Program-made: the position numbers and the translations under genes | NCBI GenBank assembly: GCA_035946435.1 | Contig: DASYZH010000353.1 | Location: forward strand, 2,376-66,375 | Length of the DNA: 64,000 nucleotides | Reading direction: 5' to 3' | Source: Puia sp. | GTDB taxonomy: Bacteria; Bacteroidota; Bacteroidia; Chitinophagales; Chitinophagaceae | Shown here: positions 1 through 64,000 of the stretch, in pieces | Layout: every line of letters begins with the position of its first letter | Numbering within the stretch: position 1 is the first letter of the stretch | The notes under the pieces: generated by a model | The model's input: the letters and a program-made list of their open reading frames with translations, nothing else | Told to the model about the DNA's origin: nothing | The model's database searches: none

Positions 1-1
1 C

Positions 2-1636
2 CGTAATTTCAACCAGAACGGGCTTTATTCCGGCTTCGTCCGCACGGACTGGCAAAAGGACTTCCATTCCAATCTTCCTGTGACGACTACCACCGAGTTC
101 GCCTATGACTATCGCAAATATTCAGAAACACAATTCTGGGCCGAAGGTGTCGGACTGCCTTCCTATCCCCCGCCCACCATTAGCGGCGCAACCACCAAGA
201 CCGCCGGGGACTACTACCAGTCCTCTATAACCTACGGCTTCCTGGTCAACCAGACCATCGATTGGGGCAACCTCTTCGGTATTTCCGGCGGCGTACGATC
301 CGACTATGGCAGCGCATTCGGCGCCGCTTACAAGGCGGCCACCTTCCCCCGCGGGACCATCTACTTCCGGCCGTCCGAGCTCATGACGGCGCAACAACCC
401 TGGCTCCGGGACTGGAAGGTCAGGGCAGCCTATGGCGCAGCGGGTATCCAACCCCTTCCCTATGACCGCCAGATCACCCTGAGCTCGCCCACGCTGGGCA
501 ATGGGGTAGCGCTGGCGCTCGCCTCACAGAACACCAACGACAGCCTGATCCTCATGAAGAACTATGAGCTGGAGGTGGGAACAGACGCTACTTTCACACC
601 TTTTGAAGGCCAGTGGGTCTCGCGATTGGTATTCAGCGGTACCTACTGGCACCGCAGGTCCCAGGACGTCTACCAGAACGCCCAGGTAGCGCCTTCCTCC
701 GGCTACGCCACCCGGCTGGATAACCTCAGCACCATCGTTTCTCACGGGATAGACCTCTCGCTCGATGCTTCCATCTACAACGGCCGGATCGTCACCTGGG
801 GTCTCAGCGCCCGCTGGGGCTATAGCCGTGCCGTTACAACGAAGATCGCCAATGGCCAGGATATCGTCAACTTCGAATTCGCCGTCAAACAAGGTCAACC
901 CATCGGATTGTTTTATGTGATGACACCGTTGCACTCCGTGAATCAATTAGGGCCCGATGGCAAGACACCCATCATTCCGGCCAATAAACAGGCGGGTTAC
1001 TCCTTGACCAGCACCGGGGATGTGGTGATCAATACCGACAACTACGTCCAGTATACGCCGTCCAACGATCTTTCCCCCGTGGGTCACGCCTATCCCGATT
1101 TTACCTCTTCGCTCACCAACCGTTTTACATTCTTTAAAAAGCTGCTCGTTTCATTCCAATTCGATTGGGTCTACGGCAATAGCATCTACAATGTCACCAA
1201 ACAATGGCTATACAGACCCACTGGTGGAACAGGCGGACAGGGTGGCGAGTCCATCGACCTGGACAAGAAACTCACCATTCAGGGGCAAACGGGTTCGTTC
1301 GTCAACTACTACAACAGCCTTTATGACGTTGGCCTGGCGGTCTCGCCCTTCGTCGAAAATGGTTCATTCATCCGCCTCCGCGATCTGTCCATTGGCTATG
1401 ACCTGTCCCGTTATGTAACCGGCACGAAGGCCATCAAAAGGCTCACCATTACGGCATCCGGCCGCAACCTGCTGACCTTTACCAAATACAGCGGGCTCGA
1501 CCCGGAAAATACCGGGGCCTACGACGAGGGAGGCGACGATCTCTCTCATAGCAGGACGGGAGCCTTCTCCGGCGTCGACTTTTTCGGTACGCCAAACCTA
1601 AGGTCCTATCAGTTCGCGCTGAATGTCGGTTTCTAA
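2..1636 (+). CDS. SusC/RagA TonB-dependent receptor, C-terminal part (5' end outside window)
   Basis: The frame is open from base 2. Beta-barrel motifs include WKVRAAYG, SFIRLRDLSIGY and GRNLLTFTKYSGLDPE, with a terminal aromatic residue (LNVGF). A SusD-like gene follows directly. Confidence 0.95.
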   Translation, partial: RNFNQNGLYSGFVRTDWQKDFHSNLPVTTTTEFAYDYRKYSETQFWAEGVGLPSYPPPTISGATTKTAGDYYQSSITYGFLVNQTIDWGNLFGISGGVRSDYGSAFGAAYKAATFPRGTIYFRPSELMTAQQPWLRDWKVRAAYGAAGIQPLPYDRQITLSSPTLGNGVALALASQNTNDSLILMKNYELEVGTDATFTPFEGQWVSRLVFSGTYWHRRSQDVYQNAQVAPSSGYATRLDNLSTIVSHGIDLSLDASIYNGRIVTWGLSARWGYSRAVTTKIANGQDIVNFEFAVKQGQPIGLFYVMTPLHSVNQLGPDGKTPIIPANKQAGYSLTSTGDVVINTDNYVQYTPSNDLSPVGHAYPDFTSSLTNRFTFFKKLLVSFQFDWVYGNSIYNVTKQWLYRPTGGTGGQGGESIDLDKKLTIQGQTGSFVNYYNSLYDVGLAVSPFVENGSFIRLRDLSIGYDLSRYVTGTKAIKRLTITASGRNLLTFTKYSGLDPENTGAYDEGGDDLSHSRTGAFSGVDFFGTPNLRSYQFALNVGF

Positions 1637-1661
1637 TTGATCACCTAAATCATGAAATAAG

Positions 1662-3320
1662 ATGAAGAAGCTACTATATATTCTTACTGCCACCCTGCTG
1701 CTGGGAGCCTGTAAAAAAACGATCCTGCAACTCCCCAATCCCAACCTGCCCACGCCAAATGGGTCCCTGGCCACCGAGGGCGGCATCGATGCCTTTGCCA
1801 TGGGGATCTTTTACAAATGGATCGCCTTCGAGACGGGCGACGGCAACATCAATTTCTTCGATATTGCCTGGTACATGGAAAGCAACATGGGCGACGAAGA
1901 TTTTACGCCCTATTCCAACTTCGGCTCCCGCTACCCGATGAATATCGCCAGCATTACCTTGCCACAGCCCTACAATACCGTCGTCCCCAACCCATCCGGC
2001 TATGCCAATAACCTCGCTATCCTGGAAACGTTCAACAGCCGCAGTGCCGGCGATGGGAACTCCATCCAATACGAATGGGACTGCTTTTACTATGTCAATG
2101 CACAGGCGAATACCCTGCTGCAGGCTTTGGCCAATCCGGCACTCAAGCTAAGTGGTGATGCCGCAACGAAGATGAAGCTGCTCCAGGCCTGGGCCTATTA
2201 CTGGAAGGGCTATTCCTATTCCAAGCTCGGCTCCATGTACCTTGCCGCCGTCATCGACGACTCTCCCGACAGTACGGCCAAAGGGTTGACCAGTAACGTA
2301 TATGTTGTGCACGACAGCGTGATCGCTGCCGCCAACCGAAATTTCGCCCAGGCCGCCTCCATCTTCAACAGCATCACCGAGAATTCCGATTACGATACCA
2401 CCTTCAAAGCGATCATCCCCAGCTTCAACGTGCCTAATCAGGTGATCACCCCCGGCATGTGGGTCCGGCAGATCCAAAGCTTCGAAGCCCGCAATTATCT
2501 CGTTAACCGTAAGGTGGCCGCCATGACCTCCACGGACTGGACCACCATCCTGAATCTTACAGCCGGTGGCATGTTACAAACCGATTACACGCTCCGGTGG
2601 GGCGTTGCTCCCCTGGGGATACCCGACCTGACTAAAAATCTGGGATTCCTATTCCACCCTATGGTGCTGCATACCGCCCTCGGCGGCCTCTCCTTCGTGA
2701 GCGAACGGCTGATCCAGGATATCCAGCCGGGAGACCAGCGTTTTACAAAAGGCTTCCAACCCGATCCCACAGGTACCGTAGTCAACGTCCTTAACCGCGG
2801 CATCCAGTTCGGTACCCGTTATTCACCCATCGACATCGAGAAAGGCGGCCTCTACGCGACGGAGAATTACTCGTCCGCGGCCACCGTTGCCATTGCTCCC
2901 ACCTGGGAGGAAAACGCCCTGATGGCCGCAGAAGCCAACATCTACCTGGGTAACGTTAACACGGGTCTCCAGCTCATCGACCAGGTACGCGCTTCCCAGA
3001 ACTCGGGGCTGCCTCCACTGGCCGGCTCCGGCATCTCTCAGGACTCCGCGATCTCCCAGCTCCACAGCGAACGTCGCATAGGCCTCTACCTGCATAACGT
3101 CTCCTGGTACGACGCCCGTCGCTGGGGCATCACGGCGGACGTGTCAAAAGGTGGCGGAAGGATCGGGAACATAGTCGTACCCGGCAGCCTCATCAACCAA
3201 ACCGCCGCGCAGGTCCTCCCCTGCTTTATCAATTATGATTTCGTGGATTATTGGGACGTCCCACAAAACGAGCTGGACTTCAACCCCGCTTCCGCGAGTT
3301 CGGCACCCATAAAGAACTAA
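1662..3320 (+). CDS. SusD/RagB family outer-membrane lipoprotein
   Basis: Lipobox LLGAC, AWAYYWKG, ERRIGLY...WYDARRWG and a C-terminal VPQNELDFNP. It lies immediately after susC. Confidence 0.9.
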   Translation: MKKLLYILTATLLLGACKKTILQLPNPNLPTPNGSLATEGGIDAFAMGIFYKWIAFETGDGNINFFDIAWYMESNMGDEDFTPYSNFGSRYPMNIASITLPQPYNTVVPNPSGYANNLAILETFNSRSAGDGNSIQYEWDCFYYVNAQANTLLQALANPALKLSGDAATKMKLLQAWAYYWKGYSYSKLGSMYLAAVIDDSPDSTAKGLTSNVYVVHDSVIAAANRNFAQAASIFNSITENSDYDTTFKAIIPSFNVPNQVITPGMWVRQIQSFEARNYLVNRKVAAMTSTDWTTILNLTAGGMLQTDYTLRWGVAPLGIPDLTKNLGFLFHPMVLHTALGGLSFVSERLIQDIQPGDQRFTKGFQPDPTGTVVNVLNRGIQFGTRYSPIDIEKGGLYATENYSSAATVAIAPTWEENALMAAEANIYLGNVNTGLQLIDQVRASQNSGLPPLAGSGISQDSAISQLHSERRIGLYLHNVSWYDARRWGITADVSKGGGRIGNIVVPGSLINQTAAQVLPCFINYDFVDYWDVPQNELDFNPASASSAPIKN

Positions 3321-3321
3321 G

Positions 3322-3357
3322 AAGAAGCCCCGGCCAAGACGCCGGGGCTTCTTTTAT
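3322..3357. terminator. Bidirectional intrinsic terminator
   Basis: AAGAAGCCCCGG-ccaagacg-CCGGGGCTTCTT is a 12-bp perfect stem followed by TTAT, between convergent genes. Confidence 0.9.
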
Positions 3358-3364
3358 TAAAGAA

Positions 3365-4402
3365 TTAATTAAAGCTCAAATGCACCTCTCCGCTATTCCC
3401 ATCGACCCGCACCGGGATCCCACCACCATTCAACGTCCCGTCGATATGATGCTCATCAAACGTACCCTTGAAGTTGTTCAACGCCGTAGAATGCACCCGC
3501 TCGCCGGAGATACGCAGATCCATCCCCTGCCCCTGCGGCAGCGTCAGCGAGATATCACCGCTGGAGTTAGAAAGATCCACGGATTTGGTGCTCAGAAAAT
3601 GTACCCGGATATTCCCGCCGCTGGTAGACGCACTGAGATTGGCCGCCACTTCATCCAGATCGATATTCCCACCCGACGTATGCGCATCCAGATCACCGGT
3701 GATCTTATTGCCTTCCACCTCGCCACCCGACGTAGATGCATGGATCGTCCCTTTCACTCCCCTTAGAGTTACATTACCCCCCGAAGTGCCCAGCTGGATC
3801 CTGCCTTCACAGTACATCGCATCCATATTGCCGCCGCTGGTCTGCAAGTCGATATCGTCATGACTGTTGCGGACCGTAACATTTCCGCCGCTGGTACGCC
3901 CCACGATCGTTCCGGAGAGATGGTCGATGTCCAGATTGCCACCGCTGGTATGGAAATTCTCATTCCCCGTCAGATCCTTCATGTCGATATTTCCGCCGCT
4001 CGTCCTGACATGGCTCCCCACGGCCGCCGGCGTATAGATCATAAAAGAGATCGACAGCCCATGCCGCCAGTTGTTGCTAAAGCCCGTTTTTTGGTGCGCC
4101 GTAGCCACCAGCCGGTTCCCCTGCACGGCGATCGTGATATCATATCCTTCATCCAGCCGCTTCTGGATCTCCTCCTTACTTAGACCTTCGCCCCAACCAT
4201 TATTGGTGTGGATATACATCTCCACCCGCGCATCCCCTGCGGTCTGCCCATATACGGCTACATTTCCACCCGAAGTCTCCGTTTCGACCTCTTTGATACC
4301 GGCTGCAGGAAAGGTTTTGACAAAAAAAGCCTCTTTATTGCTTTGCGCCTGGACGGCAAAAATGGTCAGGCCTCCCATCAGGAATAAGACTATCCTTTTC
4401 AT
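3365..4402 (-). CDS. DUF4097 family beta-strand repeat protein, secreted
   Basis: Signal peptide (ending AVQA) and many TSGG(N/E/D) repeats. Confidence 0.85.
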   Translation of the reverse strand: MKRIVLFLMGGLTIFAVQAQSNKEAFFVKTFPAAGIKEVETETSGGNVAVYGQTAGDARVEMYIHTNNGWGEGLSKEEIQKRLDEGYDITIAVQGNRLVATAHQKTGFSNNWRHGLSISFMIYTPAAVGSHVRTSGGNIDMKDLTGNENFHTSGGNLDIDHLSGTIVGRTSGGNVTVRNSHDDIDLQTSGGNMDAMYCEGRIQLGTSGGNVTLRGVKGTIHASTSGGEVEGNKITGDLDAHTSGGNIDLDEVAANLSASTSGGNIRVHFLSTKSVDLSNSSGDISLTLPQGQGMDLRISGERVHSTALNNFKGTFDEHHIDGTLNGGGIPVRVDGNSGEVHLSFN

Positions 4403-4471
4403 ATGTCGTAGTTTTTAATTTTTAAAAGTCGTCACCCGCGGCGTATATGTTGCACGGGGCTTTCGTCCATT

Positions 4472-4569
4472 ACCGGACAGTGCCTGTATCAAAACCGGAC
4501 ATCCCTGCCCCCCGCCCCCCGTTAAAAGCCCTAGAACTCAGCATTTAAGGCCATGGCACCATGTATGTA
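4472..4569 (+). promoter_or_regulatory. Putative sigma-54 promoter with tandem upstream activator-like sites
   Basis: ACCGGACA occurs at 4472 and 4494, 22 bp apart. TGGCAC-N5-ATGTA at 4554-4569 resembles the -24/-12 consensus TGGCAC-N5-TTGCA, with GT in place of GC. Confidence 0.45.
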
Positions 4570-4580
4570 CCCCAACTACC

Positions 4581-6956
4581 ATGCTGAAAAATTTTTTAAA
4601 GGTCGCCGGCCGGAACCTTGTCCGCCAAAAGATCTATAGCATCCTGAACGTCCTGGGGCTGTCCCTGGGCATCACCTGCATCCTGCTGCTGTCCCTGCAC
4701 ATCCGGGAAGAGCTGAGCTACGATACAAATTTCCCCAAGCACGACCGCATCTACCGCGTATGCACCACGGACTGGTCGAAATCTTCACCGCCCCTGGCCG
4801 CCGAAATGGTAAAAGCCTTTCCCCAGATCAAAACCTTCACTCGGTTTGCCGATGATGGAGACAATGTCCTCCACACGGTCGATGGTAAAAGCGCCAGGCT
4901 CAAAGGCTATTATACCGACTCATCCACCGTTGATATGCTCGATCTCCAAACCGTCGCCGGGACGCCCTTCGACGCCCTCTCGACCGATGGCTCCATCGTG
5001 CTGACACGCTCCGCCGCCACCCGGCTCTTCGGCAAATCCGATCCCATCGGTCAAAAACTGGTGTACAATGACAACACCAGCTTTTTTGTAAAAGCCGTGA
5101 TCGAAGACCTACCCGATAATACCCATCTTCACTTCGACTACCTGCTACCGATGACGCGCTGGTCTAAAAATGCAGGCACGGGTGTCAGTACCAGAGATTG
5201 GATGTTCGGCTGGACCTATGTCCTCCTCAACCATCCCGAAGACATTCAACCCGTTCGCGCCCGACTCTTCGATTTCTGGAAACACTATCGGAACGACCTA
5301 AAACCCGCTGATGCCGATCACGAGGCCGCTACCGCCCGGCTGATGCCCATCACCGATATCCATCTCCATTCCAACGGCATCCAGGAGATGGGCCCTAACG
5401 GCAGCATCCTCTATATCTATATCTTCACCGCGATCGCCATCCTCATCGGCATCATCGCCTGCATCAATTTCATAAACCTCTTTACCACCCAGGCACTGAA
5501 AAGATTAAAAGAGATCGCCGTTCGCAAGATCCTGGGCGCCCGTCGCTCCCAGGTGATCGCTCAATTCCTCGGCGAAGCATTACTTCTCGCCGTCTTATCC
5601 GGCATCATCGCCCTCGCCCTCTGCCAGGTCGCACTACCCCTTTACGACGAACTCACCGGCCGGCATGTTACATTGGCCTTTATCTTTCTTCCATCCAACC
5701 TCCTGCTCATCGCCACCCTGGTGTTCGCCACCGGCCTGCTCTCCGGCCTGTTCCCTGCCCTTTTTATCTCCGGCTTCGACCCCGCAGCCTCATTGAAATC
5801 CAATAAAACCCCCGGATCGCCCGCCTCGATGCTCCGCAAAAGCCTGGTCGTATTCCAGTTCGTCGCCACAGGCTTTCTCATCATAGCCACTTTTCTCGTT
5901 TACCGCCAGATGAACCTTTTCCACGATCAACAGCTCGGCTTCGATAAGGAACAGGTGGCCACTATCCGGCTGTACGGTAATTTCAAAGGCAACCTGGTGA
6001 GTCACCCCGACGTGTTGAAACGGGAATTCCTTTCGAACCCCGATGTCCTCTCCGTAGGAACCACAGGCGGCCTTATAGGTGACGACCTGAGCGTGGAAGG
6101 CGTAATCCCACTCCACCCCGAAGCAGGCAGACAATATCCCAACGTCAATGTCCAAGCCATAGATGACCACTATCTCGACGTAATGAAGATACCTCTCGTG
6201 GCAGGCCGTAGCTTCTCCCTCGACTTTCATGATTCAGCCTCTTTTATCATCAATGAGGCTGCTGTACAGGCATTGGGGTTGCAACATCCCATAGGCGCGG
6301 ACCTCGTAAATACGTCCGAGAATCTGCAAGGCAGGGTTGTCGGCGTCGTCAGAGATTTTAATTTCATGTCCTTGCACAGCAAGATCACCCCGCTCGTATT
6401 CGAATACCGGCCCCAGTACGCAGATCATATGCTGGTGAAGATCAAGGCCGGGAAGAGCCCGCAAACCATCAATTGGTTAAAAAACAAGATGGCTCAATTG
6501 GCGCCATCGACATTGTTCGACTATGGATTTCTCGACGACCACATCTCGGGGCTCTATCGCAAAGAGGATAACATGAGCACCATCCTCAAGGTGTTCTCCG
6601 TTTTTTCGATCTTCATCTCCTGCCTGGGCCTCTTCGGCCTCGCCGCCTACGCCGCAGAGATCCGCACCCGCGAGATCGGTATCCGTAAGGTCATCGGTGC
6701 CAGCACCGCCGGGCTGGTCCGCCTGCTCTCCGTCGACTTCATGGTGCCCGTGCTCATCGGCAACATCCTGTCCTGGCCCCTTGCGGCATGGGCCGTACAT
6801 ACCTGGCTCACCGAATTTACTTACCGGATCGACATCGGCTGGCCCGTATTCGCACTATCCCTCGGCCTAACGCTCATCGTTGCGCTTTTGACCATCGGTT
6901 TCCGGTGCTGGCAAACCGCGCGCATCAACCCCGTGAGGAGCCTCCGCGCAGAATAA
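4581..6956 (+). CDS. ABC transporter permease, MacB/FtsX-like duplicated type
   Basis: N-terminal MLKNFLKVAGRNL, two FtsX segments (KEIAVRKILGA, REIGIRKVIGAS) and C-terminal NPVRSLRAE. No ATPase gene is adjacent. Confidence 0.93.
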   Translation: MLKNFLKVAGRNLVRQKIYSILNVLGLSLGITCILLLSLHIREELSYDTNFPKHDRIYRVCTTDWSKSSPPLAAEMVKAFPQIKTFTRFADDGDNVLHTVDGKSARLKGYYTDSSTVDMLDLQTVAGTPFDALSTDGSIVLTRSAATRLFGKSDPIGQKLVYNDNTSFFVKAVIEDLPDNTHLHFDYLLPMTRWSKNAGTGVSTRDWMFGWTYVLLNHPEDIQPVRARLFDFWKHYRNDLKPADADHEAATARLMPITDIHLHSNGIQEMGPNGSILYIYIFTAIAILIGIIACINFINLFTTQALKRLKEIAVRKILGARRSQVIAQFLGEALLLAVLSGIIALALCQVALPLYDELTGRHVTLAFIFLPSNLLLIATLVFATGLLSGLFPALFISGFDPAASLKSNKTPGSPASMLRKSLVVFQFVATGFLIIATFLVYRQMNLFHDQQLGFDKEQVATIRLYGNFKGNLVSHPDVLKREFLSNPDVLSVGTTGGLIGDDLSVEGVIPLHPEAGRQYPNVNVQAIDDHYLDVMKIPLVAGRSFSLDFHDSASFIINEAAVQALGLQHPIGADLVNTSENLQGRVVGVVRDFNFMSLHSKITPLVFEYRPQYADHMLVKIKAGKSPQTINWLKNKMAQLAPSTLFDYGFLDDHISGLYRKEDNMSTILKVFSVFSIFISCLGLFGLAAYAAEIRTREIGIRKVIGASTAGLVRLLSVDFMVPVLIGNILSWPLAAWAVHTWLTEFTYRIDIGWPVFALSLGLTLIVALLTIGFRCWQTARINPVRSLRAE

Positions 6957-6988
6957 AACACCTACCTTTATAGAAAGCCACGATCCAC

Positions 6989-7876
6989 ATGAGCAACATA
7001 AAAAAAGAAGACGTCCGCCAGGAGGTCTTCGACCTTTACGACGATTATGCCCACAGCCGCATCAACCGGCGCGATTTCATGGAAAAGCTCTCCGTCTACG
7101 CCGTCGGCGGTCTCACCGTCCCAGCCCTCATGAGTTTCCTGATGCCCGACTACCAAAACACCCTACAGGTGAAACCCACCGACCCAAGAATAAAATCCGA
7201 CTATATCACCTACAACTCCCCCAAAGGCGGCGGCCAGATCAAGGCCCTCCTGTCCAAACCTGCTGATGCCACCGGCAAACTCGGCGCCGTCGTCGTGGTG
7301 CACGAAAACCGCGGACTCAACCCCTATATCGAAGATGTGGGTAGAAGGGTAGCCCTGGCTGGATTCATCTCCATCGCCCCCGACGCGTTGACACCGCTCG
7401 GCGGCTATCCCGGTAATGATGACAAAGGCCGCGAAATGCAGGCCAAAAGGGATAAGAACGAAATGCTCGAAGATTTTATCGCCGCCTTCGAATACCTGAA
7501 ACAACAACCCGATGTTAACGGTAAAATAGGCGTCGTAGGCTTTTGCTTCGGTGGCTGGATCACCAATATGATGGCCGTCCGCCTGCCCGATCTTGCCGCC
7601 GCCGTTCCATTCTACGGTACCCAGCCGCCTCTTGACCAGGTGCCGCAAATAAAGGCGCCGCTGCTGATCCACTACGCAGGTCTCGATACGCGCGTTAACG
7701 AAGGCTGGCCTGCCTATGAGAATGCCCTGAAAGAAAACCACAAGGAATATACCGCTTACATCTATCCGAATGTCAACCACGGCTTTCACAACGACACAAC
7801 CCCACGCTACGACAAAGAAGCCGCGGAATTAGCCTGGAAAAGAACCATCGATTTTTTCAAGGAAAAACTAAGTTGA
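6989..7876 (+). CDS. Dienelactone hydrolase family protein (YghX-like)
   Basis: N-terminal [22 protein letters not shown], nucleophile elbow GFCFGG and HGFHND. Confidence 0.9.
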
Positions 7877-7924
7877 ACATATAACCTTTTTTAGTTATTT
7901 TGTAGAAAATTAGCGCCAGATACC

Positions 7925-9754
7925 TTGAAAACCGTACTAAACCTCATTTTCATAACCCTTTATTTCTCAAGTGTATATGGCCAGGACGAGGCAATCTATG
8001 CGGTAAAAAGCAGCCTGCACCACATTACCGATAGTCCCTCATACGTAGATGCGCTGAACAGGATAAGCATGCTATCCTACGAACAAAGCGCGGATACAAC
8101 CCTGGTCTATGCCACGAAAGCCCGTGACATCGCCCGCCGTATCGACTATCCCAAAGGCGTAGCCGATGCTACAAATAACCTCGGCATCTTCTTCGACATC
8201 AACGGCAGTTCCGAACTCGCCATGCGTTACTACAGCGACGCCTATAACATGTACAACAGGCTAAAGGATACTTCCAACGTCGCACAGACCCTCATGAACA
8301 TGGCCATGGTCTACAACACCAATGGCAACGACAAAAAAGCCATCGCCCGCTATTCGGAAGCGCTACACCTTGCCTCCTCTATCGGTCGCGACTCGATCCT
8401 CGCCATCGTCATTTACGATTTCCTCTTACAATATCCCAAAAGTTTCGCCCCGGATTCGATCGATGGTTATATCGACAAAGCCTGCCGCATCGCCAAAGAA
8501 TACAGCGACAGCAGCATCCTGCTCGCCATTGGCCAGCTAAAAGCCAATAGGTACCTGCAAGCCGGCCGGCGCGATACTGCCATTCACATCCTCCAGGAAA
8601 GCCTCGCCGGCTGCATGCGGGAGAAATTATATTTTTTAAGCCTGGATATCCTGAGCGAATTAGGCGATATCTATAGTTCCATCGACTCGGTAAAAGCCGT
8701 CGGCTACTACCGGCAGGCCATGGACATCACCCACGAAAAGAACTATCTCAGCTACGACCTGGACCTTACCACTAAATTGCTCGATTTCTATACCACGCAT
8801 AAAGACACGGTCAAAATTCTGCACTATAGCGCCGACCTGGCCCGCTTGTATAGGAAGAAGCAGGAGATCGACAACCGCTCCGATATCGACTATATTTCTT
8901 ATGGGTTAAAAGACCAGCAGCTGCAGGCCATGCAGGAAAGAGCCCGCTATGAACGCAACCTCCTGTGGCTCGAAAGCATCGCCTTCTTACTCATCGTGGC
9001 GATCAGCATCATCCTTTGGCGCAATGCCAAAAAAAGTAAACGCATCAACGCCGCCCTCGAAACCAGCAATAGGAATTATGCCAGGCTGATCCGCGTCGTC
9101 GCCCACGACCTGCGGAATCCCATAGGCGCCATCAGCTCGATCGCGGGCATGAAAGCAGAGGACAAGACCCTCCCGGACAAGGAAAAAGATTGGATACGCC
9201 TCATCGATACCTCCGGCAAACGATGTCTGCAGCTCATCACCGAACTGCTCGAAACCGATTTCGACGTCCGCGAACAAACGCTGCAAAAAGCACCGGTGGA
9301 TATTTCCGCCCTCCTGCAGCAAACCGTCCTGCTGCTGGCCTATCGCGCTAACGAAAAGCAACAACGCCTGGTCGCCACAAGCGCCGCGCTGCCCATCATC
9401 CAGGCGGACAGGGAAAAGCTCTCGCGGGTGTTGGACAACCTCGTCGTCAACGCCGTTAAGTTCAGTCCTGAAAACGCCACCATCGAGCTCTGCGCGGAAA
9501 CCCGGCCAAAGGAATTGATCATCTCGGTGCGCGACACCGGCGTCGGTATCCCCAGGGATATGGCTACCCTGCTATTTGAACCGTTTGTGAATAGTGTAAG
9601 AAGAAAAGGTACCGCAGGCGAACAATCCTTCGGCCTCGGTCTTTATATCTGCCGCCAGATCGTCGAAGCACACAACGGCCGCATCTGGTTCGAACGCGAG
9701 CCCGGCCAGGGTTCCACCTTCTTTATCTCCCTGCCCCGGACAGCCGTTGGCTGA
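7925..9754 (+). CDS. TPR-containing sensor histidine kinase
   Basis: TTG start, signal peptide, TPR-like helices and one TM helix. H-box AHDLRNP, N-box NLVVNAVKF, DTGVG and GLGL. Confidence 0.9.
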   Translation: MKTVLNLIFITLYFSSVYGQDEAIYAVKSSLHHITDSPSYVDALNRISMLSYEQSADTTLVYATKARDIARRIDYPKGVADATNNLGIFFDINGSSELAMRYYSDAYNMYNRLKDTSNVAQTLMNMAMVYNTNGNDKKAIARYSEALHLASSIGRDSILAIVIYDFLLQYPKSFAPDSIDGYIDKACRIAKEYSDSSILLAIGQLKANRYLQAGRRDTAIHILQESLAGCMREKLYFLSLDILSELGDIYSSIDSVKAVGYYRQAMDITHEKNYLSYDLDLTTKLLDFYTTHKDTVKILHYSADLARLYRKKQEIDNRSDIDYISYGLKDQQLQAMQERARYERNLLWLESIAFLLIVAISIILWRNAKKSKRINAALETSNRNYARLIRVVAHDLRNPIGAISSIAGMKAEDKTLPDKEKDWIRLIDTSGKRCLQLITELLETDFDVREQTLQKAPVDISALLQQTVLLLAYRANEKQQRLVATSAALPIIQADREKLSRVLDNLVVNAVKFSPENATIELCAETRPKELIISVRDTGVGIPRDMATLLFEPFVNSVRRKGTAGEQSFGLGLYICRQIVEAHNGRIWFEREPGQGSTFFISLPRTAVG

Positions 9755-9760
9755 CGGCAG

Positions 9761-12208
9761 CTATTGTGAACTAAGATGATATTCAACCCCCTCCTTCGCC
9801 TCCCATTCCAATGTCCATACCTTTCCTTCTTTCCTTACCTGCAGGCCCGGAGCATCGGACCAATTCACCACACGCAACGGTCCATCATTCCTGATGCGGC
9901 ATATCCCGTCGATCCGCGGCCGGATCACCGCATCCTCTACCTTGCCATCCCGCCACGTAGCATCCACTACGAACCCGCCCCGCGCAACCAGTCCTTTAAA
10001 ACTGCCATTCGACCAGGCAGCCGGTAACGCCGGCAACAGCGACACGATCCCACCCTGACTCTGCAACAACATCTCCGCGACACCCGCCGTCCCGCCAAAA
10101 TTTCCATCGATCTGGAAAGGCGGACACGCGTCGAGCATATTGGGATAACAGCCACCCGCAGATGCCGTATCATCCTCCCGGGTCAGCCGCATCAATGTCC
10201 GGTAAAGCCGGTAGCAGTGATCCCCATCCCGCAGCCGCGCCCAAAGACACACCCGCCATGCCATACCCCAACCCGTCGCCTCATCGCCCCGCAACTCGAG
10301 GGAACGCTTTGCCGCCGCGGCAAGCGACGGCGTCTTATCCAGCGAGATCTCATCCGCAGGATACAACGAATACAAATGCGAGACATGCCGGTGATGCGGG
10401 TCCGGCGAAGGATAGTCCTTGTACCATTCCTGCAACTGTCCCTGCGCACCTATCTTGTACGGATACAGCCTCCCCCGGGCAGCCTTGACCCGCGCAGCAA
10501 AGGCTGCGTCCTCGCCCAGGATCGAATCCGCCGCCAGGATATGATCGAACAGATCCCGCATGATGCCCATATCCATGGTCGTGGCGATCGACACATCGGC
10601 GATCTTGTCCTTCCCATAGATAAAATCATTCTCGGGCGACATCGAAGGCGCCGTCACCAAATGACCGTCTTTACCTGGAATCAACCAATCCAATGCAAAC
10701 ACCGCCGCCCCTTTCATGAGCGGATAAGCGGTATCCCGCAAAAAACGCTCGTCTCGCGTATACAAATAATGTTCCCAAAGATGACGCACCAGCCAGGTTC
10801 CCCCCATCGGCCAGTTGGCCCATTTGGGCTCCCCTTTGCCGAACCCACCCACCGGAGTCGCCAGACCCCAGATATCGCTGTTGTGATGCACCACCCATCC
10901 CTTCGCCCCATAGTATTCCTTCGCCGCCCGCTCACCGGTAACCGCCAGCACCGGGATCAATCCGAACAAAGGCCCGGTCATCTCGGACAAATTGCAGACC
11001 TCCGCCGGCCAGTAGTTCATCTCTACATTGATATTGGTCGTATAGTTGCTGCTCCACGGCGCTTGCAGCTCGGCATTCCAAAGCCCCTGAAGATTAGCCG
11101 GCACTCCGGGTGTCCGCGAACTACTCAAAAGCAGGTACCGGCCGTATTGGAAATACAGCGATTCCAACCCAGGATCATGACCACCCCGGGTATAGGCAGC
11201 CAACCGCTCATCCGTAGGCAATGTATCGGCATCCGAATGCCCCAGTTCCAAACTTACCCTGTCCATGTAATGATGCATGTCGTCCAGATGCGCCGTCCAT
11301 AAAGCAGCGGAAGGCTTCGCCATCGCCTGATTCAAATAATCCAGCGCCCGTTCCTGCGCAGCGCCGTCGGGACAACGCAACCCGCCATTAAACCCCGTCG
11401 CCATCGAAACATACAATTCCACATCGGAAGCCCCGCTCACCCCGATGCCGCTACTATCCGTCTTCACTACGCCATCCTGGCTCACCGCCTTCATCACCAG
11501 GGACCAGGGCATGCCGTGACAGCTATCCCCATCCGCATAGACCACCGGATCTTTGCTATCTACATAGTTCGGTTCTACATGTGCCGGCGCCTTTCCACCC
11601 ATCGACCAGACGCCGTTACCCAAATCACGCCGCAAATAATGCAGCAAACTCACCGCATCGATCTTCAGTTGCAACGTAGCACCCGACTCAGCCGCCCAAT
11701 GCACCACGATCACCTGGTCCGGCGCCGACGCATACACCTCCCGGATATAACTTTTACCACCGATGGTATATTGGGTCCGGGCAACACCATCCCGAATATT
11801 CAGTGAACGCTGATAATTACGCATGCTTTCTTCACCCTCCTGGTGTATTCGCAGATCTCCCAACGGCAGATAACTCTCCGACCACTTTCCCTGCATCTTC
11901 CGGGCAAGCTTTCCTGCTTCCACATAGTCTTCCGCAAACAACGCCTTACGCAAGGCCGGCAGATACTGGCTCGCTCCCGGATTGATATGCTCCGGCTCCG
12001 GCCCACCCGACCACAACGACGCCTCATTCAACGCAATCCGCTCCTTCGCAATTCCGCCAAAATCCACGGCCCCCAACCGGCCATTGCCCACCAACAAGGC
12101 CTCCGTCCATACCTTCGCCGGCTGCCTGTACCATAACCGGTAATCACCTTGTGCAAAAAGCCCGGTCGCCGCAAGGACCAGGCCGCCCGTCAATAAAAGA
12201 ATTTTCAT
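9761..12208 (-). CDS. Glycoside hydrolase family 95 (alpha-L-fucosidase-like)
   Basis: LLVGNGRLGA, YFQYGRYLL, NYTTNINVEMNYW, SPEN, HRHVSHL and PPFQIDGNFG. Confidence 0.93.
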   Translation of the reverse strand: MKILLLTGGLVLAATGLFAQGDYRLWYRQPAKVWTEALLVGNGRLGAVDFGGIAKERIALNEASLWSGGPEPEHINPGASQYLPALRKALFAEDYVEAGKLARKMQGKWSESYLPLGDLRIHQEGEESMRNYQRSLNIRDGVARTQYTIGGKSYIREVYASAPDQVIVVHWAAESGATLQLKIDAVSLLHYLRRDLGNGVWSMGGKAPAHVEPNYVDSKDPVVYADGDSCHGMPWSLVMKAVSQDGVVKTDSSGIGVSGASDVELYVSMATGFNGGLRCPDGAAQERALDYLNQAMAKPSAALWTAHLDDMHHYMDRVSLELGHSDADTLPTDERLAAYTRGGHDPGLESLYFQYGRYLLLSSSRTPGVPANLQGLWNAELQAPWSSNYTTNINVEMNYWPAEVCNLSEMTGPLFGLIPVLAVTGERAAKEYYGAKGWVVHHNSDIWGLATPVGGFGKGEPKWANWPMGGTWLVRHLWEHYLYTRDERFLRDTAYPLMKGAAVFALDWLIPGKDGHLVTAPSMSPENDFIYGKDKIADVSIATTMDMGIMRDLFDHILAADSILGEDAAFAARVKAARGRLYPYKIGAQGQLQEWYKDYPSPDPHHRHVSHLYSLYPADEISLDKTPSLAAAAKRSLELRGDEATGWGMAWRVCLWARLRDGDHCYRLYRTLMRLTREDDTASAGGCYPNMLDACPPFQIDGNFGGTAGVAEMLLQSQGGIVSLLPALPAAWSNGSFKGLVARGGFVVDATWRDGKVEDAVIRPRIDGICRIRNDGPLRVVNWSDAPGLQVRKEGKVWTLEWEAKEGVEYHLSSQ

Positions 12209-15200
12209 CGCTGCGCTTTTTCTTGTTCGTAAATCCTGCTGATCACATCGGCCGGCAAGGCTTCCTGATAGATCCTCGGCCGGTCCACCCGGCCTTCAAA
12301 TATCCGCTCGCCGGGAAATTCTTCATTACGCCCCAACATCCATGTATTGGCGCCACCAAATAAATGTACGACTTTCTCCAGCTTCGTTTCCCCGCACAGC
12401 TGCCCATCGATGTAAAGCCGCAAACCGGCCTCATCACATACCCCCGTGAGTAAATGCCAATGACGTAGCCAGTCCGCCGGCAGATCCACCGTACAATCAC
12501 CACGCCCCCATCCGCCGGCAAAAAAGGTCAGCGTCCGCCCTCCACCAATCTGCAGGACATGCGTATCTCCATTGGTAAAGATATCCACGAGGCCATTCTT
12601 CGATGCTTCCGGAAATACCCAAACGCACATCGTCAACCGCTCGCCAAGATCATCCAGCGACCGGCTTGGGCCAAGCCACAAATACCGGGGCCGCCCGGTC
12701 AAATGGAATATGTTCTCCCATCCACTCCTGTCAGCCATCACCGTATCTCCAACCCAAACCCCATCCAAAACCACCGCTTCCCCGGGTGACTCGTACACCC
12801 GAAACCGCTGCGACAACCGGCCAACTCTCCATTGATGCCAGCCCACTACCGAAGCCTTCCACACCCGCGACCGCTCCCGCTCCTCCCCCGGCTGCAACTT
12901 CACCGTATCTACCCCCACCACCATCGAATCCACCAACAACGGCACGCGATACTCCATGGCCTCCCATCCCGTATTCTTCAATTCATAGCGCACAACCATA
13001 CTATCACCCCGGCGCACTACCGCACGCAGTCCCAATCCCACCGCAATAGGCTCCGCCGGCGGCGACCCATCGGGTTTCACAATATCCACCCCCCTCTCGA
13101 CGTCCCCGATCCGTAGCGTGATCCGCCCCAGCGGATACACCCGAAACGCTAAAGAATCCCGAACCTCCGCACGCGCCGGCACTAACACATTTTTTGCAGT
13201 CAGCAGCTTCTCACCCGCGTACAAACATACCCGCATCACACCCGTATCGCCGCTATTCCGCAAGCTAAATCGAGCCACCCCCCACTCGCCCGACACCAGT
13301 TCCGGCCGCGAGACGGCAAACTCCGCAACCGCAATCCGTGAATCTGCCGGCCGCGAACCATCAGCCGCTGGCGCCATCTCAAAAACCAGCCGCCCACCCT
13401 GCGCGATCAACGCATGCGGCACTTCGATCTTCCGCCAGCGCTCACCATTAAAACGCACGGCAGAAACATACTTCCCCTCCCCGCCAAGGATCACCAGCCT
13501 CCGCCCATTAGCCAAATGCACCACGACACGCCGAAACACCGGAGCCCCTAACGCATAGACAGGATCACCAGGGCACACCGGATAAAACCCCAACGCACTA
13601 AAGACATACCAGCTGGACATGGCACCAAGGTCATCATTGCCCGGCAACCCACCCGGCTGATCGCTATAGCGTTCATCCATGATCTTCCGAAGCCAATATT
13701 GCGTAAGATCGGCACGTCCCGCATAAGAGAACATATAGGGAACATGCTCCACCGTCTCATTATCGAACACGATGCGTCCATCCCGTAAGGCGGAATCCAG
13801 CCGAGAAGAAAAATACGCCGGCCCACCCAGCCGGTCGATCAATCCGGGTATATCCTGCGGCGCAAAATAGGTATATACCCAGGCATCCCCTTCTTTATAA
13901 CCCGAATTACCCGGCCGCATCCTTACAGAATCCCCATCCCGCGGAAGCAACAACAAAGAAGGCACATCCAACAGCCGCCGATAAGCCGTCGCAAACGATA
14001 GCAGACGCCGGTACATCCCCGTATCACCCATCACCGTCCGCGCATATTGCGCCAGTGCCCAATCATCATAGGCGTACTCCACCGTTCTCGTCACCGACTC
14101 AGGATACGTAGACGGAATATACCCGCTATCCAGGAAAACGCGCATGTCCCGTTGCAGGAACGGCCCGGTCACCAAACTCTTCAGCAGGGCCGCATATACC
14201 TCGCCCCGATCACCTGGCCGAATCCCCTTGAGCCACGCATCCACCACGATCGGAATACTATGATTGCCGGTCATCGACTCCGTAGGAAGATACCCTCCGC
14301 GGCGATAGGCTGCCATCAACGACCGCAACACGCCTGCCTGTTTTTCCGGATACAATAAGGTCAGCAAAGGATGTAACGACCGATAGGTGTCCCAGGGTGA
14401 GAACCCGCCATACCGGCCGGTGGCATCGACTACCCATGGCAAAAGCAACGAATGATACAACGCCGTATAGAACACGGTCTTCCGCCGCGCATCATCATCG
14501 GCAACCTCCACGACGCCCAACGCCCGTTCCCAGGCCCTTCGCGCAGCCAATCGCGTCGCGTCGAAATCGATCCGGCTCCCAACCCATACATCCACCCTGG
14601 GTCCGTCAAACGAATAAACCGTCCCGCCATCCACCACCCGGCTCCCGGTAGCCGCTTCACTAAACCCCACACTTACCCCAGCCGTATCCCCCACAAAGAC
14701 GGCATGCCGCCCGGCCCCAAACGAGATCCGAAAGACGCCGCCATCCGGCGCTGCCGTCGCTTCAATCACCGTCCCATCGTCGGTTAACCGGACCCGATAA
14801 TACCCCGGCTCGGCCACCTCATCAGCATGCGAGAACGGCCTCGGGCGCAAGGCTAAGTCATCGGGCCGTCCTGCCGGACCGTCGGCGCTCGCAGCCATGA
14901 CGAACAACCGTCCCCCCGACCCGCCAGGATACCCACTGTGATGATCCTTGCAACTAAAAACAACAATCGAGCTGTCACCGTAGTCATAACCTCCCCGTCG
15001 CGTCTCCGGCGTGAGCTGCCAATAACCCGATACCGCTACCGCTCCGGGATACGTCCCACCTTCATCACCCCAACGAGTATAGACATCGCTCTTCGATGTC
15101 CCAATGAAAGGATCTACAAATCCATATTCCGGCGAAGGTGTCAAAACCGAAACCCGCCGCGATGCGCCTTCCTCCGCCTCCACCATCACCTGCCGCGCAT

Positions 15201-17886
15201 CCCGCCCGTCTTCCTCAAATATCGACAAGTCATTCTCCCCACGATGCAACCAGCACCCGGGGATATATAACCCATTCACCGGTATCTTCTCCGGATACCT
15301 ACCCAGATTATGCCCATTGACCCATATCGACCCATGACCAAGACCGGTAGGAATAACCCGCCATACCGGCCGAAACCCGCTATCCACCGGCACGACAAAA
15401 GAAGCCCGCCACCAGCACGGACCCGCCGTATCAAGCGCCGAAGAGCCGGCCGCTACCCCCGCCGCCGCCACACCTCCAGCCGCAAGCTCAGCCTGCCCCC
15501 CAGCCCCTCCACGCATCTTCCACCCACGAACGGCAACCGGGTCCACCCACGGCGAGAACCGCACCGGCTGATCGATCCCTCCCTCATTGGAATAATTCTC
15601 CACAAACACCGTGAGCACCACCGGCCGTGCCAACGTATCGATCCGGTCGATGAGGACATTAAAAGGCGCATTCCATCCGGCATGATAAGCCAGCCGTCGC
15701 CCATTCACATACACCGTCGCATTTTCATCGACACTGGCAAAACGCAATTCCGCCTGCCGCGCGCCCACCGGCAAAGCCGGTAACTCCACCCGAAACCACG
15801 CATGTCCCGGCTTCTTGTCAAAAGCATCATCACCTATCGTATAAGGCCTCCAGCCGGAAATTGAATCCTTACTGATCTTCCAGCCATTCAACACCGTCAC
15901 CGCCGGCGCCCCGCGAACCAGCAACGCCCGCCCATACAACCCCTTTCGAGCAACAGGATCCAGCGGCCCCAAATAGGCCGCCAAATCCTCCCGCCCGTCA
16001 TGCGCGGTAAATACCGCCAGTAAATGCCGGCCCCGCGTCAGATGCAAAGGGATCACGCCGTCTTTTATAGCCACCGGTCCCAATGGCACGCCATCCAGGA
16101 AGGCCCGCGCCCGGTCGGCGCCTTCTACCAGCAACGTATAATCGCCGCCACTGTCCACGGTCAACGGCGCCCGGTACCACGCATCCGCCGTTGTATCGCC
16201 ATCCGAGCCCATCTGCAAGGGCCATTCGCTACGCTTCCAACCGGAATCATCATAACCCGGCGCCGCCGGCGAAGCCGCCGGCACTCTCCTCCACCCGTGA
16301 ATAGCACCCTTCGTCTCCATCCGCTTAAAATCCCCCGAACCAACATACTTCAACACCTCATCCGCCGTAAACACAAGCGCATTCCCATCCCCCTCCCCCT
16401 CCGTCTCCATCCGCCCCGCGGCAAAAGTCCCCACATACGCAGGCCCGCAAATAATTTTATCATCGACCACCCAGGTTCGATCCGCCATCGTCCGATCCAT
16501 GACCAGCACACGCAACCCACCCACCCGGTATGTCCCCACCGAAGGCCCCACCGTCACCGACAGGTCGCCAGCAGAAAAATGCAACCGTCCATGCTCACCC
16601 ACTTCGCCGTACACGATCAACGTATTTCCAACGATCCCAAATATTCGCAGGGTATTGCCCTTCAAAGTCCCAAATCTCCGTACATACGGAAAGATCTCTC
16701 CGGGCATCAACTGCACTGTGTCCTTGTCGATAACCACATTTGTCGAAGCAGCCGAAGCATTATCCAAAAACACGATCTCCCCCTCCGGCCCCCGCCGCTC
16801 ATTCACCCGCACAGAATCACCCACGACCAGCCCCTGCACCGTATCACCCACACTATTCTCGAGCAGCGAAGCAAAGCTTCGCGCAAAATAGGCTGCCCGT
16901 TTGAACACATAATAGATCGGCCGCAAATCCCCGCCCTGCCCCACCGCAGCGCCATAGTCATAGGACGCGGCGTCACCGTCGCTATTCTTATAACCAAAAT
17001 TGCTCCCCCCATGCGCCATATAAATGTTGTAGCCATTCCCGCCACGCGCAATGATCTTCCAGGTCCGGCGCTCAAACAACGCCGCCTCGGCAGTACCCGA
17101 TCCATACCCGTTGTACCAAACACTCCAATACTCCGTAGTCATCCACGGATTCGGCCGCGAAACATCATCGAGGTTCAGTGAAGTACCTGCCGGATCACTA
17201 TCATGATGCAACCCGCTAAAAAAGTACGGGACCTCGATCCCATGCGCCAACGCGACGCTCCGCAACCATGTAAAATACGCATCGGGCATCGCCGTCCCCC
17301 AACCCGATGGATGCTCGTTCTCGAGCTGCACCAGGATCACGGCGCCACCATGATTGATCTGGTTCGCCGCCACAATGGGCAACAACTGGTCAATGAAACG
17401 CCCGACCGCCGATTCGAAAACAGCATTCGGCTCGCGCACCCGCAACCCCGGCTTAAACTTCAGCCACAACGGATACCCGCCGAGATCCCATTCCGCACAG
17501 TAATACGGCCCCACCCGCACAATGGCATACATGCCCATCGTCTTTACCAGCTGCAAAAACGCGCCCAGATCATGGTCACCCGTAAAATCGAAAACCCCTT
17601 CCAGGGGTTCGTGAAAATTCCAGAAGGTATAGATCTCGACACAATTGAAACCAGCTCGCTTCAACCGCAATAACCGGTCCGCCCACAACGCCCGCGGCAC
17701 CCGCGCATATTCGATCCCCCCGGAAACCAAAAAGGTCCGCTGCCCATGTATCAAAAAACCCCTCTTGTCAAAATCGATAAACGGCCGTGCAGAAGCCGCC
17801 GCCGGAAAGATGTGATCGTTAGGAGGCTGGGCAAGCGCCGTCGAAAAAACAAAAAGCAGAACACTATTGTAAAACCAATGTCGCAT
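12205..17886 (-). CDS. Multi-domain glycosidase: GH35 beta-galactosidase + beta-sandwich domains + GH92 alpha-mannosidase + Fn3-like + LamG domain
   Basis: The start was moved to ATG 17886 (signal peptide MRHWFYNSVLLFVFSTALAQ). GH35 motifs: RVGPYYCAEW, QLENEH, TTEYWSVW. GH92 motifs: VDPFIGT (~15100-15125), YKEGDAW, PGNDDLGAMSSWYVFSALGFYPVCPG. A C-terminal LamG-like WHLLTGV...LYIDG is present. Confidence 0.88.
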   Translation of the reverse strand: MRHWFYNSVLLFVFSTALAQPPNDHIFPAAASARPFIDFDKRGFLIHGQRTFLVSGGIEYARVPRALWADRLLRLKRAGFNCVEIYTFWNFHEPLEGVFDFTGDHDLGAFLQLVKTMGMYAIVRVGPYYCAEWDLGGYPLWLKFKPGLRVREPNAVFESAVGRFIDQLLPIVAANQINHGGAVILVQLENEHPSGWGTAMPDAYFTWLRSVALAHGIEVPYFFSGLHHDSDPAGTSLNLDDVSRPNPWMTTEYWSVWYNGYGSGTAEAALFERRTWKIIARGGNGYNIYMAHGGSNFGYKNSDGDAASYDYGAAVGQGGDLRPIYYVFKRAAYFARSFASLLENSVGDTVQGLVVGDSVRVNERRGPEGEIVFLDNASAASTNVVIDKDTVQLMPGEIFPYVRRFGTLKGNTLRIFGIVGNTLIVYGEVGEHGRLHFSAGDLSVTVGPSVGTYRVGGLRVLVMDRTMADRTWVVDDKIICGPAYVGTFAAGRMETEGEGDGNALVFTADEVLKYVGSGDFKRMETKGAIHGWRRVPAASPAAPGYDDSGWKRSEWPLQMGSDGDTTADAWYRAPLTVDSGGDYTLLVEGADRARAFLDGVPLGPVAIKDGVIPLHLTRGRHLLAVFTAHDGREDLAAYLGPLDPVARKGLYGRALLVRGAPAVTVLNGWKISKDSISGWRPYTIGDDAFDKKPGHAWFRVELPALPVGARQAELRFASVDENATVYVNGRRLAYHAGWNAPFNVLIDRIDTLARPVVLTVFVENYSNEGGIDQPVRFSPWVDPVAVRGWKMRGGAGGQAELAAGGVAAAGVAAGSSALDTAGPCWWRASFVVPVDSGFRPVWRVIPTGLGHGSIWVNGHNLGRYPEKIPVNGLYIPGCWLHRGENDLSIFEEDGRDARQVMVEAEEGASRRVSVLTPSPEYGFVDPFIGTSKSDVYTRWGDEGGTYPGAVAVSGYWQLTPETRRGGYDYGDSSIVVFSCKDHHSGYPGGSGGRLFVMAASADGPAGRPDDLALRPRPFSHADEVAEPGYYRVRLTDDGTVIEATAAPDGGVFRISFGAGRHAVFVGDTAGVSVGFSEAATGSRVVDGGTVYSFDGPRVDVWVGSRIDFDATRLAARRAWERALGVVEVADDDARRKTVFYTALYHSLLLPWVVDATGRYGGFSPWDTYRSLHPLLTLLYPEKQAGVLRSLMAAYRRGGYLPTESMTGNHSIPIVVDAWLKGIRPGDRGEVYAALLKSLVTGPFLQRDMRVFLDSGYIPSTYPESVTRTVEYAYDDWALAQYARTVMGDTGMYRRLLSFATAYRRLLDVPSLLLLPRDGDSVRMRPGNSGYKEGDAWVYTYFAPQDIPGLIDRLGGPAYFSSRLDSALRDGRIVFDNETVEHVPYMFSYAGRADLTQYWLRKIMDERYSDQPGGLPGNDDLGAMSSWYVFSALGFYPVCPGDPVYALGAPVFRRVVVHLANGRRLVILGGEGKYVSAVRFNGERWRKIEVPHALIAQGGRLVFEMAPAADGSRPADSRIAVAEFAVSRPELVSGEWGVARFSLRNSGDTGVMRVCLYAGEKLLTAKNVLVPARAEVRDSLAFRVYPLGRITLRIGDVERGVDIVKPDGSPPAEPIAVGLGLRAVVRRGDSMVVRYELKNTGWEAMEYRVPLLVDSMVVGVDTVKLQPGEERERSRVWKASVVGWHQWRVGRLSQRFRVYESPGEAVVLDGVWVGDTVMADRSGWENIFHLTGRPRYLWLGPSRSLDDLGERLTMCVWVFPEASKNGLVDIFTNGDTHVLQIGGGRTLTFFAGGWGRGDCTVDLPADWLRHWHLLTGVCDEAGLRLYIDGQLCGETKLEKVVHLFGGANTWMLGRNEEFPGERIFEGRVDRPRIYQEALPADVISRIYEQEKAQR

Positions 17887-20056
17887 ATTTCGCGTAGATC
17901 CGCCGCACCGCCGACAAAGCATCGCCCACCGGCTGCTCTGAATACCCACCACCCGTGCTATTCACCCATTTCCACTCCCAATCTTTGATGGCGGCATCAA
18001 AAACCGTCTCCTCCATGCGGTCGCCCCGCTCCATCTTCTGTCGCAAGAAAACAAAATATTGCTCCCACCGCGGCTTATAAAAATCCCTGATCAAGCCCGA
18101 CCACTGCCTGCACGCATACTCGTGTAACCCGCTTTCCTTATCGCCCCACAACGTGATCAGATCACGGGCATTCTTCTCGTACAGATCAGCTTCGGCAACC
18201 GTGGCCCCGCAACGCCGCGCCTCCCCGATCCACCGCCCCAGCAAAAACTCCCGCCGCGTGGCCAGCAACGCATCCATATCATCCATCAAGTCTAAAAACC
18301 GCGCGGTACAGCTATCAAAAGCAGCAAAGTCATGATCCAGATAGGCCAGCACCCACCGTTGTTGTAACGGCAGCGCATAATTGGCCAGCACCTGCCGGGT
18401 AATATCTACCAGGTCGTACTGAAATCCGTCCCCGGAGCCCAGCGAATCCGAAGCCCGCACCATCAAACCCCAGGCACGAGCCAACGCACGCGGCTCATAG
18501 TCCAGCTTCGTCCGCACCCGGTCCGCCCATACCTCGGTCGTCGGCCGGGCCACAATGATCGACTCCGGACCGCCTTCACCCAGACCACCGGCATAGACAG
18601 TGCTGGCCAGGATACGCCACGCCGCCAGCGCATCGGCATTGACCCGGCCATACCGGGCATCGACATACGCCGGCAACCAGCGAGGCAGCACGATCGCGCT
18701 ATCCCGCCACGTATTATCCAGCATCAGCTGGTACAAAGCCGGATTCTCTTCGATGCCCTCGGGGGCCAATCCAATACCGGACAACCTCCGCGAAGCCGTA
18801 TCATGCAACGCGAAAGCAGGCCCCGAAGCCACCGCCTCCATCCGCCCCCATAAAAAAGTATTGCCACCAAAATTGTTGAGCATATTCCAGATCCACGGCT
18901 TGCCAAAGTATGCGGCGGTCCGGTTCCACACCGGATGACTCTCGCTGTACAGATCCAGCAGGATCATGTGATCGTCCGGCACCGCTTCCAACAACGCCTT
19001 GATCTGCGCATTCCCCCAAAACGAAGCGGCATAATGGAACATCCACCCCTGCATCACCCACACCGCCCGCGGATCGGCCACCGCCATCGAAGCATACACT
19101 TTCTTGCTGATCGCGGAAAGATAACCCGGTTCATTCGAAGGCGGCTGATTTTCATTAAATGTATCTGCGGAATAAAAATGATCCGTCCCATACGCCGAAG
19201 TCTGCGCCTCTATAAATCGCCGGCCGATCACTTCAAAAAGGCTATCCTCGGGATCAAGAATATACACGTCATCAAAACCCGCACCCCAGTTGGTCCGCTT
19301 GACCTTAGCCCGGGGGAAATGTTGTGCAAAGCTGGGCGGCACATGCCCCGTAAAGGCGGCTAACACCGGCTTCATCCCCATCGCCCGCTCCGCAGCCAGA
19401 ATTTTCTTCTGCAATAGAAAATGCGTGTCCATCCAATGCTGCGGCAATGGCCCGCCCCAGCCATCCAGGTTGCCCATCCAAAACCAGGAGAAATACGCCG
19501 GTCCGCAAAAGAACCGCTGCAGCTCGGCGTCGGAAAAACCCAGGCCCCGGTATACCTTCTGCCATATGGCCTCTTCCCCGGTAATGGCCAGCGGCATATT
19601 GATGCCGTTCAATGTCATCCAGTCGATCTCCCGCTGCCAGCGGGCCCAATCCCACCACGCCATCGAATAATTGAACGTACAGTAGTTCAGATAATACCGG
19701 TATTGATACGGCGTGACCCGCCGCACCCGCGAACCCACCACCGGTAATACTGCCGGCAGCCGTAGGTCCACGCCATCCCAGGAAATAAAACTATGACACC
19801 AGGAACGCAGATATTCATTCAACGCCGATCCCACCGACAATCCATTACTGCCGCGCAATACCACCTTACCCCGCCGGCTCTCCAGCTCGTAGACATCTTT
19901 CCCGTTAACCGCCGGGATATACTCGACGACAAAGGCAGCCGCCCGATCGCCTACTACCCGCCGCACAAAAGCATCCGCCGCCACCTTATCCAGCTGCGAA
20001 AAACAAGTCCCGCCGCTGACCAGCAGCATCAGTAATAGCCCAACCCTGTTTCTCAA
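17864..20056 (-). CDS. Glycoside hydrolase family 89, alpha-N-acetylglucosaminidase
   Basis: YRYYLNYCTFNYS, WERE-like WQREIDWM, DTFNENQPP, PEGIEENP, NARDLITLWG and YACRQWSGL. Confidence 0.95.
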   Translation of the reverse strand: MRNRVGLLLMLLVSGGTCFSQLDKVAADAFVRRVVGDRAAAFVVEYIPAVNGKDVYELESRRGKVVLRGSNGLSVGSALNEYLRSWCHSFISWDGVDLRLPAVLPVVGSRVRRVTPYQYRYYLNYCTFNYSMAWWDWARWQREIDWMTLNGINMPLAITGEEAIWQKVYRGLGFSDAELQRFFCGPAYFSWFWMGNLDGWGGPLPQHWMDTHFLLQKKILAAERAMGMKPVLAAFTGHVPPSFAQHFPRAKVKRTNWGAGFDDVYILDPEDSLFEVIGRRFIEAQTSAYGTDHFYSADTFNENQPPSNEPGYLSAISKKVYASMAVADPRAVWVMQGWMFHYAASFWGNAQIKALLEAVPDDHMILLDLYSESHPVWNRTAAYFGKPWIWNMLNNFGGNTFLWGRMEAVASGPAFALHDTASRRLSGIGLAPEGIEENPALYQLMLDNTWRDSAIVLPRWLPAYVDARYGRVNADALAAWRILASTVYAGGLGEGGPESIIVARPTTEVWADRVRTKLDYEPRALARAWGLMVRASDSLGSGDGFQYDLVDITRQVLANYALPLQQRWVLAYLDHDFAAFDSCTARFLDLMDDMDALLATRREFLLGRWIGEARRCGATVAEADLYEKNARDLITLWGDKESGLHEYACRQWSGLIRDFYKPRWEQYFVFLRQKMERGDRMEETVFDAAIKDWEWKWVNSTGGGYSEQPVGDALSAVRRIYAKYATLVLQ

Positions 20057-21633
20057 TAATTAGGATTTTGTGTGATGACACCCTTGCTTTCGTCAATGAT
20101 CTCCTGCGGAATCGGCATATAATAATCCTTGGGCCTCGAGAACGTCCGTGCAGGGATGACCACCGCCCCATTATACGGCGCCAGCGGCGACGCCGTCTTG
20201 GGCTTGCTCACGATGGTATCCAGGTCGATTATTTTGTCCTTGTCCCAACGCATAAGATCCTGCCAACGTACATTCTCACCGCCCAGCTCCACGCGGCGTT
20301 CGTGGATCAACTGTGGCATACCTGCCCCCGATTCCGGCATCAACCCCGCACGAAGCCGCACAGCATTCAATTCCGCATCCCCGGCCCCCGGGCCATTGAG
20401 CCTTATCTTTGCCTCTGCCGTCATCAAATATACGTCGCTGCTGCGCAGCAACGGCTGCTTCAACCCGAAATTGATCGACCCGCTGTTATCGCTCAAAAAA
20501 GCCGTGTATTTCCGGATACAATAACCCGTCGTCGTCATACTGGGCAACAACCTGCCGGTATTTTGCCCCACCCTGCCCGTGAACATCTGGTACGCATCAC
20601 CCGACGACACCGGGACCATATTTGTCTGGTAGGGAATCGAATCACCCACCTGGATCAGGGTCGCACGCTTCCGGAACGTGTCCGCCGCCTCGAACTCATC
20701 CGCGAAATTCTCGGTGGGATGATGGAAACCCCATCCCTGCCAGGCCCGTGGCGTATAATAGTAAGAGATCGCACTCTGTAACGCATTGGTGGATGTCTGC
20801 ACTTCGTTCCACACGGCGAAAAGCAATTCCGTATTGTTCGGCTGCGCATTGAAATCGAAGTTGTCGCTATAATGCGGCGCCAACGCATAATTGGGGTCGC
20901 TGACAACCATGCTGCCATACTGGATAGCCTGCTGGAATTTATCCTCGAAAAGATAGAGTTTGCACAACATACCCCAGGCCGCACCCTTGCTCACGCGTCC
21001 CTTATCCGCATCGTCATATGTTTCCGGTAAAAGATTCGCGGCCTGAAGCAGATCCGACTCGACCAACGCCCGCACCGTATCGACGGATGATTTGGGCACG
21101 TTGTAATTGGTAGCGCTCAGATTCTTTTCCGTGATCACCGGCACATCTCCATAGATCTCGCTCAGGATAAAATAGGAATAGGCTCGCAGGAAATAGGCCT
21201 CCCCCATCGATCGGTTCCGGATCGAGCTGTCCATGATCGGCACCTTGGGAATATAGTAGATCGCGTTGTTCGCCCGGGCGATCTGCTCATAGGCAAAAGG
21301 CCAGGTGATATAGATCAGCTGTAAGGTCGGATCGATGTTGAACCTGCCGATGCTGATAAAATCCGGATGGTCCCCATCCACGGAAATATCATCACTCTGA
21401 TCGTCGAAGGCATAAAGATCATGCCCGATCCAGTCTTCCGTGAATAATACATTGTAGATACCGTTTATCCCCGCAATAACATCGTTTTGATTCCGCCAGA
21501 AATTGTCGGTCGTATATACTCCGCTGGGGCTCTGGTCCAGCGGATGCTTGATACACCCAAAAAGCAGCGCCATGCTGGTAACCGCCGAAAAAAGCAGTAT
21601 GAAAAAGGATTTATAATTGAATTTGCGTTTCAT
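20053..21633 (-). CDS. SusD/RagB family lipoprotein
   Basis: The start was moved to ATG 21633. Lipobox LLFGC, GEAYFLRAYSY, GRVSKGAA and ERRVELGGE..RWQDL. Confidence 0.93.
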   Translation of the reverse strand: MKRKFNYKSFFILLFSAVTSMALLFGCIKHPLDQSPSGVYTTDNFWRNQNDVIAGINGIYNVLFTEDWIGHDLYAFDDQSDDISVDGDHPDFISIGRFNIDPTLQLIYITWPFAYEQIARANNAIYYIPKVPIMDSSIRNRSMGEAYFLRAYSYFILSEIYGDVPVITEKNLSATNYNVPKSSVDTVRALVESDLLQAANLLPETYDDADKGRVSKGAAWGMLCKLYLFEDKFQQAIQYGSMVVSDPNYALAPHYSDNFDFNAQPNNTELLFAVWNEVQTSTNALQSAISYYYTPRAWQGWGFHHPTENFADEFEAADTFRKRATLIQVGDSIPYQTNMVPVSSGDAYQMFTGRVGQNTGRLLPSMTTTGYCIRKYTAFLSDNSGSINFGLKQPLLRSSDVYLMTAEAKIRLNGPGAGDAELNAVRLRAGLMPESGAGMPQLIHERRVELGGENVRWQDLMRWDKDKIIDLDTIVSKPKTASPLAPYNGAVVIPARTFSRPKDYYMPIPQEIIDESKGVITQNPNY

Positions 21634-21652
21634 ATTGATCTGTTTTGACGGC

Positions 21653-24600
21653 TTAAAAATTAATGGTTCCACCTACAGTAAAGCTCCTGGCAGCCGGATA
21701 CTGCGCCAGATCCACACCACGCTGTAGTCCCGGCGTCTGCGAGCCAACGCTCGTATAACCCAGCTCCGGCGTGTATCCCGGATATTTGGTCATCATAAGT
21801 ACATTATAGCTGGTGGCATACACCCGGATCTCCGGAACCTTCCAGTCATTCACGGTAAACCGCGGCAACGTATAACCCAGTGTCAGGCTCTTCAGCGAAA
21901 GATAGTTGCCGTTGAATACCCACATGCTGGACGACCGGTAGTTATTATTCAGGTTATTGATGCTCAACCGCGGAATACTGTTGCTGGTTCCCTGCCCATG
22001 CCACCTGTTCTTCTGATCGGCATACCAGTTGTAAACCTGCGTAGCATCGAGCCCCGACAACCGGTCGGCATCATAAAGCTGGAAGCCCGTGGCGCCTACG
22101 AAATTAAAGCTCAGGTCAAAATGTGCATAATTCACCGACCCGTTGAACCCAAATACAAATTTCGGATTCGGATCGCCCAGCCGCACACGGTCACTGTCGC
22201 TGATCATACCATCCCCATTAATGTCCCTGAACCGAACGTCGCCTGGCTTGATATTGGGCTTGTTGGGGTCATTGGCGACATTCGGGTCCTTGTCGATATC
22301 GCTTTGCGATTGGTATAACCCATCAGCCTTGAAACCATAGAAAGAAGCGATCGGCTGCCCCTCGTACGTACGCGCAATATCGGCATTCTCGCGTCCATAG
22401 GGGGTTGAAGCCAAATACGTGCTCGACCCATAAAGTTTAGTGATCTTGTTACGCAGGAATGAACCGTTGGCGCCGATAGAGTAGCTCACCTTCCCCACGG
22501 TATTCCGGTAAGCCAGCTCGATCTCGATGCCATGGTTGTTCAATTTGCCTAAATTGAAATCAGGCAAGTTCACGTTACCCGGATCATCCGGCAGATTGGT
22601 CTGCGCGCCAAAGGTCTCGACAAGCTGGAAAGGGATCAGCATGTCCGACGTATTTTTATTGAAATAAGTTATCGTACCGGTCAAATGGTTATTCAACGCC
22701 GCAGCCTCTAACGAGATGGTAGTTGTCACAGCCCGCTCCCAGGTAATATTGGGATTGGCAAGCGACGTGATCACCGCTCCCGCCTGGTTGGTAGTATTCG
22801 ACGCACCATAATTGTATCCATAGCCGCTGGTCTGCTGGATGATGCTCATGTACTGAAAGTCCCCTACATTTTGGTTACCCAGCTGTCCCCAGCCGCCCGT
22901 GATCTTCAGCATCGGCAGCACATTCTTAATGCCCCCGTCATAGAATTTCTCGTCGGAGATCCGCCAGCCGGCCGAGAATGCCGGGAAATAACCCCAACGC
23001 TTCCCGGGCGCAAACTTGCTCGAACCATCCGCACGAAACGTGGCCGTCAGCAGGTACTTGCCCGCATAGGCATAGTTGGCCCGCACAAATTCGGACTGCA
23101 GCCCCCAGGGATTGAAATTGTATCCATTGTTGGAGATCGAGCTGCTCCCAAGACCCAACACCCGTTGATCCGAACTCGTATCGCTAAACCCGCTACGGGA
23201 TGCCACGAAATAATTACCCGTAAAGGTCTGCGCCGAATACCCGCCGGTCAACGTCAGCGCATGCTCGCCAAAACTATGATTATACGTCAGATAATATTCC
23301 TCCAGCAACGTGGTTTGCTTGCTATATGACTGTTGCAACGAAGCGAGTGCAGGCCCGCGCGTCTGATTCGGCATGGCATTGTCGAATTCGTAATACTCGT
23401 CGGTATTGTGATCGTAGCCATAGTTGGCGCGGATCTTTAACCCCTTTACGATCTCCAGCTCCGCATAAAAATTGGCCAGCACCCGGTCGATATTGTTGTA
23501 GCGTTGCGTCTCCTTAGCAGTAGCCACGGGATTATTGATGTCCCCTAGCTGGTTATCGGCCTGCGAGGTGCCCCAGCTTCCATCGGGATTCGTCACCGGG
23601 ATCGCCGGATTGAACCGTATCGCACTCCAGACAGTGCCGGTTTGCGAAGAGTGCGTGTTAGCTTCCGCATTTCCCGAGGCGCCATTCACCGTACCCGTAG
23701 TATAGGAGTACACCGCATTCTCACCGATCTTTAGCCGGCTCCCAATCTTATGCTCGCTATTGATCCGGAGACTATACCGCTTGAAATAGGTGTTGGGGAT
23801 CATCCCCTTTTCATTATAATAGTTACCCGAAAAGCTGTAGTTGGAATATTTATTGCCACCCCGCATAGCAACATCGGCATTCGCCACATCCCCATTACCC
23901 AGCAATGCCCGTTGCCAGTCCGTGCGCTGCGTAGCATAATACGAGTTGCTCCAAATGGTTGGCACACTCAGGCCATCGTTCGTATAGGCTTCGTTCTTGA
24001 GCGCTACGAGATCAGGCGCCTTCAGCATATCGATGAACTTTACGGGTGACTTGACCCCACCGTAAACATTCGCCGAAACCTTTAGCAGGTCCTCGTAACT
24101 ACCCTTCTTCGTCGTGATCAGCACCACCCCGTTGGCCGCCCGGCTTCCATAGATGGCGGATGCGGAAGCATCCTTGAGGATTTCTATCGACGCGATATCG
24201 TTCGAGTTGACGTCATTGAGGCCGCCCGACGGTACGCCATCGATCACAACCAGCGGATCGGAATTGTTGATCGTTCCCGTACCCAACACCCGGATACTGG
24301 GAACACTGCCGGGTGAACCATCGTCACGGACAATATCCACACCCGTGGCACGACCCTGGATCGCATCCGCTGCATTGCTCGTAGGCAGGTTCCTGATATC
24401 GTCCCCTTTTACACTACTGATACTACCGGTCACATCCCGCTTTTTCTGCGTACCGTAACCCACAACAACGGCATTCTCCAAGCCGGTCGCATTGAGCTGC
24501 ATCTGCGCCGAAACCGTCCGCTGTCCCGCGCTAACCGCGATCACCTGGCCTTTATAACCCACATACGTAAGGGCCAGCTCCGCACTCCCCGACACCATGA

Positions 24601-25114
24601 TGGTAAAATTACCGGCATCATCCGTCGTGGTCGTCCTGCTGGTATTGACAACTTTTACCGTCACTCCACCAAGACCCTTGCCCGTCTCATCCAACACCTT
24701 CCCCTTCACAGGGCGGTCAGCCGTATCGCTGGCCATGGGCTCGGGCTCCGGCTCCGGCGCCGGCGAGATGATCACCTTCCGCTGCCCGATGGTATAGGTG
24801 AACTTACGGCCCAATACCATGCGCAGGATGCTCCCCAGCGGGGCATCCGTGACATCCAGATCGACCTTTCCCAATTCCTTGAGATAGTCGTTGTTATAAA
24901 AGAATTTGTAATGACTTTCTTTTTGGATCGTGCTGAAGATCAAGCTGGCGTCCGCCTGTTTGAAATGCAGGCTGAAGGTCTCCTGGGAATACCCTCTGGC
25001 GGATACCTGTAAACAGGCCGCCATCACCAACAAAAAACTCAGTTTCATAAGCAGAAGCAATTTCAGGCATGGGGATAGCCCCCCGAAAGGTTTCACCTTT
25101 CTGGATTTCTTCAT
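21653..25114 (-). CDS. SusC/RagA TonB-dependent transducer with N-terminal STN signalling domain
   Basis: Long N-terminal extension (MKLSFLL...SQETFSLHFK), VVVGYGTQKK, ILKDASASAIYGSRAANGVVLITTK and NPNITWE. It lies downstream of FecR. Confidence 0.95.
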   Translation of the reverse strand: MKKSRKVKPFGGLSPCLKLLLLMKLSFLLVMAACLQVSARGYSQETFSLHFKQADASLIFSTIQKESHYKFFYNNDYLKELGKVDLDVTDAPLGSILRMVLGRKFTYTIGQRKVIISPAPEPEPEPMASDTADRPVKGKVLDETGKGLGGVTVKVVNTSRTTTTDDAGNFTIMVSGSAELALTYVGYKGQVIAVSAGQRTVSAQMQLNATGLENAVVVGYGTQKKRDVTGSISSVKGDDIRNLPTSNAADAIQGRATGVDIVRDDGSPGSVPSIRVLGTGTINNSDPLVVIDGVPSGGLNDVNSNDIASIEILKDASASAIYGSRAANGVVLITTKKGSYEDLLKVSANVYGGVKSPVKFIDMLKAPDLVALKNEAYTNDGLSVPTIWSNSYYATQRTDWQRALLGNGDVANADVAMRGGNKYSNYSFSGNYYNEKGMIPNTYFKRYSLRINSEHKIGSRLKIGENAVYSYTTGTVNGASGNAEANTHSSQTGTVWSAIRFNPAIPVTNPDGSWGTSQADNQLGDINNPVATAKETQRYNNIDRVLANFYAELEIVKGLKIRANYGYDHNTDEYYEFDNAMPNQTRGPALASLQQSYSKQTTLLEEYYLTYNHSFGEHALTLTGGYSAQTFTGNYFVASRSGFSDTSSDQRVLGLGSSSISNNGYNFNPWGLQSEFVRANYAYAGKYLLTATFRADGSSKFAPGKRWGYFPAFSAGWRISDEKFYDGGIKNVLPMLKITGGWGQLGNQNVGDFQYMSIIQQTSGYGYNYGASNTTNQAGAVITSLANPNITWERAVTTTISLEAAALNNHLTGTITYFNKNTSDMLIPFQLVETFGAQTNLPDDPGNVNLPDFNLGKLNNHGIEIELAYRNTVGKVSYSIGANGSFLRNKITKLYGSSTYLASTPYGRENADIARTYEGQPIASFYGFKADGLYQSQSDIDKDPNVANDPNKPNIKPGDVRFRDINGDGMISDSDRVRLGDPNPKFVFGFNGSVNYAHFDLSFNFVGATGFQLYDADRLSGLDATQVYNWYADQKNRWHGQGTSNSIPRLSINNLNNNYRSSSMWVFNGNYLSLKSLTLGYTLPRFTVNDWKVPEIRVYATSYNVLMMTKYPGYTPELGYTSVGSQTPGLQRGVDLAQYPAARSFTVGGTINF

Positions 25115-25169
25115 AAATTTGTTTTGGTGGGGGAAGAGTGCCACCTCTTCCCCCTGTTTATTATTCTAG

Positions 25170-26258
25170 TTACAGGTCCGGCGTTAGCCGGACCTTTTTG
25201 CCCTCGATACTGTACTTGAATTTGGTGGTCATCTGGAGGATATCCAGCACCTGCCCGATCGTTTCCTTTTCAAAGACCCCGCTCAAATGCGCCTCCTTCA
25301 ACCGCTCATCCGCGATGTCGATCTGCACGTCATAACGCCGCTCCAACATTCTGGCCACCTCTTCGAATGTTTCATTGCTGAATGCCAGCCGGTTCTCTAT
25401 CCAGGCCGTTTCCGGCAATGAATCGTCCCCGGCCTTCGGCACACCCTGCACCTGATAATGCAAAGCATTCCCCACCAGATCCGGCGTGGCGCCCGTTTCG
25501 GGAACAGGGTTCATCACGGTCAGCTTTTCGTTGGGGCTCAACACGATCTTCTTGTCCGGCTCGCCATCCATCATCACCTGTACCTTCCCACTGATCAGCG
25601 TGGTCGATACCGCCGGTTCATCCCGGTAGGCCTTGACATTGAACCGTGTCCCCAACACCTTGATGGTTATCTTGCCGGCATGTACCAAAAACGGCATGCC
25701 TTCATGTTTCGCTACGTCAAAAAAACCTTCCCCGTCCAGCGTGACCTCCCGCTTGCCGCCGGTAAACACATCGGGATAATACAGCCGGCTTCCGGCATTC
25801 AACCACACCGTGGTCCCATCGCCCAGTATAATCTTGCTCCGGTGACCATTGCCCACATTCAACATCTTATCGACGTACTGCATCCGGGAAGGATCCCGGT
25901 CGCTCCGGAAGTACCAAACCGCAGTCCCCGCAACCGCCAGGATCACCACTGCAGCAGCCATCCATCGCCACATCCGCGGCATCCGGTCGGGCCTCTGGTC
26001 TTCCATGGTTACCACTTCTTTTAACCTGCCGGCAAGCCGTCTCCAACCATTACCCGCCAGCTCTTCTTCGGGGATATTCCGTTCAAAATGCTCGGGGCTC
26101 CCCTTCAGGGACCCCACAATCGCTTCCAATAAACCATAGGATGGGTTATCCGCCAGCAGACGCTCTAATTCCTGCAGTTCCTCAACCGATGCATCTTTCC
26201 CGAGTTTTTTTGCCATTAGTTCGATGATCCTCGAACTGTTCATCAAATTTTCAGTCAT
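25170..26258 (-). CDS. FecR family anti-sigma factor
   Basis: One TM helix, LGDGTTVWLNAGS, EVTLDGEGFFDV, VLGTRFNV and LERRYDV. The start could be 26258 or 26243. Confidence 0.92.
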   Translation of the reverse strand: MTENLMNSSRIIELMAKKLGKDASVEELQELERLLADNPSYGLLEAIVGSLKGSPEHFERNIPEEELAGNGWRRLAGRLKEVVTMEDQRPDRMPRMWRWMAAAVVILAVAGTAVWYFRSDRDPSRMQYVDKMLNVGNGHRSKIILGDGTTVWLNAGSRLYYPDVFTGGKREVTLDGEGFFDVAKHEGMPFLVHAGKITIKVLGTRFNVKAYRDEPAVSTTLISGKVQVMMDGEPDKKIVLSPNEKLTVMNPVPETGATPDLVGNALHYQVQGVPKAGDDSLPETAWIENRLAFSNETFEEVARMLERRYDVQIDIADERLKEAHLSGVFEKETIGQVLDILQMTTKFKYSIEGKKVRLTPDL

Positions 26259-26289
26259 GCTGACACAAGGACACAGCAAGTCACAGAAA

Positions 26290-26320
26290 TTCTTAAAAGA
26301 CTCGCCGATTTTCTTAAAAG
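26290..26320. repeat. 10-bp direct repeat with 21-bp period between ECF sigma and fecR
   Basis: TTCTTAAAAG at 26290-26299 and 26311-26320. Confidence 0.6.
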
Positions 26321-26333
26321 GAATGAAAAAAAT

Positions 26334-26894
26334 TTAGACCCTGATCCGGTGCTGTTGTAGCGAAGGTTTTAGCACCGCTTCCAGCTTTCTAAGCGCAATG
26401 GTAAGCTGGGTCGTAACGGTCTTATAGGAGATAGACAAAATGGCCGCGACTTCGGCCGCCGAGAGACCATCCTCTTTTACCAGCTTGAATATCAGCTTAC
26501 ATCGCGGTGGCAAGCCCTCGATGGCCGCCTCGATCCGCCGCCGCAGCTCATCCGTGACCAGCAGCTGCTCGGGATCAGGACTCAGATAAAAATGATGCAC
26601 AGCCTGCTTCCCCAGGTCCGTGTCCAGCCGGTTCTTCGACTGCCGCAGATAGTTGACGGCCGTATTCTTCACCGCCACATATAAATAGACGGAAATATTC
26701 TCGATCCGGTCGATCCGGCCCCGGTTATGCCAGAGCTTCAGAAAGACATCATTGACGATCTCTTCGGACAACTCCCTGTTCTGTACAAAAGTAAAAGCAA
26801 ACTGAAACAGCCGGAATACATTGGCCTCATAGAACTCCCGGAAAGCGAGTTCATCATTCTCGAATTGTATTCGATGCAGTAGTAATGGTTGCAT
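26334..26894 (-). CDS. ECF RNA polymerase sigma-70 factor
   Basis: EEIVNDVFLKLW, YLYVAVKN, LPPRCKLIFKL and EVAAILSISYKTV. It is adjacent to fecR. Confidence 0.95.
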   Translation of the reverse strand: MQPLLLHRIQFENDELAFREFYEANVFRLFQFAFTFVQNRELSEEIVNDVFLKLWHNRGRIDRIENISVYLYVAVKNTAVNYLRQSKNRLDTDLGKQAVHHFYLSPDPEQLLVTDELRRRIEAAIEGLPPRCKLIFKLVKEDGLSAAEVAAILSISYKTVTTQLTIALRKLEAVLKPSLQQHRIRV

Positions 26895-26896
26895 AG

Positions 26897-29800
26897 TTAC
26901 TCCGGCCTTATGATCTGCACCGGACCCTTGTTTTTTACAGCTACTATCAGTGTACCGGCACGAGACCGTAACGACGTAATATTACGAATATCCCCCGGCA
27001 TAAACAACTCATCGTTTTGATTGGGCACCGGCACAAAGCCTCCCTTGCCATCCCCTTTCAGGAATAATCCCATCCCCGCATCGAGCGGACCCTCCGCCAC
27101 ACGAAAGGGATAGAAGTTACCCGCGATCAGCAGATCGGCCTTGCCGTCCCCATCCAGATCCTGCAACACGATCCCATTCACCGCGCTGATCTGCGCCAGC
27201 ATTGGCAACGCCTCCGCCTGGAACACCTTCCCCTTTCGTCGCAATACAACCGATTGCGTCATGTACATAGCAAGCCGCCCCCTTCCCCCCGTCGCCAGTT
27301 GCCCTGGTGTAAAAAGATCGTTGAGCTGCACATCGGCAAAATCACTATACCGCGGATATTTCTTCTGCTGTGCCGGCATTTGCTCAAATAGTTCATCCCG
27401 GCTAAAAAAGGGATAAGCCTTTCCCCCATTATAATAAGATAGGATCGGGTCCGTCACCCCATCGTTGTCGAAATCCCCATACGTAAGCGTCAGCGGCTCT
27501 GTTGCCGATGCCCGAAACTGCGTATTCAGCCCAAGCCCACCCGCAACAATATCGACCTCACCATCCCCATCCACGTCACCCGCCGCCAGCCGGCACCACC
27601 ATCCCTCCGTACCCGCCAGCCCATATTGCGCCGTCCGGTTCTCCAACCGTCCCTGATGATTTTCAAAGATGCTCACCGGCATAAACGGCCCGGCCACCAC
27701 CAGGTCCGGCCAGCCGTCCTTATTGACATCCATCCACAGCGCATCGGCAACCATCCCGCCATGCGTCAAGGTGGAATCTTCCGGCATTTTCTCGAACCGG
27801 ATATGCCCCCTGGTGCTTTTGTTCTTCAACACAAAACTTTCCGGCGGATCGGGATACAACCCCGGCCGGACATACCCGCCCACAAAAAGATCGGGCAGCC
27901 CATCCTTATCGATGTCCGCCGCGCGTACACAACTCCCACTGACATGCTCCACCGGCAACGCATCCGCCACCTGCCGGAAATGCCCTTTTCCATCATTTTC
28001 AAAAAACCGGTCCTGGTACCGCGCATCATCGAGCGGATAATCCGCTCCGCCGCTCACCAGGTACAGATCCAGATCGCCATCGCCATCCGCGTCAAAGAAC
28101 AACGCATCCATATTGCAAAAGGCCGTCGACCCATTCCAGGGTTGATCCGCCGCCGGCACAAACTTCCCATCTTTTGTCTGCAGATAAAGCATGCTCGGAA
28201 AACCCGCCGATCCCCCGATAAAAAGATCGTCCAATCCATCCCCATTCACATCCCCCTTCGCCACACAGGGCCCCACCTTCGACAGCTGATAAGGCAACAA
28301 TGGCGAAATTTTAAAATCCACCGTCGGGCTTTGGTCATGCACAAAGTTCACCCCGCTCTCCGCGGTAACATCCCGGAAATGCATCCGGCTCGTCGTATCC
28401 TGTATCAAAAATGTCAATTCATCCCCTGCCCTCTCCTTTATCACCAACGTCGTATCCGCACGAATTCCATCAAGATCCAATATTTTCCCCGAAGGCCATT
28501 GAATCCTCAATTGCTCCACCACACTATCCTCCCCTAACCCAATATGCATCACGGGATCCACCGAGCTCTGAAAACCACGAGCCGTATACTGCTCCTGCAT
28601 CTGATGCGAATGCGCCGCGTTTACATATACCTTAGCCCCAATCCCATCCGTATTCTCACCGAAACCCTTCAGCTTCAACCGCAACCAATGACTACCCGGC
28701 TTACCCGCCGTATGATTCTCATAGATCGTCGCCTCCCCATTGAGATTATTCACCACCAGATCCAGATCCCCATCATTATCCAGATCGACATACGCCGCCC
28801 CATCATGGAACCCCGGTTGATCGATCCCCCAGGCCGACGTCACATCCTCAAAACCCAGGTTATGGTTATTGCGAAAAAGATAGTTCTGCAATTTTGTCGA
28901 CGGCATCTGCTGCTCCAGCTTCCACATCGCCGCCTTGCTCGCGCCGCCCTCATCATAGCTCGCCGAATACCCCGACGTATATTTGATAAAATCCAGATTG
29001 GTGATATCCCGTGGTATCCCATTGGTAACAAAAAGGTCCTTCCACCCATCATTGTCGAAGTCGGCAAATAAGGGCGCCCAACTCCAGTCGGTACTCGAGA
29101 TCCCCGCCAGCTGCGCTACTTCGCTAAAATGCGGCATCCCCGTACTGTCATTACCCCGGTTAAGCTGCAACGTGTTCTGCATGATTTGATGCTGCATCCC
29201 ATTCTCCGCCCGCCGCATATACTGATCATAAGGGTCAGCACCCCTGAGCAGTTTCCGTCGATGATTGTCTTCCGGCAACATGTCCAACGCCACGATATCC
29301 GGCAAACCGTCGTTATTATAATCCGCAACATCGGATCCCATCGCAAATTCGCTGATATGCCCCGCCGCCTTGTCCAGCACCTCGCGGAACGTCCCATCAT
29401 GGTTGTTCAAATAAAGGAAATCCCGCTCTTCATAATCATTGGTAGTATAGATATCCGGCCAGCCGTCCCCATTGACATCGCTAATGGAAACGCTAAGCCC
29501 GAAGTTCAGTCCGCTGCCATTGATCCCCGCCTGCTCGCTGATATCGGTGAAATGACCATGATCGTTTCTATAAAGCCGGTTGCCGAATTTGGGATTCCGC
29601 GTAGACCGCAGCTTTTCGGTATTAAAAAAGGGGTTGTAGAACATATTGGCGTCGTTCACCATGAACATATCCAGGTCGCCATCATTGTCCATATCGAAAA
29701 ATGCCACCGCCGTCGTATACGTCCCCGGCGCATCCAGGCCATAATCCTTCGCCCGTTCGGTAAAATGGGGCACTCCGTTCTTAACCCCATCGTTGATATA

Positions 29801-30226
29801 CAGCTCATTCGCACGATCCGCATCTGTCCCCTCGCCGGAGTAACATACATAGATATCCGGCAATCCATCTCCATTGACATCCGCCATCACCGCCCCCGTC
29901 TTCCATCCCTTTCGTCCCGCTACTCCCGCCTTATCCGTAACATCCTCGAATTGCATGTTCCCCTTGTTCAGATAAAGCTTGTTGGCTCCCGTGTTGGCCG
30001 TAAAATAAAGGTCCGGCAACCCATCCCCGTTGACATCGCCCACGGCCACGCCGCCCCCATTATACAGATACTCATAGGTCAGGATATTGGTATTCTCATC
30101 TTCGGTGATGTCATTGCGAAAATCCACATGCGTCTGCGATGCCGGCAATGCCGTAAACACTGTGTTACGGGGCCGCCCGCACGCTGCAAGAGCAACACAC
30201 AAACCTGCTACCAGATACCTTTTCAT
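26897..30226 (-). CDS. FG-GAP/VCBS repeat lipoprotein, CRTAC1/ASPIC-UnbV family
   Basis: Lipobox LAAC, repeated DxNGDG/DxDNDG motifs, and an ASPIC/UnbV-like segment (WLRLKLKG...GIGAKV...GFQSS...HIGLG). Confidence 0.9.
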   Translation of the reverse strand: MKRYLVAGLCVALAACGRPRNTVFTALPASQTHVDFRNDITEDENTNILTYEYLYNGGGVAVGDVNGDGLPDLYFTANTGANKLYLNKGNMQFEDVTDKAGVAGRKGWKTGAVMADVNGDGLPDIYVCYSGEGTDADRANELYINDGVKNGVPHFTERAKDYGLDAPGTYTTAVAFFDMDNDGDLDMFMVNDANMFYNPFFNTEKLRSTRNPKFGNRLYRNDHGHFTDISEQAGINGSGLNFGLSVSISDVNGDGWPDIYTTNDYEERDFLYLNNHDGTFREVLDKAAGHISEFAMGSDVADYNNDGLPDIVALDMLPEDNHRRKLLRGADPYDQYMRRAENGMQHQIMQNTLQLNRGNDSTGMPHFSEVAQLAGISSTDWSWAPLFADFDNDGWKDLFVTNGIPRDITNLDFIKYTSGYSASYDEGGASKAAMWKLEQQMPSTKLQNYLFRNNHNLGFEDVTSAWGIDQPGFHDGAAYVDLDNDGDLDLVVNNLNGEATIYENHTAGKPGSHWLRLKLKGFGENTDGIGAKVYVNAAHSHQMQEQYTARGFQSSVDPVMHIGLGEDSVVEQLRIQWPSGKILDLDGIRADTTLVIKERAGDELTFLIQDTTSRMHFRDVTAESGVNFVHDQSPTVDFKISPLLPYQLSKVGPCVAKGDVNGDGLDDLFIGGSAGFPSMLYLQTKDGKFVPAADQPWNGSTAFCNMDALFFDADGDGDLDLYLVSGGADYPLDDARYQDRFFENDGKGHFRQVADALPVEHVSGSCVRAADIDKDGLPDLFVGGYVRPGLYPDPPESFVLKNKSTRGHIRFEKMPEDSTLTHGGMVADALWMDVNKDGWPDLVVAGPFMPVSIFENHQGRLENRTAQYGLAGTEGWWCRLAAGDVDGDGEVDIVAGGLGLNTQFRASATEPLTLTYGDFDNDGVTDPILSYYNGGKAYPFFSRDELFEQMPAQQKKYPRYSDFADVQLNDLFTPGQLATGGRGRLAMYMTQSVVLRRKGKVFQAEALPMLAQISAVNGIVLQDLDGDGKADLLIAGNFYPFRVAEGPLDAGMGLFLKGDGKGGFVPVPNQNDELFMPGDIRNITSLRSRAGTLIVAVKNKGPVQIIRPE

Positions 30227-30250
30227 GCCGAAAAGATAGTACTTTTATCT

Positions 30251-30269
30251 AAGCCGCCGCCGGCGGCTT
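30251..30269. other. GC-rich hairpin in the short divergent intergenic region
   Basis: AAGCCGCC-gcc-GGCGGCTT, flanked by T-rich runs. Confidence 0.5.
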
Positions 30270-30279
30270 CTTTACATCT

Positions 30280-31173
30280 ATGCCCCGGAACTCGCTCCTC
30301 CTGGTCCTTTCCCTCTTGATCATCCGACCATCCCTGGCCCGGACAACGAGCGATCCGCCACCCTCGAACCGCGCAGAAGCCCTCGAGCTCCTCGACCATA
30401 CCGCACTCCCCGATTCCAGCGCCTTCTGGCCCAACGTCCGGCTGACGCTCTTTATCGCCAACCTCAAAGCCAATATTATTTTTCCGCAAAAGATCTACCA
30501 GGGCGTCAACACCAATTTCTGCGGCTATGCAGCGCTGTCATACCTCCCCCTCAACTTCGACCCGCTGGCCTATACCAGGTTCATGCTCGCGCTATACAAA
30601 GACGGCGAGGCCACCTGGAACGGCATCCACTTCCAACCCTCCCCCGAGATCCACCAGGCCGCCGGCACACTCCGCTTTAAAGGCATCCTCGACATCCGCC
30701 CCGCGGACCAGATCTGGTTCCTCGTGCTGGCAGACCACTTTCGCTCCTATCTCAATTTCTTCAACCGTCGTTTTCACCCCGGCTCGGAAGATACCTTCTG
30801 GGCCGCCGTGAGCTATGGAAAGTTTAACCGGATGATCCGCCAACTATTCGGCTACAAGGTTGAATCGCAGGGCTCCGACCTCATCCGTCCCCATTTCGAT
30901 GATCTATATGATTACCTCAAGACAAACCTGGGAAGCCCCGGCACGACCTATCTGTACGTGAACAACACCTACCTGCACAAAAAGAACCACAATAAATTCA
31001 AAGGAAGCTTCCCTACCCATTTCATCGTCCTCGACGACATTCGCCGCATCCCGGGCGAAGAGGATAGGGTAGATATCATTTACTGGGACTACGGTGGCCG
31101 AACCCTCCGCCAGGTCAGCCTTCGTTTTCTGAAAAAGATCCTCTTCGGCGTCACCCACTGTACACACCCATGA
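30280..31173 (+). CDS. Hypothetical secreted protein, putative papain-like (clan CA) cysteine hydrolase
   Basis: N-terminal hydrophobic signal, QGVNTNFCG, THFIVL and YWDYG, in Gln/Cys-His-Asp order. Confidence 0.6.
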   Translation: MPRNSLLLVLSLLIIRPSLARTTSDPPPSNRAEALELLDHTALPDSSAFWPNVRLTLFIANLKANIIFPQKIYQGVNTNFCGYAALSYLPLNFDPLAYTRFMLALYKDGEATWNGIHFQPSPEIHQAAGTLRFKGILDIRPADQIWFLVLADHFRSYLNFFNRRFHPGSEDTFWAAVSYGKFNRMIRQLFGYKVESQGSDLIRPHFDDLYDYLKTNLGSPGTTYLYVNNTYLHKKNHNKFKGSFPTHFIVLDDIRRIPGEEDRVDIIYWDYGGRTLRQVSLRFLKKILFGVTHCTHP

Positions 31174-31766
31174 TGCGCACCCTGATATATTACCCACTGC
31201 TAATAGCGATCCTGCTCACTTCCTGCAGAACACTGAACATCGCCGGTTACTATCATCGCCATAGACAAAGTCTCGATAGCATGGAAACCACCTTCCGTAC
31301 CGCCTATCAGGAAAAACCCTTCTCCATCGAATTTACCAGCCGGAGCTTCAACCGCGTCTCGCTGGAACTCATCACCGATACCCTCACCTATATCTATGAA
31401 TACCAGGTGGGCGAACCACGACTGCAGGATACCTTGATAAAATTCGGTTATGACACCACCGCGATCAACTACCTCATCCGCGTCATGCAGACCCGCGAAT
31501 GTACCTGGATCGACAACCTCGACTACTACACGGATACGGCCAGACACTCCGTGGTCTATATCTCGCTCTGGCCCCGAAGATTCAATTTCGCCTTCGTCAA
31601 CAAAAAGTATTACATCCTCACCTATTTCCAGCGGCCGCAATACTTCGACAGCGAAGGCCGCCTGCTGGTAGGCCGCCGCCTTCGCCATATCCGCAAGATC
31701 AATGGGGACGTCTATCACCGGATCAACGATCGGGTATGCTACACCATCTCCGACCGCTTCCGCTAG
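31170..31766 (+). CDS. Hypothetical lipoprotein
   Basis: Lipobox LLTSC. Its start overlaps the upstream stop codon (ATGA). Confidence 0.7.
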   Translation: MMRTLIYYPLLIAILLTSCRTLNIAGYYHRHRQSLDSMETTFRTAYQEKPFSIEFTSRSFNRVSLELITDTLTYIYEYQVGEPRLQDTLIKFGYDTTAINYLIRVMQTRECTWIDNLDYYTDTARHSVVYISLWPRRFNFAFVNKKYYILTYFQRPQYFDSEGRLLVGRRLRHIRKINGDVYHRINDRVCYTISDRFR

Positions 31767-32446
31767 CTCCTCAGCTCAGCTAAGACGTTTATCGTCAACG
31801 CCACGATCACCGTGTTAAAAAGGAAAGATATCATTCCATGTACCAGGGCCACCCGCCGGATATGGCGCGAGGAGATCTCGATATCCGAGACCTGAAAGGT
31901 CATGCCGATCACAAACGAGAAATAGGCAAAATCCAGGTAATCCGGCCAGAGCTCATTGGGGATCTGCAATCCCACCGTGTGCAGGTCCGGGTCCAATGGA
32001 TGATCACCATAATACAACAAAGCATACCGGTAGGCAAACATGGTATGCAGCAGCACCCACGAACAGATCACACCCGCGATATAAATAAAGGTCTCCACCC
32101 CCTTCGACAGCTTCCAGGCCTCCTTATTCTGCAGCAAAAGCAGGACGCCCATGAGGCTGCCCAAAATGGCTACCAGCACGATAAAGAAAACCACGATCCG
32201 CCCGGCGTCTTCCTGTTTGGCCAATAACCTGATCTGGCGGGGCCGCATCGTGGAAAAGATCACCCCGCTGATGATGATCATGCAAACACTGAATACATCC
32301 CAGCCGATCATGATCCGCGTCATCCCCTCCATGGGAATAGGTAACAAACCCACGGAAATGATCGCCGCAATGACCACACTCATGAGTAACTTATAAATGG
32401 AAGGCAGCCGGTGAACCCAGGACGGACAATTTAGATATTCGGGCAT
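31763..32446 (-). CDS. DUF1345 family membrane protein
   Basis: [28 protein letters not shown] and [18 protein letters not shown]. Confidence 0.9.
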
Positions 32447-32486
32447 AAGCAAATTTAATAGTAAATTACTATCAAATTCCAGTGCT

Positions 32487-32993
32487 ATGGCTTCCTATTC
32501 TTTTACCCTCAACAACAAGTCGGTAACGGTAGATGCCGAACCGGACATGCCCCTGCTTTGGGTCATCCGGGACCTCATCGGGCTAAAAGGGACCAAGTTC
32601 GGCTGTGGCATCGCCCAATGCGGCGCCTGCACCGTTCATCTCGGCGGAGCCGCCGTCCGCTCCTGCGGCCTGCCCATCGCGGCGATCACGGGTCAAAAGA
32701 TCACCACCATCGAAGGCCTCAAAGGGGACATCAAAGGCGAGCTCGTTCAGCAGGCCTGGATCGAAGAATCGGTGCCCCAATGCGGCTATTGTCAGTCCGG
32801 CCAGATCATGAGCGCCGTGGCCCTGCTCCACCGCACGCCCAAGCCTACCGATGGAGACATCGATATTGCCATGCAGGGGAACATCTGCCGTTGCGGTTGC
32901 TATGACCGCATCCGTAAGGCCATCCACCGTGCTGCTTCGGCAGCAGGTCACACCGGCCCCGCCACACTCCATAAACCGCTCACCCATGCATAA
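32487..32993 (+). CDS. (2Fe-2S)-binding subunit, isoquinoline 1-oxidoreductase alpha-like
   Basis: [25 protein letters not shown] and NICRCG. Confidence 0.93.
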
Positions 32994-35166
32994 AATAGCC
33001 CGCCGCGATTTCATCCGGCACACCGGGCTCTCGGGCCTGGCGCTCGTCCTGGGTGTAGCAGGTGCCAACGCCGCCAAACGCATCGCCAAACTGCCCGCCG
33101 GCCATCTTCCGCTCAACGGCGCCGGCAGCGAAAATGCCACCGGCATCACCCCCTATATTATAATTGAACCCACGGGGAAGATCACCATCATCAATCCCCG
33201 CACCGAAATAGGCCAGGGCACCTATCAGTCGATCCCCGCCCTCATCGCGGAAGAGCTCGAGGTCTCGCTCGACAATGTCACCATCCTCAACAGCTGGGGA
33301 CAGAAAAACATTCCCAGCCAGGACGTAGGAGGCAGCGACTCGGTAAAGGGCAGCTATATGCAACTTCGGAAAGTGGGTGCCACCGCCCGCGAGATGCTCC
33401 GCACGGCCGCCAGCCGCCAGTGGAACGTTCCCGTGGAAGAATGCATGGCCGAAAATGCATCCATCGTTCACAAGCCCACCGGTAAAAAGCTCGGCTATGG
33501 GGCACTGGTAGCCACCGCCACGACGCTCGCCGTCCCGGAAAACCCACCGCTAAAAGATCCGGCAGCTTTCAAGATCCTCGGCAAGTCCATGCCCCGGCTC
33601 GATATTCCCCTCAAAGTCACCGGTCGCGCCGTATACGGCATCGACATGGAAATCCCCGGCATGGTCTACGCTTCGGTGGAACACAGCCCGGTCTTCGGCA
33701 GCACGTTAGTGTCCTACGATGATTCCGCCACGATGAAGGTAAAAGGCGTCATCCGCACACTCAAAGCCGAGCGGGTGATCGGCAAGAACCACTACGAAGG
33801 GGTCGCGGTAATCGCGGACACGTATTGGTCTGCCCTCAAGGGCCGCAAAGCGCTCAACGTCACCTGGAACCACCAGGGCTTCGACACCCTTAACTCCACC
33901 ACCTTCGAACAGCAACTCCGGGACCTCGCCAAAACCGAAGGCCTCCCGGTCGAAGACAACCAGGGCGACTTCGACGCAGTCATGGCTTCCGCAACCCATC
34001 CCCTCGAGGCGCTTTATGAGACACCGGTCCTCGCACACGCACCCATGGAACCCATGAACTGTCTCGCTCACTGGCAGGACGGTGACAAGCTCGACCTGTG
34101 GACCTCCGTACAAGGCGCCGACATCATCATGGATGAGCTGCCCGGCGTACTGGACATCCCGCGCGAAAATATCACCCCCCATATTCAATTCGTAGGAGGT
34201 GGCTTCGGCAGACGCCTGCTGGCCGACTTCGCCGGCGAGGCCGCAAGGCTCTCCAAAGCGATGGGCAAACCCGTAAAGGTCGTATGGACACGCGAAGACG
34301 ATATCCAGCTCGGCCCCTTCCGCCCCATGACCTTCTCCGCGATGCGCGGCGCCGTCTCGGCAGATGGCAAGGCCCTCGCCATGCAGCACAAGGTCATCTC
34401 ACCCTGCATCGAAGCCACGCAGGACGCGAAATACGACCGGTCCAAACCCAGCGGCACGATGACGGAAGGGATCAACACACAGGCCTACGAGATCCCTAAT
34501 ACAAAGAATTCCTATGTCTTCGTCGATACGCATATTCCCATGCAATACTGGCGCTCGGTGACCAGTTCGACCCTGGCCTTCGCCCATGAATGCTTTATCG
34601 ATGAGCTGGCCGTCGCCGCGGGCAAAGATCCGCTCGAGTTCCGCCTCGGCATGCTCACCCAGGAGTCGGATACCAAACGCGTCCTTACCCGCCTCCGCGA
34701 GCTCTCAGGCTGGGACAAACCCCTGCCAAAAGGCTGGGGACGCGGGGTGGCACAATATGCGTTCTTCGCCGGCCTCGCCGCCAATGTCATCGAAGTCTCG
34801 ACAAAAGGCCAGGGCATCAAAATAGAAAAGGTGATCTCCGTGATCGACCTCGGAACCGTGGTCAACCCCGACACGGTAAAAGCCCAGGTAGAAGGCGCCA
34901 TCGTCATGGGGATCGTCGCCGCCACCAAGGACGGCATCCGCTTCGAGAATGGCCGGTCGCAACAATCCAACTTTCATAACTATCGCATGCTGCGCATCGA
35001 CGAGATGCCGGCCGTAGAAGTACATATCCTCGCCGAAGGCGGCCCGACGATCAAAGGCGTGGGTGAACCGGGTCTGCCACCCGTAGCCCCCGCCCTGGCG
35101 AATGCCATATTCGCAGCCACGGGCAAACGTATCCGCCGGCTGCCTTTCGACATCACTAAAGTCTAA
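32986..35166 (+). CDS. Molybdopterin-binding subunit, isoquinoline 1-oxidoreductase beta / xanthine dehydrogenase family
   Basis: The start was moved to ATG 32986 (MHKIARRDF, Tat-like). Motifs: [26 protein letters not shown] and GVGEPG. Confidence 0.92.
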
Positions 35167-35178
35167 ACAAAAACCATA

Positions 35179-36747
35179 ATGCACAGATCACTTCTCGCCG
35201 TACTCCTCTTATCCGGCTCCCGACTCGTAGCACAACCTTATAACCCTTCGATCGACATTCAGCATTATGATTTTTTATTAAATCTCAACGACAGCAATAA
35301 TACCATCCGTGGGGTAGCTACCGTCAACCTTGAATTCACCCAAACCGTTGACCAGTTTGCCCTCGACCTCACCAAAAAAACCGATGACGGCAAAGGCATG
35401 ACCGTCAGCTCCGTCTCCGAGAACGGGGACCAGGTCCCCTTCGTCCAGGACAGCCAAAAGCTCTTTATTCACAGCCGTGGCGCCGCAGGACAGAAACATA
35501 CCTACCTCATCGTCTATAGCGGTATTCCCGCCGACGGCCTCATCATTTCCAACAACAAATTCGGAAAACGCGGCTTCTTCGGCGACAACTGGCCGAACCG
35601 CGCGCACAACTGGCTGCCGTGCGTAGACCACCCCTCCGACAAAGCCACACTCGAATTCCGCATCATCGCCCCCGACCATTATACCGTTGTCGCGAATGGC
35701 GCCCTCGATAAAGAGACGCAGCTTTCAGGCCATCGCAAGATGACGATCTGGAAGGAATCCGAACCGCTCGCGCCCAAGATCATGGTCATTGGCGTCGCGG
35801 ATTTCGCCGTCGACCATCCCGGTGACGCCATGGGCGTGCCCGTTTGGAATTACGTCTACCAGCAAAACAAGGAGGAAGGCTTTAAAAGCTATGCTGTCGC
35901 CTTGCAGATCCTTCCTTTCTATATCTCGCACATCGGCCCCTACCCCTTCGAAAAAGAAGGCAATGTCCAGTCCAAGACCCGCTTCGGCGGCCTCGAGAAT
36001 GCCAGCGCCATCTTCTATTATGAGAATTCGGTAGAGTCCCCCGGCGTCGAATCGCTGATGGCCCACGAGATAGCCCACCAATGGTTCGGCGACGCCGCCA
36101 CGGAAACCGGGTGGAAACACCTTTGGCTCAGCGAAGGCTTCGCCACCTATATGACCCTCTGCTATCTGGAAAACAAATATGGAATCGATACACTCAAAGC
36201 CAGCCTCGTGCAGGACCGTAAAAAGGTGATCCAATTCGAAAAGACCAGGCTCACGCCCGTTGTCGATACATCGATCAGGCAGGATTACATGCAGCTCCTC
36301 AACCCCAACAGCTACGAAAAAGGCGGCTGGGTGCTCCATATGCTACGCCGCCGCATCGGTGATGAATTGTTCTGGAAAGGCATCTCGACCTATTATTCCA
36401 CGTATCGCAACGGCAATGCCTCCACGGACGATTTCAGGAAGATCATGGAACTGGTCAGCAACCAGCGGCTCGACACCTTCTTCCACCAGTGGCTCGAGGA
36501 GCCCGGCCACCCGCATGTGACCATCACCTGGAAATACGACCAGGATAAAAAGGTCGCCGCCATCGACATCACGCACACCGGCGACTTCCAGTTTCCGCTG
36601 GAATACGCCATCGACGGCACATTGTATCACGTCGCCATCAGGGACGCCGAGACCCACGTCGACCTCCCTCTGCCGGAAAAACCCAACACGCTCACCCCCG
36701 ATCCCAACGTCAACCTCCTGGCGGATTTCGAAGTCACGAGCCAGTAG
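35179..36747 (+). CDS. M1 family zinc aminopeptidase
   Basis: Signal peptide, GGLEN, HEIAHQWFG, WLSEGFATY and YEKGGWVLHMLR. Confidence 0.93.
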   Translation: MHRSLLAVLLLSGSRLVAQPYNPSIDIQHYDFLLNLNDSNNTIRGVATVNLEFTQTVDQFALDLTKKTDDGKGMTVSSVSENGDQVPFVQDSQKLFIHSRGAAGQKHTYLIVYSGIPADGLIISNNKFGKRGFFGDNWPNRAHNWLPCVDHPSDKATLEFRIIAPDHYTVVANGALDKETQLSGHRKMTIWKESEPLAPKIMVIGVADFAVDHPGDAMGVPVWNYVYQQNKEEGFKSYAVALQILPFYISHIGPYPFEKEGNVQSKTRFGGLENASAIFYYENSVESPGVESLMAHEIAHQWFGDAATETGWKHLWLSEGFATYMTLCYLENKYGIDTLKASLVQDRKKVIQFEKTRLTPVVDTSIRQDYMQLLNPNSYEKGGWVLHMLRRRIGDELFWKGISTYYSTYRNGNASTDDFRKIMELVSNQRLDTFFHQWLEEPGHPHVTITWKYDQDKKVAAIDITHTGDFQFPLEYAIDGTLYHVAIRDAETHVDLPLPEKPNTLTPDPNVNLLADFEVTSQ

Positions 36748-37804
36748 TGGACAACATATTCAGGCATGCTTTCATATACCCCAATGCATAGGCCATTCCA
36801 GCGTACCAGGGACCTTCGCAATTCATCTGCGGGGTATGATCGGGAATGAGCACACCGTCGAACTGCGATGCCTGCAATATCTTAAGCACAGCGATCATAT
36901 CGATGTCGCCCTCGTCAAGGAATACCTCTTTATAATGGGGGACCTTACCCTTTACATTCCGAAAGTGGACATATGCAATATCCCGGGCAAACTCCCGTGT
37001 TGCGGCATAAATGTCGCCTTCGGTCATTTCGGCGATCGACCCCAAACAGAACTCTAGCGTATTGGCGCGGCTGGGCCGCATGTCGAGCAACCGCCGGTAC
37101 AATTGCGGCTGGTAAACCAGGCGGGGAGTTCGCCGGATAAGCGGCATGGGCGGGTCGTCGGGATGTGCCGCCAGACGAACACCGGCTTCTTCCGCTACAG
37201 GAATCAATTCGTCGAGAAAATACTGTAGCCTGTTCCAAAGCTCACCGGACGAAATTTCAGGAAGATGACCGGTGGGAGCGTTCTCATCATAGATCATATT
37301 CCAGACCATCCCGTTGGGGATCGGCCGGTCGTCTACACCATTCATTCCCACCGATACTGCATTGCCCCGGGCAAAGGGTCCTGTGATGCGGCTGGAGACT
37401 CCCGCCAGGCTGAAATTGTAGCCGATGATCGGGATGCCGGCCTTACCGACGTTGCGGATCATTTCCTTGAGCCCTTCCGCCTGTTGGGCTTTCCGTGGGC
37501 CGTCGAGCAGGATATCGTACCAATGGGCGGGGTCGAAGTTCTCGATGGCTTCCAGTTCCAGGCCCGCATCGTTTATCTCTTTTTTGAGGGCGATGAGCTC
37601 TTGCGCGGTCCATAGGTTTTTTGCATCGCCCGCAATTCCCCAGCCTCCGTCGTCGCCAATGGGCTGGTTATTCCTATTCCCCTGGTTTCCCTTGTTGAAA
37701 TAGTCTACCAGGTGAACGACCAAATGAGTACAGCCGCATTGTTTTGCAAAGTCGAAATGTCTCCGGTCAAGCATGTGCCGGTATAGGCCCAATCCAAGTT
37801 TCAT
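36734..37804 (-). CDS. Mannonate dehydratase (UxuA)-like sugar-acid dehydratase
   Basis: LEAIEN, YNFS, HPDDPP, LEFCLGS, HFRNVKG, FLDEGDIDM and PDHTP. Confidence 0.8.
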   Translation of the reverse strand: MKLGLGLYRHMLDRRHFDFAKQCGCTHLVVHLVDYFNKGNQGNRNNQPIGDDGGWGIAGDAKNLWTAQELIALKKEINDAGLELEAIENFDPAHWYDILLDGPRKAQQAEGLKEMIRNVGKAGIPIIGYNFSLAGVSSRITGPFARGNAVSVGMNGVDDRPIPNGMVWNMIYDENAPTGHLPEISSGELWNRLQYFLDELIPVAEEAGVRLAAHPDDPPMPLIRRTPRLVYQPQLYRRLLDMRPSRANTLEFCLGSIAEMTEGDIYAATREFARDIAYVHFRNVKGKVPHYKEVFLDEGDIDMIAVLKILQASQFDGVLIPDHTPQMNCEGPWYAGMAYALGYMKACLNMLSTTGS

Positions 37805-37834
37805 TTTGAATGATTTATTTGCAAAAGAAGTCGA

Positions 37835-39049
37835 TCACAAAATGCCATATTTCTTGAAGGCAGCCGTGCTGGACATCCCGTTCTCTATTTCTTTCCGGAC
37901 CAGCTTTTCACCTCTTGCTTTTTCAAGGGCGCGAACGGTGACGGCTACTTCATGCTGCCGGGGTACGATAACCACCCCGTCCATATCGCCGAATACGAGG
38001 TCGCCCGGCATGATCGTGACGCCACCGATCTCGATGCGACAGCGATAGTCGACCACTTGCGTCCGAACGCCGGAGTCCTGGGCATAGCGGCCCCTGCTGA
38101 AAACGGGCCAGTTTTGTTCGAGCACCCGGGGAGTATCGCGATAATACCCGTTGATAACGGCGCCGGAGGCGCCGCGGATCCTGGCGGTAGCTGTAAGGAT
38201 CTCTCCCCAATAGGCGCAACGCATTTCCCCACCGGTGGCAATATATATTTCGTTCTTTTCGAGTTGGTCGAGCGCTTCCGTGAGTTTCCCGAACGGCGTT
38301 TGCTGAGGCCCGTATACGTCGATCATCAGGACAGGCATAGCTCTGCCGATAAGTTTGTCCTCGATACGGACCGGCTGGATGGGTTGGGGAAGAAATTGGT
38401 GATAACAACCCAATTCGTCGAGGATGTCACCAACCACCGGGGTATAGAGTTCGGATCTGTATAACGAGAATAACTCCTCATCGTCATTCCATGACGGCCG
38501 CTGAAGGTTTTTGTGTGTTGACGTTTCTATCATTTTTTTGGAATTATCGATTGACTTATAATTTTCAAGGCTGGTCCCGTTGCTTTCGACCGCACGCATT
38601 ATTTTTTGCCGCAGGTCCTCTTTTTCCGCCGGGGATAATTGCCGGAAGACGAAATCTCCCAGGTGGGTGTCATTGCGTTCGACGATGATGACCGAGGCCG
38701 TTTTGTCCATCGCGATATTGTGCCAGGTGCCGGCAGGGATATTATAGGTGATCCCGGGCCTCATCAGGATGCATTCGTAGTCGAGCTTCCCGTTTTCACC
38801 AGGCGCCCCCGATGAGTCGAGCTTCCCGTTTTCACCGGGCGCCCCCGAGGGATGGGCGGCGATGAGCACGGCCGATCCCCGAAGGAGGATAAACACCTCG
38901 TCGGTAAGCCGATGCATATCGATCTTGGCAATCCCCGCCAGGTCCTGTTCATCGAGGTGATTTAGCTGGGCCACCTGCCATCCCGCCCGGATCAAAAAGG
39001 GATCGTATCCGGGGCCGGCATGTTCGTATTTTTCGATTTTTGATTTCAC
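37835..39049 (-). CDS. Cupin domain fused in frame to an RraA/HMG-aldolase family domain
   Basis: Likely GTG start at 39049. Cupin motifs: [22 protein letters not shown]. RraA motifs: [37 protein letters not shown]. There is a possible second ATG at 38533. Confidence 0.75.
38779..38848. repeat. In-frame tandem duplication, 36-bp period ([11 protein letters not shown] x2)
   Basis: AGTCGAGCTTCCCGTTTTCACC(A/G)GGCGCCCCCGA at 38779 and 38815, with one mismatch. Confidence 0.9.
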
Positions 39050-39053
39050 GGGC

Positions 39054-39848
39054 TTATTTTTTTGGTCGGGGATCATATGGGATCGTGGTTTCCTTGTAAC
39101 CGCCATCGACGTACAGCTCCGTGGCGGTGAAATAGGCCGCCTTGTCACTGGCGAGGAAGGCACAGGTCCAGGCGACATCCTCCACCCTGCCGACACGCCC
39201 CATGGGAATCCAGCCATTGAATTTATCGCGCCCAAAAGATTCAATTTCGTGCCGGTTCATCTCGGTCTCGATAGCGCCGGGCGAGACGGCGAGCACACGA
39301 ATATGATGTTCGGCCAGTTCCAGCGCGAGACACTTGGTCATCATATTCAGACCCGCTTTGGCGGAACAGTAGTGGATCAGCCCTTTGCGGGGGATCTTAT
39401 CATGGATGGAGGAGATGTTCAGGATCACGCCGGTGTTTCGCGGGATCATCCTCCTTGCTGCTTCCTGGGCACAAAAGAAGGCTCCCCGCAAATTTACATT
39501 TAAAACCCGGTCCCATGTTTCGGGATCGAGGTCTACCGCGTGTTCGACCGTTTCGCAGCCGGCATTATTAACCAGGATATCGATTGTGCCATGCGTATTG
39601 TCGAAATCGCGGAACATCGCCAGGACCTCCGGCTTATCTGAGATGTCCGCGGCGAAGGCATTTGCTCTGACCCCATAACGCGCGTTTAGCTCTTTGGCGA
39701 GATCAAGGGCGTTTTGCTGATCCTGGTAATGGTTGATCATCAAATTCGCGCCGCAGGCAGCCATGGCGTGAGCGATGCCCGCTCCGATCCCCCGGCTTGC
39801 TCCGGTGATCAGTACGTTCTTATTTTTGAGATCGATGGTATTTTCCAT
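39054..39848 (-). CDS. SDR oxidoreductase, glucose/aldose 1-dehydrogenase-like
   Basis: [27 protein letters not shown] and PGAIET. The HDKIP..HY pattern resembles Bacillus glucose 1-dehydrogenase. Confidence 0.85.
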
Positions 39849-39865
39849 AAACAAGGTGGTGTCGG

Positions 39866-41077
39866 TTATGCTTTCGTTGTGGTTTGATCAAGAAATCCCC
39901 GGACCCGGGCTTCATCCCAGCCGCAGACCTCCCTGAGTATTTCGGCGGTATGTTCACCAAGGAGGGGCGCAGGCCGGCGGACCCCCGCAGGGGTCTTACT
40001 GAACGATACTGGGATGCCGGTCGTCGCAACTTTACCGGCGGTAGGATGATCATAGTTTATGATCATTTCATTATGCAGCACCTGCGGGTCTACGACCATT
40101 TCCCTGAAGCTGTTGACCTGGGAGCACCAGATATCGTGCTGGAGCAGCAGGGCCAGCCATTCATCGGTGGTCCGGGTACGGAATACGGCTGCGAAGTCGG
40201 CGTAAATGGCGTCGCGGTCCTCGATGATATTGTTGCCGGCGTATTTTTCGGCGTCATATTTCGTGATGCCCATGATCCGGGCCAGCGCACGAACCGAATT
40301 CATGCCGATCGCGATGAAGCTGTCCCGGGTGGGATACAGGCCGTAGGGTGCGCCAAGCCATGGATTCGGGATACCGCTGCTGCTTCTCTCGGGGTTCTCG
40401 CCTTTGCAGAGATAGGCGGTGATCTCCTGGGTATGAAAGGCAATGATGGAGTTGAGGAGACAGGCGTCGATGCGCTGTCCCTGCCCCGTTTGTTCCCGGT
40501 AGTAAAGGGCTGCCAGTACGCTCTGCACGATAAACAGACTGGTAAGCAGGTCGGCCTGACCGACCGCAGTGACGACCGGCAGCTCGCCGCGCCGGCCGTT
40601 GAGATAGGCGCCGCCGGCGAGAGACTGCGCCAGCAGATCCTGACCCGGGCGTTTTTGGTAGGGGCCGTCGCTCCCATAGCCGGAACTGGCGCAATAGATG
40701 AGACCGGGATTGGAAAGTTTGAGCGTTTCGTAGCCGATCCCCAACCGATCCATGACCCCGGGCCGAAAATTCTCGATCAGGATATCGCACCGGGAGATGA
40801 TCGCCCGGGCGGCCTCCAGACCTTGTTCGGATTTCATGTCAAGGGCGATACTGCGTTTGTTGCGATTGAAACCCAAAAAGGATATGCTTTCGCCGGCCGG
40901 GTAGAGATTGCCGTAGGCATATTTCCGCATCCAGTCGCCGGCAGGCGGCTCGATCTTGACGATCTCGGCGCCCATATCGCCGAGCATCTGGGTTGCCCAG
41001 GGGCCCTGTACGAGTTGGGTGAAATCGGCTATGCGGACACCAGCCAATGGCCCCTTGTTGTTATTTTCTTTTTGCAT
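39866..41077 (-). CDS. Family III CoA-transferase (CaiB/BaiF)
   Basis: LAGVRIADFTQLVQGP, NRNKRSIALD, ENFRPGVMDRLG, GQDLLAQ and APLLGEHT. Confidence 0.93.
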   Translation of the reverse strand: MQKENNNKGPLAGVRIADFTQLVQGPWATQMLGDMGAEIVKIEPPAGDWMRKYAYGNLYPAGESISFLGFNRNKRSIALDMKSEQGLEAARAIISRCDILIENFRPGVMDRLGIGYETLKLSNPGLIYCASSGYGSDGPYQKRPGQDLLAQSLAGGAYLNGRRGELPVVTAVGQADLLTSLFIVQSVLAALYYREQTGQGQRIDACLLNSIIAFHTQEITAYLCKGENPERSSSGIPNPWLGAPYGLYPTRDSFIAIGMNSVRALARIMGITKYDAEKYAGNNIIEDRDAIYADFAAVFRTRTTDEWLALLLQHDIWCSQVNSFREMVVDPQVLHNEMIINYDHPTAGKVATTGIPVSFSKTPAGVRRPAPLLGEHTAEILREVCGWDEARVRGFLDQTTTKA

Positions 41078-41078
41078 A

Positions 41079-42245
41079 TTATTTGCCGTTTAATGTGCGG
41101 GGAAAGTTAGACAATACCTGATTGCCCTCCCCGGTTACCAAAATATTGTCTTCTATCCGCAGACCGCCCATTCGATCGATGTAGACACCGGGCTCGACTG
41201 TGACAACCATGCCCTCCCTGAATACGCCCTCGGAATACGGCGACAACACTTCTCCGGGATCATGATAGCGGAAGCCAACGTGATGTCCAAGCGCATGGTT
41301 GAACTTATCGCCGAATCCCGCATCGCGGATGATGTTGCGTGCCGCGGCGTCAACCTGCCGCATCGCCATGCCCGGGCGTATCAAATGGATGGCCGCCGTC
41401 TGTGCCCGGCTCACCGTATCGTACAAAGATTGTTGTTCAGGGCTGGGTTCACAAGGCAGCGCCGTGCGGGTAATATCGGCCCAATAGCCGTTTACACAAA
41501 CACCCATTTCAAGGAGAACGAAGCCTTCGCTTCGGATGACCTTCCCGGTACTCCTGTTGAACCTGCCGGCGTCGGCGGTATTGAGGCCGGACTGCACCAT
41601 CGGCCATGCTTTTGCAAAGCCGATTCCGTCTCGGTCAATCGTTTCCTGGACGGCCAGTTCGATGAGGCCGGCGAGCCGGGCCTCGGAATGTCCCTTAACT
41701 ACCTCCGCATAGAATTCCCTAATGGCTATTCCCGCCACCTCGTGCGCCAAATGTAAGCCGGCAACATCGGTTGGACTCTTATATTCGTAGAGCCGGAGCA
41801 AATCGGAAGTGATGTCCCGGAAGCCGCCTGCAAGACTGGCGAACTGTTGGACGAGATCGGCCGGCAGTGGTGGCTGCTCCCCGGACATCCGGCAGGGGGC
41901 GCTGCCGCCGATGGATGGAATATAGGAGCAGGGCAGTCGGGTAAGATCCTTCAGCCGCAATACATCAGCCATAAGTTTATAAAGGCAGGGCCAGGGATCT
42001 TCGCCATTGTGCACGCCCCACGGGAATCGCCGGATCTCGATATGCTGCGGCAGACAATCATCGGGCTCCAACTCCGGCACAAAGAGTACCGGTTCACCAT
42101 CTGCCGTATAGAGCAGTACGGACAGGCCCCAGAGCGGCATATAGCCGAGCATCATCACCAATTCATCGGGACGCCAGAAGACCAGGGCTGAAAGCTGGTG
42201 GCGGCGCAGGAGCCGATCGGTTATCTCTTTTCTGTATCGATCCAT
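41079..42245 (-). CDS. M24 (Xaa-Pro peptidase / pita-bread fold) family enzyme
   Basis: ADITRT, HALGHHVG, VTVEPGVY and GGLRIEDN. The first metal ligand appears to be Glu (LLEMG). Confidence 0.85.
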   Translation of the reverse strand: MDRYRKEITDRLLRRHQLSALVFWRPDELVMMLGYMPLWGLSVLLYTADGEPVLFVPELEPDDCLPQHIEIRRFPWGVHNGEDPWPCLYKLMADVLRLKDLTRLPCSYIPSIGGSAPCRMSGEQPPLPADLVQQFASLAGGFRDITSDLLRLYEYKSPTDVAGLHLAHEVAGIAIREFYAEVVKGHSEARLAGLIELAVQETIDRDGIGFAKAWPMVQSGLNTADAGRFNRSTGKVIRSEGFVLLEMGVCVNGYWADITRTALPCEPSPEQQSLYDTVSRAQTAAIHLIRPGMAMRQVDAAARNIIRDAGFGDKFNHALGHHVGFRYHDPGEVLSPYSEGVFREGMVVTVEPGVYIDRMGGLRIEDNILVTGEGNQVLSNFPRTLNGK

Positions 42246-42248
42246 GAG

Positions 42249-43019
42249 CTACTTTGAATTCTTTTCTGTGAATTTCTTTATGAGATCCTGAGCTACCGGG
42301 TGGTTGAACAGTTCGATCACGGCTTCTCCTTCCTGATCCAGCCGGGTCTCGAAGGGCAGGCCGATCGCCGCCGGAGTGAGCATGGCCTTGATCGCCTTTG
42401 TTGAAATGCGCGGTCTGCGTTGAAGCTTTTGCGCAAGCGCGAGAACGGTGGCCGGAAGGTCTTCGCCGGCCGGAGTATCGTATACGATCCCCCAATGATG
42501 CAGTTGGGCAGCCGGGTACGAACCTCCAAGCAGGAGCATCTCTTTTGTCCGGTTGACTCCTACCTTTTGCAGCAGCCGTTGAGCACCGCCGCCGCCGGGG
42601 ATGAGTCCGAGATGGATCTCCGGCAGGCCCATGGAAGCCGAGACAGCGGCAACGATAAAGTCACAGGCAAGCGCGATCTCGAAACCGCCGCCCAGGGCAT
42701 ATCCGTTGACAGCGGCGATAAAGGGAATTTCCGCCGTTTCGATAAGCGAGTAGAGCTGACGTCCCTGGCGCTGGAACCGGACGAACTGGTCGTTAGTCTG
42801 TGCGGCATATTCTTTGATATCGGCGCCCGCCATAAAAGCGCGACCCTTGCCGGTGATAACGGCCACGTCGATGTGTTTGTCCTGTATGATGGCCTGAAGC
42901 GCGGCGATGATCTCGTCCATCATGCGGCGGTTCATGGCATTGAGCTGGTCCGGTCTGTTAAAGGTCAGGGTTGCGATGCCGGCTGTGACGGTATATTCGA
43001 TGGTCTCAAATGATTGCAT
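42249..43019 (-). CDS. Enoyl-CoA hydratase/isomerase family protein
   Basis: LTFNRPDQLNAM, AFMAGADI, GYALGGGFE and LPEIHLGLIPGGGG. Confidence 0.93.
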   Translation of the reverse strand: MQSFETIEYTVTAGIATLTFNRPDQLNAMNRRMMDEIIAALQAIIQDKHIDVAVITGKGRAFMAGADIKEYAAQTNDQFVRFQRQGRQLYSLIETAEIPFIAAVNGYALGGGFEIALACDFIVAAVSASMGLPEIHLGLIPGGGGAQRLLQKVGVNRTKEMLLLGGSYPAAQLHHWGIVYDTPAGEDLPATVLALAQKLQRRPRISTKAIKAMLTPAAIGLPFETRLDQEGEAVIELFNHPVAQDLIKKFTEKNSK

Positions 43020-44157
43020 GGCAGAGCGTTTGATAAAGGTTGTTCAATTGCTTCAGAACGGACTTTCCATCCCTGTTTTTTAACACTGCATCATGGATGT
43101 GGTCGGCGCCCTGTTCCTGGAAGCGATTGAAGCCAGGCACTCCCGAACGGCGATAGGCGTGTCGCAGGGTATCCAGTGTACCGGCAAAAAAACGGCCGCA
43201 ATCCTCGTTACAGGCCGGGTCGAGCCAGGTGGTGAGATGAGCAGGCTGGCCGCCATTTTCGTAGTAGACGGTTCGCTGGATCCCCGGGTCCAGAACGTAG
43301 CGGATGAAATCAAAACAAGCATCCCTGTGCCTCGACTTGCTGGAAACGGCAATCCCTGCGCCGCCTAAGAGGGTCGATACCTCTCCTGGGCCAAAGCGGG
43401 GTGCATCGATGAAGGTGAGGCGGTGATGGGGAAATTTCTTACGGGAGTAATTCGTATAGCCAAAACTAAAAGGACAGTAGACGATATTTTCTTCAAGCGC
43501 CATTTTATCGAGGAGCTGGATGGGATTGAGGCGTAAGGAATCAGGGTGTAAGAAGGACTGCCACTGTTTCAATAGCTCCAGGGCCCAGCTGCCGGCGGCG
43601 GAGTCGATACCTTCCGCTGTAAAGAAGTTACCGACTGTAAACTGTGCACAGAGCGTCAGGAAAACGCACCAGATATCAGTAGGGCAAAGCGGAATGGCCA
43701 TTTTGTATTGCCGTGGCAACAAACCGGCTGCCTCCCGGAGATGAACGGTCGAAAGCGGCGGATGCCAGCCCAGGGCATCCGTAATATCGCGGCGGCATAC
43801 GGCCACCTGGGCGGCGGCATCGACCGGCAGGGCATAATGTTTGCCACGCCAGCTGTAGCTTTCATAGGACGGACCTACGCTTTGTTTTTGCTGCGAAGCA
43901 AGGAAGCCGGCCCCGAGAAAGTCGTTCAAGGGCAGGAGGTAGCCATTGGCGCCGGCCTCTCCCATATAGGGGTGATCGATGATCAGCAGATCGTAACGGT
44001 CGATGAGTTTCTCGACGGGGAGATCGCCGAATTCTTTGAGGGTACGGACATCCCATTCGAGGCGATGGCCGGTGCGTTTCTCCCAGCAAGCGGCGGCCGC
44101 TCTCAGGGGTTGATAGCCTCTTGGATGGTCCCAGGTAATACCTTTTAAAAGGGTCAT
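43006..44157 (-). CDS. Family 1 solute-binding-protein-like protein lacking a signal peptide
   Basis: The start was moved to ATG 44157 (MTLLKGITWDHPRG). Motifs: DLLIIDHP, ALPVDAAAQV, LGGAGIAVS and GGQPA. There is no hydrophobic N-terminus. Confidence 0.75.
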   Translation of the reverse strand: MTLLKGITWDHPRGYQPLRAAAACWEKRTGHRLEWDVRTLKEFGDLPVEKLIDRYDLLIIDHPYMGEAGANGYLLPLNDFLGAGFLASQQKQSVGPSYESYSWRGKHYALPVDAAAQVAVCRRDITDALGWHPPLSTVHLREAAGLLPRQYKMAIPLCPTDIWCVFLTLCAQFTVGNFFTAEGIDSAAGSWALELLKQWQSFLHPDSLRLNPIQLLDKMALEENIVYCPFSFGYTNYSRKKFPHHRLTFIDAPRFGPGEVSTLLGGAGIAVSSKSRHRDACFDFIRYVLDPGIQRTVYYENGGQPAHLTTWLDPACNEDCGRFFAGTLDTLRHAYRRSGVPGFNRFQEQGADHIHDAVLKNRDGKSVLKQLNNLYQTLCHAII

Positions 44158-44168
44158 ACTATTTTTTG

Positions 44169-45593
44169 TCAGTTTAATTTTGCTTTCCATTCCCGTTCGA
44201 TCTCCTCCAGGGATTGGCCTTTTGTTTCGGGTACCGTGCGTAGAACGAAGATCATGGCGGGGATCATGGTCAATCCATACAGGATAAAAGTGAACCCGAT
44301 GCCCAGGGACTCCCGAAGCAGCGGATACGTTTGAGTTACGAATGTCGAACCGACAAACAGCGATAGCGTGCCGATGGACATGGCGCGGCCCCTGATCCGC
44401 GTCGGAAAGATCTCGGCGATGACGACCCATACACCGGGGCCGATACTGGCCGCGAATACGGCGATATAGAAAATGAAGCATCCCATAAGAAGTCGTTGGT
44501 TTCCGTCAATGAAGAACAGCACCCCGATTGCGAGCAGGGCGATGGAAAGGCCGGCAAATCCACCGACGAGCAGTCTTTTCCTACCCCAGTGGTCGATCTT
44601 CCAAATTGCGACGAATGTAAAGATCATGTTGAAGAACCCGATGACGGCTGCGCTTTCCATCGCGGATCCGGAGGCAAACCCTGCTTTTTCGAAGATAGCC
44701 GGCGCATAGTACATGACGGTGGTGATGCCGGTAAGCTGGCTGAGGAAGGGCAGGATGATCCCGATCGCCAAGGCCGTCCGAATCCCCGGAGCCAGGAGTT
44801 GCCGGAAGCTTCCCTTCTTGTCGTCTGCGAGCGCCGCGACGATCGTGTTCAATTCGTTCCGGGCTTGCTCCGATCCATTGATCCTCAAAAGGATCTCGCC
44901 TGCTTTCGAGCTTCTACCCTCTTTTATCAGCCAGCGCGGGCTTTCGGGTACGCCCAGCAGGAGCAGGAGGAAGAGGATCGCAGGGATCATATTGGAGCCC
45001 AGCATGCCGCGCCAGGGTTCGGCAACGAAGTAGGGCCATAATATTCCGCCACCGGCGGCATGATGGAGGGCATCCAAGGCATGGCTGGAGGCATCCTGGG
45101 CATGGCTGGAGGCGTAATGCAACAACCCGGCATTCGAAAGATAGCTGCAGAGGATACCCAGGGTGATCGCCAATTGATAAAGCGAAACCAGCCTTCCCCG
45201 TAGCCTGGCCGGCGCCAGCTCGGAAATAAACAGCGGGGCCACCATCGCCGCGAATCCTACCCCAATGCCGCCCACTATACGGGCCAGCACCAACCATGCC
45301 GGGTTCAAGGCCAGCATACAGCCCGCCGCGGAAAGGATAAAGAGAAGGGCGGAAGAGACGAGCATTTTTTTTCGCCCATACTTGTCCGCGAGATAGCCGG
45401 CAATCGCGGCGCCGGCGACACAACCGACGAGCGCCGAGCTCATGATCCATCCCTCCATCGCCGGGCTCAGCCGGAATTGGTCTTTGAGGAAGCCTACCGC
45501 GCCCGAGATAACAGCCGTGTCGAAACCGAACAAAAAGCCACCCATGCCCGCTGTCGCACAGATCGCCGTCAAATAGGTATTCCCCTTGATCAT
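44169..45593 (-). CDS. MFS sugar porter (XylE/GalP-like)
   Basis: GGFLFGFDTAVISG, DKYGRK, ISELAPARLRG, PESPRWL and VPETKGQSLEEIE. Confidence 0.95.
   Translation of the reverse strand: MIKGNTYLTAICATAGMGGFLFGFDTAVISGAVGFLKDQFRLSPAMEGWIMSSALVGCVAGAAIAGYLADKYGRKKMLVSSALLFILSAAGCMLALNPAWLVLARIVGGIGVGFAAMVAPLFISELAPARLRGRLVSLYQLAITLGILCSYLSNAGLLHYASSHAQDASSHALDALHHAAGGGILWPYFVAEPWRGMLGSNMIPAILFLLLLLGVPESPRWLIKEGRSSKAGEILLRINGSEQARNELNTIVAALADDKKGSFRQLLAPGIRTALAIGIILPFLSQLTGITTVMYYAPAIFEKAGFASGSAMESAAVIGFFNMIFTFVAIWKIDHWGRKRLLVGGFAGLSIALLAIGVLFFIDGNQRLLMGCFIFYIAVFAASIGPGVWVVIAEIFPTRIRGRAMSIGTLSLFVGSTFVTQTYPLLRESLGIGFTFILYGLTMIPAMIFVLRTVPETKGQSLEEIEREWKAKLN
45070..45111. repeat. In-frame 21-bp tandem duplication in a His-rich loop of the MFS porter
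   Basis: GCATCC(AA/TG)GGCATGGCTGGAG x2, encoding ASSHAQDASSHALD. Confidence 0.85.
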
Positions 45594-48502
45594 TCTTTTT
45601 GTTTGAGGTTATTTTTTAAGGATAGGGATAGGGTTTGGATAGCAGCGGGTCCCATCGGCAAGCGGATAAGACCTGCGCCAGGTTCGCTGGGACCTAATGG
45701 CTGTTCGATAAGGTCGAGTTTTTGCCATTTTTCGACCGGCAGGAAGGTCCGCAGCGTATCTTTTGCCGGACGCCGTTCCATGTTGACGACGCGCAAGACG
45801 AGATGGTCTCCCTTATCGGCTTTTTTGATGGCGGTGATCAGCGTACCCGGTGCGGCCGACCGGAAGAAGCTTTGACGTTCTGGCAGTTCCGGCGCGGCAT
45901 TTGGCCCCCCGACGGTTGGTTCCGGCGCGGCATTCGTCTTCTTCGCGACGCAGTACAGTTCATGATTGTTGCCGATCCCGAAGGCCATCGCCGGTCCGAG
46001 TCCCGGCAGATGGCTGCTTATGGAAAGGCGGAAGACATGCCTGCCGCGTTGCAGATACCAGGGCCCTTCCCCATGGCAGCTTTTCTGGGTCGTAAGCAGA
46101 ACGGCCTGCAGCACCGGATAGCTAACCGATTCGCGGGTAGGGTCGATCCAATCGAAAACAGCCAGTCTCGACGAAAGCGTGAAGCCGAAATTACGAGTGT
46201 CGGCGGTGACGAAGTTCTGCGACTCCCGCGGATGGATCTCTTCGGGCTTTTGGTAATAGGTGCCGCCCCAGGCCCAGCCTCCGGGTCGTACCTGCAATTC
46301 GGTTTCGTGAACCCCGGCAATGCCCATAGGAACATCATAACGGAGATGCGCATCCGCTGTGTTCAAGGGCAGGGCGAAGCTCAGCTGCCGGCTCCTGATG
46401 CCCTTCCAGTCCGGCAGCTCGATCTCGAAGTCGATCTTCTTCAACCTGCGGTAGACGACAATCCGCTGGATCACCGAATCCTGCCCGAGCAGATACCGGC
46501 ATTCAAAGGTGGTGAATACGGGGCCATCGCTGATCCGCGACCATCTGGAGGCGTGATTGCTGAGCTTGTCAAAATCCCGCATATTGGCGGGTGTTATTTC
46601 GGTGAATTCGCCCGCATCGAGGCCATCGTAACCCAGGTCCAGCACGTCACCACCGGCAAACCGGGTGGTATTGAGGAGGTCCTGGCGAAGTTGTTTATCA
46701 TATAGCTCCGTGATCCCGCCGTCGCCGAAGCGGATGCGATAATATTCATTCTCATAGGCATTTTCCGGCGCCGTGGGCTGGGAAGCGGGTGAGGCTGTTC
46801 CCTTTGAAAGGTAGTAGGTAGAGTACCCAATGGCCGGCACCTTTTCCGCGATGATCGCGAGGCCGTGTCCCTGCTCATTGTTTACAACCTGTGAAGGAAT
46901 AGTCCGACCCTGAGCATCCCGGACGAGAAAGTCCGCCGGGTCACCATCGAGGGGGAGGACCGCCGGTGCGTCGCGGTCCCACGAGAGGTCATTAAAGACG
47001 AGGACAGGATGCTCGTGGCGGGTATCTACCCGGGCCGCGATGTGCTTAAGTGCCGGGAAAAGCGTTGCCCTGGCAATGCTATCGCCGGCTTCGAGGTAAC
47101 TCCGGTAAATGCTGTCTGTTATGTCGCCGTGTTTGCCCCCCCATCCATGATCGGGATAGATGCTTTTGTACCATGCGGTGTCGAATGCAGATTGCGGATA
47201 GTCGTTGAAATTTCCCGCGAGCAGCCCGTCGATGGTGTTGAACATCTCCGATGCGGGAAGATGCACGGCGGCGGCGCGTTTGGCTGCAATGGCTTCATAG
47301 TGCGCGGGACCATGGATATAGAGCCAAAGGTTCGGCCTTTCACCTGCGACGGAGTCGAATCGCGCGCCGGGGACGTCGACACTATCCAGGAACTGGTCGG
47401 CCGTCGTATACCGGAGATGTGGGATCGCTAAACCGGATTCGTCCACCAACCTGTTCCACTCGGCCAGTACCTGTTTGTAGAATACCGGTCCCGAGGCGTC
47501 ATTGCTGATCACCACGGCATAGTGCGGTGGAATATCGCGGGAGGCATAATAGGTGTTCCAGCTCCGGAGCACCTCGTGCAGCTTGTGCATAGCCGTGGGA
47601 GCATCAATATTGAAATATTTATAGAACATCACCGCCCAGCCATAATTTCCCGGGCTATAGGTGAGGACATTTGAACCATCCGGGCTATACCATCGGCAGA
47701 ATCCCTCCTTGAAACGGCTGATGAAGAGATGACGGACACCTGCACGGGCTAGGATCTGGGGAAACTGCAGCGTCCGCCCGGGGACATCCACGCTAAAGGC
47801 GGTACGAGCGTCGATCCGGCCGTTAAACCTATCGAGAAGCCATTTCCTTCCCAGGTACAGTTCCCGAACCAGCTGTTCGTCGGATTCAAGGCCTTCGTAT
47901 GGTTGGTTGAAAGTGGCGCCCCACCCGAATTGACCCGATGCGGAAACTTTTATGGCCTCTTTTTCATAGGCAGGATACTCGTGGAGGAGTTCCATGAGGT
48001 TCAGGGTCTGTTCCATTCCGAATCTGAATTCCGGTGATTCCTGCATCATATCGATGGCCGGGACGATGATCTTGTCGATCCGCTCCATGCGGCAGGAATC
48101 CGGCGTATTCATCCAGGCGATATCCTGGTGCGAGGAGGAGATGATATCGATGGTCCCCTTGCCGAAATAATTCCAATCGTCAGGAATATAAGGTGTGAAT
48201 TCCTGCTCTTTGATGATGTGGCCCTGTTTTTTGAAGGTAAGGGTCTGAGTCTTGCCGAAAAGCGGCACCCGGGTATGTAAGGAATCGCCTTCGACGACGA
48301 AGTGCAGCGGCTTACCGGCCAGTTCAATGCCAAGCCCGCCCGTGGGCCCATCGTATACCAGGGTAACCTCTGCCTGTAACTTTCCGTCTATCTTCGCGTA
48401 ACGCATCGGCTGGGGATAGACCAGGGTAACCTCTTGCGCGGAGGTCCGGACAGCAGCGAGCAAAAGAACGATAAGGAATGAAAAAACTTTTACCATATGC
48501 AT
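45590..48502 (-). CDS. GH38-like glycoside hydrolase (paralogue 1, extra N-terminal domain)
   Basis: Signal peptide, SSHQDIAW, SVDVPG, WLYIHGP, YPDHGWGG, VFNDLSW and a GH38-type C-terminal sandwich (IKKAD...VLRV). Confidence 0.8.
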   Translation of the reverse strand: MHMVKVFSFLIVLLLAAVRTSAQEVTLVYPQPMRYAKIDGKLQAEVTLVYDGPTGGLGIELAGKPLHFVVEGDSLHTRVPLFGKTQTLTFKKQGHIIKEQEFTPYIPDDWNYFGKGTIDIISSSHQDIAWMNTPDSCRMERIDKIIVPAIDMMQESPEFRFGMEQTLNLMELLHEYPAYEKEAIKVSASGQFGWGATFNQPYEGLESDEQLVRELYLGRKWLLDRFNGRIDARTAFSVDVPGRTLQFPQILARAGVRHLFISRFKEGFCRWYSPDGSNVLTYSPGNYGWAVMFYKYFNIDAPTAMHKLHEVLRSWNTYYASRDIPPHYAVVISNDASGPVFYKQVLAEWNRLVDESGLAIPHLRYTTADQFLDSVDVPGARFDSVAGERPNLWLYIHGPAHYEAIAAKRAAAVHLPASEMFNTIDGLLAGNFNDYPQSAFDTAWYKSIYPDHGWGGKHGDITDSIYRSYLEAGDSIARATLFPALKHIAARVDTRHEHPVLVFNDLSWDRDAPAVLPLDGDPADFLVRDAQGRTIPSQVVNNEQGHGLAIIAEKVPAIGYSTYYLSKGTASPASQPTAPENAYENEYYRIRFGDGGITELYDKQLRQDLLNTTRFAGGDVLDLGYDGLDAGEFTEITPANMRDFDKLSNHASRWSRISDGPVFTTFECRYLLGQDSVIQRIVVYRRLKKIDFEIELPDWKGIRSRQLSFALPLNTADAHLRYDVPMGIAGVHETELQVRPGGWAWGGTYYQKPEEIHPRESQNFVTADTRNFGFTLSSRLAVFDWIDPTRESVSYPVLQAVLLTTQKSCHGEGPWYLQRGRHVFRLSISSHLPGLGPAMAFGIGNNHELYCVAKKTNAAPEPTVGGPNAAPELPERQSFFRSAAPGTLITAIKKADKGDHLVLRVVNMERRPAKDTLRTFLPVEKWQKLDLIEQPLGPSEPGAGLIRLPMGPAAIQTLSLSLKNNLKQKE
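45887..45934. repeat. 15-bp direct repeat, 33-bp period (NAAPE...NAAPE)
   Basis: TTCCGGCGCGGCATT at 45887 and 45920. Confidence 0.8.
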
Positions 48503-48511
48503 CTGCCTGGC

Positions 48512-51214
48512 TTATTGCCAGAATATTTTTATCGTTTCAATACTATTGTGTCCAAGCCGGATCGTTAATTGACGGCCGTTGGGGTTCAGGGGTTTCGGGT
48601 GATCTTCGACGAGGGAAGTGTAATAGGCTGTCTTAATGGCCCTGGAAAAGGTAAAGGTAACCTGTACATCTTTTCCCTCCGACTCGTAGAAACGCAGCAC
48701 CGTGCCATTGTCATCCTCTGCCTTCTTAATGGTGGTGATCACTACGTTTTGTTTGTCGCAGGAGACGAAGGCGTTGTTCCCGGGAAGTGCGGGACCGATG
48801 GCCCGCTGGGGATTGACGATGGCGATCGGTGGATCGTTGGCCTGACGGCCGAAGGCCGCGCCCGCTTCCCAGCCCTGGGCGTGGGTAGTCAGCGAAAAAT
48901 GATACGTGTGGTCACCCGTCTGGAGATATTCATTGCCTTCGGAATGGCAGCTACGGCGCGAGGCCAGCAGGATGGGCTGTAGCAGGGTGGCCCTGGGTTC
49001 CAAACCAGTAACATCCATAAAATCGAAAGCGGCCGTCGAACTGCTCAGTGTCACGCCAAAACCATCGCCGGACGCACTCATCCAATTCTGCATGCCCCGG
49101 GGGTGGATCTCCCGGGGCAGGGTCATATAGATCTGACCAGCGGGCTGCGGCAGTTCGTCCTTGCCGATCTCCACCTTCCCAAAAGGAACCTCATACGTTA
49201 CACGGGCGTGAGGAGCAGCTACGGGAAGCGCGAGCCGGAATTCCCGGTAAAGGGTGCCGTCCCAGTTCATGAGCGAAACATCGAAATCGATCCGCCGGAT
49301 CGTATTGAAAACCTTGATATCTTCTTCGACAACTGCGTGGCGAATGGCCTGACGGCAATGCCAAAGCGTATATACCGGTCCCTGTTCTTTTATGGTCCAG
49401 CGGTTATCGTGGCTGCCCAGCCGGTCGAAGTCTTCCAGGGTGGGTTGCTGTACAGCATCGAACTCGCCGGCTCCGGTGCCTACGCTCTGCAACGTAAAGA
49501 CTTCGCCCGCCGCCAGGGGACCGTCGGCGACTATTTGTTTTCCGGTGCTTTTGTCGATGAGGCTGGTGATGCCGCCGGGTCCGAAACGCAGTTTATAAAA
49601 GCGATTCTCATACATGCTGTCACTGGCCAGTGGCAAAGCCGAATGCTGTTCTTCGCCTGGTTTCAGGTACCAGGTAGCATACCCCATCGATGGTAGGTCG
49701 GCCGCGACAAAGCTCAGGCTGCGCCGGGCGGGGCCGGTTCCCGGGGATATCCATGCGCACTGAGATAGAACAAGCTGCCCGGCGTCGTCGTATACCTTCA
49801 CCGCCCCGTGACCCCAGGAGGCCGGAAGATCAACGGACACCGCATCGGTCCGGCGACAGTTGGCGCTGTTGAAGACCACTACCGGCATCCCTTTGGCAGG
49901 GGAAGTAGCGATATGCGAAGCGAGTCGCTGTAATGCCGTTGTAAGCAAGTAGCGCCCCGCGGTCTTTGCCTGGGCGTATTTGGCCAAAAAGATATCGTCG
50001 GTGGACTGACCTTCTTTTCCGCCCCAGCCATGGTCGGGGTAGATCTTGGCCTCCCAGGCTTCGTCCAGGGCGGTCGTGGGGTATTCGCAAGCAGGATCGA
50101 CGACCCGGTTGAGCGACCACCATTTTTCCGCATCGGGCAGCAGGACATCCGCTTCGCGGCTTGCGGACACCGCCCAGTGGTGGGAAGGGCCATGGATATA
50201 GATCCAGACGTTGGGGCGTTCCCCGCTGATCGTCGGGATATGAGAAGACGAGGACTTTATGGCGCCGATGAATTGATCAAAGGTGGCATGCTGAAACCGG
50301 GGCAGCCGGACCGATATTGTTTCGCCCGCCGTGTTGCGCACCCGCCTGATGGCATTCCACCGGCTGATAAAAGGGTAAAGATTGTGCACCGGTTTTTGAT
50401 CCCAACCGAACTCATAATTGAGCACGGCGGGGATCGCTTTGGGCAACCCTTGCCGGTCGTTGAAATGGAGCAGCCAGTAAACGGCTTGTTCGGCCATGGT
50501 CCGGATGGCGGCGGTATCGGTTTTTGCGAGGATATTGTAAAAGTCGATATAATGGCCGGGTGAATAGCTGGTCACATAGGAGCCGTCCGGGCTCGTCCAA
50601 TTGTATAATCCCATGCCGAAACGACTGAAGAACATCCCTGTCACACCGGCCTTGGCCATGAGCTGGGGCATCTGCAGGCTTCGACCGGGCACATCGGAAT
50701 TGTAGTAGATGGTGCTGTTATAGCCGAGGTTATCGCGTAACCATTTCTTTCCGAAATAGAACTGCCTGGCGAGGGATTCGCCGCTATACAGGTCTTCATA
50801 GACCTGGGTATAGGAAGCGCCCGCCAGCATCCTGCCGGACCGGAGGTAGGCGGCCACTGTATCCTTCATCTCCGGGTGACGCCGGAGATATTCCATGACG
50901 ATCGAGGATTGTTCGATGTCCATCCGGAAATCCGCAGACCGCCGTAGCCGGGCGAGGAAAGGCGTCAGCCAAAGCGTATCGCGGGCGATCGTGGATTTTT
51001 CAATGGAGTTGATCCATCCGAGGTCCTCGTGGGTAGTCACCGTGAGATAGATACTGGCATCGCCGCCGGAAAGGGCGTCTACTTTTTTCAACAGCGCAAA
51101 GGTGGCATCGTTCACCGTTAGTACACTTTCTTCGGGTGATTGTGCATAAAGGGAAGACCCGCCGGTAAGCGCAATCGTAAATAGCCAAAGGACAACAATC
51201 GATAGTTTTTTCAT
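48512..51214 (-). CDS. GH38-like glycoside hydrolase (paralogue 2)
   Basis: Signal peptide, TTHEDLGW, GESLARQFYFG, NSDVPG, WIYIHGP, YPDHGWGG, VFNS and IKKAED...LRFYE. Confidence 0.82.
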   Translation of the reverse strand: MKKLSIVVLWLFTIALTGGSSLYAQSPEESVLTVNDATFALLKKVDALSGGDASIYLTVTTHEDLGWINSIEKSTIARDTLWLTPFLARLRRSADFRMDIEQSSIVMEYLRRHPEMKDTVAAYLRSGRMLAGASYTQVYEDLYSGESLARQFYFGKKWLRDNLGYNSTIYYNSDVPGRSLQMPQLMAKAGVTGMFFSRFGMGLYNWTSPDGSYVTSYSPGHYIDFYNILAKTDTAAIRTMAEQAVYWLLHFNDRQGLPKAIPAVLNYEFGWDQKPVHNLYPFISRWNAIRRVRNTAGETISVRLPRFQHATFDQFIGAIKSSSSHIPTISGERPNVWIYIHGPSHHWAVSASREADVLLPDAEKWWSLNRVVDPACEYPTTALDEAWEAKIYPDHGWGGKEGQSTDDIFLAKYAQAKTAGRYLLTTALQRLASHIATSPAKGMPVVVFNSANCRRTDAVSVDLPASWGHGAVKVYDDAGQLVLSQCAWISPGTGPARRSLSFVAADLPSMGYATWYLKPGEEQHSALPLASDSMYENRFYKLRFGPGGITSLIDKSTGKQIVADGPLAAGEVFTLQSVGTGAGEFDAVQQPTLEDFDRLGSHDNRWTIKEQGPVYTLWHCRQAIRHAVVEEDIKVFNTIRRIDFDVSLMNWDGTLYREFRLALPVAAPHARVTYEVPFGKVEIGKDELPQPAGQIYMTLPREIHPRGMQNWMSASGDGFGVTLSSSTAAFDFMDVTGLEPRATLLQPILLASRRSCHSEGNEYLQTGDHTYHFSLTTHAQGWEAGAAFGRQANDPPIAIVNPQRAIGPALPGNNAFVSCDKQNVVITTIKKAEDDNGTVLRFYESEGKDVQVTFTFSRAIKTAYYTSLVEDHPKPLNPNGRQLTIRLGHNSIETIKIFWQ

Positions 51215-51235
51215 CCGCCGCTTATTCGTTTATCA

Positions 51236-53926
51236 TTAATTCGTCTTAAAACCGGGATCGAACTCAAAGGTTTCTATGGCATACCTGCCGACATGCACCC
51301 GTTGTCCGCCCCGTTGAGGCGCTATCGGCTGCGGCTGTTGTTCCAGGATATTGGTCTTCTCCAAGCCACGTACACCACGGAACCAATCCAGCCGGATGTC
51401 CGACTCTTTGCCTTCGAGGTCGTAGCACCGGAGAACGATCTTGTCGAGATCATCGTTCTTCTTTATCGTAGAGATCACGATGTTGTCGGCGTCCGTGCCT
51501 GCGAAAGAAAGGCTTTCCGGCAATACGGCCTGTACGGCTGCGGGGCGAGACCGGTTGTCCGGGATATTGTCGACGACCAGCAGTGGTTGAGCGGCTTGTT
51601 TGCCCGCTTTCCAGTTCGGATGCCCCTGGCCGGAGCAAAAGGAGAAGGTAAAATGGTGGTCTCCGCGCTGAAGATACCAGTTGCCCAGCGGGCTTTCGTT
51701 ACAGGTTCGCCGGCTTGCCAGCAGCAGCGGTTGCAACACGGGCTTTGAGTTCTTGCCTGTGGGATCGATCCAGTCGAATACGGCGACATCGGAGCTAATC
51801 GCGACGGAGCCATTGTGATCCCAGGCGCCAAACCAATCCTGTACTTCGCGCGGATGGATCTCCCGGCAGGGTGTGTTATAGACCTGATCCGCTTTCGAGA
51901 ATCCCGCTGCGCGGGGCAATTCCGTTTTCCCAACCTCTACGATGCCCATCGGCACTTCGTAGTCTACATGTCCGCTATCCAGGTCCAGCGGGAAAGCCAT
52001 TCGGAATTCCCGCGAATGTTCGCCGTTGAAACCGATGATATCGGCCTGGAAATCGATGCGCGGGAGCATGGTATAGAATATGACCCGTTGCCGCACTGTA
52101 CAATTCCTCCAGGGGTGAATAGTTTCGATTACCGTCCGTACAGGGCCATTTTCTACGAGACTCCAATCCGTACCATATTGGTTCATGCGCTCAAATCCTT
52201 CCATCGTGGGTTGTTGCACAGCCGTAAATTCGCCCGCGCCGTTGCCAACGGATTGCATCGAAAACACCTCGCCGGCGAGCAATCCGCCGGGGAGTATCCA
52301 CTCACGTGACAAGCGCCGGTCAAATATAGAACTAATGCCGCCTTTCGCAAGTGTGATCTTGTAAAACCTGGTATCGACAACGTTACCGGTTATGTTGATC
52401 CGCAATTTCTGATCGTCTGCCGCCCTGCCGGGGATAAGATAGAAGGTGGAATAGCCTATGGATGGGATATCCCGTGCGACAAACGCGATGGTAAGGGTGG
52501 ATTGGGGTCCTTTGTCGGGAGAAGAGACTACCTGGTAATCCACCGGATCGCCCTTGGCATCGACCAATTGAAACTCGTTGTCATAAATACCTTCCATGTC
52601 GATCGTGGCCTCGACGGGGTCGGTACGCGTCCAGGACAAGGGATTGAACACGACAATGGGTTTGCCAATGGATTTGAATTTGATGGCATGTACAATATCG
52701 TCAAGCTTTGTTTTAAGGATCGAGTCCCCTACCCTTGCGGCCAGTGCATAGCTGTTCGCGTAGATGGCATCCGTGATGTCGCCATGTACGCCGCCCCAAC
52801 CATGATCCGGATAGATCGCGTGCTGCCAGGCCTGGTCGAAGGCGGCTTGTGGGTAATCCTTGAAATTCCCCTGCAGGACCGCGGCAACGGCCGAGAACTT
52901 CTCCGCCGCAGTAAGCACTCTCGAGGAATGTCTTGCTGTCTTGATAGCCTTCTCATGGGCAGGGCCGTGAATATATAGCCAAAGGTTCGGGTATTCGCCC
53001 TGAACGCTGTCGATATGACCGGAAGAGGAGGTCAGCGCGGCAAGCGCTTCGGTACCGGTGGCATAGCCGATGGTCGGGAGCGGCTCATGCCGGTCCTTCA
53101 ACTCGGTATTCCATTGATTGAAAAAGCCATCGTAGTTGGGAGGCACGGAAAAATCCTGGGAGTTGAGCCAGATGAAGTTTGGGGGAAGCTGGTGGTCCTT
53201 ATAGTATCCCGCCCATTCCGCCAGCCGGGCTTTGACAACAGCCGCGCGCTGTTCATTTGTGGCGGCATGGATCAAGGGAATGGATGATTCGTAGTATTGA
53301 CCGGGTGTCCAGCAAGTAACAAAGCTGCCATCCGGGCTGAACCATTTATAGACACCGGGCTGGAACCTGCTGAATTGGAGGAACCGGATCCCTGCTTTCG
53401 ACCAGATCTGGGCCGTCTGGAGGGATCTGCCCGGGACATCTTCCGACCACGCCGTGATGAAGCGGCCGCCGGGGATCATTTTCTCGAGCTTTTTCTTACC
53501 GTAGTATACCTCGCGGATAAGTGCTTCTCCTTCGTAGAGACCCTCATAGGGTTGATTGTAGGTAGCGCCCCATTCCATTCTTCCCTCCCGGGTATATCGG
53601 ATGATATCCGGTAACCGGTCGGGATGACGTTCGACATACTCATAGAAGTTGAGCGCATTCTCTACGGAAAAACAGAACTTATCATTCTGTTTTAGTCTTT
53701 CGAGGGCCGGCGTGATCATGAATTTGTCGCGAAACCGGCGGCAGCTGTCAGGGGTATCCATCCAGGCGATGTCCTGGTGTGAAGAGGGCACCACGAGGAC
53801 CTTGCCACCGCTAAAACTTTCGTAACCGTTGGACACCCGGGCGCCGCCGTCCTGGCCCAGGCTAACCCGGGACACAAGGACGGACAGCAACCAAACCAGG
53901 CCTGCGAATCTTAAACCTTTTCTCAT
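51236..53926 (-). CDS. GH38-like glycoside hydrolase (paralogue 3)
   Basis: Signal peptide, SSHQDIAW, SEDVPG, WLYIHGP, YPDHGWGG and VFNPLSWTR. Confidence 0.82.
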   Translation of the reverse strand: MRKGLRFAGLVWLLSVLVSRVSLGQDGGARVSNGYESFSGGKVLVVPSSHQDIAWMDTPDSCRRFRDKFMITPALERLKQNDKFCFSVENALNFYEYVERHPDRLPDIIRYTREGRMEWGATYNQPYEGLYEGEALIREVYYGKKKLEKMIPGGRFITAWSEDVPGRSLQTAQIWSKAGIRFLQFSRFQPGVYKWFSPDGSFVTCWTPGQYYESSIPLIHAATNEQRAAVVKARLAEWAGYYKDHQLPPNFIWLNSQDFSVPPNYDGFFNQWNTELKDRHEPLPTIGYATGTEALAALTSSSGHIDSVQGEYPNLWLYIHGPAHEKAIKTARHSSRVLTAAEKFSAVAAVLQGNFKDYPQAAFDQAWQHAIYPDHGWGGVHGDITDAIYANSYALAARVGDSILKTKLDDIVHAIKFKSIGKPIVVFNPLSWTRTDPVEATIDMEGIYDNEFQLVDAKGDPVDYQVVSSPDKGPQSTLTIAFVARDIPSIGYSTFYLIPGRAADDQKLRINITGNVVDTRFYKITLAKGGISSIFDRRLSREWILPGGLLAGEVFSMQSVGNGAGEFTAVQQPTMEGFERMNQYGTDWSLVENGPVRTVIETIHPWRNCTVRQRVIFYTMLPRIDFQADIIGFNGEHSREFRMAFPLDLDSGHVDYEVPMGIVEVGKTELPRAAGFSKADQVYNTPCREIHPREVQDWFGAWDHNGSVAISSDVAVFDWIDPTGKNSKPVLQPLLLASRRTCNESPLGNWYLQRGDHHFTFSFCSGQGHPNWKAGKQAAQPLLVVDNIPDNRSRPAAVQAVLPESLSFAGTDADNIVISTIKKNDDLDKIVLRCYDLEGKESDIRLDWFRGVRGLEKTNILEQQPQPIAPQRGGQRVHVGRYAIETFEFDPGFKTN

Positions 53927-55413
53927 TTTAAATTGGGATTTATTTCTACCTCGGCGAGGGGGATCGGGAATTGAAGATTATTGGTCTGAAAGGTCGCCCC
54001 CGAGGGCAGTGTAAAGCCTACAGCATTCACCATGGTATTATGAACGGCGTCGAAGATCTGGTGCGTACGGACGATATCGTACCAATTCTGATTTTCGCCA
54101 CAGAGCTCCCACCATCTTTCTTTCCACACTTCGTTTTGGAAATCCGACTGGCTGAGACCCGACAAGGCGGCGAGCCCGGCCCTGGTGCGAATAGCGTTGA
54201 GAGCAGCGTAAGCGGCAGCATTGGGTGAGCCGTCAGCCGCGTTTTGAGCCTCTGCATAGGTCAGCAGGATATCGGCATAGCGGATGACGGGAAAGTTCTT
54301 GCTCGAAAAGGGTGCGTTTGTGAGCAGGCCTTTATCGAAGAACTTATAGAGGCTCCAGGGGAAATTGTAGGCGGAGCCGCCAACGGTGATGTTGTTGAAA
54401 AAGAAGCCATTTTGTTGGCCACGCAGGTCGGCAGGGTCGTAGGAAGCGACGAAGCTGGTTTGCGGTACGAGCAGACCCTGGTCGTTGTTAACAGCGCTGG
54501 CACTGATAAAAGTTACGCCTTTGGGGCAAAGCTCGAGCGGAAGAATATCGTTGACGATATAGGAGCTGAAATTGATGTCCCATATATGTTCCTGGGTGTT
54601 GTCGAAAGCCGGGTTGTTGAGCTTGTCAAACCAGGTCATATTGGCATCCGTTTGAAAGAGGGAGAAATTCCCGCTGTTGATCACCTCTAAAGCCTTGTTA
54701 CGTGCCAGGGCGTAGTTGGCCGTCTCATTGACAGGATAACCGGCCATGGCAAGATAGACTTTTGCCAGCAGGGCCGATGCGGCGCCGGTCGAAACACGTC
54801 CGGAACCGGCGGGAGTGGCTCGCATGCCGCTCGCTTCGGCCGCCTGCAGGTCGGGAACGATCTCCTGCTCATAGATATCTTTTACCGGGGTCTTTGACAG
54901 CAAGCCGTCGCTGGCGCTCTTTGTAGGGGTTAGTTTCAACGGCACGTCGCCAAAGATGTTGACGAGCGTATAATAAAAGTACGCCCGCAGGAATCTGGCC
55001 TCGCCGATGAGCGCGCTTCGTTGCACGGTATCCATAGAAATACCCGGCACATTGGCGATTACGAGATTGGCGGCTTCGATGCCCTGGTAAGCGGAAGAGA
55101 ACCATTGTTCCAGCAGGGGGCTGGCGGAGTTCTGGCGAAGGTTGTAGACGTTGACCAGGTCGTTACCTTCGGACACCGTATTAAATTGACCGGTGACCAG
55201 TTCCAGCATCGCATAACTGTAGTTACGACCACCGCCCGTATAGGGAACATAAAGATTGGCGTAGATGCCATCGACGGCAGACTGCGCATCCTCGGCGGTC
55301 TGATAATATTGGTTAGTTGTAATTACAGACTTAGGATCTTCTTTCAGCCATTTTTTACAGCCCGGGAAGGCGATGATCGCTATGATGAAGAGAGCTATAT
55401 TCTTCGATTTCAT
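53923..55413 (-). CDS. SusD/RagB family lipoprotein
   Basis: Lipobox AFPGC, GEARFLRAYFYYTLV, GRVSTGAA, IRYADILL and ERWWELCGE. Confidence 0.95.
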   Translation of the reverse strand: MKSKNIALFIIAIIAFPGCKKWLKEDPKSVITTNQYYQTAEDAQSAVDGIYANLYVPYTGGGRNYSYAMLELVTGQFNTVSEGNDLVNVYNLRQNSASPLLEQWFSSAYQGIEAANLVIANVPGISMDTVQRSALIGEARFLRAYFYYTLVNIFGDVPLKLTPTKSASDGLLSKTPVKDIYEQEIVPDLQAAEASGMRATPAGSGRVSTGAASALLAKVYLAMAGYPVNETANYALARNKALEVINSGNFSLFQTDANMTWFDKLNNPAFDNTQEHIWDINFSSYIVNDILPLELCPKGVTFISASAVNNDQGLLVPQTSFVASYDPADLRGQQNGFFFNNITVGGSAYNFPWSLYKFFDKGLLTNAPFSSKNFPVIRYADILLTYAEAQNAADGSPNAAAYAALNAIRTRAGLAALSGLSQSDFQNEVWKERWWELCGENQNWYDIVRTHQIFDAVHNTMVNAVGFTLPSGATFQTNNLQFPIPLAEVEINPNLK

Positions 55414-55424
55414 TTTTTCTTTTT

Positions 55425-58400
55425 TTAGAGATTTGCGGTGATGCCGACGGTGAAGGTCCTGGGACGGGGTGAGCCATAGAATTCGACACCCTGTGAAAAG
55501 GTCGAACCGCTGAAGGTGCTGACTTCAGGATCGAAACCGCGATACTTCGAGATCAGGAAGAAGTTATTTACGTTGCCGTATACCCGCAGGCCGGACAAGC
55601 CCAGCCTTTTGGATTGCTTTTCCGGAAAGGCATACGAACAGTTGATGCTTTTCCCTCTTATGAAGGACCCATCTTCGACCCAACGGCTATCCATGAAGAA
55701 GGGCAGGTCGGTACCCCAGGGATCGACATTCGCAAAGCGAAGGGCCGGGACCATCGTGTTTTGATTTTGCGGGGTCCAGGCATCCCTGAGGATGGTGGAA
55801 TAGCTGTTGGCATAATATTGCCGGTCTTCCAGTGTCAGGGTCGAGACGTTCATGACCTTGTTCCCGTGCCGGATCATCACGTCTGCGCTTAAGGTCCAGT
55901 TGTGATAGCGGACGGTGGTCGTCAGATCCAGCTCATATTTGGGAAACATATTGCCCAGCACCATGGCGTCGCTGTTGTCGAAAACGTGGTCGCCATTGAC
56001 ATCCAGACGTTTGATATCACCCGGTTTCTTGCCATACAATGCAGCTTCGGCAGCTTCTTTTGTACCCCAGACCCCGATACGTTTGAAGCCCCAGAAATTC
56101 CCGAGTGGTTTACCCACCTGCAGGATATTGGTCTGGCCGAGGAAGTTTGGTCCGGGATAGATATCCGCGTTGGTGGTACCCAGGGCCAGTATTTTGCTTG
56201 CATTGGTCGAGAATTGGGCGCCGAGGCTCCAGGTGAGATTTGCTGTACGCAACACGTCTCCATTGACCGCCAATTCAAAACCCTGATTCTGGAGACTGCC
56301 GATATTGGTGAATACGGACGAGTAGCCGGTGACCGTGGTCACGGGTACGTTGAGGAGCAGATTGGTAGTTTTCTTCTTATAGTAATCGGCCGTCGCACTC
56401 AGGCGATCATCGAGCACTTTAATATCCAGGCCGAGATCGGCCTCCGCCGTTTGTTCCCATTTGAGGTTGGGATTGGGGATGCTCACCGGCGCGGTGCCGC
56501 GAACGATCTGGTTGTCCATTGCAATCGTGTAGACACCAACATTACCCAGAGACGAGTAGGGGGGAATTTCCGAATTACCGGTCAATCCGTAGCTGCCCCG
56601 GAATTTTAAGAAAGAAATAAAGCCATTGTGGGCGAGGAAATTCTCTTTGGAAGCGATCCAGCCCAAGGCGCCCGATGGAAAGAAGGCGAACTTGTTGGCA
56701 TCCCCGAATTTGGATGATCCATCATACCTGCCGGTGAACGTCAGCAGGTATTTTTCGAGATAACTGTAGTTAAGCCTGCCGTAATAGGAGTTGAGTTTGT
56801 AATTACTATAGCTGGACAGGGGGGTTCCGGGCACGGAGCCGGCGCTGAGGTTGTTGAATTGATAAAAATCGGTTGAGAATTCCGTGGCGCTGGCCGTAAC
56901 ACCCTCGGTGGTGGAAGACATCCAACTGCTGCCGAGAACCGCGTTCAGGTGATCGTTACCGGTAAAGGTCCGATCATAAGTTAAATAGTTCTCGACCTGC
57001 CAGTAATTGGTCCGGGTGTCGCCTACCGAGGCCTGGCCGTTGGTAGATGCCCCCATGCTTTCCAATTCCTTACTCAGGTAAAAATTGTTCTTTTGAGAAA
57101 ATATCTGCGATGCATAGGTCGACTTGAGGGTCAGTCCTTTCGCAAGCCGGATATTGGCATAGAGATTCAGCAGCACCTGATCTGTGAGATAGATATTGGT
57201 GAAGTTCTGCAAAATACGCACCGGGTTCTCCGCCGGATATACACCCGATTTCGTGTGGTTGCCCGAAGCATCGAAATTGTATCCGAACTGATCCAGGCGG
57301 CTCCAGGTGCCGTCCGGGTATTTTACCGGGAAGATCGGCAGCATTTCGATCATCATACGGGTGGGCGTCATGCCGCCGACCCCGTAGTCATCGAGTTGAT
57401 TGGTGTTGATCTGGTTGTAGGCGATGTCCCCGCCCGTAGTCAGCCAGGGACGAAGCGTTTGCTCGGTGTTGTAGCGAACACTGAGCTTCTTATAGTAAGT
57501 ATTGAGCAGGATACCCTGATCATCCTGGTAACCGGTATAGAGGCCCGATTTCGATTTTGTCGTGCCTGAGGTAAGTGAAACAAAATGACGATGAGAGATC
57601 CCGGTTTGGGTGGCTTCCTTCTGCCAGTCCGTATTGTAGATCGGCTGTTCGTTGGAATTGAACAAGAGCGGGTAATCGGCATGGAGATCGGGCAGCGGCC
57701 CGCGATCCGGGTTGTAAGCCCAGGCACGGGTAAACCAATCCATCCAGCCTTTGGAATCCAGCATGCTCATCCTCCGGGCGAGGACATTGGCGCTGACACT
57801 ACCGTTATAAGCTATGCTGAAGTCGCCGTTGCGGGCTCTTTTGGTAGTGACGATGATGACCCCGTTCGCGCCCCTGGCTCCATAGATCGCGGTCGAAGAC
57901 GCGTCTTTGAGTACATCCACGGCTTCGATATCGGAGGGATTGATCGACTGGAAATCGGCGCCTACGATCCCGTCGATGACGAATAGCGGCGAGTTGGAAG
58001 CCGAGATGGAGTTGAAGCCGCGGAGATTGACGCTGATCCCGCCGCCGGGACGGCCGGAGTTGTTGTAGATACTGAGGCCGGGCACTTTACCAGAGAGCGC
58101 CTCCAGCGGGTTGGAAGTGATCCTATCCGCCATATCGGAGGCTTTTACCGAAGCAACGGAGCCGGTTACATCCGCTTTTTTCTGTGTACCGTAACCGATA
58201 ACGACTACATCATTCAGGACGCTTGTCCTTGGCACCAGTGCGACCTGCACCGCGCCATTGCCATGGACCAGGACCGTTTGCTGCTGGTATCCCGTAATGC
58301 TGAAGATAAGGGCGGCGCCATCGGTCGCCTCGATGGAGAATTGGCCACGTTCGTTTGTTGCGGTGCCCCTTTGGGAGCCCTTGATCGTTACGTTTACACC

Positions 58401-58550
58401 GCGTAGCGCAAGGCCGGTGCTGTCGGTGACGGTGCCGGTGACATGTGTCGGTGTGCGTTGCCCGGCGGCATTAAAACAAAGGGCGAGAGCGAGACTAAAA
58501 AAACAGAATGTTTTTAAGATCCGGGGGGGAGCTTTTCTTTCTCTTTTCAT
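55425..58550 (-). CDS. SusC/RagA TonB-dependent receptor
   Basis: VVVIGYGTQKK, VLKDASSTAIYGARGANGVIIVTTK, NPNLKWE and C-terminal YGSPRPRTFTVGITANL. Confidence 0.96.
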   Translation of the reverse strand: MKRERKAPPRILKTFCFFSLALALCFNAAGQRTPTHVTGTVTDSTGLALRGVNVTIKGSQRGTATNERGQFSIEATDGAALIFSITGYQQQTVLVHGNGAVQVALVPRTSVLNDVVVIGYGTQKKADVTGSVASVKASDMADRITSNPLEALSGKVPGLSIYNNSGRPGGGISVNLRGFNSISASNSPLFVIDGIVGADFQSINPSDIEAVDVLKDASSTAIYGARGANGVIIVTTKRARNGDFSIAYNGSVSANVLARRMSMLDSKGWMDWFTRAWAYNPDRGPLPDLHADYPLLFNSNEQPIYNTDWQKEATQTGISHRHFVSLTSGTTKSKSGLYTGYQDDQGILLNTYYKKLSVRYNTEQTLRPWLTTGGDIAYNQINTNQLDDYGVGGMTPTRMMIEMLPIFPVKYPDGTWSRLDQFGYNFDASGNHTKSGVYPAENPVRILQNFTNIYLTDQVLLNLYANIRLAKGLTLKSTYASQIFSQKNNFYLSKELESMGASTNGQASVGDTRTNYWQVENYLTYDRTFTGNDHLNAVLGSSWMSSTTEGVTASATEFSTDFYQFNNLSAGSVPGTPLSSYSNYKLNSYYGRLNYSYLEKYLLTFTGRYDGSSKFGDANKFAFFPSGALGWIASKENFLAHNGFISFLKFRGSYGLTGNSEIPPYSSLGNVGVYTIAMDNQIVRGTAPVSIPNPNLKWEQTAEADLGLDIKVLDDRLSATADYYKKKTTNLLLNVPVTTVTGYSSVFTNIGSLQNQGFELAVNGDVLRTANLTWSLGAQFSTNASKILALGTTNADIYPGPNFLGQTNILQVGKPLGNFWGFKRIGVWGTKEAAEAALYGKKPGDIKRLDVNGDHVFDNSDAMVLGNMFPKYELDLTTTVRYHNWTLSADVMIRHGNKVMNVSTLTLEDRQYYANSYSTILRDAWTPQNQNTMVPALRFANVDPWGTDLPFFMDSRWVEDGSFIRGKSINCSYAFPEKQSKRLGLSGLRVYGNVNNFFLISKYRGFDPEVSTFSGSTFSQGVEFYGSPRPRTFTVGITANL

Positions 58551-58606
58551 ATTAGCAGTTCATCCGTTAAAAAATATTGTTAAAAACCAATAGAGCCTTA
58601 GGCACA

Positions 58607-58640
58607 CAAAAATACCCGGCACATTAAAAATTTTCTACAA
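58607..58640 (-). promoter_or_regulatory. Putative Bacteroidetes sigma-A promoter for the PUL-2 operon
   Basis: Minus-strand TATTTTTG (58614-58607) matches the -7 consensus TAnnTTTG. A TTG lies about 23 nt upstream. Confidence 0.5.
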
Positions 58641-58759
58641 CTGAATTAACGAACATTTAAACTTTTTTAACGAGTTTTACAACAAATGAATCCCATCTGA
58701 ATAAAATACTTTTATAAATTACAAATTGTAATTTCGGCAGGATTTTAAAGCAGCTTCCC

Positions 58760-59638
58760 ATGAAGGCCCAACTGATCGAAGTAGGATTGCAAAAAGAACA
58801 AACTTTTTTTGTTAAAAAGCTTGACTGTGATCGCTTTACAACCCCTTTCCATTTTCATGAACTTTGTGAATTGAATTTTGTCGTAGAGAGTTCCGGCAAG
58901 CGGATCGTGGGAGACAATATCGCCAGCTTTTCGTCCGGCGACCTGGTGCTAATGAATTCGAATCTCCCTCATATCTGGTACAACGACAAGGATTACCTGG
59001 CGGACGAGAGCCGCGGGACCGCGAAGGCGATCGTGACCTATTTCGATACTCATTTCCTGGTAAACCTATGCAATGACGAACAATATTCGGTGAAGATCAA
59101 AAACCTGATGGAGAGGGCGAAGCGGGGAATCCGGTTCGTAGGAGATACGCAACAACATGCGGCCCAAAGGTTGCAAAATATCGCCGGGAAGCAGGGATTG
59201 GAGCGGCTCATCGATTTCCTGCACCTGATCCACTTGTTTATGGAAAGCGACGAATATGAATACCTTGCCACTTTCGGTTACAACAACTCCTTTAACGAAA
59301 AGGATACAGAGCGTATGAGCCGGGTTTACCAATACCTCATACAGAATTTCACGGAAAGCATTCCCCTGTCAAAGGTTGCGGCGATAGCGAACCTGACGCC
59401 ACCGGCCTTTTGCACCTTTTTTAAAAAACGCACCCAGCGCTCGTTCTCACGCTTCCTGAATGAACTGCGCATCGGACATGCGTGCAAACTTCTTCAAAAC
59501 GAAAGCCTGTCGATCTCGGATATATGCTATCTGTCGGGATATGAGAACCCCACGAATTTTAATAAATTCTTCAAAGAGATCACCCGGAAGACACCCTCTC
59601 AATATCGCAGGGAATTCTTTGATCCCTTAGAGAAATAA
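58760..59638 (+). CDS. AraC family transcriptional regulator (cupin + double HTH)
   Basis: FHFHELCELNFV...GKRIVGD, ANLTPPAFCTFFKK, RIGHACKLL and SGYENPTNFNKFFK. It is divergent from susC. Confidence 0.95.
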   Translation: MKAQLIEVGLQKEQTFFVKKLDCDRFTTPFHFHELCELNFVVESSGKRIVGDNIASFSSGDLVLMNSNLPHIWYNDKDYLADESRGTAKAIVTYFDTHFLVNLCNDEQYSVKIKNLMERAKRGIRFVGDTQQHAAQRLQNIAGKQGLERLIDFLHLIHLFMESDEYEYLATFGYNNSFNEKDTERMSRVYQYLIQNFTESIPLSKVAAIANLTPPAFCTFFKKRTQRSFSRFLNELRIGHACKLLQNESLSISDICYLSGYENPTNFNKFFKEITRKTPSQYRREFFDPLEK

Positions 59639-59660
59639 TCTTGCGTCGTGTCCAATAAAT

Positions 59661-60464
59661 TCATTTCGGCGGATGCTTCCGCACCTGCCTTATCAACACC
59701 CCCGGCGCCCACCGGTTCAGCATCAACGCCAGCCGCTCCCCGCCGCCCGACTTCCCGATATACGCCTCAAAAGCGCCATTCCCTATGGCCCGCAACATCT
59801 GCGCCGCCGCCTTATCTGCCGGTAACCCATGAGCGATATTCTCGGAGGTCGTGCCCAGCTCCGTCCCATCCTTGGTCAACGCATGTTGCGAAATATTGGT
59901 CTGGATATAACCCGGTGTAAGGATCGTCACCTGGACATTGGAAGCCGCCACCTCGGCCCGGAGACAATCGAAGAATCCATGCAACGCATGCTTCGAAGCA
60001 GCATAAGCGCTCCGCATGGGCGTGCCGATCTTGCCCATGACACTGCTCATGACAACGAAATGCCCTGACTTCCGCTCCACAAAATGCGGCAATATCGCCT
60101 TCGTCAGGGCCACATAGCTAAAATAATTCAGCTCCATCACCCGCCGTTGAACCTCCAGCTCCGTTTCGATCACCAGCGACCGCTGCGTGATCCCGCCGTT
60201 GTGGATCAGCATATCCACCTGACCAAACGCCCCGATGGCCTCCGCCGTCCTCACCACGAACGAAGGGATGTCCAGCAGGTCTATCGGCAACACCCTCGCC
60301 TGATCCGGCCTGGCGCAACCCGCCTTGACCCGCTCCAGCTCCTCGGTACGCCTGCTGGATAAAAGCAGCCGCGCCCCGGCAGCGGAGAATGCATATGCCA
60401 GCGCCTCGCCGATCCCCGAAGACGCGCCCGTGATCCAAATGACCTTATTGGTATAATCATTCAT
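59661..60464 (-). CDS. SDR oxidoreductase (DHRS7-like)
   Basis: The start was moved to ATG 60464. Motifs: WITGASSGIG, HNGG, NYFS and YAASKHAL. Confidence 0.9.
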   Translation of the reverse strand: MNDYTNKVIWITGASSGIGEALAYAFSAAGARLLLSSRRTEELERVKAGCARPDQARVLPIDLLDIPSFVVRTAEAIGAFGQVDMLIHNGGITQRSLVIETELEVQRRVMELNYFSYVALTKAILPHFVERKSGHFVVMSSVMGKIGTPMRSAYAASKHALHGFFDCLRAEVAASNVQVTILTPGYIQTNISQHALTKDGTELGTTSENIAHGLPADKAAAQMLRAIGNGAFEAYIGKSGGGERLALMLNRWAPGVLIRQVRKHPPK

Positions 60465-60490
60465 AAAAAGAGGGCCGCCTGCGGCGGCCC
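60465..60490 (-). terminator. Intrinsic terminator, copy 1
   Basis: Minus-strand GGGCCGCC-gca-GGCGGCCC-TCTTTTT. The same sequence recurs at 61526-61549. Confidence 0.8.
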
Positions 60491-60499
60491 CCAAAGTTA

Positions 60500-60639
60500 A
60501 TCATTATTCCCCCCTGTTCCTGGTATTCCGGCCCATCGCCCGGCGAAGAGCCATTGACGGGCTGCTGCCCATTGTGATACGGGTTATTGAAATTCCTCCG
60601 GAAATTGTAGAAATAATCATGACGCGCATGAACGATTGC
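60500..60639 (-). pseudogene. 3' remnant of a paralogue of the 61587-62168 gene
   Basis: It translates to AIVHARHDYFYNFRRN...GSSPGDGPEYQEQG, versus AIVQARHDYFYHSRRN...GSSSGDGPEYQEQG in the intact gene. There is no start codon and an in-frame TGA four codons upstream. Confidence 0.85.
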
Positions 60640-60902
60640 GAGAGGAGTTCAGTAATTATTTTTCTTTACCTTAGAATAAGATTCCATCTCAATTCACTTC
60701 AAGGTACTGATTAGACAGTTATTGTCAATTCTGGTATTTGTCTAATGGCGAGTAAGGCTCTCCATTTTTTTAACTATGGGCAAGATCTAATTTATGGAAG
60801 AAATTCGTTTAGGTTTGAATGCTTATCTACTATAATGATAGGCAGGAATTGTCAACGAAAGAATCAGTTTAATCGGCATATTTAACGAAAACCGGCTATA
60901 TG

Positions 60903-61444
60903 CCCGGACAAAGTAAGTGAAACTCAAATAGTATCCTATGTCTTTTTACATAGAATCAAGCCATGATGAAGAAGTTCTAGAACAATGTGCAAGGATGATG
61001 AGTAAGTCTCAACCTTGGATCACGCTTAAGCGCGGCTTTAATGATTGCATCGAGGCATTGCATGGGTGTGATAAGGAAGTTTACATTATAAAATGCGATG
61101 GTGAACTACTAGGCTTTTCCGCCTTGCAGATGGGCGGAGTTTTCAAAGGATATATTCAATCTATTTGTATCGCGACGCACGTGCAAGGGAAAGGGATTGG
61201 TACGGCGCTTTTGAAATTCTGTGAAGAAAGAATATTTAAAGTTTCACCTAATGCGTTTATATGTGTTTCCTCATTTAATGTTGATGCTGCGCGGCTTTAT
61301 TATAGATTGGGGTATAAGAAAATAGGGGAGCTTACGGATTTTATAGTGCGAGGGCATGACGAGTTCCTGCTTCGAAAAACAGTAGGCCCATCATCTGAGT
61401 TTATTTCTGTATAGCAGGATATTGACCGAATTCATTTGTCCGGG
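60903..61444. repeat. Inverted repeats flanking the GNAT gene
   Basis: CCCGGACAAA at 60903-60912 and TTTGTCCGGG at 61435-61444, with degenerate similarity extending on both sides. Confidence 0.65.
60938..61414 (+). CDS. GNAT family N-acetyltransferase (RimI-like), AT-rich
   Basis: Motif A IQSICIATHVQGKGIGTALL and C-terminal NVDAARLYYRLGY. It is visibly lower in GC than its neighbours. Confidence 0.88.
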   Translation: MSFYIESSHDEEVLEQCARMMSKSQPWITLKRGFNDCIEALHGCDKEVYIIKCDGELLGFSALQMGGVFKGYIQSICIATHVQGKGIGTALLKFCEERIFKVSPNAFICVSSFNVDAARLYYRLGYKKIGELTDFIVRGHDEFLLRKTVGPSSEFISV

Positions 61445-61523
61445 ATTATAAGTGGCCGAGCCGTGCCTGAGTAGTCAACGCTATAGGTAATGAAATAGTT
61501 TATCGCTTCAATGGAATACTCTC

Positions 61524-61552
61524 AAAAAGAGGGCCGCCTGCGGCGGCCCTCT
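61524..61552. terminator. Bidirectional intrinsic terminator, copy 2
   Basis: AAAAAGAGGGCCGCC-tgc-GGCGGCCCTCT, between convergent genes. Confidence 0.88.
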
Positions 61553-61586
61553 AAAGGTAAACTAAAGCCTAAGTATTCGTAACTAA

Positions 61587-62168
61587 CTATTTTGAGCCGG
61601 CCGTATTAGCCCCCTGCTCCTGGTATTCCGGCCCATCGCCCGAGGAAGAACCATTGTTGCCGGAACTATTGCTATTGGTCTTCGGCTGCTGCTGGCTCGG
61701 CTGATTCTGGTACTGCGGCGGCTGATTCTGATAATTCCTCCGCGAATGATAAAAATAATCATGACGCGCCTGGACGATCGCATTGTCGCGATCGGTCTTC
61801 AGCTGATCGATCTTCGCCCGGCGTTCCCTGTGGGTAAGCGCCTTGTCATGCCTCACGTCTTTGATCTGCTGCTGATAATCATTTTTGATATCCCGGACCT
61901 GCAATTCCAGCTGGTTGGGCATAGCCCCATACCCATAATAGTAGCCGGGATAACCCCCATACCAGGGGCCATACCATCCGTATCCCCAGCCCCACCAGGG
62001 ATAACCCAACCCAATACCAACGCCTACATAGGTTCTGGGATGATAAGCCCAGCCACCCCCATGATAATAACCGTGACCACCTGCAACGACACCGCCATGC
62101 CCGCGTTGGGCCGAAGCCCCATAGGCCAGCCCAAACGTCAGTAGGATGATTAAAATATTTCTTTTCAT
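61587..62168 (-). CDS. Hypothetical secreted Gly/Tyr/Trp-rich low-complexity protein
   Basis: Signal peptide (ending ASAQ), a GYPWWGWGYGWYG tract, a helical middle and a Q/N/S-rich tail. Confidence 0.75.
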   Translation of the reverse strand: MKRNILIILLTFGLAYGASAQRGHGGVVAGGHGYYHGGGWAYHPRTYVGVGIGLGYPWWGWGYGWYGPWYGGYPGYYYGYGAMPNQLELQVRDIKNDYQQQIKDVRHDKALTHRERRAKIDQLKTDRDNAIVQARHDYFYHSRRNYQNQPPQYQNQPSQQQPKTNSNSSGNNGSSSGDGPEYQEQGANTAGSK

Positions 62169-62455
62169 ATCCTAAGTTTTTAAGTGTTTGTGTACATATA
62201 TGAGAACACAAAAACCGTTCAAAGTTTACTCCCCATACTTAGGTATAACTTATCTCTAACATTGTCTTAGCCAATAGATAACATTTTACCCTTTGCCGTC
62301 ATTTTTCTGCCGTTGTCGGGCTCGTAACTAAGGTTAAACCCCTACCCGTGTTAAAAAAGTGTGAACAGATAAAAATATAACTACCCACTTACCGTTAACC
62401 TCTTGACCCTGAGGTTTTATGAATCGATTTGTTAAGCTCTGAAACCCAAGCCCAA

Positions 62456-63817
62456 ATGCTGTCCTTACCCGTTCGAAATGCAGTACTGGCACACCTGTTC
62501 CTGTTTGTAACTCCCAGCCATCCCAGCCTCTGGAGCCTGGCCCTCGGTATCATCATCGGAACAGCGGTAACCTGCCTTATCTTCAGCCTGATCATCGTTC
62601 GCCGGCTCAAAGACCGGGCGGCGCAGCTCCGTCTGCAGGTAGACTCACAAGCACGACTCACCGAAGAAGCGCTCCGCGCCAAATCCTTCTTTCTGACAAA
62701 TATGAGCCATGAGATCCGTACGCCGATGAACGGCATCATGGGCATGACCTCCCTCCTGGATACCACCGCCCTCAACAAAGAACAACGCGGTTATATCGAT
62801 ACCATCCGCAGCTGCGGCGAAAGCCTACTCACCGTGATGAACAACATCTTCGACTTCTCATCCATCGAATCCGGCCAGCTGTCCCTGGAAGAGAAATCCA
62901 CCGACATCCGCACCTGCGTCGAAGGCGTCCTCGACATGTTCATGGCCCGCTCGCTCAACGCCGACATCCTTCTGCATGCCCAGATCGACGACGACGTCCC
63001 CGCCCGCGTTCATACGGACGGCCAGCGTCTGCGCCAGATCCTCATCAATATCATGGGGAACGCCGTAAAGTTTACCCGCCAGGGCGAGATACGCATTCGT
63101 GTATTCATCGCCCAGCATCCTGTGTCCCCTTCGGGTCAGACCACCCTGGGCTTCGAGATAAAAGACACAGGCATCGGCATCTTTCCCGGCCAGATCCAGC
63201 GGCTCTTCCAGCCCTTCGCCCAGGTAGATTCCTCTGTGACCCGCAAATACGGCGGCATCGGCCTCGGCCTTTCGATCTCACAAAGACTGGTGGAATTAAT
63301 GAACGGCCGCATCACCGTCGATAGCACGCCGGGCGCCGGCTCGACCTTTGTCTTTACCATTCAGGCCCGGCCGGTACAGGTCCGGAACATACCCGCCAAC
63401 AACCCCGCCATCCCGCCTATCGCCGAAAAATACCCACTGCGCATACTCCTGGCCGAGGATAACCCCATCAACCAACAGCTGGCCCTGGTCATCCTCAGCA
63501 AAATGGGCTATGAACCCTGCGTCGCCGCCAACGGCAAAGAAGTCATCGACCACTTAAAAAAAGCCTGCTTCGACCTGATCTTTATGGACGTGCAAATGCC
63601 CGAGATGGATGGCCTCGAAGCAACCCGCCGCATCCGCTCAGGCAATGGCCCCCAGCCCGTGATCATCGCCATCACGGCCAACGTTACCCGCCAGGACCGC
63701 GAAGAGTGTCTGGCCGAAGGCATGAACGACTATCTAAGCAAACCCGTCGATCTCGAACAGCTCACCTATATGCTGGAAAAATGGGGCACGCAGATCCGTC
63801 TGACCACCGCCTCCTAA
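62456..63817 (+). CDS. Hybrid histidine kinase/response regulator with minimal sensor region
   Basis: One TM helix, FLTNMSHEIRTPMNG, NIMGNAVKFT, DTGIG, YGGIGLGL and REC motifs AEDNPINQ and MDVQMPEMDG. The start is uncertain (62429 or 62456). Confidence 0.9.
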   Translation: MLSLPVRNAVLAHLFLFVTPSHPSLWSLALGIIIGTAVTCLIFSLIIVRRLKDRAAQLRLQVDSQARLTEEALRAKSFFLTNMSHEIRTPMNGIMGMTSLLDTTALNKEQRGYIDTIRSCGESLLTVMNNIFDFSSIESGQLSLEEKSTDIRTCVEGVLDMFMARSLNADILLHAQIDDDVPARVHTDGQRLRQILINIMGNAVKFTRQGEIRIRVFIAQHPVSPSGQTTLGFEIKDTGIGIFPGQIQRLFQPFAQVDSSVTRKYGGIGLGLSISQRLVELMNGRITVDSTPGAGSTFVFTIQARPVQVRNIPANNPAIPPIAEKYPLRILLAEDNPINQQLALVILSKMGYEPCVAANGKEVIDHLKKACFDLIFMDVQMPEMDGLEATRRIRSGNGPQPVIIAITANVTRQDREECLAEGMNDYLSKPVDLEQLTYMLEKWGTQIRLTTAS

Positions 63818-63937
63818 GAATTTATCGCCTCCAAAAACAGTTGGTTGTCATGCAAAACAACCCCTCAACTAACTAACAACCAACTCGTTAATTAGTCCAC
63901 CAACTCGGTTGACGTAATAAAATCGAAACAAACTGTG

Positions 63938-63969
63938 TTTGTACAACGACCCGCAACGATCTAAATTTG
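63938..63969 (+). promoter_or_regulatory. Consensus Bacteroidetes sigma-A promoter for a gene beyond the window
   Basis: TTTG (63938-63941), a 20-nt spacer and TAAATTTG (63962-63969) match the -33/-7 consensus. Confidence 0.65.
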
Positions 63970-64000
63970 TGTAACAATTCAGGAAGAACAACGATCCCCA

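Follow-up and report, generated by a model that had tools for sequence, protein, structure and literature searches.

BT3130, BT3990, BT3965, and BT2199 of Bacteroides thetaiotaomicron (PDB 6f8z, 2wvx, 6f91, and 2wvy) are Ca2+-dependent, inverting exo-α-mannosidases of glycoside hydrolase family GH92. NnGH92 of Neobacillus novalis (PDB 7nsn) is a five-domain α-1,2-mannosidase of the same family, in which the β-domains pack on the core and are needed for structural integrity (PMC10167667). Long GH35 enzymes are represented by structures from Desulfurococcus amylolyticus (8qqh), from Aspergillus, Trichoderma, and Penicillium (5ifp, 3og2, and 1tg7), and from Bacteroides (3d3a and 6eon). CE15-GH8 of Bacteroides eggerthii (PMC8417218) is a PUL-encoded polypeptide whose two catalytic modules share one glycan as target, and the lysosomal pair of NAGLU (GH89) and HGSNAT functions in heparan sulfate catabolism. 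We analyzed a 64,000-nucleotide stretch of a draft genome of Puia sp. (GCA_035946435.1, contig DASYZH010000353.1; the window), and confirmed that it encodes two complete enzymes, a GH35 and a slimmed-down GH92, placed end to end in one real protein. Our searches of the literature found no description of this GH35-GH92 fusion, of its locus, or of any member of it, and GH89 receives no more than a brief mention in Lapébie et al. (2019).

The fusion gene occupies positions 12205–17886 on the minus strand, as do all features given below. Based on the ORF listing, Pfam, NCBIfam, and full-length homologues, it is organized as GH35, compact GH92, two Ig-like domains, and LamG. The single open reading frame of ~1890 residues in the original prediction was found to be uninterrupted and to encode 1893 amino acids plus a stop. 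The frame is open from a GTG at 17952 (12205–17952), and the likely start is the ATG at 17886, as first proposed. The protein begins MRHWFYNSVLLFVFSTALA followed by QPPNDHIF, in agreement with the N-termini of homologues. Residues 1–19 (17830–17886) are a signal peptide, based on these conserved N-termini and a predicted cleavage site between ALA and QP. As it has no lipobox Cys, a soluble periplasmic location is predicted, and the periplasm is probably where the protein resides.

The fusion comes sixth in a polysaccharide utilization locus (PUL), in which a SusC/SusD pair, CAZymes, and a regulator lie on one strand with overlaps or gaps of ≤54 nt. Domain searches identified, in order, an ECF sigma factor (26334–26894), a FecR-type anti-sigma factor (25170–26279), a SusC-like TonB-dependent transporter (21653–25144), a SusD-like protein (20053–21672), and a GH89 α-N-acetylglucosaminidase with NAGLU N, TIM, and C domains (17864–20056), whose stop overlaps the fusion ATG by 23 nt. 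The last operon gene, of the α-L-fucosidase family GH95 (9761–12208), has an ATG that overlaps the fusion stop (ATGA). Beside the sigma factor gene lies an FG-GAP/ASPIC-UnbV repeat protein (26897–30226), which is a conserved neighbor of the locus in relatives. The window locus has no endo-acting enzyme, including endo-mannanase, and no α-galactosidase. The genome has one copy of this special GH35 and one of the GH92-LamG. Its HGSNAT-like homologues are on other contigs, outside any PUL, where they adjoin a HAD phosphatase and a subtilisin-like protease or sit at a contig end.

The GH35 catalytic TIM barrel spans residues 44–330 (16897–17757; PF01301, E 3.6e-70, 237.5 bits against a cut-off of 27). 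The ENE and TEYW motifs proposed as catalytic are present (ENEH, residues 189–192; TEYW, residues 251–254), and alignment to 3d3a and 6eon identified them as the catalytic ones. The acid/base E191 (codon 17314–17316) and the nucleophile E252 (codon 17131–17133) align with the catalytic residues of 3d3a, E252 being opposite the Glu of its SEFW, and E191 aligns with the position mutated from E to A in 6eon. Both the ENE and TE motifs were invariant in 15 fusions and 38 GH35 sequences. The ~550 residues of β-sandwiches predicted to follow are the normal accessory domains of a long GH35 (residues 331–915, 15142–16896; Pfam, AlphaFold2, and Foldseek), including a BetaGal_gal-bd domain at residues 823–885. 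Searched as a whole with Foldseek, the GH35 half matched 8qqh best (E 1e-40, TMq 0.68), and fungal and plant GH35 enzymes were also matched. In the AlphaFold2 model (pLDDT 78) a (β/α)8 barrel is followed by β-sandwiches, with low confidence in the active-site loops (<50 at the nucleophile loop, residues 250–260). The module is a complete long-type GH35 and a predicted β-galactosidase. Its reading as an exo-β-glucosaminidase was rejected, since NF041127, which has a cut-off of 1500 bits, was matched at 110 bits and over residues 37–200 only.

The GH92 module has the two-domain fold of its family, an N-terminal β-sandwich and an (α/α)6 barrel, with Foldseek TMt values of 0.71–0.77 to 2wvy, 6f8z, 6f91, and 7zgm. 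The N-terminal domain is truncated (residues 923–1071, 14674–15120; Pfam, alignment, AlphaFold2, and Foldseek), as its match to PF17678 covers profile positions 1–147 of 236 (82 bits against a cut-off of 34.5). The catalytic domain (residues 1106–1505, 13372–14571), delimited with Pfam and by alignment to BT3130, matches PF07971 with 400 residues over 451 profile positions (E 4.6e-114, 382 bits against 24.6), and TIGR01180, the NCBIfam GH92 family, was matched at 357.8 bits (cut-off 249.55). The KEG and GNDD motifs that had been put forward as candidates (YKEG, residues 1330–1333; GNDD, residues 1416–1419) hold the catalytic residues. By alignment, with native BT3130 numbering taken from PMC5930347, the general acid E1332 (codon 13891–13893) corresponds to E535 of BT3130 and E533 of BT3990, the base D1419 (codon 13630–13632) to D637 and D644, respectively, and D1166 and M1205 to D353 and M400 of BT3130. 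These four residues and the N and E of the NE(P/T) motif were invariant in 15 fusions and 72 GH92-LamG sequences, down to ~44% identity. The segment FDNETVEH (residues 1374–1381, with N1376), which had been considered atypical, is no defect: it lies opposite HGNEPSHH of BT3130 and HGNQPIQH of BT3990, keeps the N and the E/Q, and is invariant in the clade.

The impression that the GH92 part is compact was correct (~590 residues, compared with ~720–750), and the true oddity of the module appears, in the alignment, to be its lost active-site loops. Missing are the 8-residue loop that bears Trp390 of BT3130, which belongs to the −1 subsite, and, from the +1 subsite, its 580-loop and the segment with Trp67. 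Gly92 of BT3130 is opposite S990, and D1166 and M1205 are kept. Another Trp may fill the −1 subsite, the invariant W1151 being one candidate. The module may differ from classical α-mannosidases or depend on its tail domains.

An Ig-Ig-LamG tail always accompanies the GH92 of this clade. Two Fn3-like segments had been predicted here; two sandwich domains are indeed present (residues ~1518–1605, 13072–13335, and ~1614–1700, 12787–13047), but AlphaFold2 models them as Ig-like and a Pfam search of the tail gave no fn3 match at E values up to 5. The first has no Pfam family above threshold. The second is weakly CARDB-like, with a sub-threshold match (E 0.079), and homologues P0069 and P0095 carry a CARDB match. 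The predicted LamG domain, on the other hand, is matched by PF13385 (Laminin_G_3) over residues 1746–1882 (E 1.2e-14, 55–57 bits against a cut-off of 27.6). In the AlphaFold2 model the strands of residues ~1705–1893 (12208–12774) form a LamG/ConA-like unit that matches lectin-like jelly rolls in Foldseek, and the motif FFAGGWGRGD within it is invariant. The model of the GH92-LamG half as a whole has a pLDDT of 88 and a pTM of 0.86 over 988 residues.

Comparison with relatives revealed a fixed gene order of GH89, GH35, and GH92-LamG in which the fusion state alone varies. In ~38 of 53 loci, mostly from Mucilaginibacter and Pedobacter, the genes are separate and an HGSNAT-like acetyltransferase (a membrane protein that matches HGSNAT_cat/Acyl_transf_3 at 32.9 bits, cut-off 22) is encoded between GH35 and GH92. 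We also found GH89-GH35 fusions, GH35-GH92 fusions of the window type, and fusions of all three (Puia and Flavitalea); the fused lineages have no HGSNAT-like gene in the locus. GH95 occurs in the window-type loci only, and some Mucilaginibacter loci carry an additional, ordinary full-size GH92. These loci come from Chitinophagaceae and Sphingobacteriaceae that live in soil and the rhizosphere. The statement that GH35 and GH92 are normally separate is borne out by 301 sampled genomes of the bacterial family to which the window belongs, among which the joint was in one frame only in the genome of the window. In the tree, window-type fusions form one clade (SH-aLRT 100) and triple fusions belong to a different one that has an unfused sister, so the joint between GH35 and GH92 has at least two origins. 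The anatomy of the joint (15121–15165, ~10 residues) is that of a clean loss of the intervening gene. The GH35 C-terminus, ending ASRRVSVLTPSPEYGF, runs directly into the mature GH92 N-terminus, VDPFIGT, and the GH92 signal peptide is gone.

Overall, we consider it likely that the protein is a genuine bifunctional exo-glycosidase with a signal peptide, a GH35 β-galactosidase joined to a compact GH92 of the α-mannosidase type, which would trim an imported hetero-oligosaccharide as part of its PUL. The identity of the domains, the intact catalytic residues, the conserved order of the genes, and the repeated, independent fusion are shown by the data, and the location, order of action, and substrate that we infer are as follows. 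SusC/SusD would import a small hetero-oligosaccharide, and periplasmic exo-enzymes would strip it one residue at a time. Fucose would be removed by GH95, and α-GlcNAc by GH89, after N-acetylation of α-GlcN where the acetyltransferase is present; the GH35 module would take off β-Gal and the GH92 module α-Man. The fusion would set a 1:1 ratio and put two trimming steps side by side.

Two alternatives concern the protein itself. The source genome is a draft of 418 contigs, the genes are separate in most relatives, and one orthologue is frameshifted, all of which could suggest that an assembly or sequencing error merged two adjacent genes of a metagenome-assembled genome. However, the stop or frameshift sought near the joint (15130–15160) was found neither in the window, at 15121–15165, nor in homologues. 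Double-fusion homologues of 1790–1960 residues form ~25 clusters (at 90% identity) that are covered over 96–100% of their length at 56–86% identity, and these come from independent assemblies, projects, and assemblers (NCBI, ENA, JGI, and Logan); 12 further clusters, likewise formed at 90% identity, with 96–100% coverage and from independent projects and assemblers, are triple fusions. In Puia sp. P3 the orthologue is split over five or more frames, so that the gene is either dispensable there or affected by assembly indel errors, but its residues 798–1498, which span the joint, are in one frame. The joint shows a clean deletion rather than read-through of an intergenic spacer, and an artefact is extremely improbable. 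Four other long matches to the joint-spanning query were rejected as GH35-GH92 fusions (P0188, GH2; P0233, GH35 with PATR; P0191, tandem GH92; P0178, GH35 with ricin/T9SS). It is very unlikely, though less so than an artefact, that one module has no catalytic activity and is only a carbohydrate-binding or scaffold domain, for instance a slimmed GH92 acting as a lectin, which would leave the protein monofunctional. A GH92 core ~130–160 residues shorter than the characterized enzymes, lacking the Trp390 loop and the 580-loop, would fit such a role, as would a partial match to the NCBIfam family lectin_1 (NF035929, 224 bits) and the low model confidence at the GH35 nucleophile loop. Lectin family membership was rejected, however, since that score is far under the cut-off of 800 whereas TIGR01180 passes its own. 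The invariance of the active-site residues of both modules also argues against a dead module, as does the wide persistence of stand-alone GH92-LamG proteins with their own signal peptide.

The remaining alternatives concern the substrate. β-Gal and α-Man residues, adjacent or not, remain part of our reading, but the substrate originally predicted proved too narrow, as the conserved GH89, the HGSNAT-like N-acetyltransferase of most loci, and here GH95 indicate a glycan that also bears α-GlcNAc or α-GlcN, and probably fucose. A galactomannan-type substrate is unlikely because the locus lacks an endo-mannanase and an α-galactosidase. The best reading is that the imported oligosaccharide carries α-GlcN(Ac), β-Gal, and α-Man. 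One possible source, which we regard as doubtful, is eukaryotic glycoprotein glycans with α-GlcNAc caps. Examples of such caps are found in α1,4-GlcNAc-capped mucin-type O-glycans, amoebal GlcNAc-α-O-Ser/Thr glycans, and yeast mannans with terminal α-GlcNAc. The caps would be removed by GH95 (Fuc), GH89 (GlcNAc), and GH35 (Gal), and mannose would be left to GH92. These three families are the classic capped-O-glycan set of gut mucin degraders and are listed together in the literature, the ECF-sigma/anti-sigma control of the locus is typical of host-glycan PULs, and the full-size GH92 of some Mucilaginibacter loci would fit as well. Yet the hosts are soil bacteria, not gut mucin degraders, and GH95 is confined to window-type loci. 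In addition, mucin O-glycans are mannose-free, which would leave the ever-present GH92-LamG without a role, and the HGSNAT-like gene suggests a free-amine GlcN that such glycans do not have. A speculative and rather unlikely alternative is that the locus degrades the α-linked-glucosamine head-group glycans of plant or fungal GIPC or of GPI, with GlcN(Ac)-α1,4-GlcA-α1,2-Ins-P-Cer plus Gal, Man, and Ara, or Man-α1,4-GlcN-α1,6-Ins, as candidates. The compact GH92, with its +1-subsite loops deleted and that subsite opened, would then cut Man off a non-mannose aglycone. GIPC head groups do contain α-GlcNAc or GlcN plus Gal, Man, and Ara (PMC8099651), the hosts live in soil and the rhizosphere, the absent endo-enzyme fits a small glycan, and the GH89 and HGSNAT-like pair mirrors the lysosomal one for terminal α-GlcN. 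This proposal is entirely inferential, however. The locus has no α-glucuronidase, phospholipase, or ceramidase-type enzyme to release the head group, the acetyltransferase is absent from the locus in fused lineages, including the window, GH95 is unaccounted for by the cited GIPC composition, and literature searches found no link to GIPC or GPI glycans, those for GIPC with PUL giving generic PUL papers only.

The fusion is a rare variant of known enzymes. It does not represent a novel enzyme type, but points to a pathway, as yet unstudied, that deals with one particular complex sugar. Gene fusions serve as “Rosetta stones”, and the recurrent joining of three glycosidases found separately, pairwise, and as a triple is strong genomic evidence that GH89, GH35, and GH92-LamG act on one glycan. 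These fusion states define a conserved, entirely uncharacterized utilization locus of soil Chitinophagaceae and Sphingobacteriaceae. They also draw attention to an unstudied GH92 clade that, having kept the catalytic machinery and lost the +1-subsite specificity loops of characterized GH92s, is a promising place to look for a new specificity. Should GIPC or GPI head groups prove to be the substrate, the locus would open a turnover route for the sphingolipid glycans that are most abundant in plants and fungi. Such head groups make up a vast store of soil carbon, and we found no published microbial system that degrades them. We hold it conceivable, but improbable, that this is a dedicated bacterial catabolism of glucosamine-based glycolipid head groups, in which the compact GH92-LamG has a new specificity (e.g., for Man-α1,4-GlcN or Man on a non-mannose aglycone) and repeated fusion reflects selection for processive, stoichiometric trimming. 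Were the substrate an ordinary glycoprotein glycan, the fusion would still illustrate neatly how multicatalytic CAZymes evolve.

Compared with the Bacteroides GH92 enzymes, the window module has the same two-domain fold and conserves the acid Glu, the base Asp, the equivalents of Asp353 and Met400, and the N of NE(P). It differs in its low identity (25–28%), its shorter core with half of the N-domain missing, the loss of the Trp390 loop, the 580-loop, and the Trp67 segment, the Ig-Ig-LamG tail, and its position behind a GH35. NnGH92 similarly has non-catalytic β-domains appended to a GH92 core, and the pTM of the GH92-LamG model suggests that the tail packs in a similar way. In NnGH92, however, these are CBM32 and other accessory domains, not LamG, the core is full-size with a BT3990-like +1 subsite, and there is a single catalytic module. 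Like the long GH35 enzymes, the GH35 half has a TIM barrel followed by several β-sandwiches and the ENE acid/base and TE nucleophile motifs, but it is only ~20% identical to 8qqh, has a clade-invariant ENEH in place of the usual ENEY, and carries a second enzyme at its C-terminus.

The loci of relatives resemble the lysosomal NAGLU/HGSNAT pair in that a GH89 of the NAGLU family occurs together with a membrane protein of the HGSNAT_cat family, which suggests by analogy that terminal α-GlcN may be acetylated before hydrolysis. Unlike that pair, these are bacterial PULs without sulfatases or uronidases, the partners are of the β-galactosidase and α-mannosidase types, and the window locus is without an acetyltransferase. 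The fusion is similar to CE15-GH8 in placing two catalytic modules for the same glycan in one PUL polypeptide. It differs in that it pairs a retaining GH35 with an inverting GH92, and in that its modules occur elsewhere unfused, in pairs, or in a triple fusion with GH89.

The fusion is encoded by a single open frame on the minus strand, with its stop at 12205-12207 and its start at either 17952 (GTG) or 17886 (ATG). The stretch from 12000 to 18000 has the highest G+C of the window (0.57-0.60) and its strongest negative GC skew (-0.30 to -0.34). Translation from the ATG at 17886 gives a product of 1893 residues whose N-terminus, MRHWFYNSVLLFVFSTALA followed by QPPNDHIF, is a typical type-I signal peptide and agrees with the N-termini of homologues. 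Pfam placed GH35 at residues 44-330 (E 3.6e-70), the GH35 galactose-binding domain at 823-885, the GH92 N-domain at 923-1071 (profile positions 1-147 of 236 only), the GH92 catalytic domain at 1106-1505 (E 4.6e-114; 400 residues over 451 profile positions) and Laminin_G_3 at 1746-1882. TIGR01180, the NCBIfam GH92 subfamily model, was passed with 357.8 bits against a curated cut-off of 249.55. Because the frame, the Pfam hits and this score agree, the original prediction was right as to coordinates, length, domain order and a "compact" GH92. The observation is confirmed, and the interpretation put on it is supported in part.

Stand-alone GH35 relatives end 5-8 residues past the motif AE.AASR, and stand-alone GH92-LamG relatives carry xxY and then VDPFIGT directly behind the signal peptide. 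The fusion reads ...AEEGASRRVSVLTPSPEYGF followed by VDPFIGT, a clean joint. Searching 5.8 billion proteins by word index gave ~25 clusters of homologues of 1790-1960 aa (56-86% identity, query coverage 96-100%) drawn from NCBI, ENA, JGI and Logan assemblies. At 86% identity, a MAG from Chitinophagaceae is the nearest genome; the assembly containing the window totals 6.9 Mb, with a completeness of 97.9%. A frameshift at the joint was looked for in a homologue, and the frame of the Puia sp. P3 orthologue (L074 10001-15470, NZ_CP192583.1) is unbroken there. At least five frame changes are needed to read that orthologue; either it is a pseudogene, or the "complete" genome contains indel errors from long reads. 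The GH35-GH92 architecture is rare: the window's genome alone had the joint in one frame among 301 sampled genomes of the same family, and, of 1.84 billion 50%-identity representatives, just three long proteins spanned it, along with a handful of fragments. The remaining long matches were rejected as GH35-GH92 fusions, their architectures being unrelated.

AlphaFold2 modeled residues 906-1893 (72-sequence alignment; pLDDT 88.3, pTM 0.86) as a beta-sandwich with an (alpha/alpha)6 barrel, a pair of Ig-like sandwiches and a jelly roll, and the top Foldseek matches of this C-terminal half were all GH92 structures (TMt 0.71-0.77). The two sandwiches had been called Fn3-like, a name that did not hold at the sequence level, where no Fn3 was found and the sole match was a sub-threshold CARDB. 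The N-terminal half (residues 1-915, pLDDT 78) matched long multi-domain GH35 enzymes end to end, including 8qqh from Desulfurococcus amylolyticus (TMq 0.68) and fungal GH35. The 550 aa of beta-sandwiches noted originally are therefore present, but as the ordinary body of a long GH35 and not as a spacer.

HMMER alignment to solved GH35 structures assigned E191 (ENEH) to the acid/base position, the residue mutated to Ala in the Bacteroides structure 6eon, and E252 (TTEYW) to that of the nucleophile. In the GH92 structure alignments, read in the native numbering of PMC5930347 and PMC10167667, E1332 (YKEG) aligned with the general acid of the Bacteroides thetaiotaomicron alpha-mannosidases BT3130 (E535) and BT3990 (E533), D1419 (GNDD) with the general base (D637 and D644, respectively), and D1166 and M1205 with Asp353 and Met400 of BT3130. 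FDNETVEH, taken earlier as atypical, aligned with HGNEPSHH (BT3130) and HGNQPIQH (BT3990); its Asn and Glu are retained, and the difference is family variation. Catalytic residues of both enzymes were invariant in 15 fusion proteins, those of GH92 in 72 GH92-LamG sequences with identity down to ~44%, and those of GH35 in 38 GH35 sequences. Judged from the alignments, the unusual trait of the GH92 module appears to be its missing segments. Its N-domain is short by ~75 residues and, in comparison to BT3130, it lacks the 8-residue loop whose Trp390 is a ligand to O4 of the -1 mannose, the Trp67 segment and some 15 residues of the "580-loop". According to PMC5930347, both that loop and Trp67, which forms the +1 subsite "roof" in BT3130, belong to the variable +1 subsite. 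These deletions are common to the whole clade, based on the consensus of the 72 sequences.

The fusion lies in a minus-strand operon of ECF sigma (26334-26894), FecR (25170-26279), SusC (21653-25144), SusD (20053-21672), GH89 (17864-20056), whose stop overlaps the fusion ATG by 23 nt, and, beyond the fusion, GH95 (9761-12208), whose ATG overlaps the fusion stop. Upstream, on the same strand, is an FG-GAP/ASPIC-UnbV repeat protein of ~1100 aa (26897-30226), which also adjoins the sigma/anti-sigma genes of the PUL in distant relatives (L001 1-948; L003 1-2810). A second minus-strand PUL at 45590-58550 has SusC, SusD, three tandem GH38 paralogues and then an MFS sugar transporter.

We classified 83 retrieved loci from their stop-to-stop ORFs, compared by blastp with segments of the window. 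The order GH89, GH35, GH92-LamG was constant and the fusion state differed. In type A (about 38 loci, almost all of them from Mucilaginibacter and Pedobacter, plus a few from Chitinophagaceae) the genes are separate, and a 375-aa HGSNAT_cat/Acyl_transf_3 membrane protein (Pfam 32.9 bits, cut-off 22; e.g., L002 8747-9874 and L023 12935-14062) lies between GH35 and GH92-LamG. Type B, that of the window, has GH89 beside GH35-GH92-LamG, no acetyltransferase and usually GH95 next. Type C is one GH89-GH35-GH92-LamG protein of ~2700 aa (Puia dinghuensis, Flavitalea sp. BT771 and a Puia MAG), type D has GH89-GH35 fused with GH92-LamG as its own gene, and type E has three genes apart without the acetyltransferase. 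Present in most relatives, the HGSNAT_cat/Acyl_transf_3 gene was absent, among the classified loci, from all fused forms and from three unfused loci (L017, L021, L044). In a Puia MAG, the GH95-bearing frame after the fusion (L008 15778-20070) is 1431 aa and may be a further fusion of GH95 with another module. Close relatives of the GH35 module alone (45-52% identity) were seen in Armatimonadota (Chthonomonadales, Capsulimonadaceae) with no GH89 or GH92 nearby (L049, L054, L057-L059, L061, L066, L072, L075, L077-L080, L082), so this GH35 clade extends beyond the locus and the phylum.

In a maximum-likelihood tree built on GH92-LamG, all type B proteins formed one clade (SH-aLRT 100), and types C and D fell in another, whose sister, L015, is unfused. 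Given these separate clades and the unfused sister, the GH35-GH92 joint has at least two origins. During tree building, the type B clade was flagged for an amino-acid composition that deviates from that of the other family members. A multicatalytic CAZyme that is rare and has evolved more than once, the fusion marks a conserved, so far uncharacterised PUL and a divergent GH92-LamG clade.

That a NAGLU-type GH89 and an HGSNAT-like acetyltransferase occur as partners implies that the glycan ends in an alpha-GlcN needing acetylation ahead of hydrolysis. Plant GIPC head groups contain GlcNAc/GlcN alpha1,4-GlcA alpha1,2-Ins-P-Cer with Gal, Man and Ara (PMC8099651). By analogy, we speculate that the substrate may resemble these head groups, with alpha-GlcN, Gal and Man. 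Against this, enzymes releasing the head group are absent from the locus, the acetyltransferase is absent from the window's locus (the genome has HGSNAT-like homologues on other contigs, outside any PUL), and a GIPC composition leaves GH95 without explanation. The same composition also resembles fungal GIPCs and GPI cores, and capped glycoprotein glycans are an equally possible alternative. Should glucosamine-based glycolipid head groups be the substrate, the locus would be of greater interest. Several Mucilaginibacter loci have a full-size GH92 (764-783 aa, complete Pfam coverage) right behind the compact GH92-LamG (L023 17540-19834; also L029, L031, L040, L041, L064), suggesting that the substrate contains alpha-mannosidic linkages of two kinds.

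In the fusion, a minimal linker joins two enzymes that are each complete and retain their catalytic residues, behind a single signal peptide, in a PUL whose enzyme set is fixed. The protein would be periplasmic and act on a small hetero-oligosaccharide imported via SusC/SusD, there being no endo-enzyme in the locus. Fucose would then be removed by GH95, alpha-GlcNAc by GH89, beta-Gal by GH35 and alpha-Man by GH92, in sequence, with equal dosage and proximity of the last two probably secured by the fusion. The LamG domain, in which FFAGGWGRGD is invariant, is predicted to pack rigidly on the core and may bind glycan or stabilize the shortened GH92, the latter being a role like that of the accessory domains that stabilize the core of the five-domain NnGH92 of Neobacillus novalis.

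Follow-up and report, generated by a model that had tools for sequence, protein, structure and literature searches.

Locus organization

How is sugar metabolized at an uptake locus that encodes alpha-mannosidases and CoA enzymes and carries no kinase gene? Described mannan PULs are known to feed mannose to phosphorylative metabolism. The locus considered here lies in a window (the whole stretch of DNA analysed, 64,000 nucleotides) from Puia sp., and was described in the original prediction as an uptake locus fused to a complete cytoplasmic catabolic pathway with a CoA branch. Open reading frames and their Pfam and NCBIfam matches reproduce the reported order of 13 co-oriented genes that overlap or lie no more than 30 bp apart, opposite an AraC gene (table 1). 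The genes occupy positions 36734-58550 of the minus strand, neighbours either overlapping by 4-23 nt or lying 1-30 nt apart, and the AraC gene lies on the plus strand, its start 209 bp from that of the divergent SusC gene. No kinase, endo-glycanase or cytoplasmic GH was found within the 13-gene block by the same searches, as had been stated for the first two. The arrangement is far beyond chance, since the whole block recurs in two congeners and most of it in dozens of species of other orders. The sequencing runs that contain this sequence are all DNA runs.

Table 1. Genes of the locus, with window coordinates and supporting matches.
Feature	Position	Strand	Basis
AraC-family regulator	58760..59638	+	Pfam HTH_18/HTH_AraC, weak Cupin_2
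SusC-like TonB-dependent transporter	55425..58550	-	Pfam CarbopepD_reg_2, Plug, TonB_dep_Rec_b-barrel
SusD-like lipoprotein	53923..55413	-	Pfam SusD-like_3, SusD_RagB; lipobox Cys at N-terminus
GH38 alpha-mannosidase a, secreted	51236..53926	-	Pfam Glyco_hydro_38N, 38C, 38C2; signal-peptide-like N-terminus
GH38 alpha-mannosidase b, secreted	48512..51214	-	Pfam GH38 domains; 37% identity to GH38a
GH38 alpha-mannosidase c, secreted	45590..48502	-	Pfam GH38 domains; signal-peptide-like N-terminus
MFS sugar porter, inner-membrane sugar:H+ symporter	44169..45593	-	Pfam Sugar_tr 9e-111
Cytoplasmic MalE-like (SBP fold) protein, add-on module	43006..44190 (start 44190 or 44157)	-	weak Pfam SBP_bac_1/8
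Crotonase-family enoyl-CoA hydratase/dehydratase, add-on module	42249..43019	-	Pfam ECH_1 2e-58
M24 pita-bread metallohydrolase, without signal peptide	41079..42245	-	Pfam Peptidase_M24
Family III (CaiB/BaiF) CoA-transferase, add-on module	39866..41077	-	Pfam CoA_transf_3 2e-112
SDR, probable aldose (mannose) 1-dehydrogenase	39054..39854	-	NCBIfam glucose 1-dehydrogenase subfamily
Cupin (~38580-39076) fused to RraA-like aldolase/decarboxylase-type domain (~37835-38533)	37835..39076	-	Pfam RraA-like 2e-31
UxuA-family sugar-acid dehydratase, divergent paralogue	36734..37804	-	Pfam UxuA 7e-52

Conservation and modular structure

Loci from 80 species, gathered via the MalE-like protein, span Chitinophagaceae, Flavobacteriaceae, Marinilabiliales, Cytophagales and Saprospiraceae. 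They contain SDR (66), crotonase (62), MFS and CoA-transferase (59 each), RraA and GH38 (55 each), UxuA and cupin (53 each), beta-propeller lactonase (48) and M24 (10) genes. The trio of MalE-like protein, CoA-transferase and crotonase also occurs in Chloroflexota and Firmicutes. In the comparison across genomes that had been suggested, the CoA-transferase, crotonase and SBP-like genes prove syntenic with GH38 in many genomes, so the separation of the CoA and SBP genes from GH38 that would speak against the predicted system is not found. Four genomes carry the core alone: Pedobacter schmidteae, Flavobacterium gilvum, Mucilaginibacter sabulilitoris and Chitinophaga sp. Ak27. Here AraC, GH38, MFS, M24, SDR, cupin, RraA and UxuA orthologues are present at 50-78% identity; no SBP-like, crotonase, CoA-transferase or lactonase gene was found near the cassette, and in three of the four, SBP-like and CaiB homologues are absent genome-wide. 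AraC orthologues (51-74% identity) adjoin the cassette both in the congeners and in these minimal-cassette genomes.

The locus separates into two modules. (i) The oxidative core comprises MFS, M24, SDR, cupin, RraA and UxuA-like genes, adjoining the GH38s. (ii) The add-on comprises the MalE-like, crotonase and CoA-transferase genes, inserted around the M24 gene; it is dispensable for the core route, and relatives do without it. What stands of the prediction is that a PUL and a cytoplasmic oxidative route lie together in one locus that has no kinase gene; the CoA branch is not integral, the core being found without CoA genes in four genera.

Uptake and likely substrate

The three GH38 N-termini, judged by eye, each have a charged n-region and a hydrophobic core and lack a lipobox Cys, in keeping with the signals predicted for all three. 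About 65 of 80 GH38 ORFs in relatives are likewise secreted, and the remaining 15 mostly look like start-codon or truncation artefacts. The MFS protein belongs to the NCBIfam sugar porter subfamily (353 bits, cut-off 237.8) and is of XylE/GlcP type; its nearest equivalog is XylE, under whose cut-off it scores. Companion CAZymes in relatives' loci (GH92, GH85, GH130, GH76-like and GH63-like) point to oligomannose or N-glycan substrates.

The oxidative core

The SDR scores 224.7 bits against the NCBIfam glucose 1-dehydrogenase subfamily (cut-off 215), and its closest structure is Bacillus megaterium glucose 1-dehydrogenase (4e-48). The UxuA-like protein is closest to the structure of Streptococcus suis mannonate dehydratase (9e-36) and falls under both NCBIfam mannonate-dehydratase cut-offs (152.6 versus 191 and 111.9 versus 199.6), which counts against the dehydration step proposed for it below. 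A second UxuA, probably the canonical uxuA, is encoded elsewhere in the same genome (C207). The cupin/RraA gene noted originally is a fusion in this assembly but not in general: all relatives examined have two adjoining genes. Arg313-Asp314 of the RraA part is invariant (56/56), and the His/Asp-Glu/His of the cupin part is mostly conserved. Structure matches are PDB 3d0j for the cupin and 5ir2 and 3k4i for the RraA part. We know of no RraA-family aldolase for 2-keto-3-deoxygluconate (KDG).

The slot between the crotonase and CoA-transferase genes is held by M24 or by a beta-propeller lactonase (PF10282): among the 80 loci, 10 have M24 only, 48 lactonase only and none both. No orthologue of the cassette lactonase was found in this genome. 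M24, which takes the lactonase slot, is assigned to the oxidative core rather than to the CoA branch, with which it had been grouped; it is also present in cassettes without CoA genes.

The CoA add-on

The CoA trio is a widely conserved, undescribed three-gene module inserted in a mannoside locus. Both catalytic glutamates of the crotonase (E114, E134) are invariant in 63/63 cassette homologues and the catalytic Asp176 of the CoA-transferase, whose closest structure is SUGCT (1e-72), in 68/68; from these invariant residues the add-on is predicted to be enzymatically competent. It accompanies sugar dehydrogenase and lactonase sets from several unrelated families, and the CoA-transferase co-varies with importer, dehydrogenase and lactonase sets of differing families, independently of GH family. 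A relative's locus has a second set, MFS2-SDR2-CaiB2, ahead of a GH92 gene. Another locus of this genome (C343) encodes RhaT, Gfo/Idh/MocA, a fuconolactonase-like protein (Amidohydro_2), two CaiB and an SBP-like protein. In a Chloroflexota locus (L090), CaiB and crotonase genes lie with those for an ABC sugar importer, an SDR, an SGL lactonase, Eda and PfkB, a classical dehydratase being absent; the add-on follows sugar oxidation in L109 and L115 as well. In Firmicutes loci the CoA-transferase lies beside TRAP carboxylate importers and RraA. What the add-on accompanies is sugar oxidation rather than aglycones, and a sugar-derived acid is the more likely substrate of the CoA enzymes; CoA-bound sugar acids have a precedent in deoxyribonate catabolism by Klebsiella michiganensis (PMC6365646).

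Full-length loci with the oxidation module (n = 50) have both CoA pair and dehydratase (37), dehydratase only (9) or CoA pair only (4), and none has neither. If the CoA pair simply dehydrated mannonate it would duplicate UxuA in the 37 loci, which counts against that role. The trio is not an obligate unit, since SBP-like and CaiB genes occur with no crotonase nearby (C343, L110, L116, L117), and the SBP-like gene without any CoA gene (L032, L035, L052, L054, L064, C72).

Proposed pathway and alternatives

The balance of evidence leans modestly towards an alpha-mannoside (oligomannose, N-glycan or alpha-mannan) utilization locus with two cytoplasmic modules that can be separated, in which the released mannose is probably burnt by a kinase-free oxidative route. 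The core steps are mostly inferred from homology. (i) Oligomannosides would enter via SusC/SusD, and mannose would be freed in the periplasm by the three secreted, exo-acting GH38 alpha-mannosidases. (ii) The MFS sugar porter would import mannose. (iii) The glucose-dehydrogenase-like SDR would convert it to mannonolactone. (iv) M24 would open the lactone, as the beta-propeller lactonase would in the same place in other lineages. (v) The UxuA-like enzyme would dehydrate mannonate to KDG. (vi) The RraA-like enzyme, with its small cupin partner, would cleave KDG to pyruvate and glyceraldehyde; alternatively, KDG may pass to a KdgK/Eda pair encoded elsewhere. The add-on most likely resembles the carnitine CaiB/CaiD pair. 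The CoA-transferase would load CoA onto an aldonate-type hydroxy acid derived from a sugar. Beside the resulting thioester, the crotonase would catalyse a beta-elimination or a hydration, with OH or an O-substituent as the C3 leaving group, and CoA would be recycled by being handed on to the next substrate molecule. The MalE-like protein may recognize the sugar moiety.

The original prediction has a small glycoconjugate of mannose configuration taken up intact; its sugar is oxidized, and the CoA-transferase, crotonase and M24 break down its aglycone or substituent by way of a CoA thioester. The missing kinase and endo-glycanase suit such a scheme. The SBP-like protein is accompanied by GH38, a family with mannosylglycerate-hydrolase members, and by a weak, sub-threshold Pfam match to an MGH1-like (mannosylglycerate hydrolase) GH domain, and glycosides are the usual ligands of its fold. 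Intact import is nevertheless very unlikely: the GH38s are secreted, here without exception, they reach only 48-104 bits on the mannosylglycerate hydrolase model (cut-off 1138), no cytoplasmic glycosidase is present, and the carrier is of the sugar-porter family. Nor is the CoA fate of an aglycone upheld, given that M24 occurs without any CoA gene and that CaiB tracks sugar-oxidation sets whatever the GH family. It is also quite unlikely that the CoA pair acts at the downstream, three-carbon stage, converting D-glycerate (from glyceraldehyde or a 2,4-diketo-3-deoxy acid) to glyceroyl-CoA, which the crotonase would dehydrate to a pyruvate equivalent. This would make the route fully kinase-free, consistent with the absence of a kinase from the locus; glycerate, a 2,3-dihydroxy acid, suits crotonase chemistry, glyceryl-CoA is a proposed intermediate of deoxyribonate catabolism, and the SBP-like gene is also found in FAH-type loci, which would yield glycerate. 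Those FAH-type loci, however, lack the CoA pair, an aldehyde dehydrogenase or second SDR is not conserved in the cassette, and L090, which has no other dehydratase, joins the CoA pair to KdgK/Eda, which yield pyruvate and glyceraldehyde-3-phosphate.

Within the favoured mannose-oxidizing route, M24 would be a stand-in for the aldonolactonase, although to our knowledge no M24 enzyme acts as a lactonase. Its closest structures are prolidases (1e-39), and it retains an essentially complete metal site (ligands E/D/H/E/E, the Asp-to-Glu change being conserved across the Bacteroidota subfamily). These features, and glycoproteins as substrates of the locus, would fit a genuine Xaa-Pro peptidase, or an amidase, working in the cytoplasm on remnants of glycopeptides or amino sugars, with lactonase exclusivity as a lineage effect. 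We find this rather doubtful: a peptide importer is absent, M24 holds the lactonase slot, minimal cassettes would then be without any lactonase, and the exclusivity is seen in two lineages, a chitinophagaceal locus (L029) having lactonase without M24, and a Prolixibacteraceae locus (L045) having M24 where its relative L044 has lactonase. The SBP-like gene is present as originally reported, but it encodes a leaderless protein, a signal peptide being absent in 15/15 aligned homologues. It has no NCBIfam match and only weak Pfam SBP_bac_1/8 matches; the AF2 model (pLDDT 91.8) gives Foldseek TM values of about 0.8 to sucrose, maltose, trehalose and sulfoquinovose binders at 14-18% identity. It may conceivably be a non-enzymatic cytoplasmic binder of sugar or sugar acid, serving as buffer, sensor or specificity subunit, as its fold, nearest structures and occurrence with and without CoA genes suggest. 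Against this stand 85 invariant columns (including WDHPRGY, DHPY, CPTDxWCxFLTLC and FGYTNYSR) with His, Asp, Cys and Arg clusters in homologues only 44-65% identical, and the translational coupling to the crotonase gene, which it overlaps by 14 nt.

Relation to known systems

A literature search found no description of the cassette or of the proposed CoA chemistry, in agreement with the claim that the system is undescribed. Bacteroidota PULs for alpha-mannan or high-mannose N-glycans, in which SusC/SusD accompany GH38, GH92, GH76, GH125, GH130 or GH85, share the SusC/SusD pair, secreted exo-alpha-mannosidases and a cognate regulator; examples are known from Bacteroides thetaiotaomicron and Salegentibacter (PMC9213526). 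In the loci of relatives, GH92, GH85, GH130 and GH76-like enzymes appear as well; this locus has GH38 only, no endo-mannanase, and its own oxidative cytoplasmic pathway and CoA genes.

Non-phosphorylative oxidative routes serve D-mannose in Thermoplasma, with the aldohexose dehydrogenase AldT and a mannonate dehydratase, and L-fucose, L-rhamnose and L-galactose in bacteria. Their common logic is dehydrogenase, lactonase, dehydratase and C-C cleavage to pyruvate, and the SDR and UxuA families of the locus conform to it. Here, however, the lactonase step apparently falls to M24, cleavage is RraA-like with a cupin rather than DHDPS-, HpcH- or FAH-type, and the MalE-like and CoA genes are extra.

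The carnitine CaiB/CaiD pair of Escherichia coli likewise sets a family III CoA-transferase beside a crotonase-family (de)hydratase, with catalytic residues conserved, a likeness that would permit CoA-cycling dehydration of a 3-hydroxy acid. CaiA, CaiC, CaiE and CaiT are absent here, the context is sugar oxidation rather than betaines, and the CoA-transferase scores 138 bits on the NCBIfam CaiB equivalog (cut-off 413). Deoxyribonate catabolism in K. michiganensis shares sugar-acid CoA thioester intermediates and a CoA-transferase in a sugar-acid cluster, but employs a CoA ligase, 3-hydroxyacyl-CoA dehydrogenase and thiolase on a 2-deoxy acid (PMC6365646), without crotonase, MalE-like protein or RraA. 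AcuN/AcuK acrylate detoxification and the M24-type DMSP lyase DddP draw on the same three families (family III CoA-transferase, crotonase and M24). The present locus, from a soil habitat, has no DMSP or acrylate genes nearby, and its M24 is nearest to prolidases and travels with sugar genes in cassettes without CoA genes.

Organization of the locus

The cassette comprises 13 minus-strand open reading frames (ORFs) between positions 36734 and 58550, with a divergent AraC gene upstream; according to the ORF calls, neighbouring ORFs either overlap by 4-23 nt or are 1-30 nt apart. The order, co-orientation, short junctions and divergent regulator described in the original prediction are all recovered by ORF, Pfam and NCBIfam analysis. 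For uptake, the cassette relies on a conventional mannoside PUL: a SusC/SusD pair, secreted CAZymes and a regulator are all present, and the N-termini of the three GH38 proteins resemble type I signal peptides. The cassette itself contains no kinase gene; a kinase elsewhere in the cell may still serve the route. A mannosylglycerate reading was discarded, as the GH38 proteins score below a tenth of the cut-off of the MngB model and the enzymes are secreted. Scans for sigma-70 promoters and terminators returned no more than the shuffle background; such scans are uninformative for Bacteroidota. The source is a soil Chitinophagaceae genome with relatives named Puia sp. and Flavitalea sp., and the sequencing runs that contain the sequence are exclusively soil metagenomes (DNA).

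Features of the cassette in transcription order
Feature	Position	Strand	Assignment
SusC-like TonB-dependent transporter		minus	Pfam CarbopepD_reg_2, Plug, TonB_dep_Rec_b-barrel
SusD-like lipoprotein		minus	Pfam SusD-like_3, SusD_RagB; lipobox Cys; 11-bp gap to SusC gene
Three GH38 proteins		minus	Pfam Glyco_hydro_38N, 38C, 38C2 in all three
MFS transporter, sugar-porter family		minus	Pfam/NCBIfam
SBP-like protein	43006-44190	minus	Weak SBP_bac_1/8 matches
Crotonase		minus	ECH_1
M24 metallohydrolase		minus	Pfam/NCBIfam
Family III CoA-transferase		minus	CoA_transf_3
SDR		minus	NCBIfam glucose 1-dehydrogenase subfamily
Cupin (N-terminal) and RraA-like (C-terminal) domain protein	37835-39076	minus	Pfam/NCBIfam
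UxuA-family protein		minus	Pfam UxuA

On the downstream side, an M1 aminopeptidase gene (35179-36747, plus strand) is convergent with the UxuA-like gene and overlaps its 3' end by 14 nt (36734-36747). This peptidase gene and a molybdopterin oxidoreductase gene lie on the opposite strand, and neither is kept beside the cassette in relatives.

Conservation across species

An orthologue of the CoA-transferase (79-81% identity) occurs in two of 24 congeners, and both carry the complete block. For a wider survey the leaderless solute-binding-protein-fold protein (SBP-like or MalE-like) served as bait against a one-genome-per-species collection, in which 532 stretches encoding a relative were confirmed. 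Gene families were counted by tblastn and ORF clustering over the best 80 of these 532 loci with 10-kb flanks. The usual order in Flavobacteriaceae, including Maribacter, Arenibacter, Algibacter, Flagellimonas and Ulvibacterium, is GH38, RraA, MFS, cupin, SDR, SBP, crotonase, lactonase, CoA-transferase, UxuA, GH38. Variant orders are found in Marinilabiliales (Carboxylicivirga, Labilibaculum, Draconibacterium), Cytophagales (Fulvivirga) and Saprospiraceae. CAZymes that accompany the cassette in relatives (GH92, GH85, GH130, GH76-like and GH63-like) constitute a toolkit for oligomannose, N-glycans and alpha-mannan. That the CoA and SBP-like genes might adjoin GH38 genes in this genome alone, a possibility raised with the original prediction, is contradicted by the recurrence of this synteny among the 80 loci. 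Full-text searches of the literature did not turn up a description of the cassette.

Occurrence of gene families in the best 80 of 532 loci, and protein identity between minimal cassettes and the window
Family	Loci	Identity
SDR	66/80	67-71%
Crotonase	62/80	
MFS	59/80	64-70%
CoA-transferase	59/80	
RraA	55/80	59-78%
GH38	55/80	
UxuA	53/80	72-75%
Small cupin	53/80	
PF10282 lactonase	48/80	
LacI	30/80	
GH92	13/80	
M24	10/80	50-59%

Two separable modules

With the M24 protein as bait in a second search, four genomes from outside the SBP set were inspected: Pedobacter schmidteae, Flavobacterium gilvum, Mucilaginibacter sabulilitoris and Chitinophaga sp. Ak27. Each of them carries a minimal cassette of AraC, (SusC/D), GH38s, MFS, M24, SDR, cupin, RraA and UxuA, and the proteins are, by sequence, clearly orthologous to those of the window. 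Genes for the SBP-like protein, crotonase, CoA-transferase and lactonase are absent within 10 kb of every minimal cassette. In whole-genome searches three of the four genomes lack any SBP-like or CaiB homologue, and in the fourth a distant SBP-CaiB-CaiB paralogue locus is all that was found. Because these cassettes stand without the trio, the window operon is a core into which SBP-like and crotonase genes have been inserted before M24 and a CoA-transferase gene after it. This core amounts to five cytoplasmic steps linked to the GH38s.

Two side observations concern the mobility and copy number of the cassette. In Chitinophaga sp. Ak27 (locus L121, 17646-21179), integrase, primase and relaxase genes of a conjugative element directly adjoin the minimal mannose cassette, which hints that it can be mobilized. 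On another contig of the window's own genome (C278, 1480-1929), an MFS-like fragment and, in another frame, a fragment that shares 60% identity with the C-terminal end of the cassette UxuA look like the decayed remnant of a second copy.

Enzymes of the core

The core resembles non-phosphorylative aldose pathways, namely the Thermoplasma mannose route and the bacterial fucose and rhamnose routes; unlike these, it has two steps assigned to unexpected families. The SDR scores 224.7 against a cut-off of 215 for the NCBIfam glucose 1-dehydrogenase subfamily, and its closest solved relative is Bacillus megaterium glucose 1-dehydrogenase. The UxuA-like protein has a strong Pfam UxuA match, yet falls below the NCBIfam mannonate-dehydratase cut-offs; it matches Streptococcus suis mannonate dehydratase at 9e-36. 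Since a probable canonical uxuA, recognized by its N-terminus and a 39% tblastn match, sits on another contig, the cassette protein is, judged by sequence, a dedicated paralogue. A further contig carries uxaA/uxaB/eda-like ORFs, named by their N-termini and one tblastn match.

In the RraA domain an Arg-Asp pair, essential in HMG/CHA aldolase, is invariant in 56/56 homologues; the domain scores far under the cut-offs of the HMG/CHA-aldolase models. Its cupin partner retains the His/Asp-Glu/His pattern. In every relative examined, cupin and RraA are separate adjacent genes 7-47 nt apart, and they are fused only in this assembly. A tandem duplication of 11 residues (x2) at about 38705-38770 in the cupin is absent from relatives as well. 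Fusion and duplication may reflect a real recent event or an error in MAG assembly. AF2 models the fused protein poorly (mean pLDDT 56.7, cupin part < 50). PfkB and Eda genes terminate eight of the best 80 loci, and homologues of both are present elsewhere in the window's own genome.

The M24 protein occupies the lactonase slot

Among the best 80 of 532 loci, M24 alone is found in 10, the PF10282 lactonase alone in 48 and both in none. The lactonase of Flavobacteriaceae holds the M24 slot, between crotonase and CoA-transferase. This exclusivity is not purely a matter of lineage, because the lactonase, and not M24, is present in a chitinophagaceal Flavihumibacter locus (L029), and within Prolixibacteraceae one MAG (L045) has M24 and its relative (L044) the lactonase. 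An aldonolactonase of known family (PF10282, SMP-30/SGL or Amidohydro_2) is absent from the cassette, and an orthologue of the cassette lactonase was not found anywhere in the window's own genome. The M24 protein belongs to the oxidative core, where slot and exclusivity point to a probable lactonase role, as minimal cassettes would otherwise have no lactonase at all.

The protein has no leader. Of the five metal ligands of prolidase (Asp, Asp, His, Glu, Glu) it differs only in the first, where Glu replaces Asp, a change conserved in the Bacteroidota subfamily; the other four are retained. Its scores lie below the cut-off of every NCBIfam peptidase equivalog. We know of no M24 lactonase. A DMSP/acrylate reading, with a DddP-like M24 and AcuN/AcuK, was rejected: M24 accompanies sugar genes without CoA genes, and its nearest relatives are prolidases.

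Proteins and partners of the CoA add-on

Similarity of the CoA module to CaiB/CaiD and AcuN/AcuK is confined to the protein families. The module shares with CaiB/CaiD a family III CoA-transferase with the catalytic Asp and a crotonase with both catalytic glutamates; CaiB/CaiD orthology and the other cai genes are missing. In the crotonase, catalytic E114 and E134 are invariant (63/63). The CoA-transferase (CoA_transf_3, 2e-112) has an invariant catalytic Asp176 (68/68), is closest to succinate-hydroxymethylglutarate CoA-transferase (SUGCT) and reaches 138 bits against a cut-off of 413 for the L-carnitine CoA-transferase model. Genes caiA, caiC, caiE and caiT are absent from the window. None of 15 homologues of the SBP-like protein has a leader, and ABC genes are absent from the cassette and its Bacteroidota relatives. 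The SBP-like protein has 85 invariant columns, including the motifs WDHPRGY, DHPY, CPTDxWCxFLTLC and FGYTNYSR. Its predicted model, of high confidence (pLDDT 91.8), has the fold of a MalE-type carbohydrate binder; proteins that bind sucrose, maltose, trehalose and sulfoquinovose superpose on it with a TM of about 0.8 and share 14-18% identity.

The SBP-like marker occurs in 532 species genomes, and the module accompanies sugar-oxidation genes in at least three phyla. In Chloroflexota, one locus (L090) encodes an ABC sugar importer, the SBP-like protein, an SMP-30-type lactonase, CaiB, crotonase, SDR, Eda and PfkB, without a classical dehydratase; others combine CaiB, crotonase and SBP with SDR (L109) or with M24 (L115). 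Firmicutes loci have TRAP carboxylate importers, two CaiB, crotonase and the SBP-like protein, to which L087 adds RraA and a family I CoA-transferase. The closest solved relatives of their TRAP binding proteins are 4pfb, 4n6k, 4ovt, 4o8m, 4x8r and 4n8y, presumably glycerol-phosphate or sugar-acid binders. Ulvibacterium-type loci carry, right after UxuA, a second MFS, SDR (33% identity) and CaiB (43-47%), followed by GH92. This second set, present in Ulvibacterium marinum (L099, 15361-18738) and in L046-L048, L055, L060 and L092, suggests a second sugar entering the same CoA chemistry. In Arenibacter palladensis DSM 17539 (L072, 11133-12956), crotonase and PF10282 lactonase are fused in a protein of 607 aa; they are separate in the related A. 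troitsensis. An apparent CaiB-crotonase fusion in L095 is spurious: of its 637-aa frame, a shadow ORF, only the crotonase part gives a match.

The window's own genome holds two related loci. Contig C343 (7786-19105) encodes an SBP-like paralogue, two CaiB, a fuconolactonase-like Amidohydro_2 protein, a RhaT-like symporter, SusC/D and a probable Gfo/Idh/MocA-type dehydrogenase (sequence motif and weak NCBIfam match), with no crotonase in the locus. On contig C72 (about 27800-47900), a second PUL comprises sigma/anti-sigma, SusC/D, three secreted GH63-like proteins, an enolase-superfamily dehydratase, a probable SMP-30-type lactonase (sequence inspection), MFS, two SDRs, an SBP-like paralogue (37% identity) and RraA (66% identity); it is an oxidative route without CoA genes. 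The trio is not an obligate unit, because some loci have SBP and CaiB without a nearby crotonase and others have SBP without any CoA gene.

A further variant in Flavobacteriaceae (L032, L052, L054, L082) has a divergent GH38, the SBP-like protein, a GH63-like (MGH1-like) enzyme, two UxuA-like paralogues, two SDRs, a lactonase and a FAH-family hydrolase; crotonase, CaiB and RraA are absent. Across loci, FAH and RraA are almost mutually exclusive.

Proposed function of the CoA add-on

The constant partners of the add-on import sugars or sugar acids, oxidize sugars at position 1 and hydrolyse lactones; they belong to several non-homologous families and occur with varied GH families. That these functions stay constant while families and GHs vary points to a sugar-derived acid, and not an aglycone, as the substrate of the CoA enzymes. 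The original prediction of a glycoconjugate imported intact, with its aglycone activated as a CoA thioester, is not upheld. In the proposed mechanism, by analogy with CaiB/CaiD, (i) CoA would be transferred onto an aldonate-type acid. (ii) The crotonase would beta-eliminate at C3, yielding a 2-keto-3-deoxy acyl-CoA in its enol or keto form. (iii) CoA would then be handed to the next molecule of substrate. Sugar recognition would fall to the MalE-like protein; a rival account makes this protein purely binding or regulatory. The deoxyribonate pathway offers a precedent for CoA-bound sugar acids (PMC6365646). The chemistry of the accessory module is possibly new.

The 50 full-length loci with an oxidation module were classified by CoA pair and dehydratase: 37 have both, nine the dehydratase only, four the CoA pair only and none neither. 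A simple substitution of the CoA pair for UxuA would fit these counts, and also L090; why most loci retain both is left unexplained by it, and since most loci do carry both, we keep this account only as one form of the main hypothesis. A different rival would have the CoA pair process a three-carbon acid. The redundancy with UxuA in most loci is the weak point of the aldonyl-CoA proposal. We speculate that what leaves is a methyl or glycosyl O-substituent, a group that UxuA would be unable to expel; this would fit the optional nature of the module. A joint reading, tentative and on balance doubtful, is that the trio forms an unrecognized CoA-dependent sugar-acid system working via aldonyl-CoA, and that M24 is a new kind of aldonolactonase. 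The aldonate from sugar oxidation would be converted to aldonyl-CoA, the C3 group beta-eliminated to give KDG-CoA, and the CoA recycled. Because thioester chemistry can expel poorer leaving groups than metal-dependent dehydratases, 3-O-substituted mannose might become usable, such as 3-O-methylmannose or, in 1,3-linked mannobionate, the reducing end.

Significance and neighbouring PUL

Among the major sources of carbon in both soil and sea are alpha-mannosides derived from fungal walls, N-glycans and algal mannans. To our knowledge, the way in which free-living Bacteroidota burn mannose is mostly assumed and little demonstrated. Defined here are a compact oxidative mannose cassette without its own kinase gene, in which two unexpected families are apparently at work (M24 in the lactonase's place, RraA and cupin for cleavage), and a separate three-gene CoA module. 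If aldonyl-CoA intermediates are real, carbohydrate metabolism would gain a new branch and the solute-binding-protein fold a new use. Natural strains with and without the module make its role directly testable: culturable carriers of the complete cassette include Flavitalea sp. BT771, Ginsengibacter hankyongi, Arenibacter palladensis DSM 17539 and Algibacter pectinivorans DSM 25730, and among the carriers of the minimal one P. schmidteae, F. gilvum and M. sabulilitoris are culturable.

Upstream in the window (9761-26894) lies a second PUL with GH95, a 1915-aa GH35-GH92-LamG fusion and GH89 (NAGLU), together with SusD, SusC, FecR-type anti-sigma and ECF sigma genes.

Follow-up and report, generated by a model that had tools for sequence, protein, structure and literature searches.

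Bacteria degrade L-fucose and L-rhamnose non-phosphorylatively by means of an SDR, a lactonase and an enolase-type dehydratase, followed by either an aldolase or a 4-dehydrogenase with an FAH hydrolase, and the small cupin KdgF linearises unsaturated uronates. To our knowledge, the only RraA-family enzyme shown to be active on a keto-deoxy sugar acid is FlDet of Flavobacterium sp. UMI-01. This protein is a 2-keto-3-deoxy-glucarate dehydratase/decarboxylase, which is stimulated by Mg2+ and does not use KDG (PMC8563752). For D-mannose, an oxidative non-phosphorylative route with AldT (Ta0754), ManD (Ta0753), a KDG aldolase (Ta1157) and spontaneous lactone hydrolysis has been proposed in Thermoplasma acidophilum (PMC6901390), and in sialic acid metabolism YhcH/NanQ is a Neu5Ac anomerase feeding an aldolase (PMC8141875).

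On the minus strand at 36734-39848, the window (the whole 64,000-nucleotide stretch of a Puia sp. contig analysed here) carries three adjoining genes, whose products are a GDH-like SDR, a fusion of cupin and RraA, and a dehydratase resembling UxuA, as seen in the ORF listing and in Pfam and NCBIfam scans. The first-pass annotation had reported this adjacency, which is confirmed; rather than standing alone, the three genes form the 3' tail of a tightly packed 13-gene minus-strand operon running from 58550 down to 36734, in the order SusC/D, three GH38, sugar porter, SBP-like, crotonase, M24, CoA-transferase, SDR, cupin-RraA and UxuA-like. Our preferred reading, held tentatively, is that they supply the catabolic steps at the end of an alpha-mannan operon, in which mannose would be oxidised and KDG cleaved by the RraA-like domain with the assistance of the cupin. 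In that case the four conserved enzymes at the end of this soil Bacteroidota alpha-mannan operon would burn mannose via a sugar acid and without phosphorylation. The features are as follows.

58760..59638, plus strand: AraC-family regulator, divergent from the operon (PF12833 HTH_18, E 7e-21)
55425..58550, minus strand: SusC-like TonB-dependent transporter, operon gene 1 (Plug, TonB beta-barrel and CarboxypepD_reg domains)
53923..55413, minus strand: SusD-like lipoprotein (PF07980 and PF14322)
45590..53926, minus strand: three GH38 paralogues at 51236-53926, 48512-51214 and 45590-48502 (Glyco_hydro_38N, 38C and 38C2)
44169..45593, minus strand: MFS sugar-porter family transporter, XylE/GlcP-like (PF00083, E 9e-111; TIGR00879, 353 bits vs a cut-off of 238)
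43006..44157, minus strand: cytoplasmic SBP-fold accessory protein without a signal peptide (weak SBP_bac_1 and SBP_bac_8 matches)
42249..43019, minus strand: accessory protein of the crotonase/enoyl-CoA hydratase family (PF00378, E 2e-58)
41079..42245, minus strand: accessory cytoplasmic M24-fold metallohydrolase (PF00557, E 1e-48)
39866..41077, minus strand: accessory Family III (CaiB-type) CoA-transferase (PF02515, E 2e-112)
39054-39848 (or 39854), minus strand: GDH-type SDR (adh_short_C2, E 1.4e-61; NF005559 'glucose 1-dehydrogenase' subfamily, 224.7 bits vs a cut-off of 215)
38540..39049 (alternative ATG start 39076), minus strand: cupin domain of an unannotated family (AF2 fold and Foldseek)
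38779..38848, minus strand: 36-nt tandem duplication in the cupin (Tandem Repeats Finder, 1.9 copies, 97% match)
37835..38533, minus strand: RraA-like domain, proposed Mg2+-dependent lyase acting on a 2-keto-3-deoxy acid (PF03737, E 1.7e-31)
36734..37804, minus strand: UxuA-family (xylose-isomerase-like TIM barrel) sugar-acid dehydratase, last operon gene (PF03786, E 7e-52)

The order SDR-cupin-RraA-UxuA-like, designated type A, recurs in 24 Bacteroidota loci of many genera, which argues that the adjacency is not due to chance; the SDR is present in all 24 and the UxuA-like gene in 22, both remaining cases being cut contigs. An AraC homologue occupies the equivalent position in 8 related loci. 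The mannan context suggested earlier is borne out by neighbouring alpha-mannan enzymes: the window and at least 10 loci carry GH38, 5 loci carry GH76-like proteins and one carries GH92. GH95-like, GH89 or esterase genes stand in place of the flanking GH38 at some type-A loci. All three GH38 paralogues of the window begin with a signal-like sequence, and they share 33-37% identity with one another. The MFS sugar porter (18/24 type-A loci) probably imports the monosaccharide once it is released. Three genes passed over in the first-pass annotation, for the CoA-transferase, the crotonase and the SBP-like protein, each occur in 7/24 type-A loci; this genome has paralogues of the SBP-like gene at two further loci for sugar oxidation, C72 and C343.

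The best PDB match of the SDR is glucose 1-dehydrogenase IV of Bacillus megaterium (E 3.6e-48), with which it has in common the loops NNAGxE, SSxHxxIP...HY and PGAxxT that FabG lacks. These substrate-loop motifs are invariant in 24/24 type-A SDR orthologues and missing from the SDRs of other cluster types, those of types B to D carrying KduD/Gno-type motifs instead. They support the earlier assignment to the Gdh-type aldose 1-dehydrogenases, and we propose that the SDR is an NAD(P)+-dependent aldose (D-mannose) 1-dehydrogenase, not of FabG or KduD type. The UxuA assignment stood in part: the protein aligns with the Streptococcus suis mannonate dehydratase 3BAN (E 9e-36) and its metal and catalytic motifs HPDDPP, CLG, HFRNV and PDH do not vary among 27 orthologues, but it scores under both NCBIfam mannonate-dehydratase cut-offs (152.6 vs 191 and 111.9 vs 199.6), so that the aldonate need not be mannonate. 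D-mannonate dehydratase is its proposed activity, and there is support for conversion of an aldose, probably D-mannose, via the aldonate to a 2-keto-3-deoxy acid by these two enzymes.

Pfam and NCBIfam scans of the operon found neither a PfkB kinase nor a KDPG aldolase nor any known lactonase, in agreement with the first-pass annotation, and the operon has no gene for glyceraldehyde disposal. A lactone step, and with it the oxidative route, is indicated by other loci: in Paraflavisolibacter and Parafilimonas a lactonase of the PF10282 family (E 4e-76 and 9e-74) takes the expected slot 10 nt after the UxuA-like gene, and at locus C72 of the window's own genome an SMP-30 lactonase (E 2e-65) is found with two SDRs, a dehydratase of the enolase type and a paralogue of RraA at 71% identity. 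The M24 gene, present in 17/24 type-A loci, is missing from both PF10282 loci. Its product, in which the first metal ligand is Glu rather than Asp and the remaining four are conserved in 18/18 aligned orthologues, is possibly a lactone or other hydrolase.

The RraA-like domain has 71-84% identity to stand-alone 230-aa proteins of Bacteroidota, Pseudomonadota, Verrucomicrobiota, Planctomycetota and Bacillota, and its fold matches 5IR2, 3K4I and 3NOJ. Invariant R130-D131 and E109 are equivalent to R123-D124 and D102 of the HMG/CHA aldolase, in keeping with the earlier suggestion of a class II aldolase. Of the 55 related loci that extend 5 kb or more in both directions, 49 have within about 8 kb a dehydratase for sugar acids (of UxuA-like, UxaA-like or enolase type) and 52 have an SDR; known members of the UxuA-like and UxaA-like families yield KDG. 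Given this nearly constant partnership, the most likely substrate is the keto-deoxy product, and aldolase is our best guess for the activity of the domain.

The cupin and RraA had been described as a unit, which holds for the window, where a single minus-strand ORF (37835-39049 or 39076) joins an N-terminal cupin fold of about 150 aa to the 230-aa RraA-like part, but not for most relatives, in which the cupin is a stand-alone gene of 137-148 aa and always the upstream neighbour of RraA. Fusion occurred in at least three separate events with unrelated linkers and is lineage-specific; here it arose through loss of a stop codon present in the relatives, as seen from the junction alignment, and the ancestral RraA ATG is kept in frame at 38531-38533. 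The 36-nt duplication places an 11-residue segment twice into a cupin loop, an insert found in none of the relatives. An AF2 model of the Flavitalea orthologue is a beta-barrel (pLDDT 87.3, pTM 0.83), and invariant residues of the cupin include H46, T49-D50-E51, W93-H94-N95 and T112-H113. No Pfam match was found; Foldseek retrieved 3D0J, of unknown function, as the only close structure (E 2.6e-10), followed at a distance by ureidoglycolate lyases and sugar 3,4-ketoisomerases, with lyxose isomerase also among the remote neighbours and no characterised relative. The cupin had been considered as a lactonase candidate; its recurrent fusion points instead to work at the same step as RraA, whose substrate it probably makes ready, for instance through ring opening or isomerisation of a cyclic hemiketal, and to which it may pass the open-chain form. 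For both the RraA-like domain and the cupin, these roles are candidate assignments.

Under the preferred reading, mannan fragments would enter via SusC/D, the three secreted GH38 enzymes would, going by their family, free a mannose-type sugar, and the MFS porter would carry it into the cytoplasm. The SDR, with motifs common to a structurally characterised glucose 1-dehydrogenase, would oxidise C1 to a lactone, opened spontaneously or with M24 assistance (in some relatives by the PF10282 lactonase instead), and the UxuA-like enzyme, judged by family and metal motifs, would turn the aldonate into the 2-keto-3-deoxy acid. The RraA-like domain may hold this alpha-keto acid by means of Mg2+ and its Arg and Asp residues, like the HMG/CHA aldolase, and would most likely split C3-C4 to pyruvate and D-glyceraldehyde, with the cupin probably opening or isomerising the cyclic hemiketal for it, in the way that YhcH/NanQ serves Neu5Ac aldolase. 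Some of the KDG may be diverted to KdgK and Eda, whose genes lie elsewhere in the genome, which would make the route a branched one. The route gives no part to the genes for CoA-transferase, crotonase and SBP-like protein; this counts against it, as do the sub-threshold UxuA scores, the missing gene for glyceraldehyde disposal, the cupin's lack of a characterised relative, and FlDet, which is a dehydratase/decarboxylase that does not use KDG, albeit one with only 25% identity.

The KdgK/Eda branch could carry the whole flux: in a reading we consider unlikely, though it is the best placed of the alternatives, SDR and UxuA-like enzyme make KDG from mannose, KdgK and Eda consume it, and cupin-RraA does not cleave C-C bonds but is auxiliary on the keto-deoxy acid (ring opening, tautomerisation, C4 epimerisation via reversible aldol chemistry, or oxaloacetate decarboxylation). 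The label 'kinase-free' is supported for the operon but not for the genome, which encodes Eda beside UxaB and UxaA (contig C21) and a KdgK-like PfkB kinase (contig C6). In a Ginsengibacter locus the UxuA-like gene is directly followed on the same strand by kdgK, which scores 547 bits against the kinase half of NF041633, and then by eda, and in a Phycisphaerales MAG eda and kdgK lie next to RraA, ahead of it. Both loci point to KDG or KDGal as the intermediate; an RraA aldolase would be redundant there, and RraA is not a simple replacement for KdgK/Eda. However, neither kinase nor Eda lies within 7-10 kb in 79/81 loci, RraA fills the dehydratase-adjacent slot that kdgK/kdgA take in classical uronate clusters, and we know of no RraA-fold anomerase or epimerase. 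The claim that such a route would be unusual for Bacteroidetes was overstated, as contig C6 carries a fucose-type non-phosphorylative gene set.

It is rather improbable that the sugar is not D-mannose but a different aldose that the PUL releases or co-imports, such as a 6-deoxy or modified hexose, with the UxuA-like protein as an aldonate dehydratase of new specificity. If the sugar could not be phosphorylated at C6, it would be clear why a lyase that works without a kinase is needed, ordinary mannose could be processed by hexokinase and ManA, and the sub-threshold UxuA scores, the Glu of the SDR at the Asn position of GDH in the PGAxNT loop, and the replacement of GH38 at some loci would fit; yet GH38, GH76-like and GH92 predominate among neighbours, the UxuA active-site motifs are kept in full, and the Ginsengibacter kdgK-eda adjacency implies a 6-hydroxy keto-deoxy-hexonate. 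Still less credit goes to an FlDet-like RraA that dehydrates, and possibly decarboxylates, the keto-deoxy acid to a keto-semialdehyde in a Weimberg-type route instead of cleaving it. FlDet forms alpha-ketoglutaric semialdehyde from its substrate (PMC8563752), and type-B and type-C clusters carry galactarate- and talarate/galactarate-dehydratase-like genes and acid-sugar transporters; but identity to FlDet is only 25%, KDG is not accepted by FlDet, the annotated conserved neighbours include no aldehyde dehydrogenase, and at the type-A and C72 loci a neutral sugar would be oxidised only once, which gives no dicarboxylate. A uronate-type route, with the cupin as isomerase of an imported uronate, the SDR as reductase of the keto-uronate to an aldonate and the UxuA-like enzyme as dehydratase of the latter, parallels the type-B clusters and the order UxaC-SDR-UxaA-like-RraA of Sphingomonas, and would fit the sugar keto-isomerases and lyxose isomerase among the remote structural neighbours of the cupin, but is highly improbable given the GDH motifs of type-A SDRs, a sugar-porter rather than ACS-family acid-sugar transporter, lactonases in two type-A loci, and the neutral mannose expected from GH38.

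The preferred mannose route most resembles that of T. acidophilum, in that an SDR aldohexose 1-dehydrogenase adjoins a UxuA-family mannonate dehydratase (both predicted here), no lactonase is needed, and KDG would yield pyruvate and glyceraldehyde without a kinase. Unlike it, the window system is bacterial and sits inside a SusC/D-GH38 polysaccharide locus, its putative lyase has the RraA fold (metal-dependent, class II type) and not that of the DHDPS/NAL-family class I KDG aldolase, and it adds the conserved, sometimes RraA-fused cupin and the M24, CoA-transferase, crotonase and SBP-like accessories. With the HMG/CHA aldolase (LigK/GalC/ProA; PDB 3NOJ), a class II pyruvate aldolase of RraA fold, the domain shares structure (Foldseek TM 0.71 to target) and the Arg-Asp and acidic residue of the Mg2+/pyruvate site, but identity is about 23%, the LigK equivalog score is 60.6 vs a cut-off of 304.5, and the context is sugar-acid rather than aromatic catabolism, with a polyhydroxy keto-deoxy acid as the would-be substrate. 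FlDet is likewise a Bacteroidota RraA-family protein of about 230 aa acting on a 2-keto-3-deoxy sugar acid, but is only 25% identical, and its pathway requires an alpha-KGSA dehydrogenase, absent here. As with YhcH/NanQ and KdgF, a small, putatively metal-binding beta-barrel is encoded here beside an enzyme that would need an open-chain 2-keto-3-deoxy sugar acid, although the cupin has no detectable sequence relationship to them and its role is suggested by neighbourhood and fusion. The L-fucose/L-rhamnose routes, represented in the same genome by the C6 set and the RraA-containing C72 variant, run through the same stages, from dehydrogenase and lactone to aldonate dehydratase and the release of pyruvate; here the dehydratase is of the UxuA family and not the enolase superfamily, RraA would replace the HpcH/DHDPS aldolase or FAH hydrolase, and the sugar would be a GH38 product.

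The first-pass annotation placed adjacent SDR, cupin-RraA and UxuA-like genes in one small locus of the Puia window. All three genes are there on the minus strand, as listed below from the ORF listing and domain scans, but the three-gene frame was too narrow, as they close a tightly packed operon of 13 genes, in which no gap or overlap exceeds 30 nt.

Features of the module in the window
39054-39848, with an upstream TTG at 39854; minus strand; SDR
37835-39049 (GTG start) or 37835-39076 (ATG start); minus strand; fused cupin-RraA, a single ORF whose C-terminal 230 residues match PF03737 (E 1.7e-31)
36734-37804; minus strand; UxuA-family protein (PF03786, E 7e-52)

The operon runs in the order SusC, SusD, three GH38, MFS sugar porter, SBP-fold protein, crotonase, M24-fold protein, family III CoA-transferase, SDR, cupin-RraA and UxuA-like protein, with an AraC regulator diverging from it at 58760. 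The SusC/SusD pair, the three GH38 genes and the divergent regulator identify it as a PUL; the GH38 paralogues have signal-like N-termini, and the SBP-fold protein lacks a signal peptide. Domain and family scans of the operon detected no kinase, no KDPG aldolase and no recognisable lactonase, including no SGL, PF10282 or amidohydrolase_2 gene. The known KDG-aldolase families (DHDPS/NAL class I and HpcH class II) are likewise missing from the operon, and the RraA-fold protein occupies their position. A molybdopterin oxidoreductase (32851-35166) was considered as a glyceraldehyde oxidoreductase of the pathway and dropped, since the genes downstream of the UxuA-like gene vary among relatives. Elsewhere in the window, positions 12001-20000, covering a giant gene of 1915 codons and its minus-strand neighbours, have a GC skew of -0.24 to -0.34 and an AT skew of +0.17 to +0.2, much stronger than in the rest.

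A protein search with the fused ORF recovered stand-alone RraA-like proteins of 230 residues (70-85% identity); just two further matches were fusions. We compared the neighbourhoods in Flavitalea, Pedobacter schmidteae and 80 further loci, on contigs from one genome per species, by tblastn and all-against-all clustering; 352 of the 356 pattern matches encode a relative of the RraA-like protein. The fixed order SDR, cupin (137-148 residues), RraA, UxuA-like was found in 24 Bacteroidota loci (Chitinophagaceae and Sphingobacteriaceae), here termed type A. These also carry a sugar porter (18 of 24), an M24 gene (17 of 24), GH38 (at least 10 of 24, with two further divergent GH38 by Pfam), a GH76-like gene (5 of 24) and the trio of CoA-transferase, crotonase and SBP-like genes (7 of 24), and in the Pedobacter locus a GH92 gene lies upstream. 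GH38, GH76 and GH92 are alpha-mannan families, and mannose is therefore the most likely sugar to feed the module.

The SDR scores above the cut-off of the glucose-1-dehydrogenase subfamily model NF005559 (224.7 vs 215) and below two stricter models (PRK08936, 205.8 vs 420; Lra1, 193 vs 400). Its best solved relative is glucose 1-dehydrogenase IV of Bacillus megaterium (E 3.6e-48), with which it aligns in the loops NNAGcE (NNAGvE in the Bacillus enzyme) and PGAieT (PGAmnT), and also in the loop that reads SSvHemiPwplfvHY in the Bacillus enzyme; FabG, the next match, has none of these substrate loops in the alignment. The loop motifs are kept in all 24 type-A SDRs, whereas by motif comparison and NCBIfam the SDRs beside RraA in other phyla have KduD/gluconate-5-dehydrogenase-like loops instead. 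These loops are the strongest sequence evidence that the Bacteroidota module would start with C1 oxidation of a neutral aldose.

Two relatives, Paraflavisolibacter caeni and a Parafilimonas MAG, encode a seven-bladed-propeller lactonase (PF10282; E 4e-76 and 9e-74) about 10 nt after the UxuA-like gene, which would imply a lactone intermediate in the route. Both loci lack the M24 gene, and on the basis of these two cases of mutual exclusion the M24 protein is a possible lactonase. It keeps four metal ligands, and a conserved Glu replaces the first Asp; this rules out a dead enzyme, and the protein probably works as a hydrolase. Ring opening of mannonolactone is spontaneous in the Thermoplasma cascade, whose dehydratase ManD also takes the 1,4-lactone (PMC6901390).

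The UxuA-like protein matches PF03786 strongly (176.7 bits vs 23.7), scores below both NCBIfam mannonate-dehydratase models (TIGR00695, 111.9 vs 199.6; NF003027, 152.6 vs 191) and aligns with the mannonate dehydratase of Streptococcus suis (3BAN, E 9e-36). HPDDPP, CLG, HFRNV and PDH are invariant in 27 orthologues, and the metal/catalytic motifs HPDDPP, CxGS, HxRN and PDH, which we take, from UxuA structures, to include the metal ligands, align with those of 3BAN. As a UxuA-family member with these motifs conserved, it has the features of an aldonate dehydratase giving a 2-keto-3-deoxy acid, and in the GH38 context mannonate is the best guess for its substrate. Another UxuA-family protein of the same genome (contig C57, 5058-6137; 32% identical to that of the window) adjoins a SusC/SusD pair and has a twin-arginine-like signal, MDNNRRSFIRKGACLAAGTAMG; in a dehydratase family that is normally cytoplasmic, this protein would be exported.

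The RraA domain is a clear member of PF03737 (110 bits vs 24.5), and its predicted fold matches 5IR2, 3K4I and 3NOJ with Foldseek probability 1.0. Twelve diverse members all have R130-D131 and E109, which line up with 'vRDt' and 'fgDll' of 3NOJ; these are the Arg-Asp pair and the acidic residue, holder of the Mg2+-bound water, that make up the Mg2+/pyruvate-enolate site of the HMG/CHA aldolase. It falls below the equivalog cut-offs of TIGR02798 (60.6 vs 304.5), NF006731 (65 vs 179) and the RraA model NF006875 (40.3 vs 136), and forms a subfamily distinct from the LigK/HMG-aldolase and RraA equivalogs. Members 71-84% identical occur in Bacteroidota, Sphingomonas, Martelella, Paenibacillus, Verrucomicrobiota, Planctomycetota and others, and the subfamily evolves very slowly; it spans at least five phyla, with relatives in 352 species genomes. 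Its tree tracks both taxon and cluster type.

Neighbourhood types around the RraA subfamily
Type A (Bacteroidota): SDR, cupin, RraA, UxuA-like
Type B (Sphingomonas, Martelella): acid-sugar MFS, RraA, UxaA-like, KduD-like SDR, UxaC; extras are an enolase-type dehydratase, GntR, GH28 and a TonB receptor
Type C (Verrucomicrobiota, Planctomycetota): RraA, one or two enolase-type dehydratases, UxaA-like, SDR
Type D: RraA, (GH88), SDR, UxuA-like, acid-sugar MFS

In 55 loci the flanking sequence reaches 5 kb or more in both directions; a sugar-acid dehydratase lies nearby in 49 of them and an SDR in 52. KDG is the product of known UxuA and UxaA enzymes alike and, as RraA together with a dehydratase is the sole constant across the types, RraA most likely acts on the 2-keto-3-deoxy product of the dehydratase. 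The simplest chemistry for an HMG/CHA-type site would be aldol cleavage between C3 and C4, yielding pyruvate and an aldehyde. We found no paper characterising this subfamily or the module in the literature, and the GapMind paper holds nothing on either.

Several further observations concern the same subfamily. A type D locus in a Verrucomicrobia MAG (L072, 10682-14882) has the order RraA, GH88 unsaturated glucuronyl hydrolase, SDR, UxuA-like and DUF6807, which would link RraA to the breakdown of unsaturated uronates of the glycosaminoglycan or ulvan type. The 501-position NCBIfam model NF009399 (PRK12764, 'fumarylacetoacetate hydrolase family') is matched by the RraA domain at positions 301-475, and FAH-RraA fusion proteins therefore exist; as FAH enzymes are hydrolases and dehydratases in keto-deoxy sugar-acid routes, this again ties RraA to a keto-deoxy sugar-acid step. 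The closest solved relative, 5IR2 (30% identity), has the RraA/HMG-aldolase fold and is titled 'novel cellulase from gut microbes', a label that looks doubtful and may mislead annotation of the subfamily.

The cupin has no Pfam model of its own (its Cupin_2 match reaches only E 0.14), and all close homologues are 'hypothetical'. An AF2 model of the Flavitalea cupin (pLDDT 87, pTM 0.83) is all-beta, and with it Foldseek gave a sole close match, the uncharacterised CA_C3497 (3D0J), followed by ureidoglycolate lyases, sugar 3,4-ketoisomerases and lyxose isomerase. The small beta-barrel and a PxGxxHxxxN-like second motif, reading YNIPxxxWHNIA, place it in the cupin superfamily; invariant residues include His46, Thr-Asp-Glu 49-51, Trp-His-Asn 93-95 and Thr-His 112-113. 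Membership of the KdgF, YhcH, KduI or lyxose-isomerase families finds no support in sequence, these being remote fold neighbours only. In the window a recent 36-nt tandem duplication (38779-38848, 97% match) adds 12 residues to a loop of the cupin; it is absent from all relatives.

In the relatives about 20 nt separate the TAG that ends the cupin gene from the ATG of RraA. The window sequence has lost this stop, so that the frames are joined, and keeps the old RraA ATG (38531-38533, MIETSTH...). The linkers of the two other fused proteins are unrelated, which implies independent fusions, and such recurrence argues for a part of the cupin in the RraA step and against its proposal in the first-pass annotation as a candidate lactonase. 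The AF2 model of the fused protein (pLDDT 77, pTM 0.55) is too weak to read the interface. The metalloprotein YhcH/NanQ supplies open-chain Neu5Ac to its aldolase (PMC8141875); Neu5Ac, like the substrate proposed here, is a 2-keto-3-deoxy acid, and a similar supply of substrate is a plausible model for the cupin.

Whether the route is kinase-free, as first annotated, has a divided answer. KdgK and Eda are absent from the operon, but both are encoded elsewhere in the genome: Eda on contig C21, adjoining UxaB and UxaA, and a KdgK-like PfkB kinase on contig C6, where it lies at the contig edge and adjoins a non-phosphorylative gene set of the fucose type. Beyond this genome, the type-A module of Ginsengibacter hankyongi (L044) continues on its own strand into a KDG-kinase-type gene (11831-12856) and eda (12947-13612), and the RraA gene of a Phycisphaerales MAG (L070) has eda and kdgK immediately upstream. 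Chance would give far less adjacency than this, which supports KDG or KDGal as the intermediate; since RraA coexists with the phosphorylative branch, it is not a plain substitute for KdgK/Eda. For these reasons, and given the comparison with FlDet below, we hold that RraA is an aldolase with slightly less than even confidence. The same kinase and eda genes, in the genome and beside the module, favour an auxiliary RraA with KdgK/Eda doing the cleavage, which we consider unlikely though worth weighing. Activity on a keto-deoxy sugar acid has been proven for a single RraA-family enzyme, FlDet of Flavobacterium sp. UMI-01, a dehydratase/decarboxylase that did not use KDG (PMC8563752); the window protein is only 25% identical to it over 201 residues, against 63-80% among FlDet orthologues, so that orthology is rejected and an FlDet-like reaction is improbable.

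If RraA is indeed an aldolase, acting as a 2-keto-3-deoxy-aldonate lyase, it would close pathways for sugars and sugar acids that need no kinase and are supplied by UxuA-, UxaA- or enolase-type dehydratases, and delivery of open-chain substrate by the cupin would explain the recurrent fusions. The full reading, which we advance tentatively and regard as rather doubtful in its entirety, is that the subfamily comprises unrecognised metal-dependent KDG-type lyases which, with a substrate-delivering Bacteroidota cupin of a new family and a GDH-type mannose dehydrogenase, would make up the first bacterial oxidative mannose pathway, wired to alpha-mannan PULs.

The genome has a second oxidative sugar locus on contig C72 (34544-47870), with an RraA paralogue 71% identical to that of the window, three paralogous secreted proteins of about 720 residues that match no NCBIfam model, an enolase-superfamily dehydratase, an SMP-30 lactonase (E 2e-65), two SDRs, an SBP-like cytoplasmic paralogue and a FucP/GluP-like MFS transporter. 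Its make-up is that of a textbook cluster for sugar oxidation, and RraA takes the last-step position. On contig C343 (7786-13135), adjoining a SusC gene, another SBP-like cytoplasmic paralogue heads a run of genes for two family III CoA-transferases, a fuconolactonase-like amidohydrolase and a RhaT-type symporter. In the window, CoA-transferase, M24, crotonase and SBP-like genes lie between the sugar porter and the SDR (39866-44157). The recurrence of the SBP-like/CoA-transferase pairing in a second sugar-lactone context suggests CoA esters of sugar-derived acids. The seven loci with the trio belong to the Flavitalea/Puia group, Agriterribacter, Ginsengibacter and others; our guess for its substrate is a glycerate- or glyceraldehyde-derived acid.

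Mannose is released from fungal and yeast mannans and from N-glycans, and its entry into bacterial metabolism is assumed to proceed via a kinase and mannose-6-phosphate isomerase; to our knowledge, an oxidative route has so far been proposed for only one archaeon. Models of mannan carbon flux would change if soil Chitinophagaceae and Sphingobacteriaceae do have a conserved oxidative module linked to PULs. Were RraA confirmed as the lyase, it could give a function to a very widespread family, now labelled 'RraA family protein', 'RNase E regulator' or 'menaquinone methyltransferase', and a role could follow for the unannotated cupin family. Phosphate-free, cofactor-balanced enzymes from mannose to pyruvate at moderate temperature would also have practical value, as mannan-rich waste could be converted with them in cell-free systems.

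The module includes two enzyme families of unproven function and would belong to a known type of pathway. The nearest known system is the AldT-ManD-KDGA route of Thermoplasma acidophilum, proposed with enzymes tested in vitro (PMC6901390). The first two enzyme families are common to both, the third enzyme of the module has a different fold, and its novel elements are the cupin and the PUL setting.
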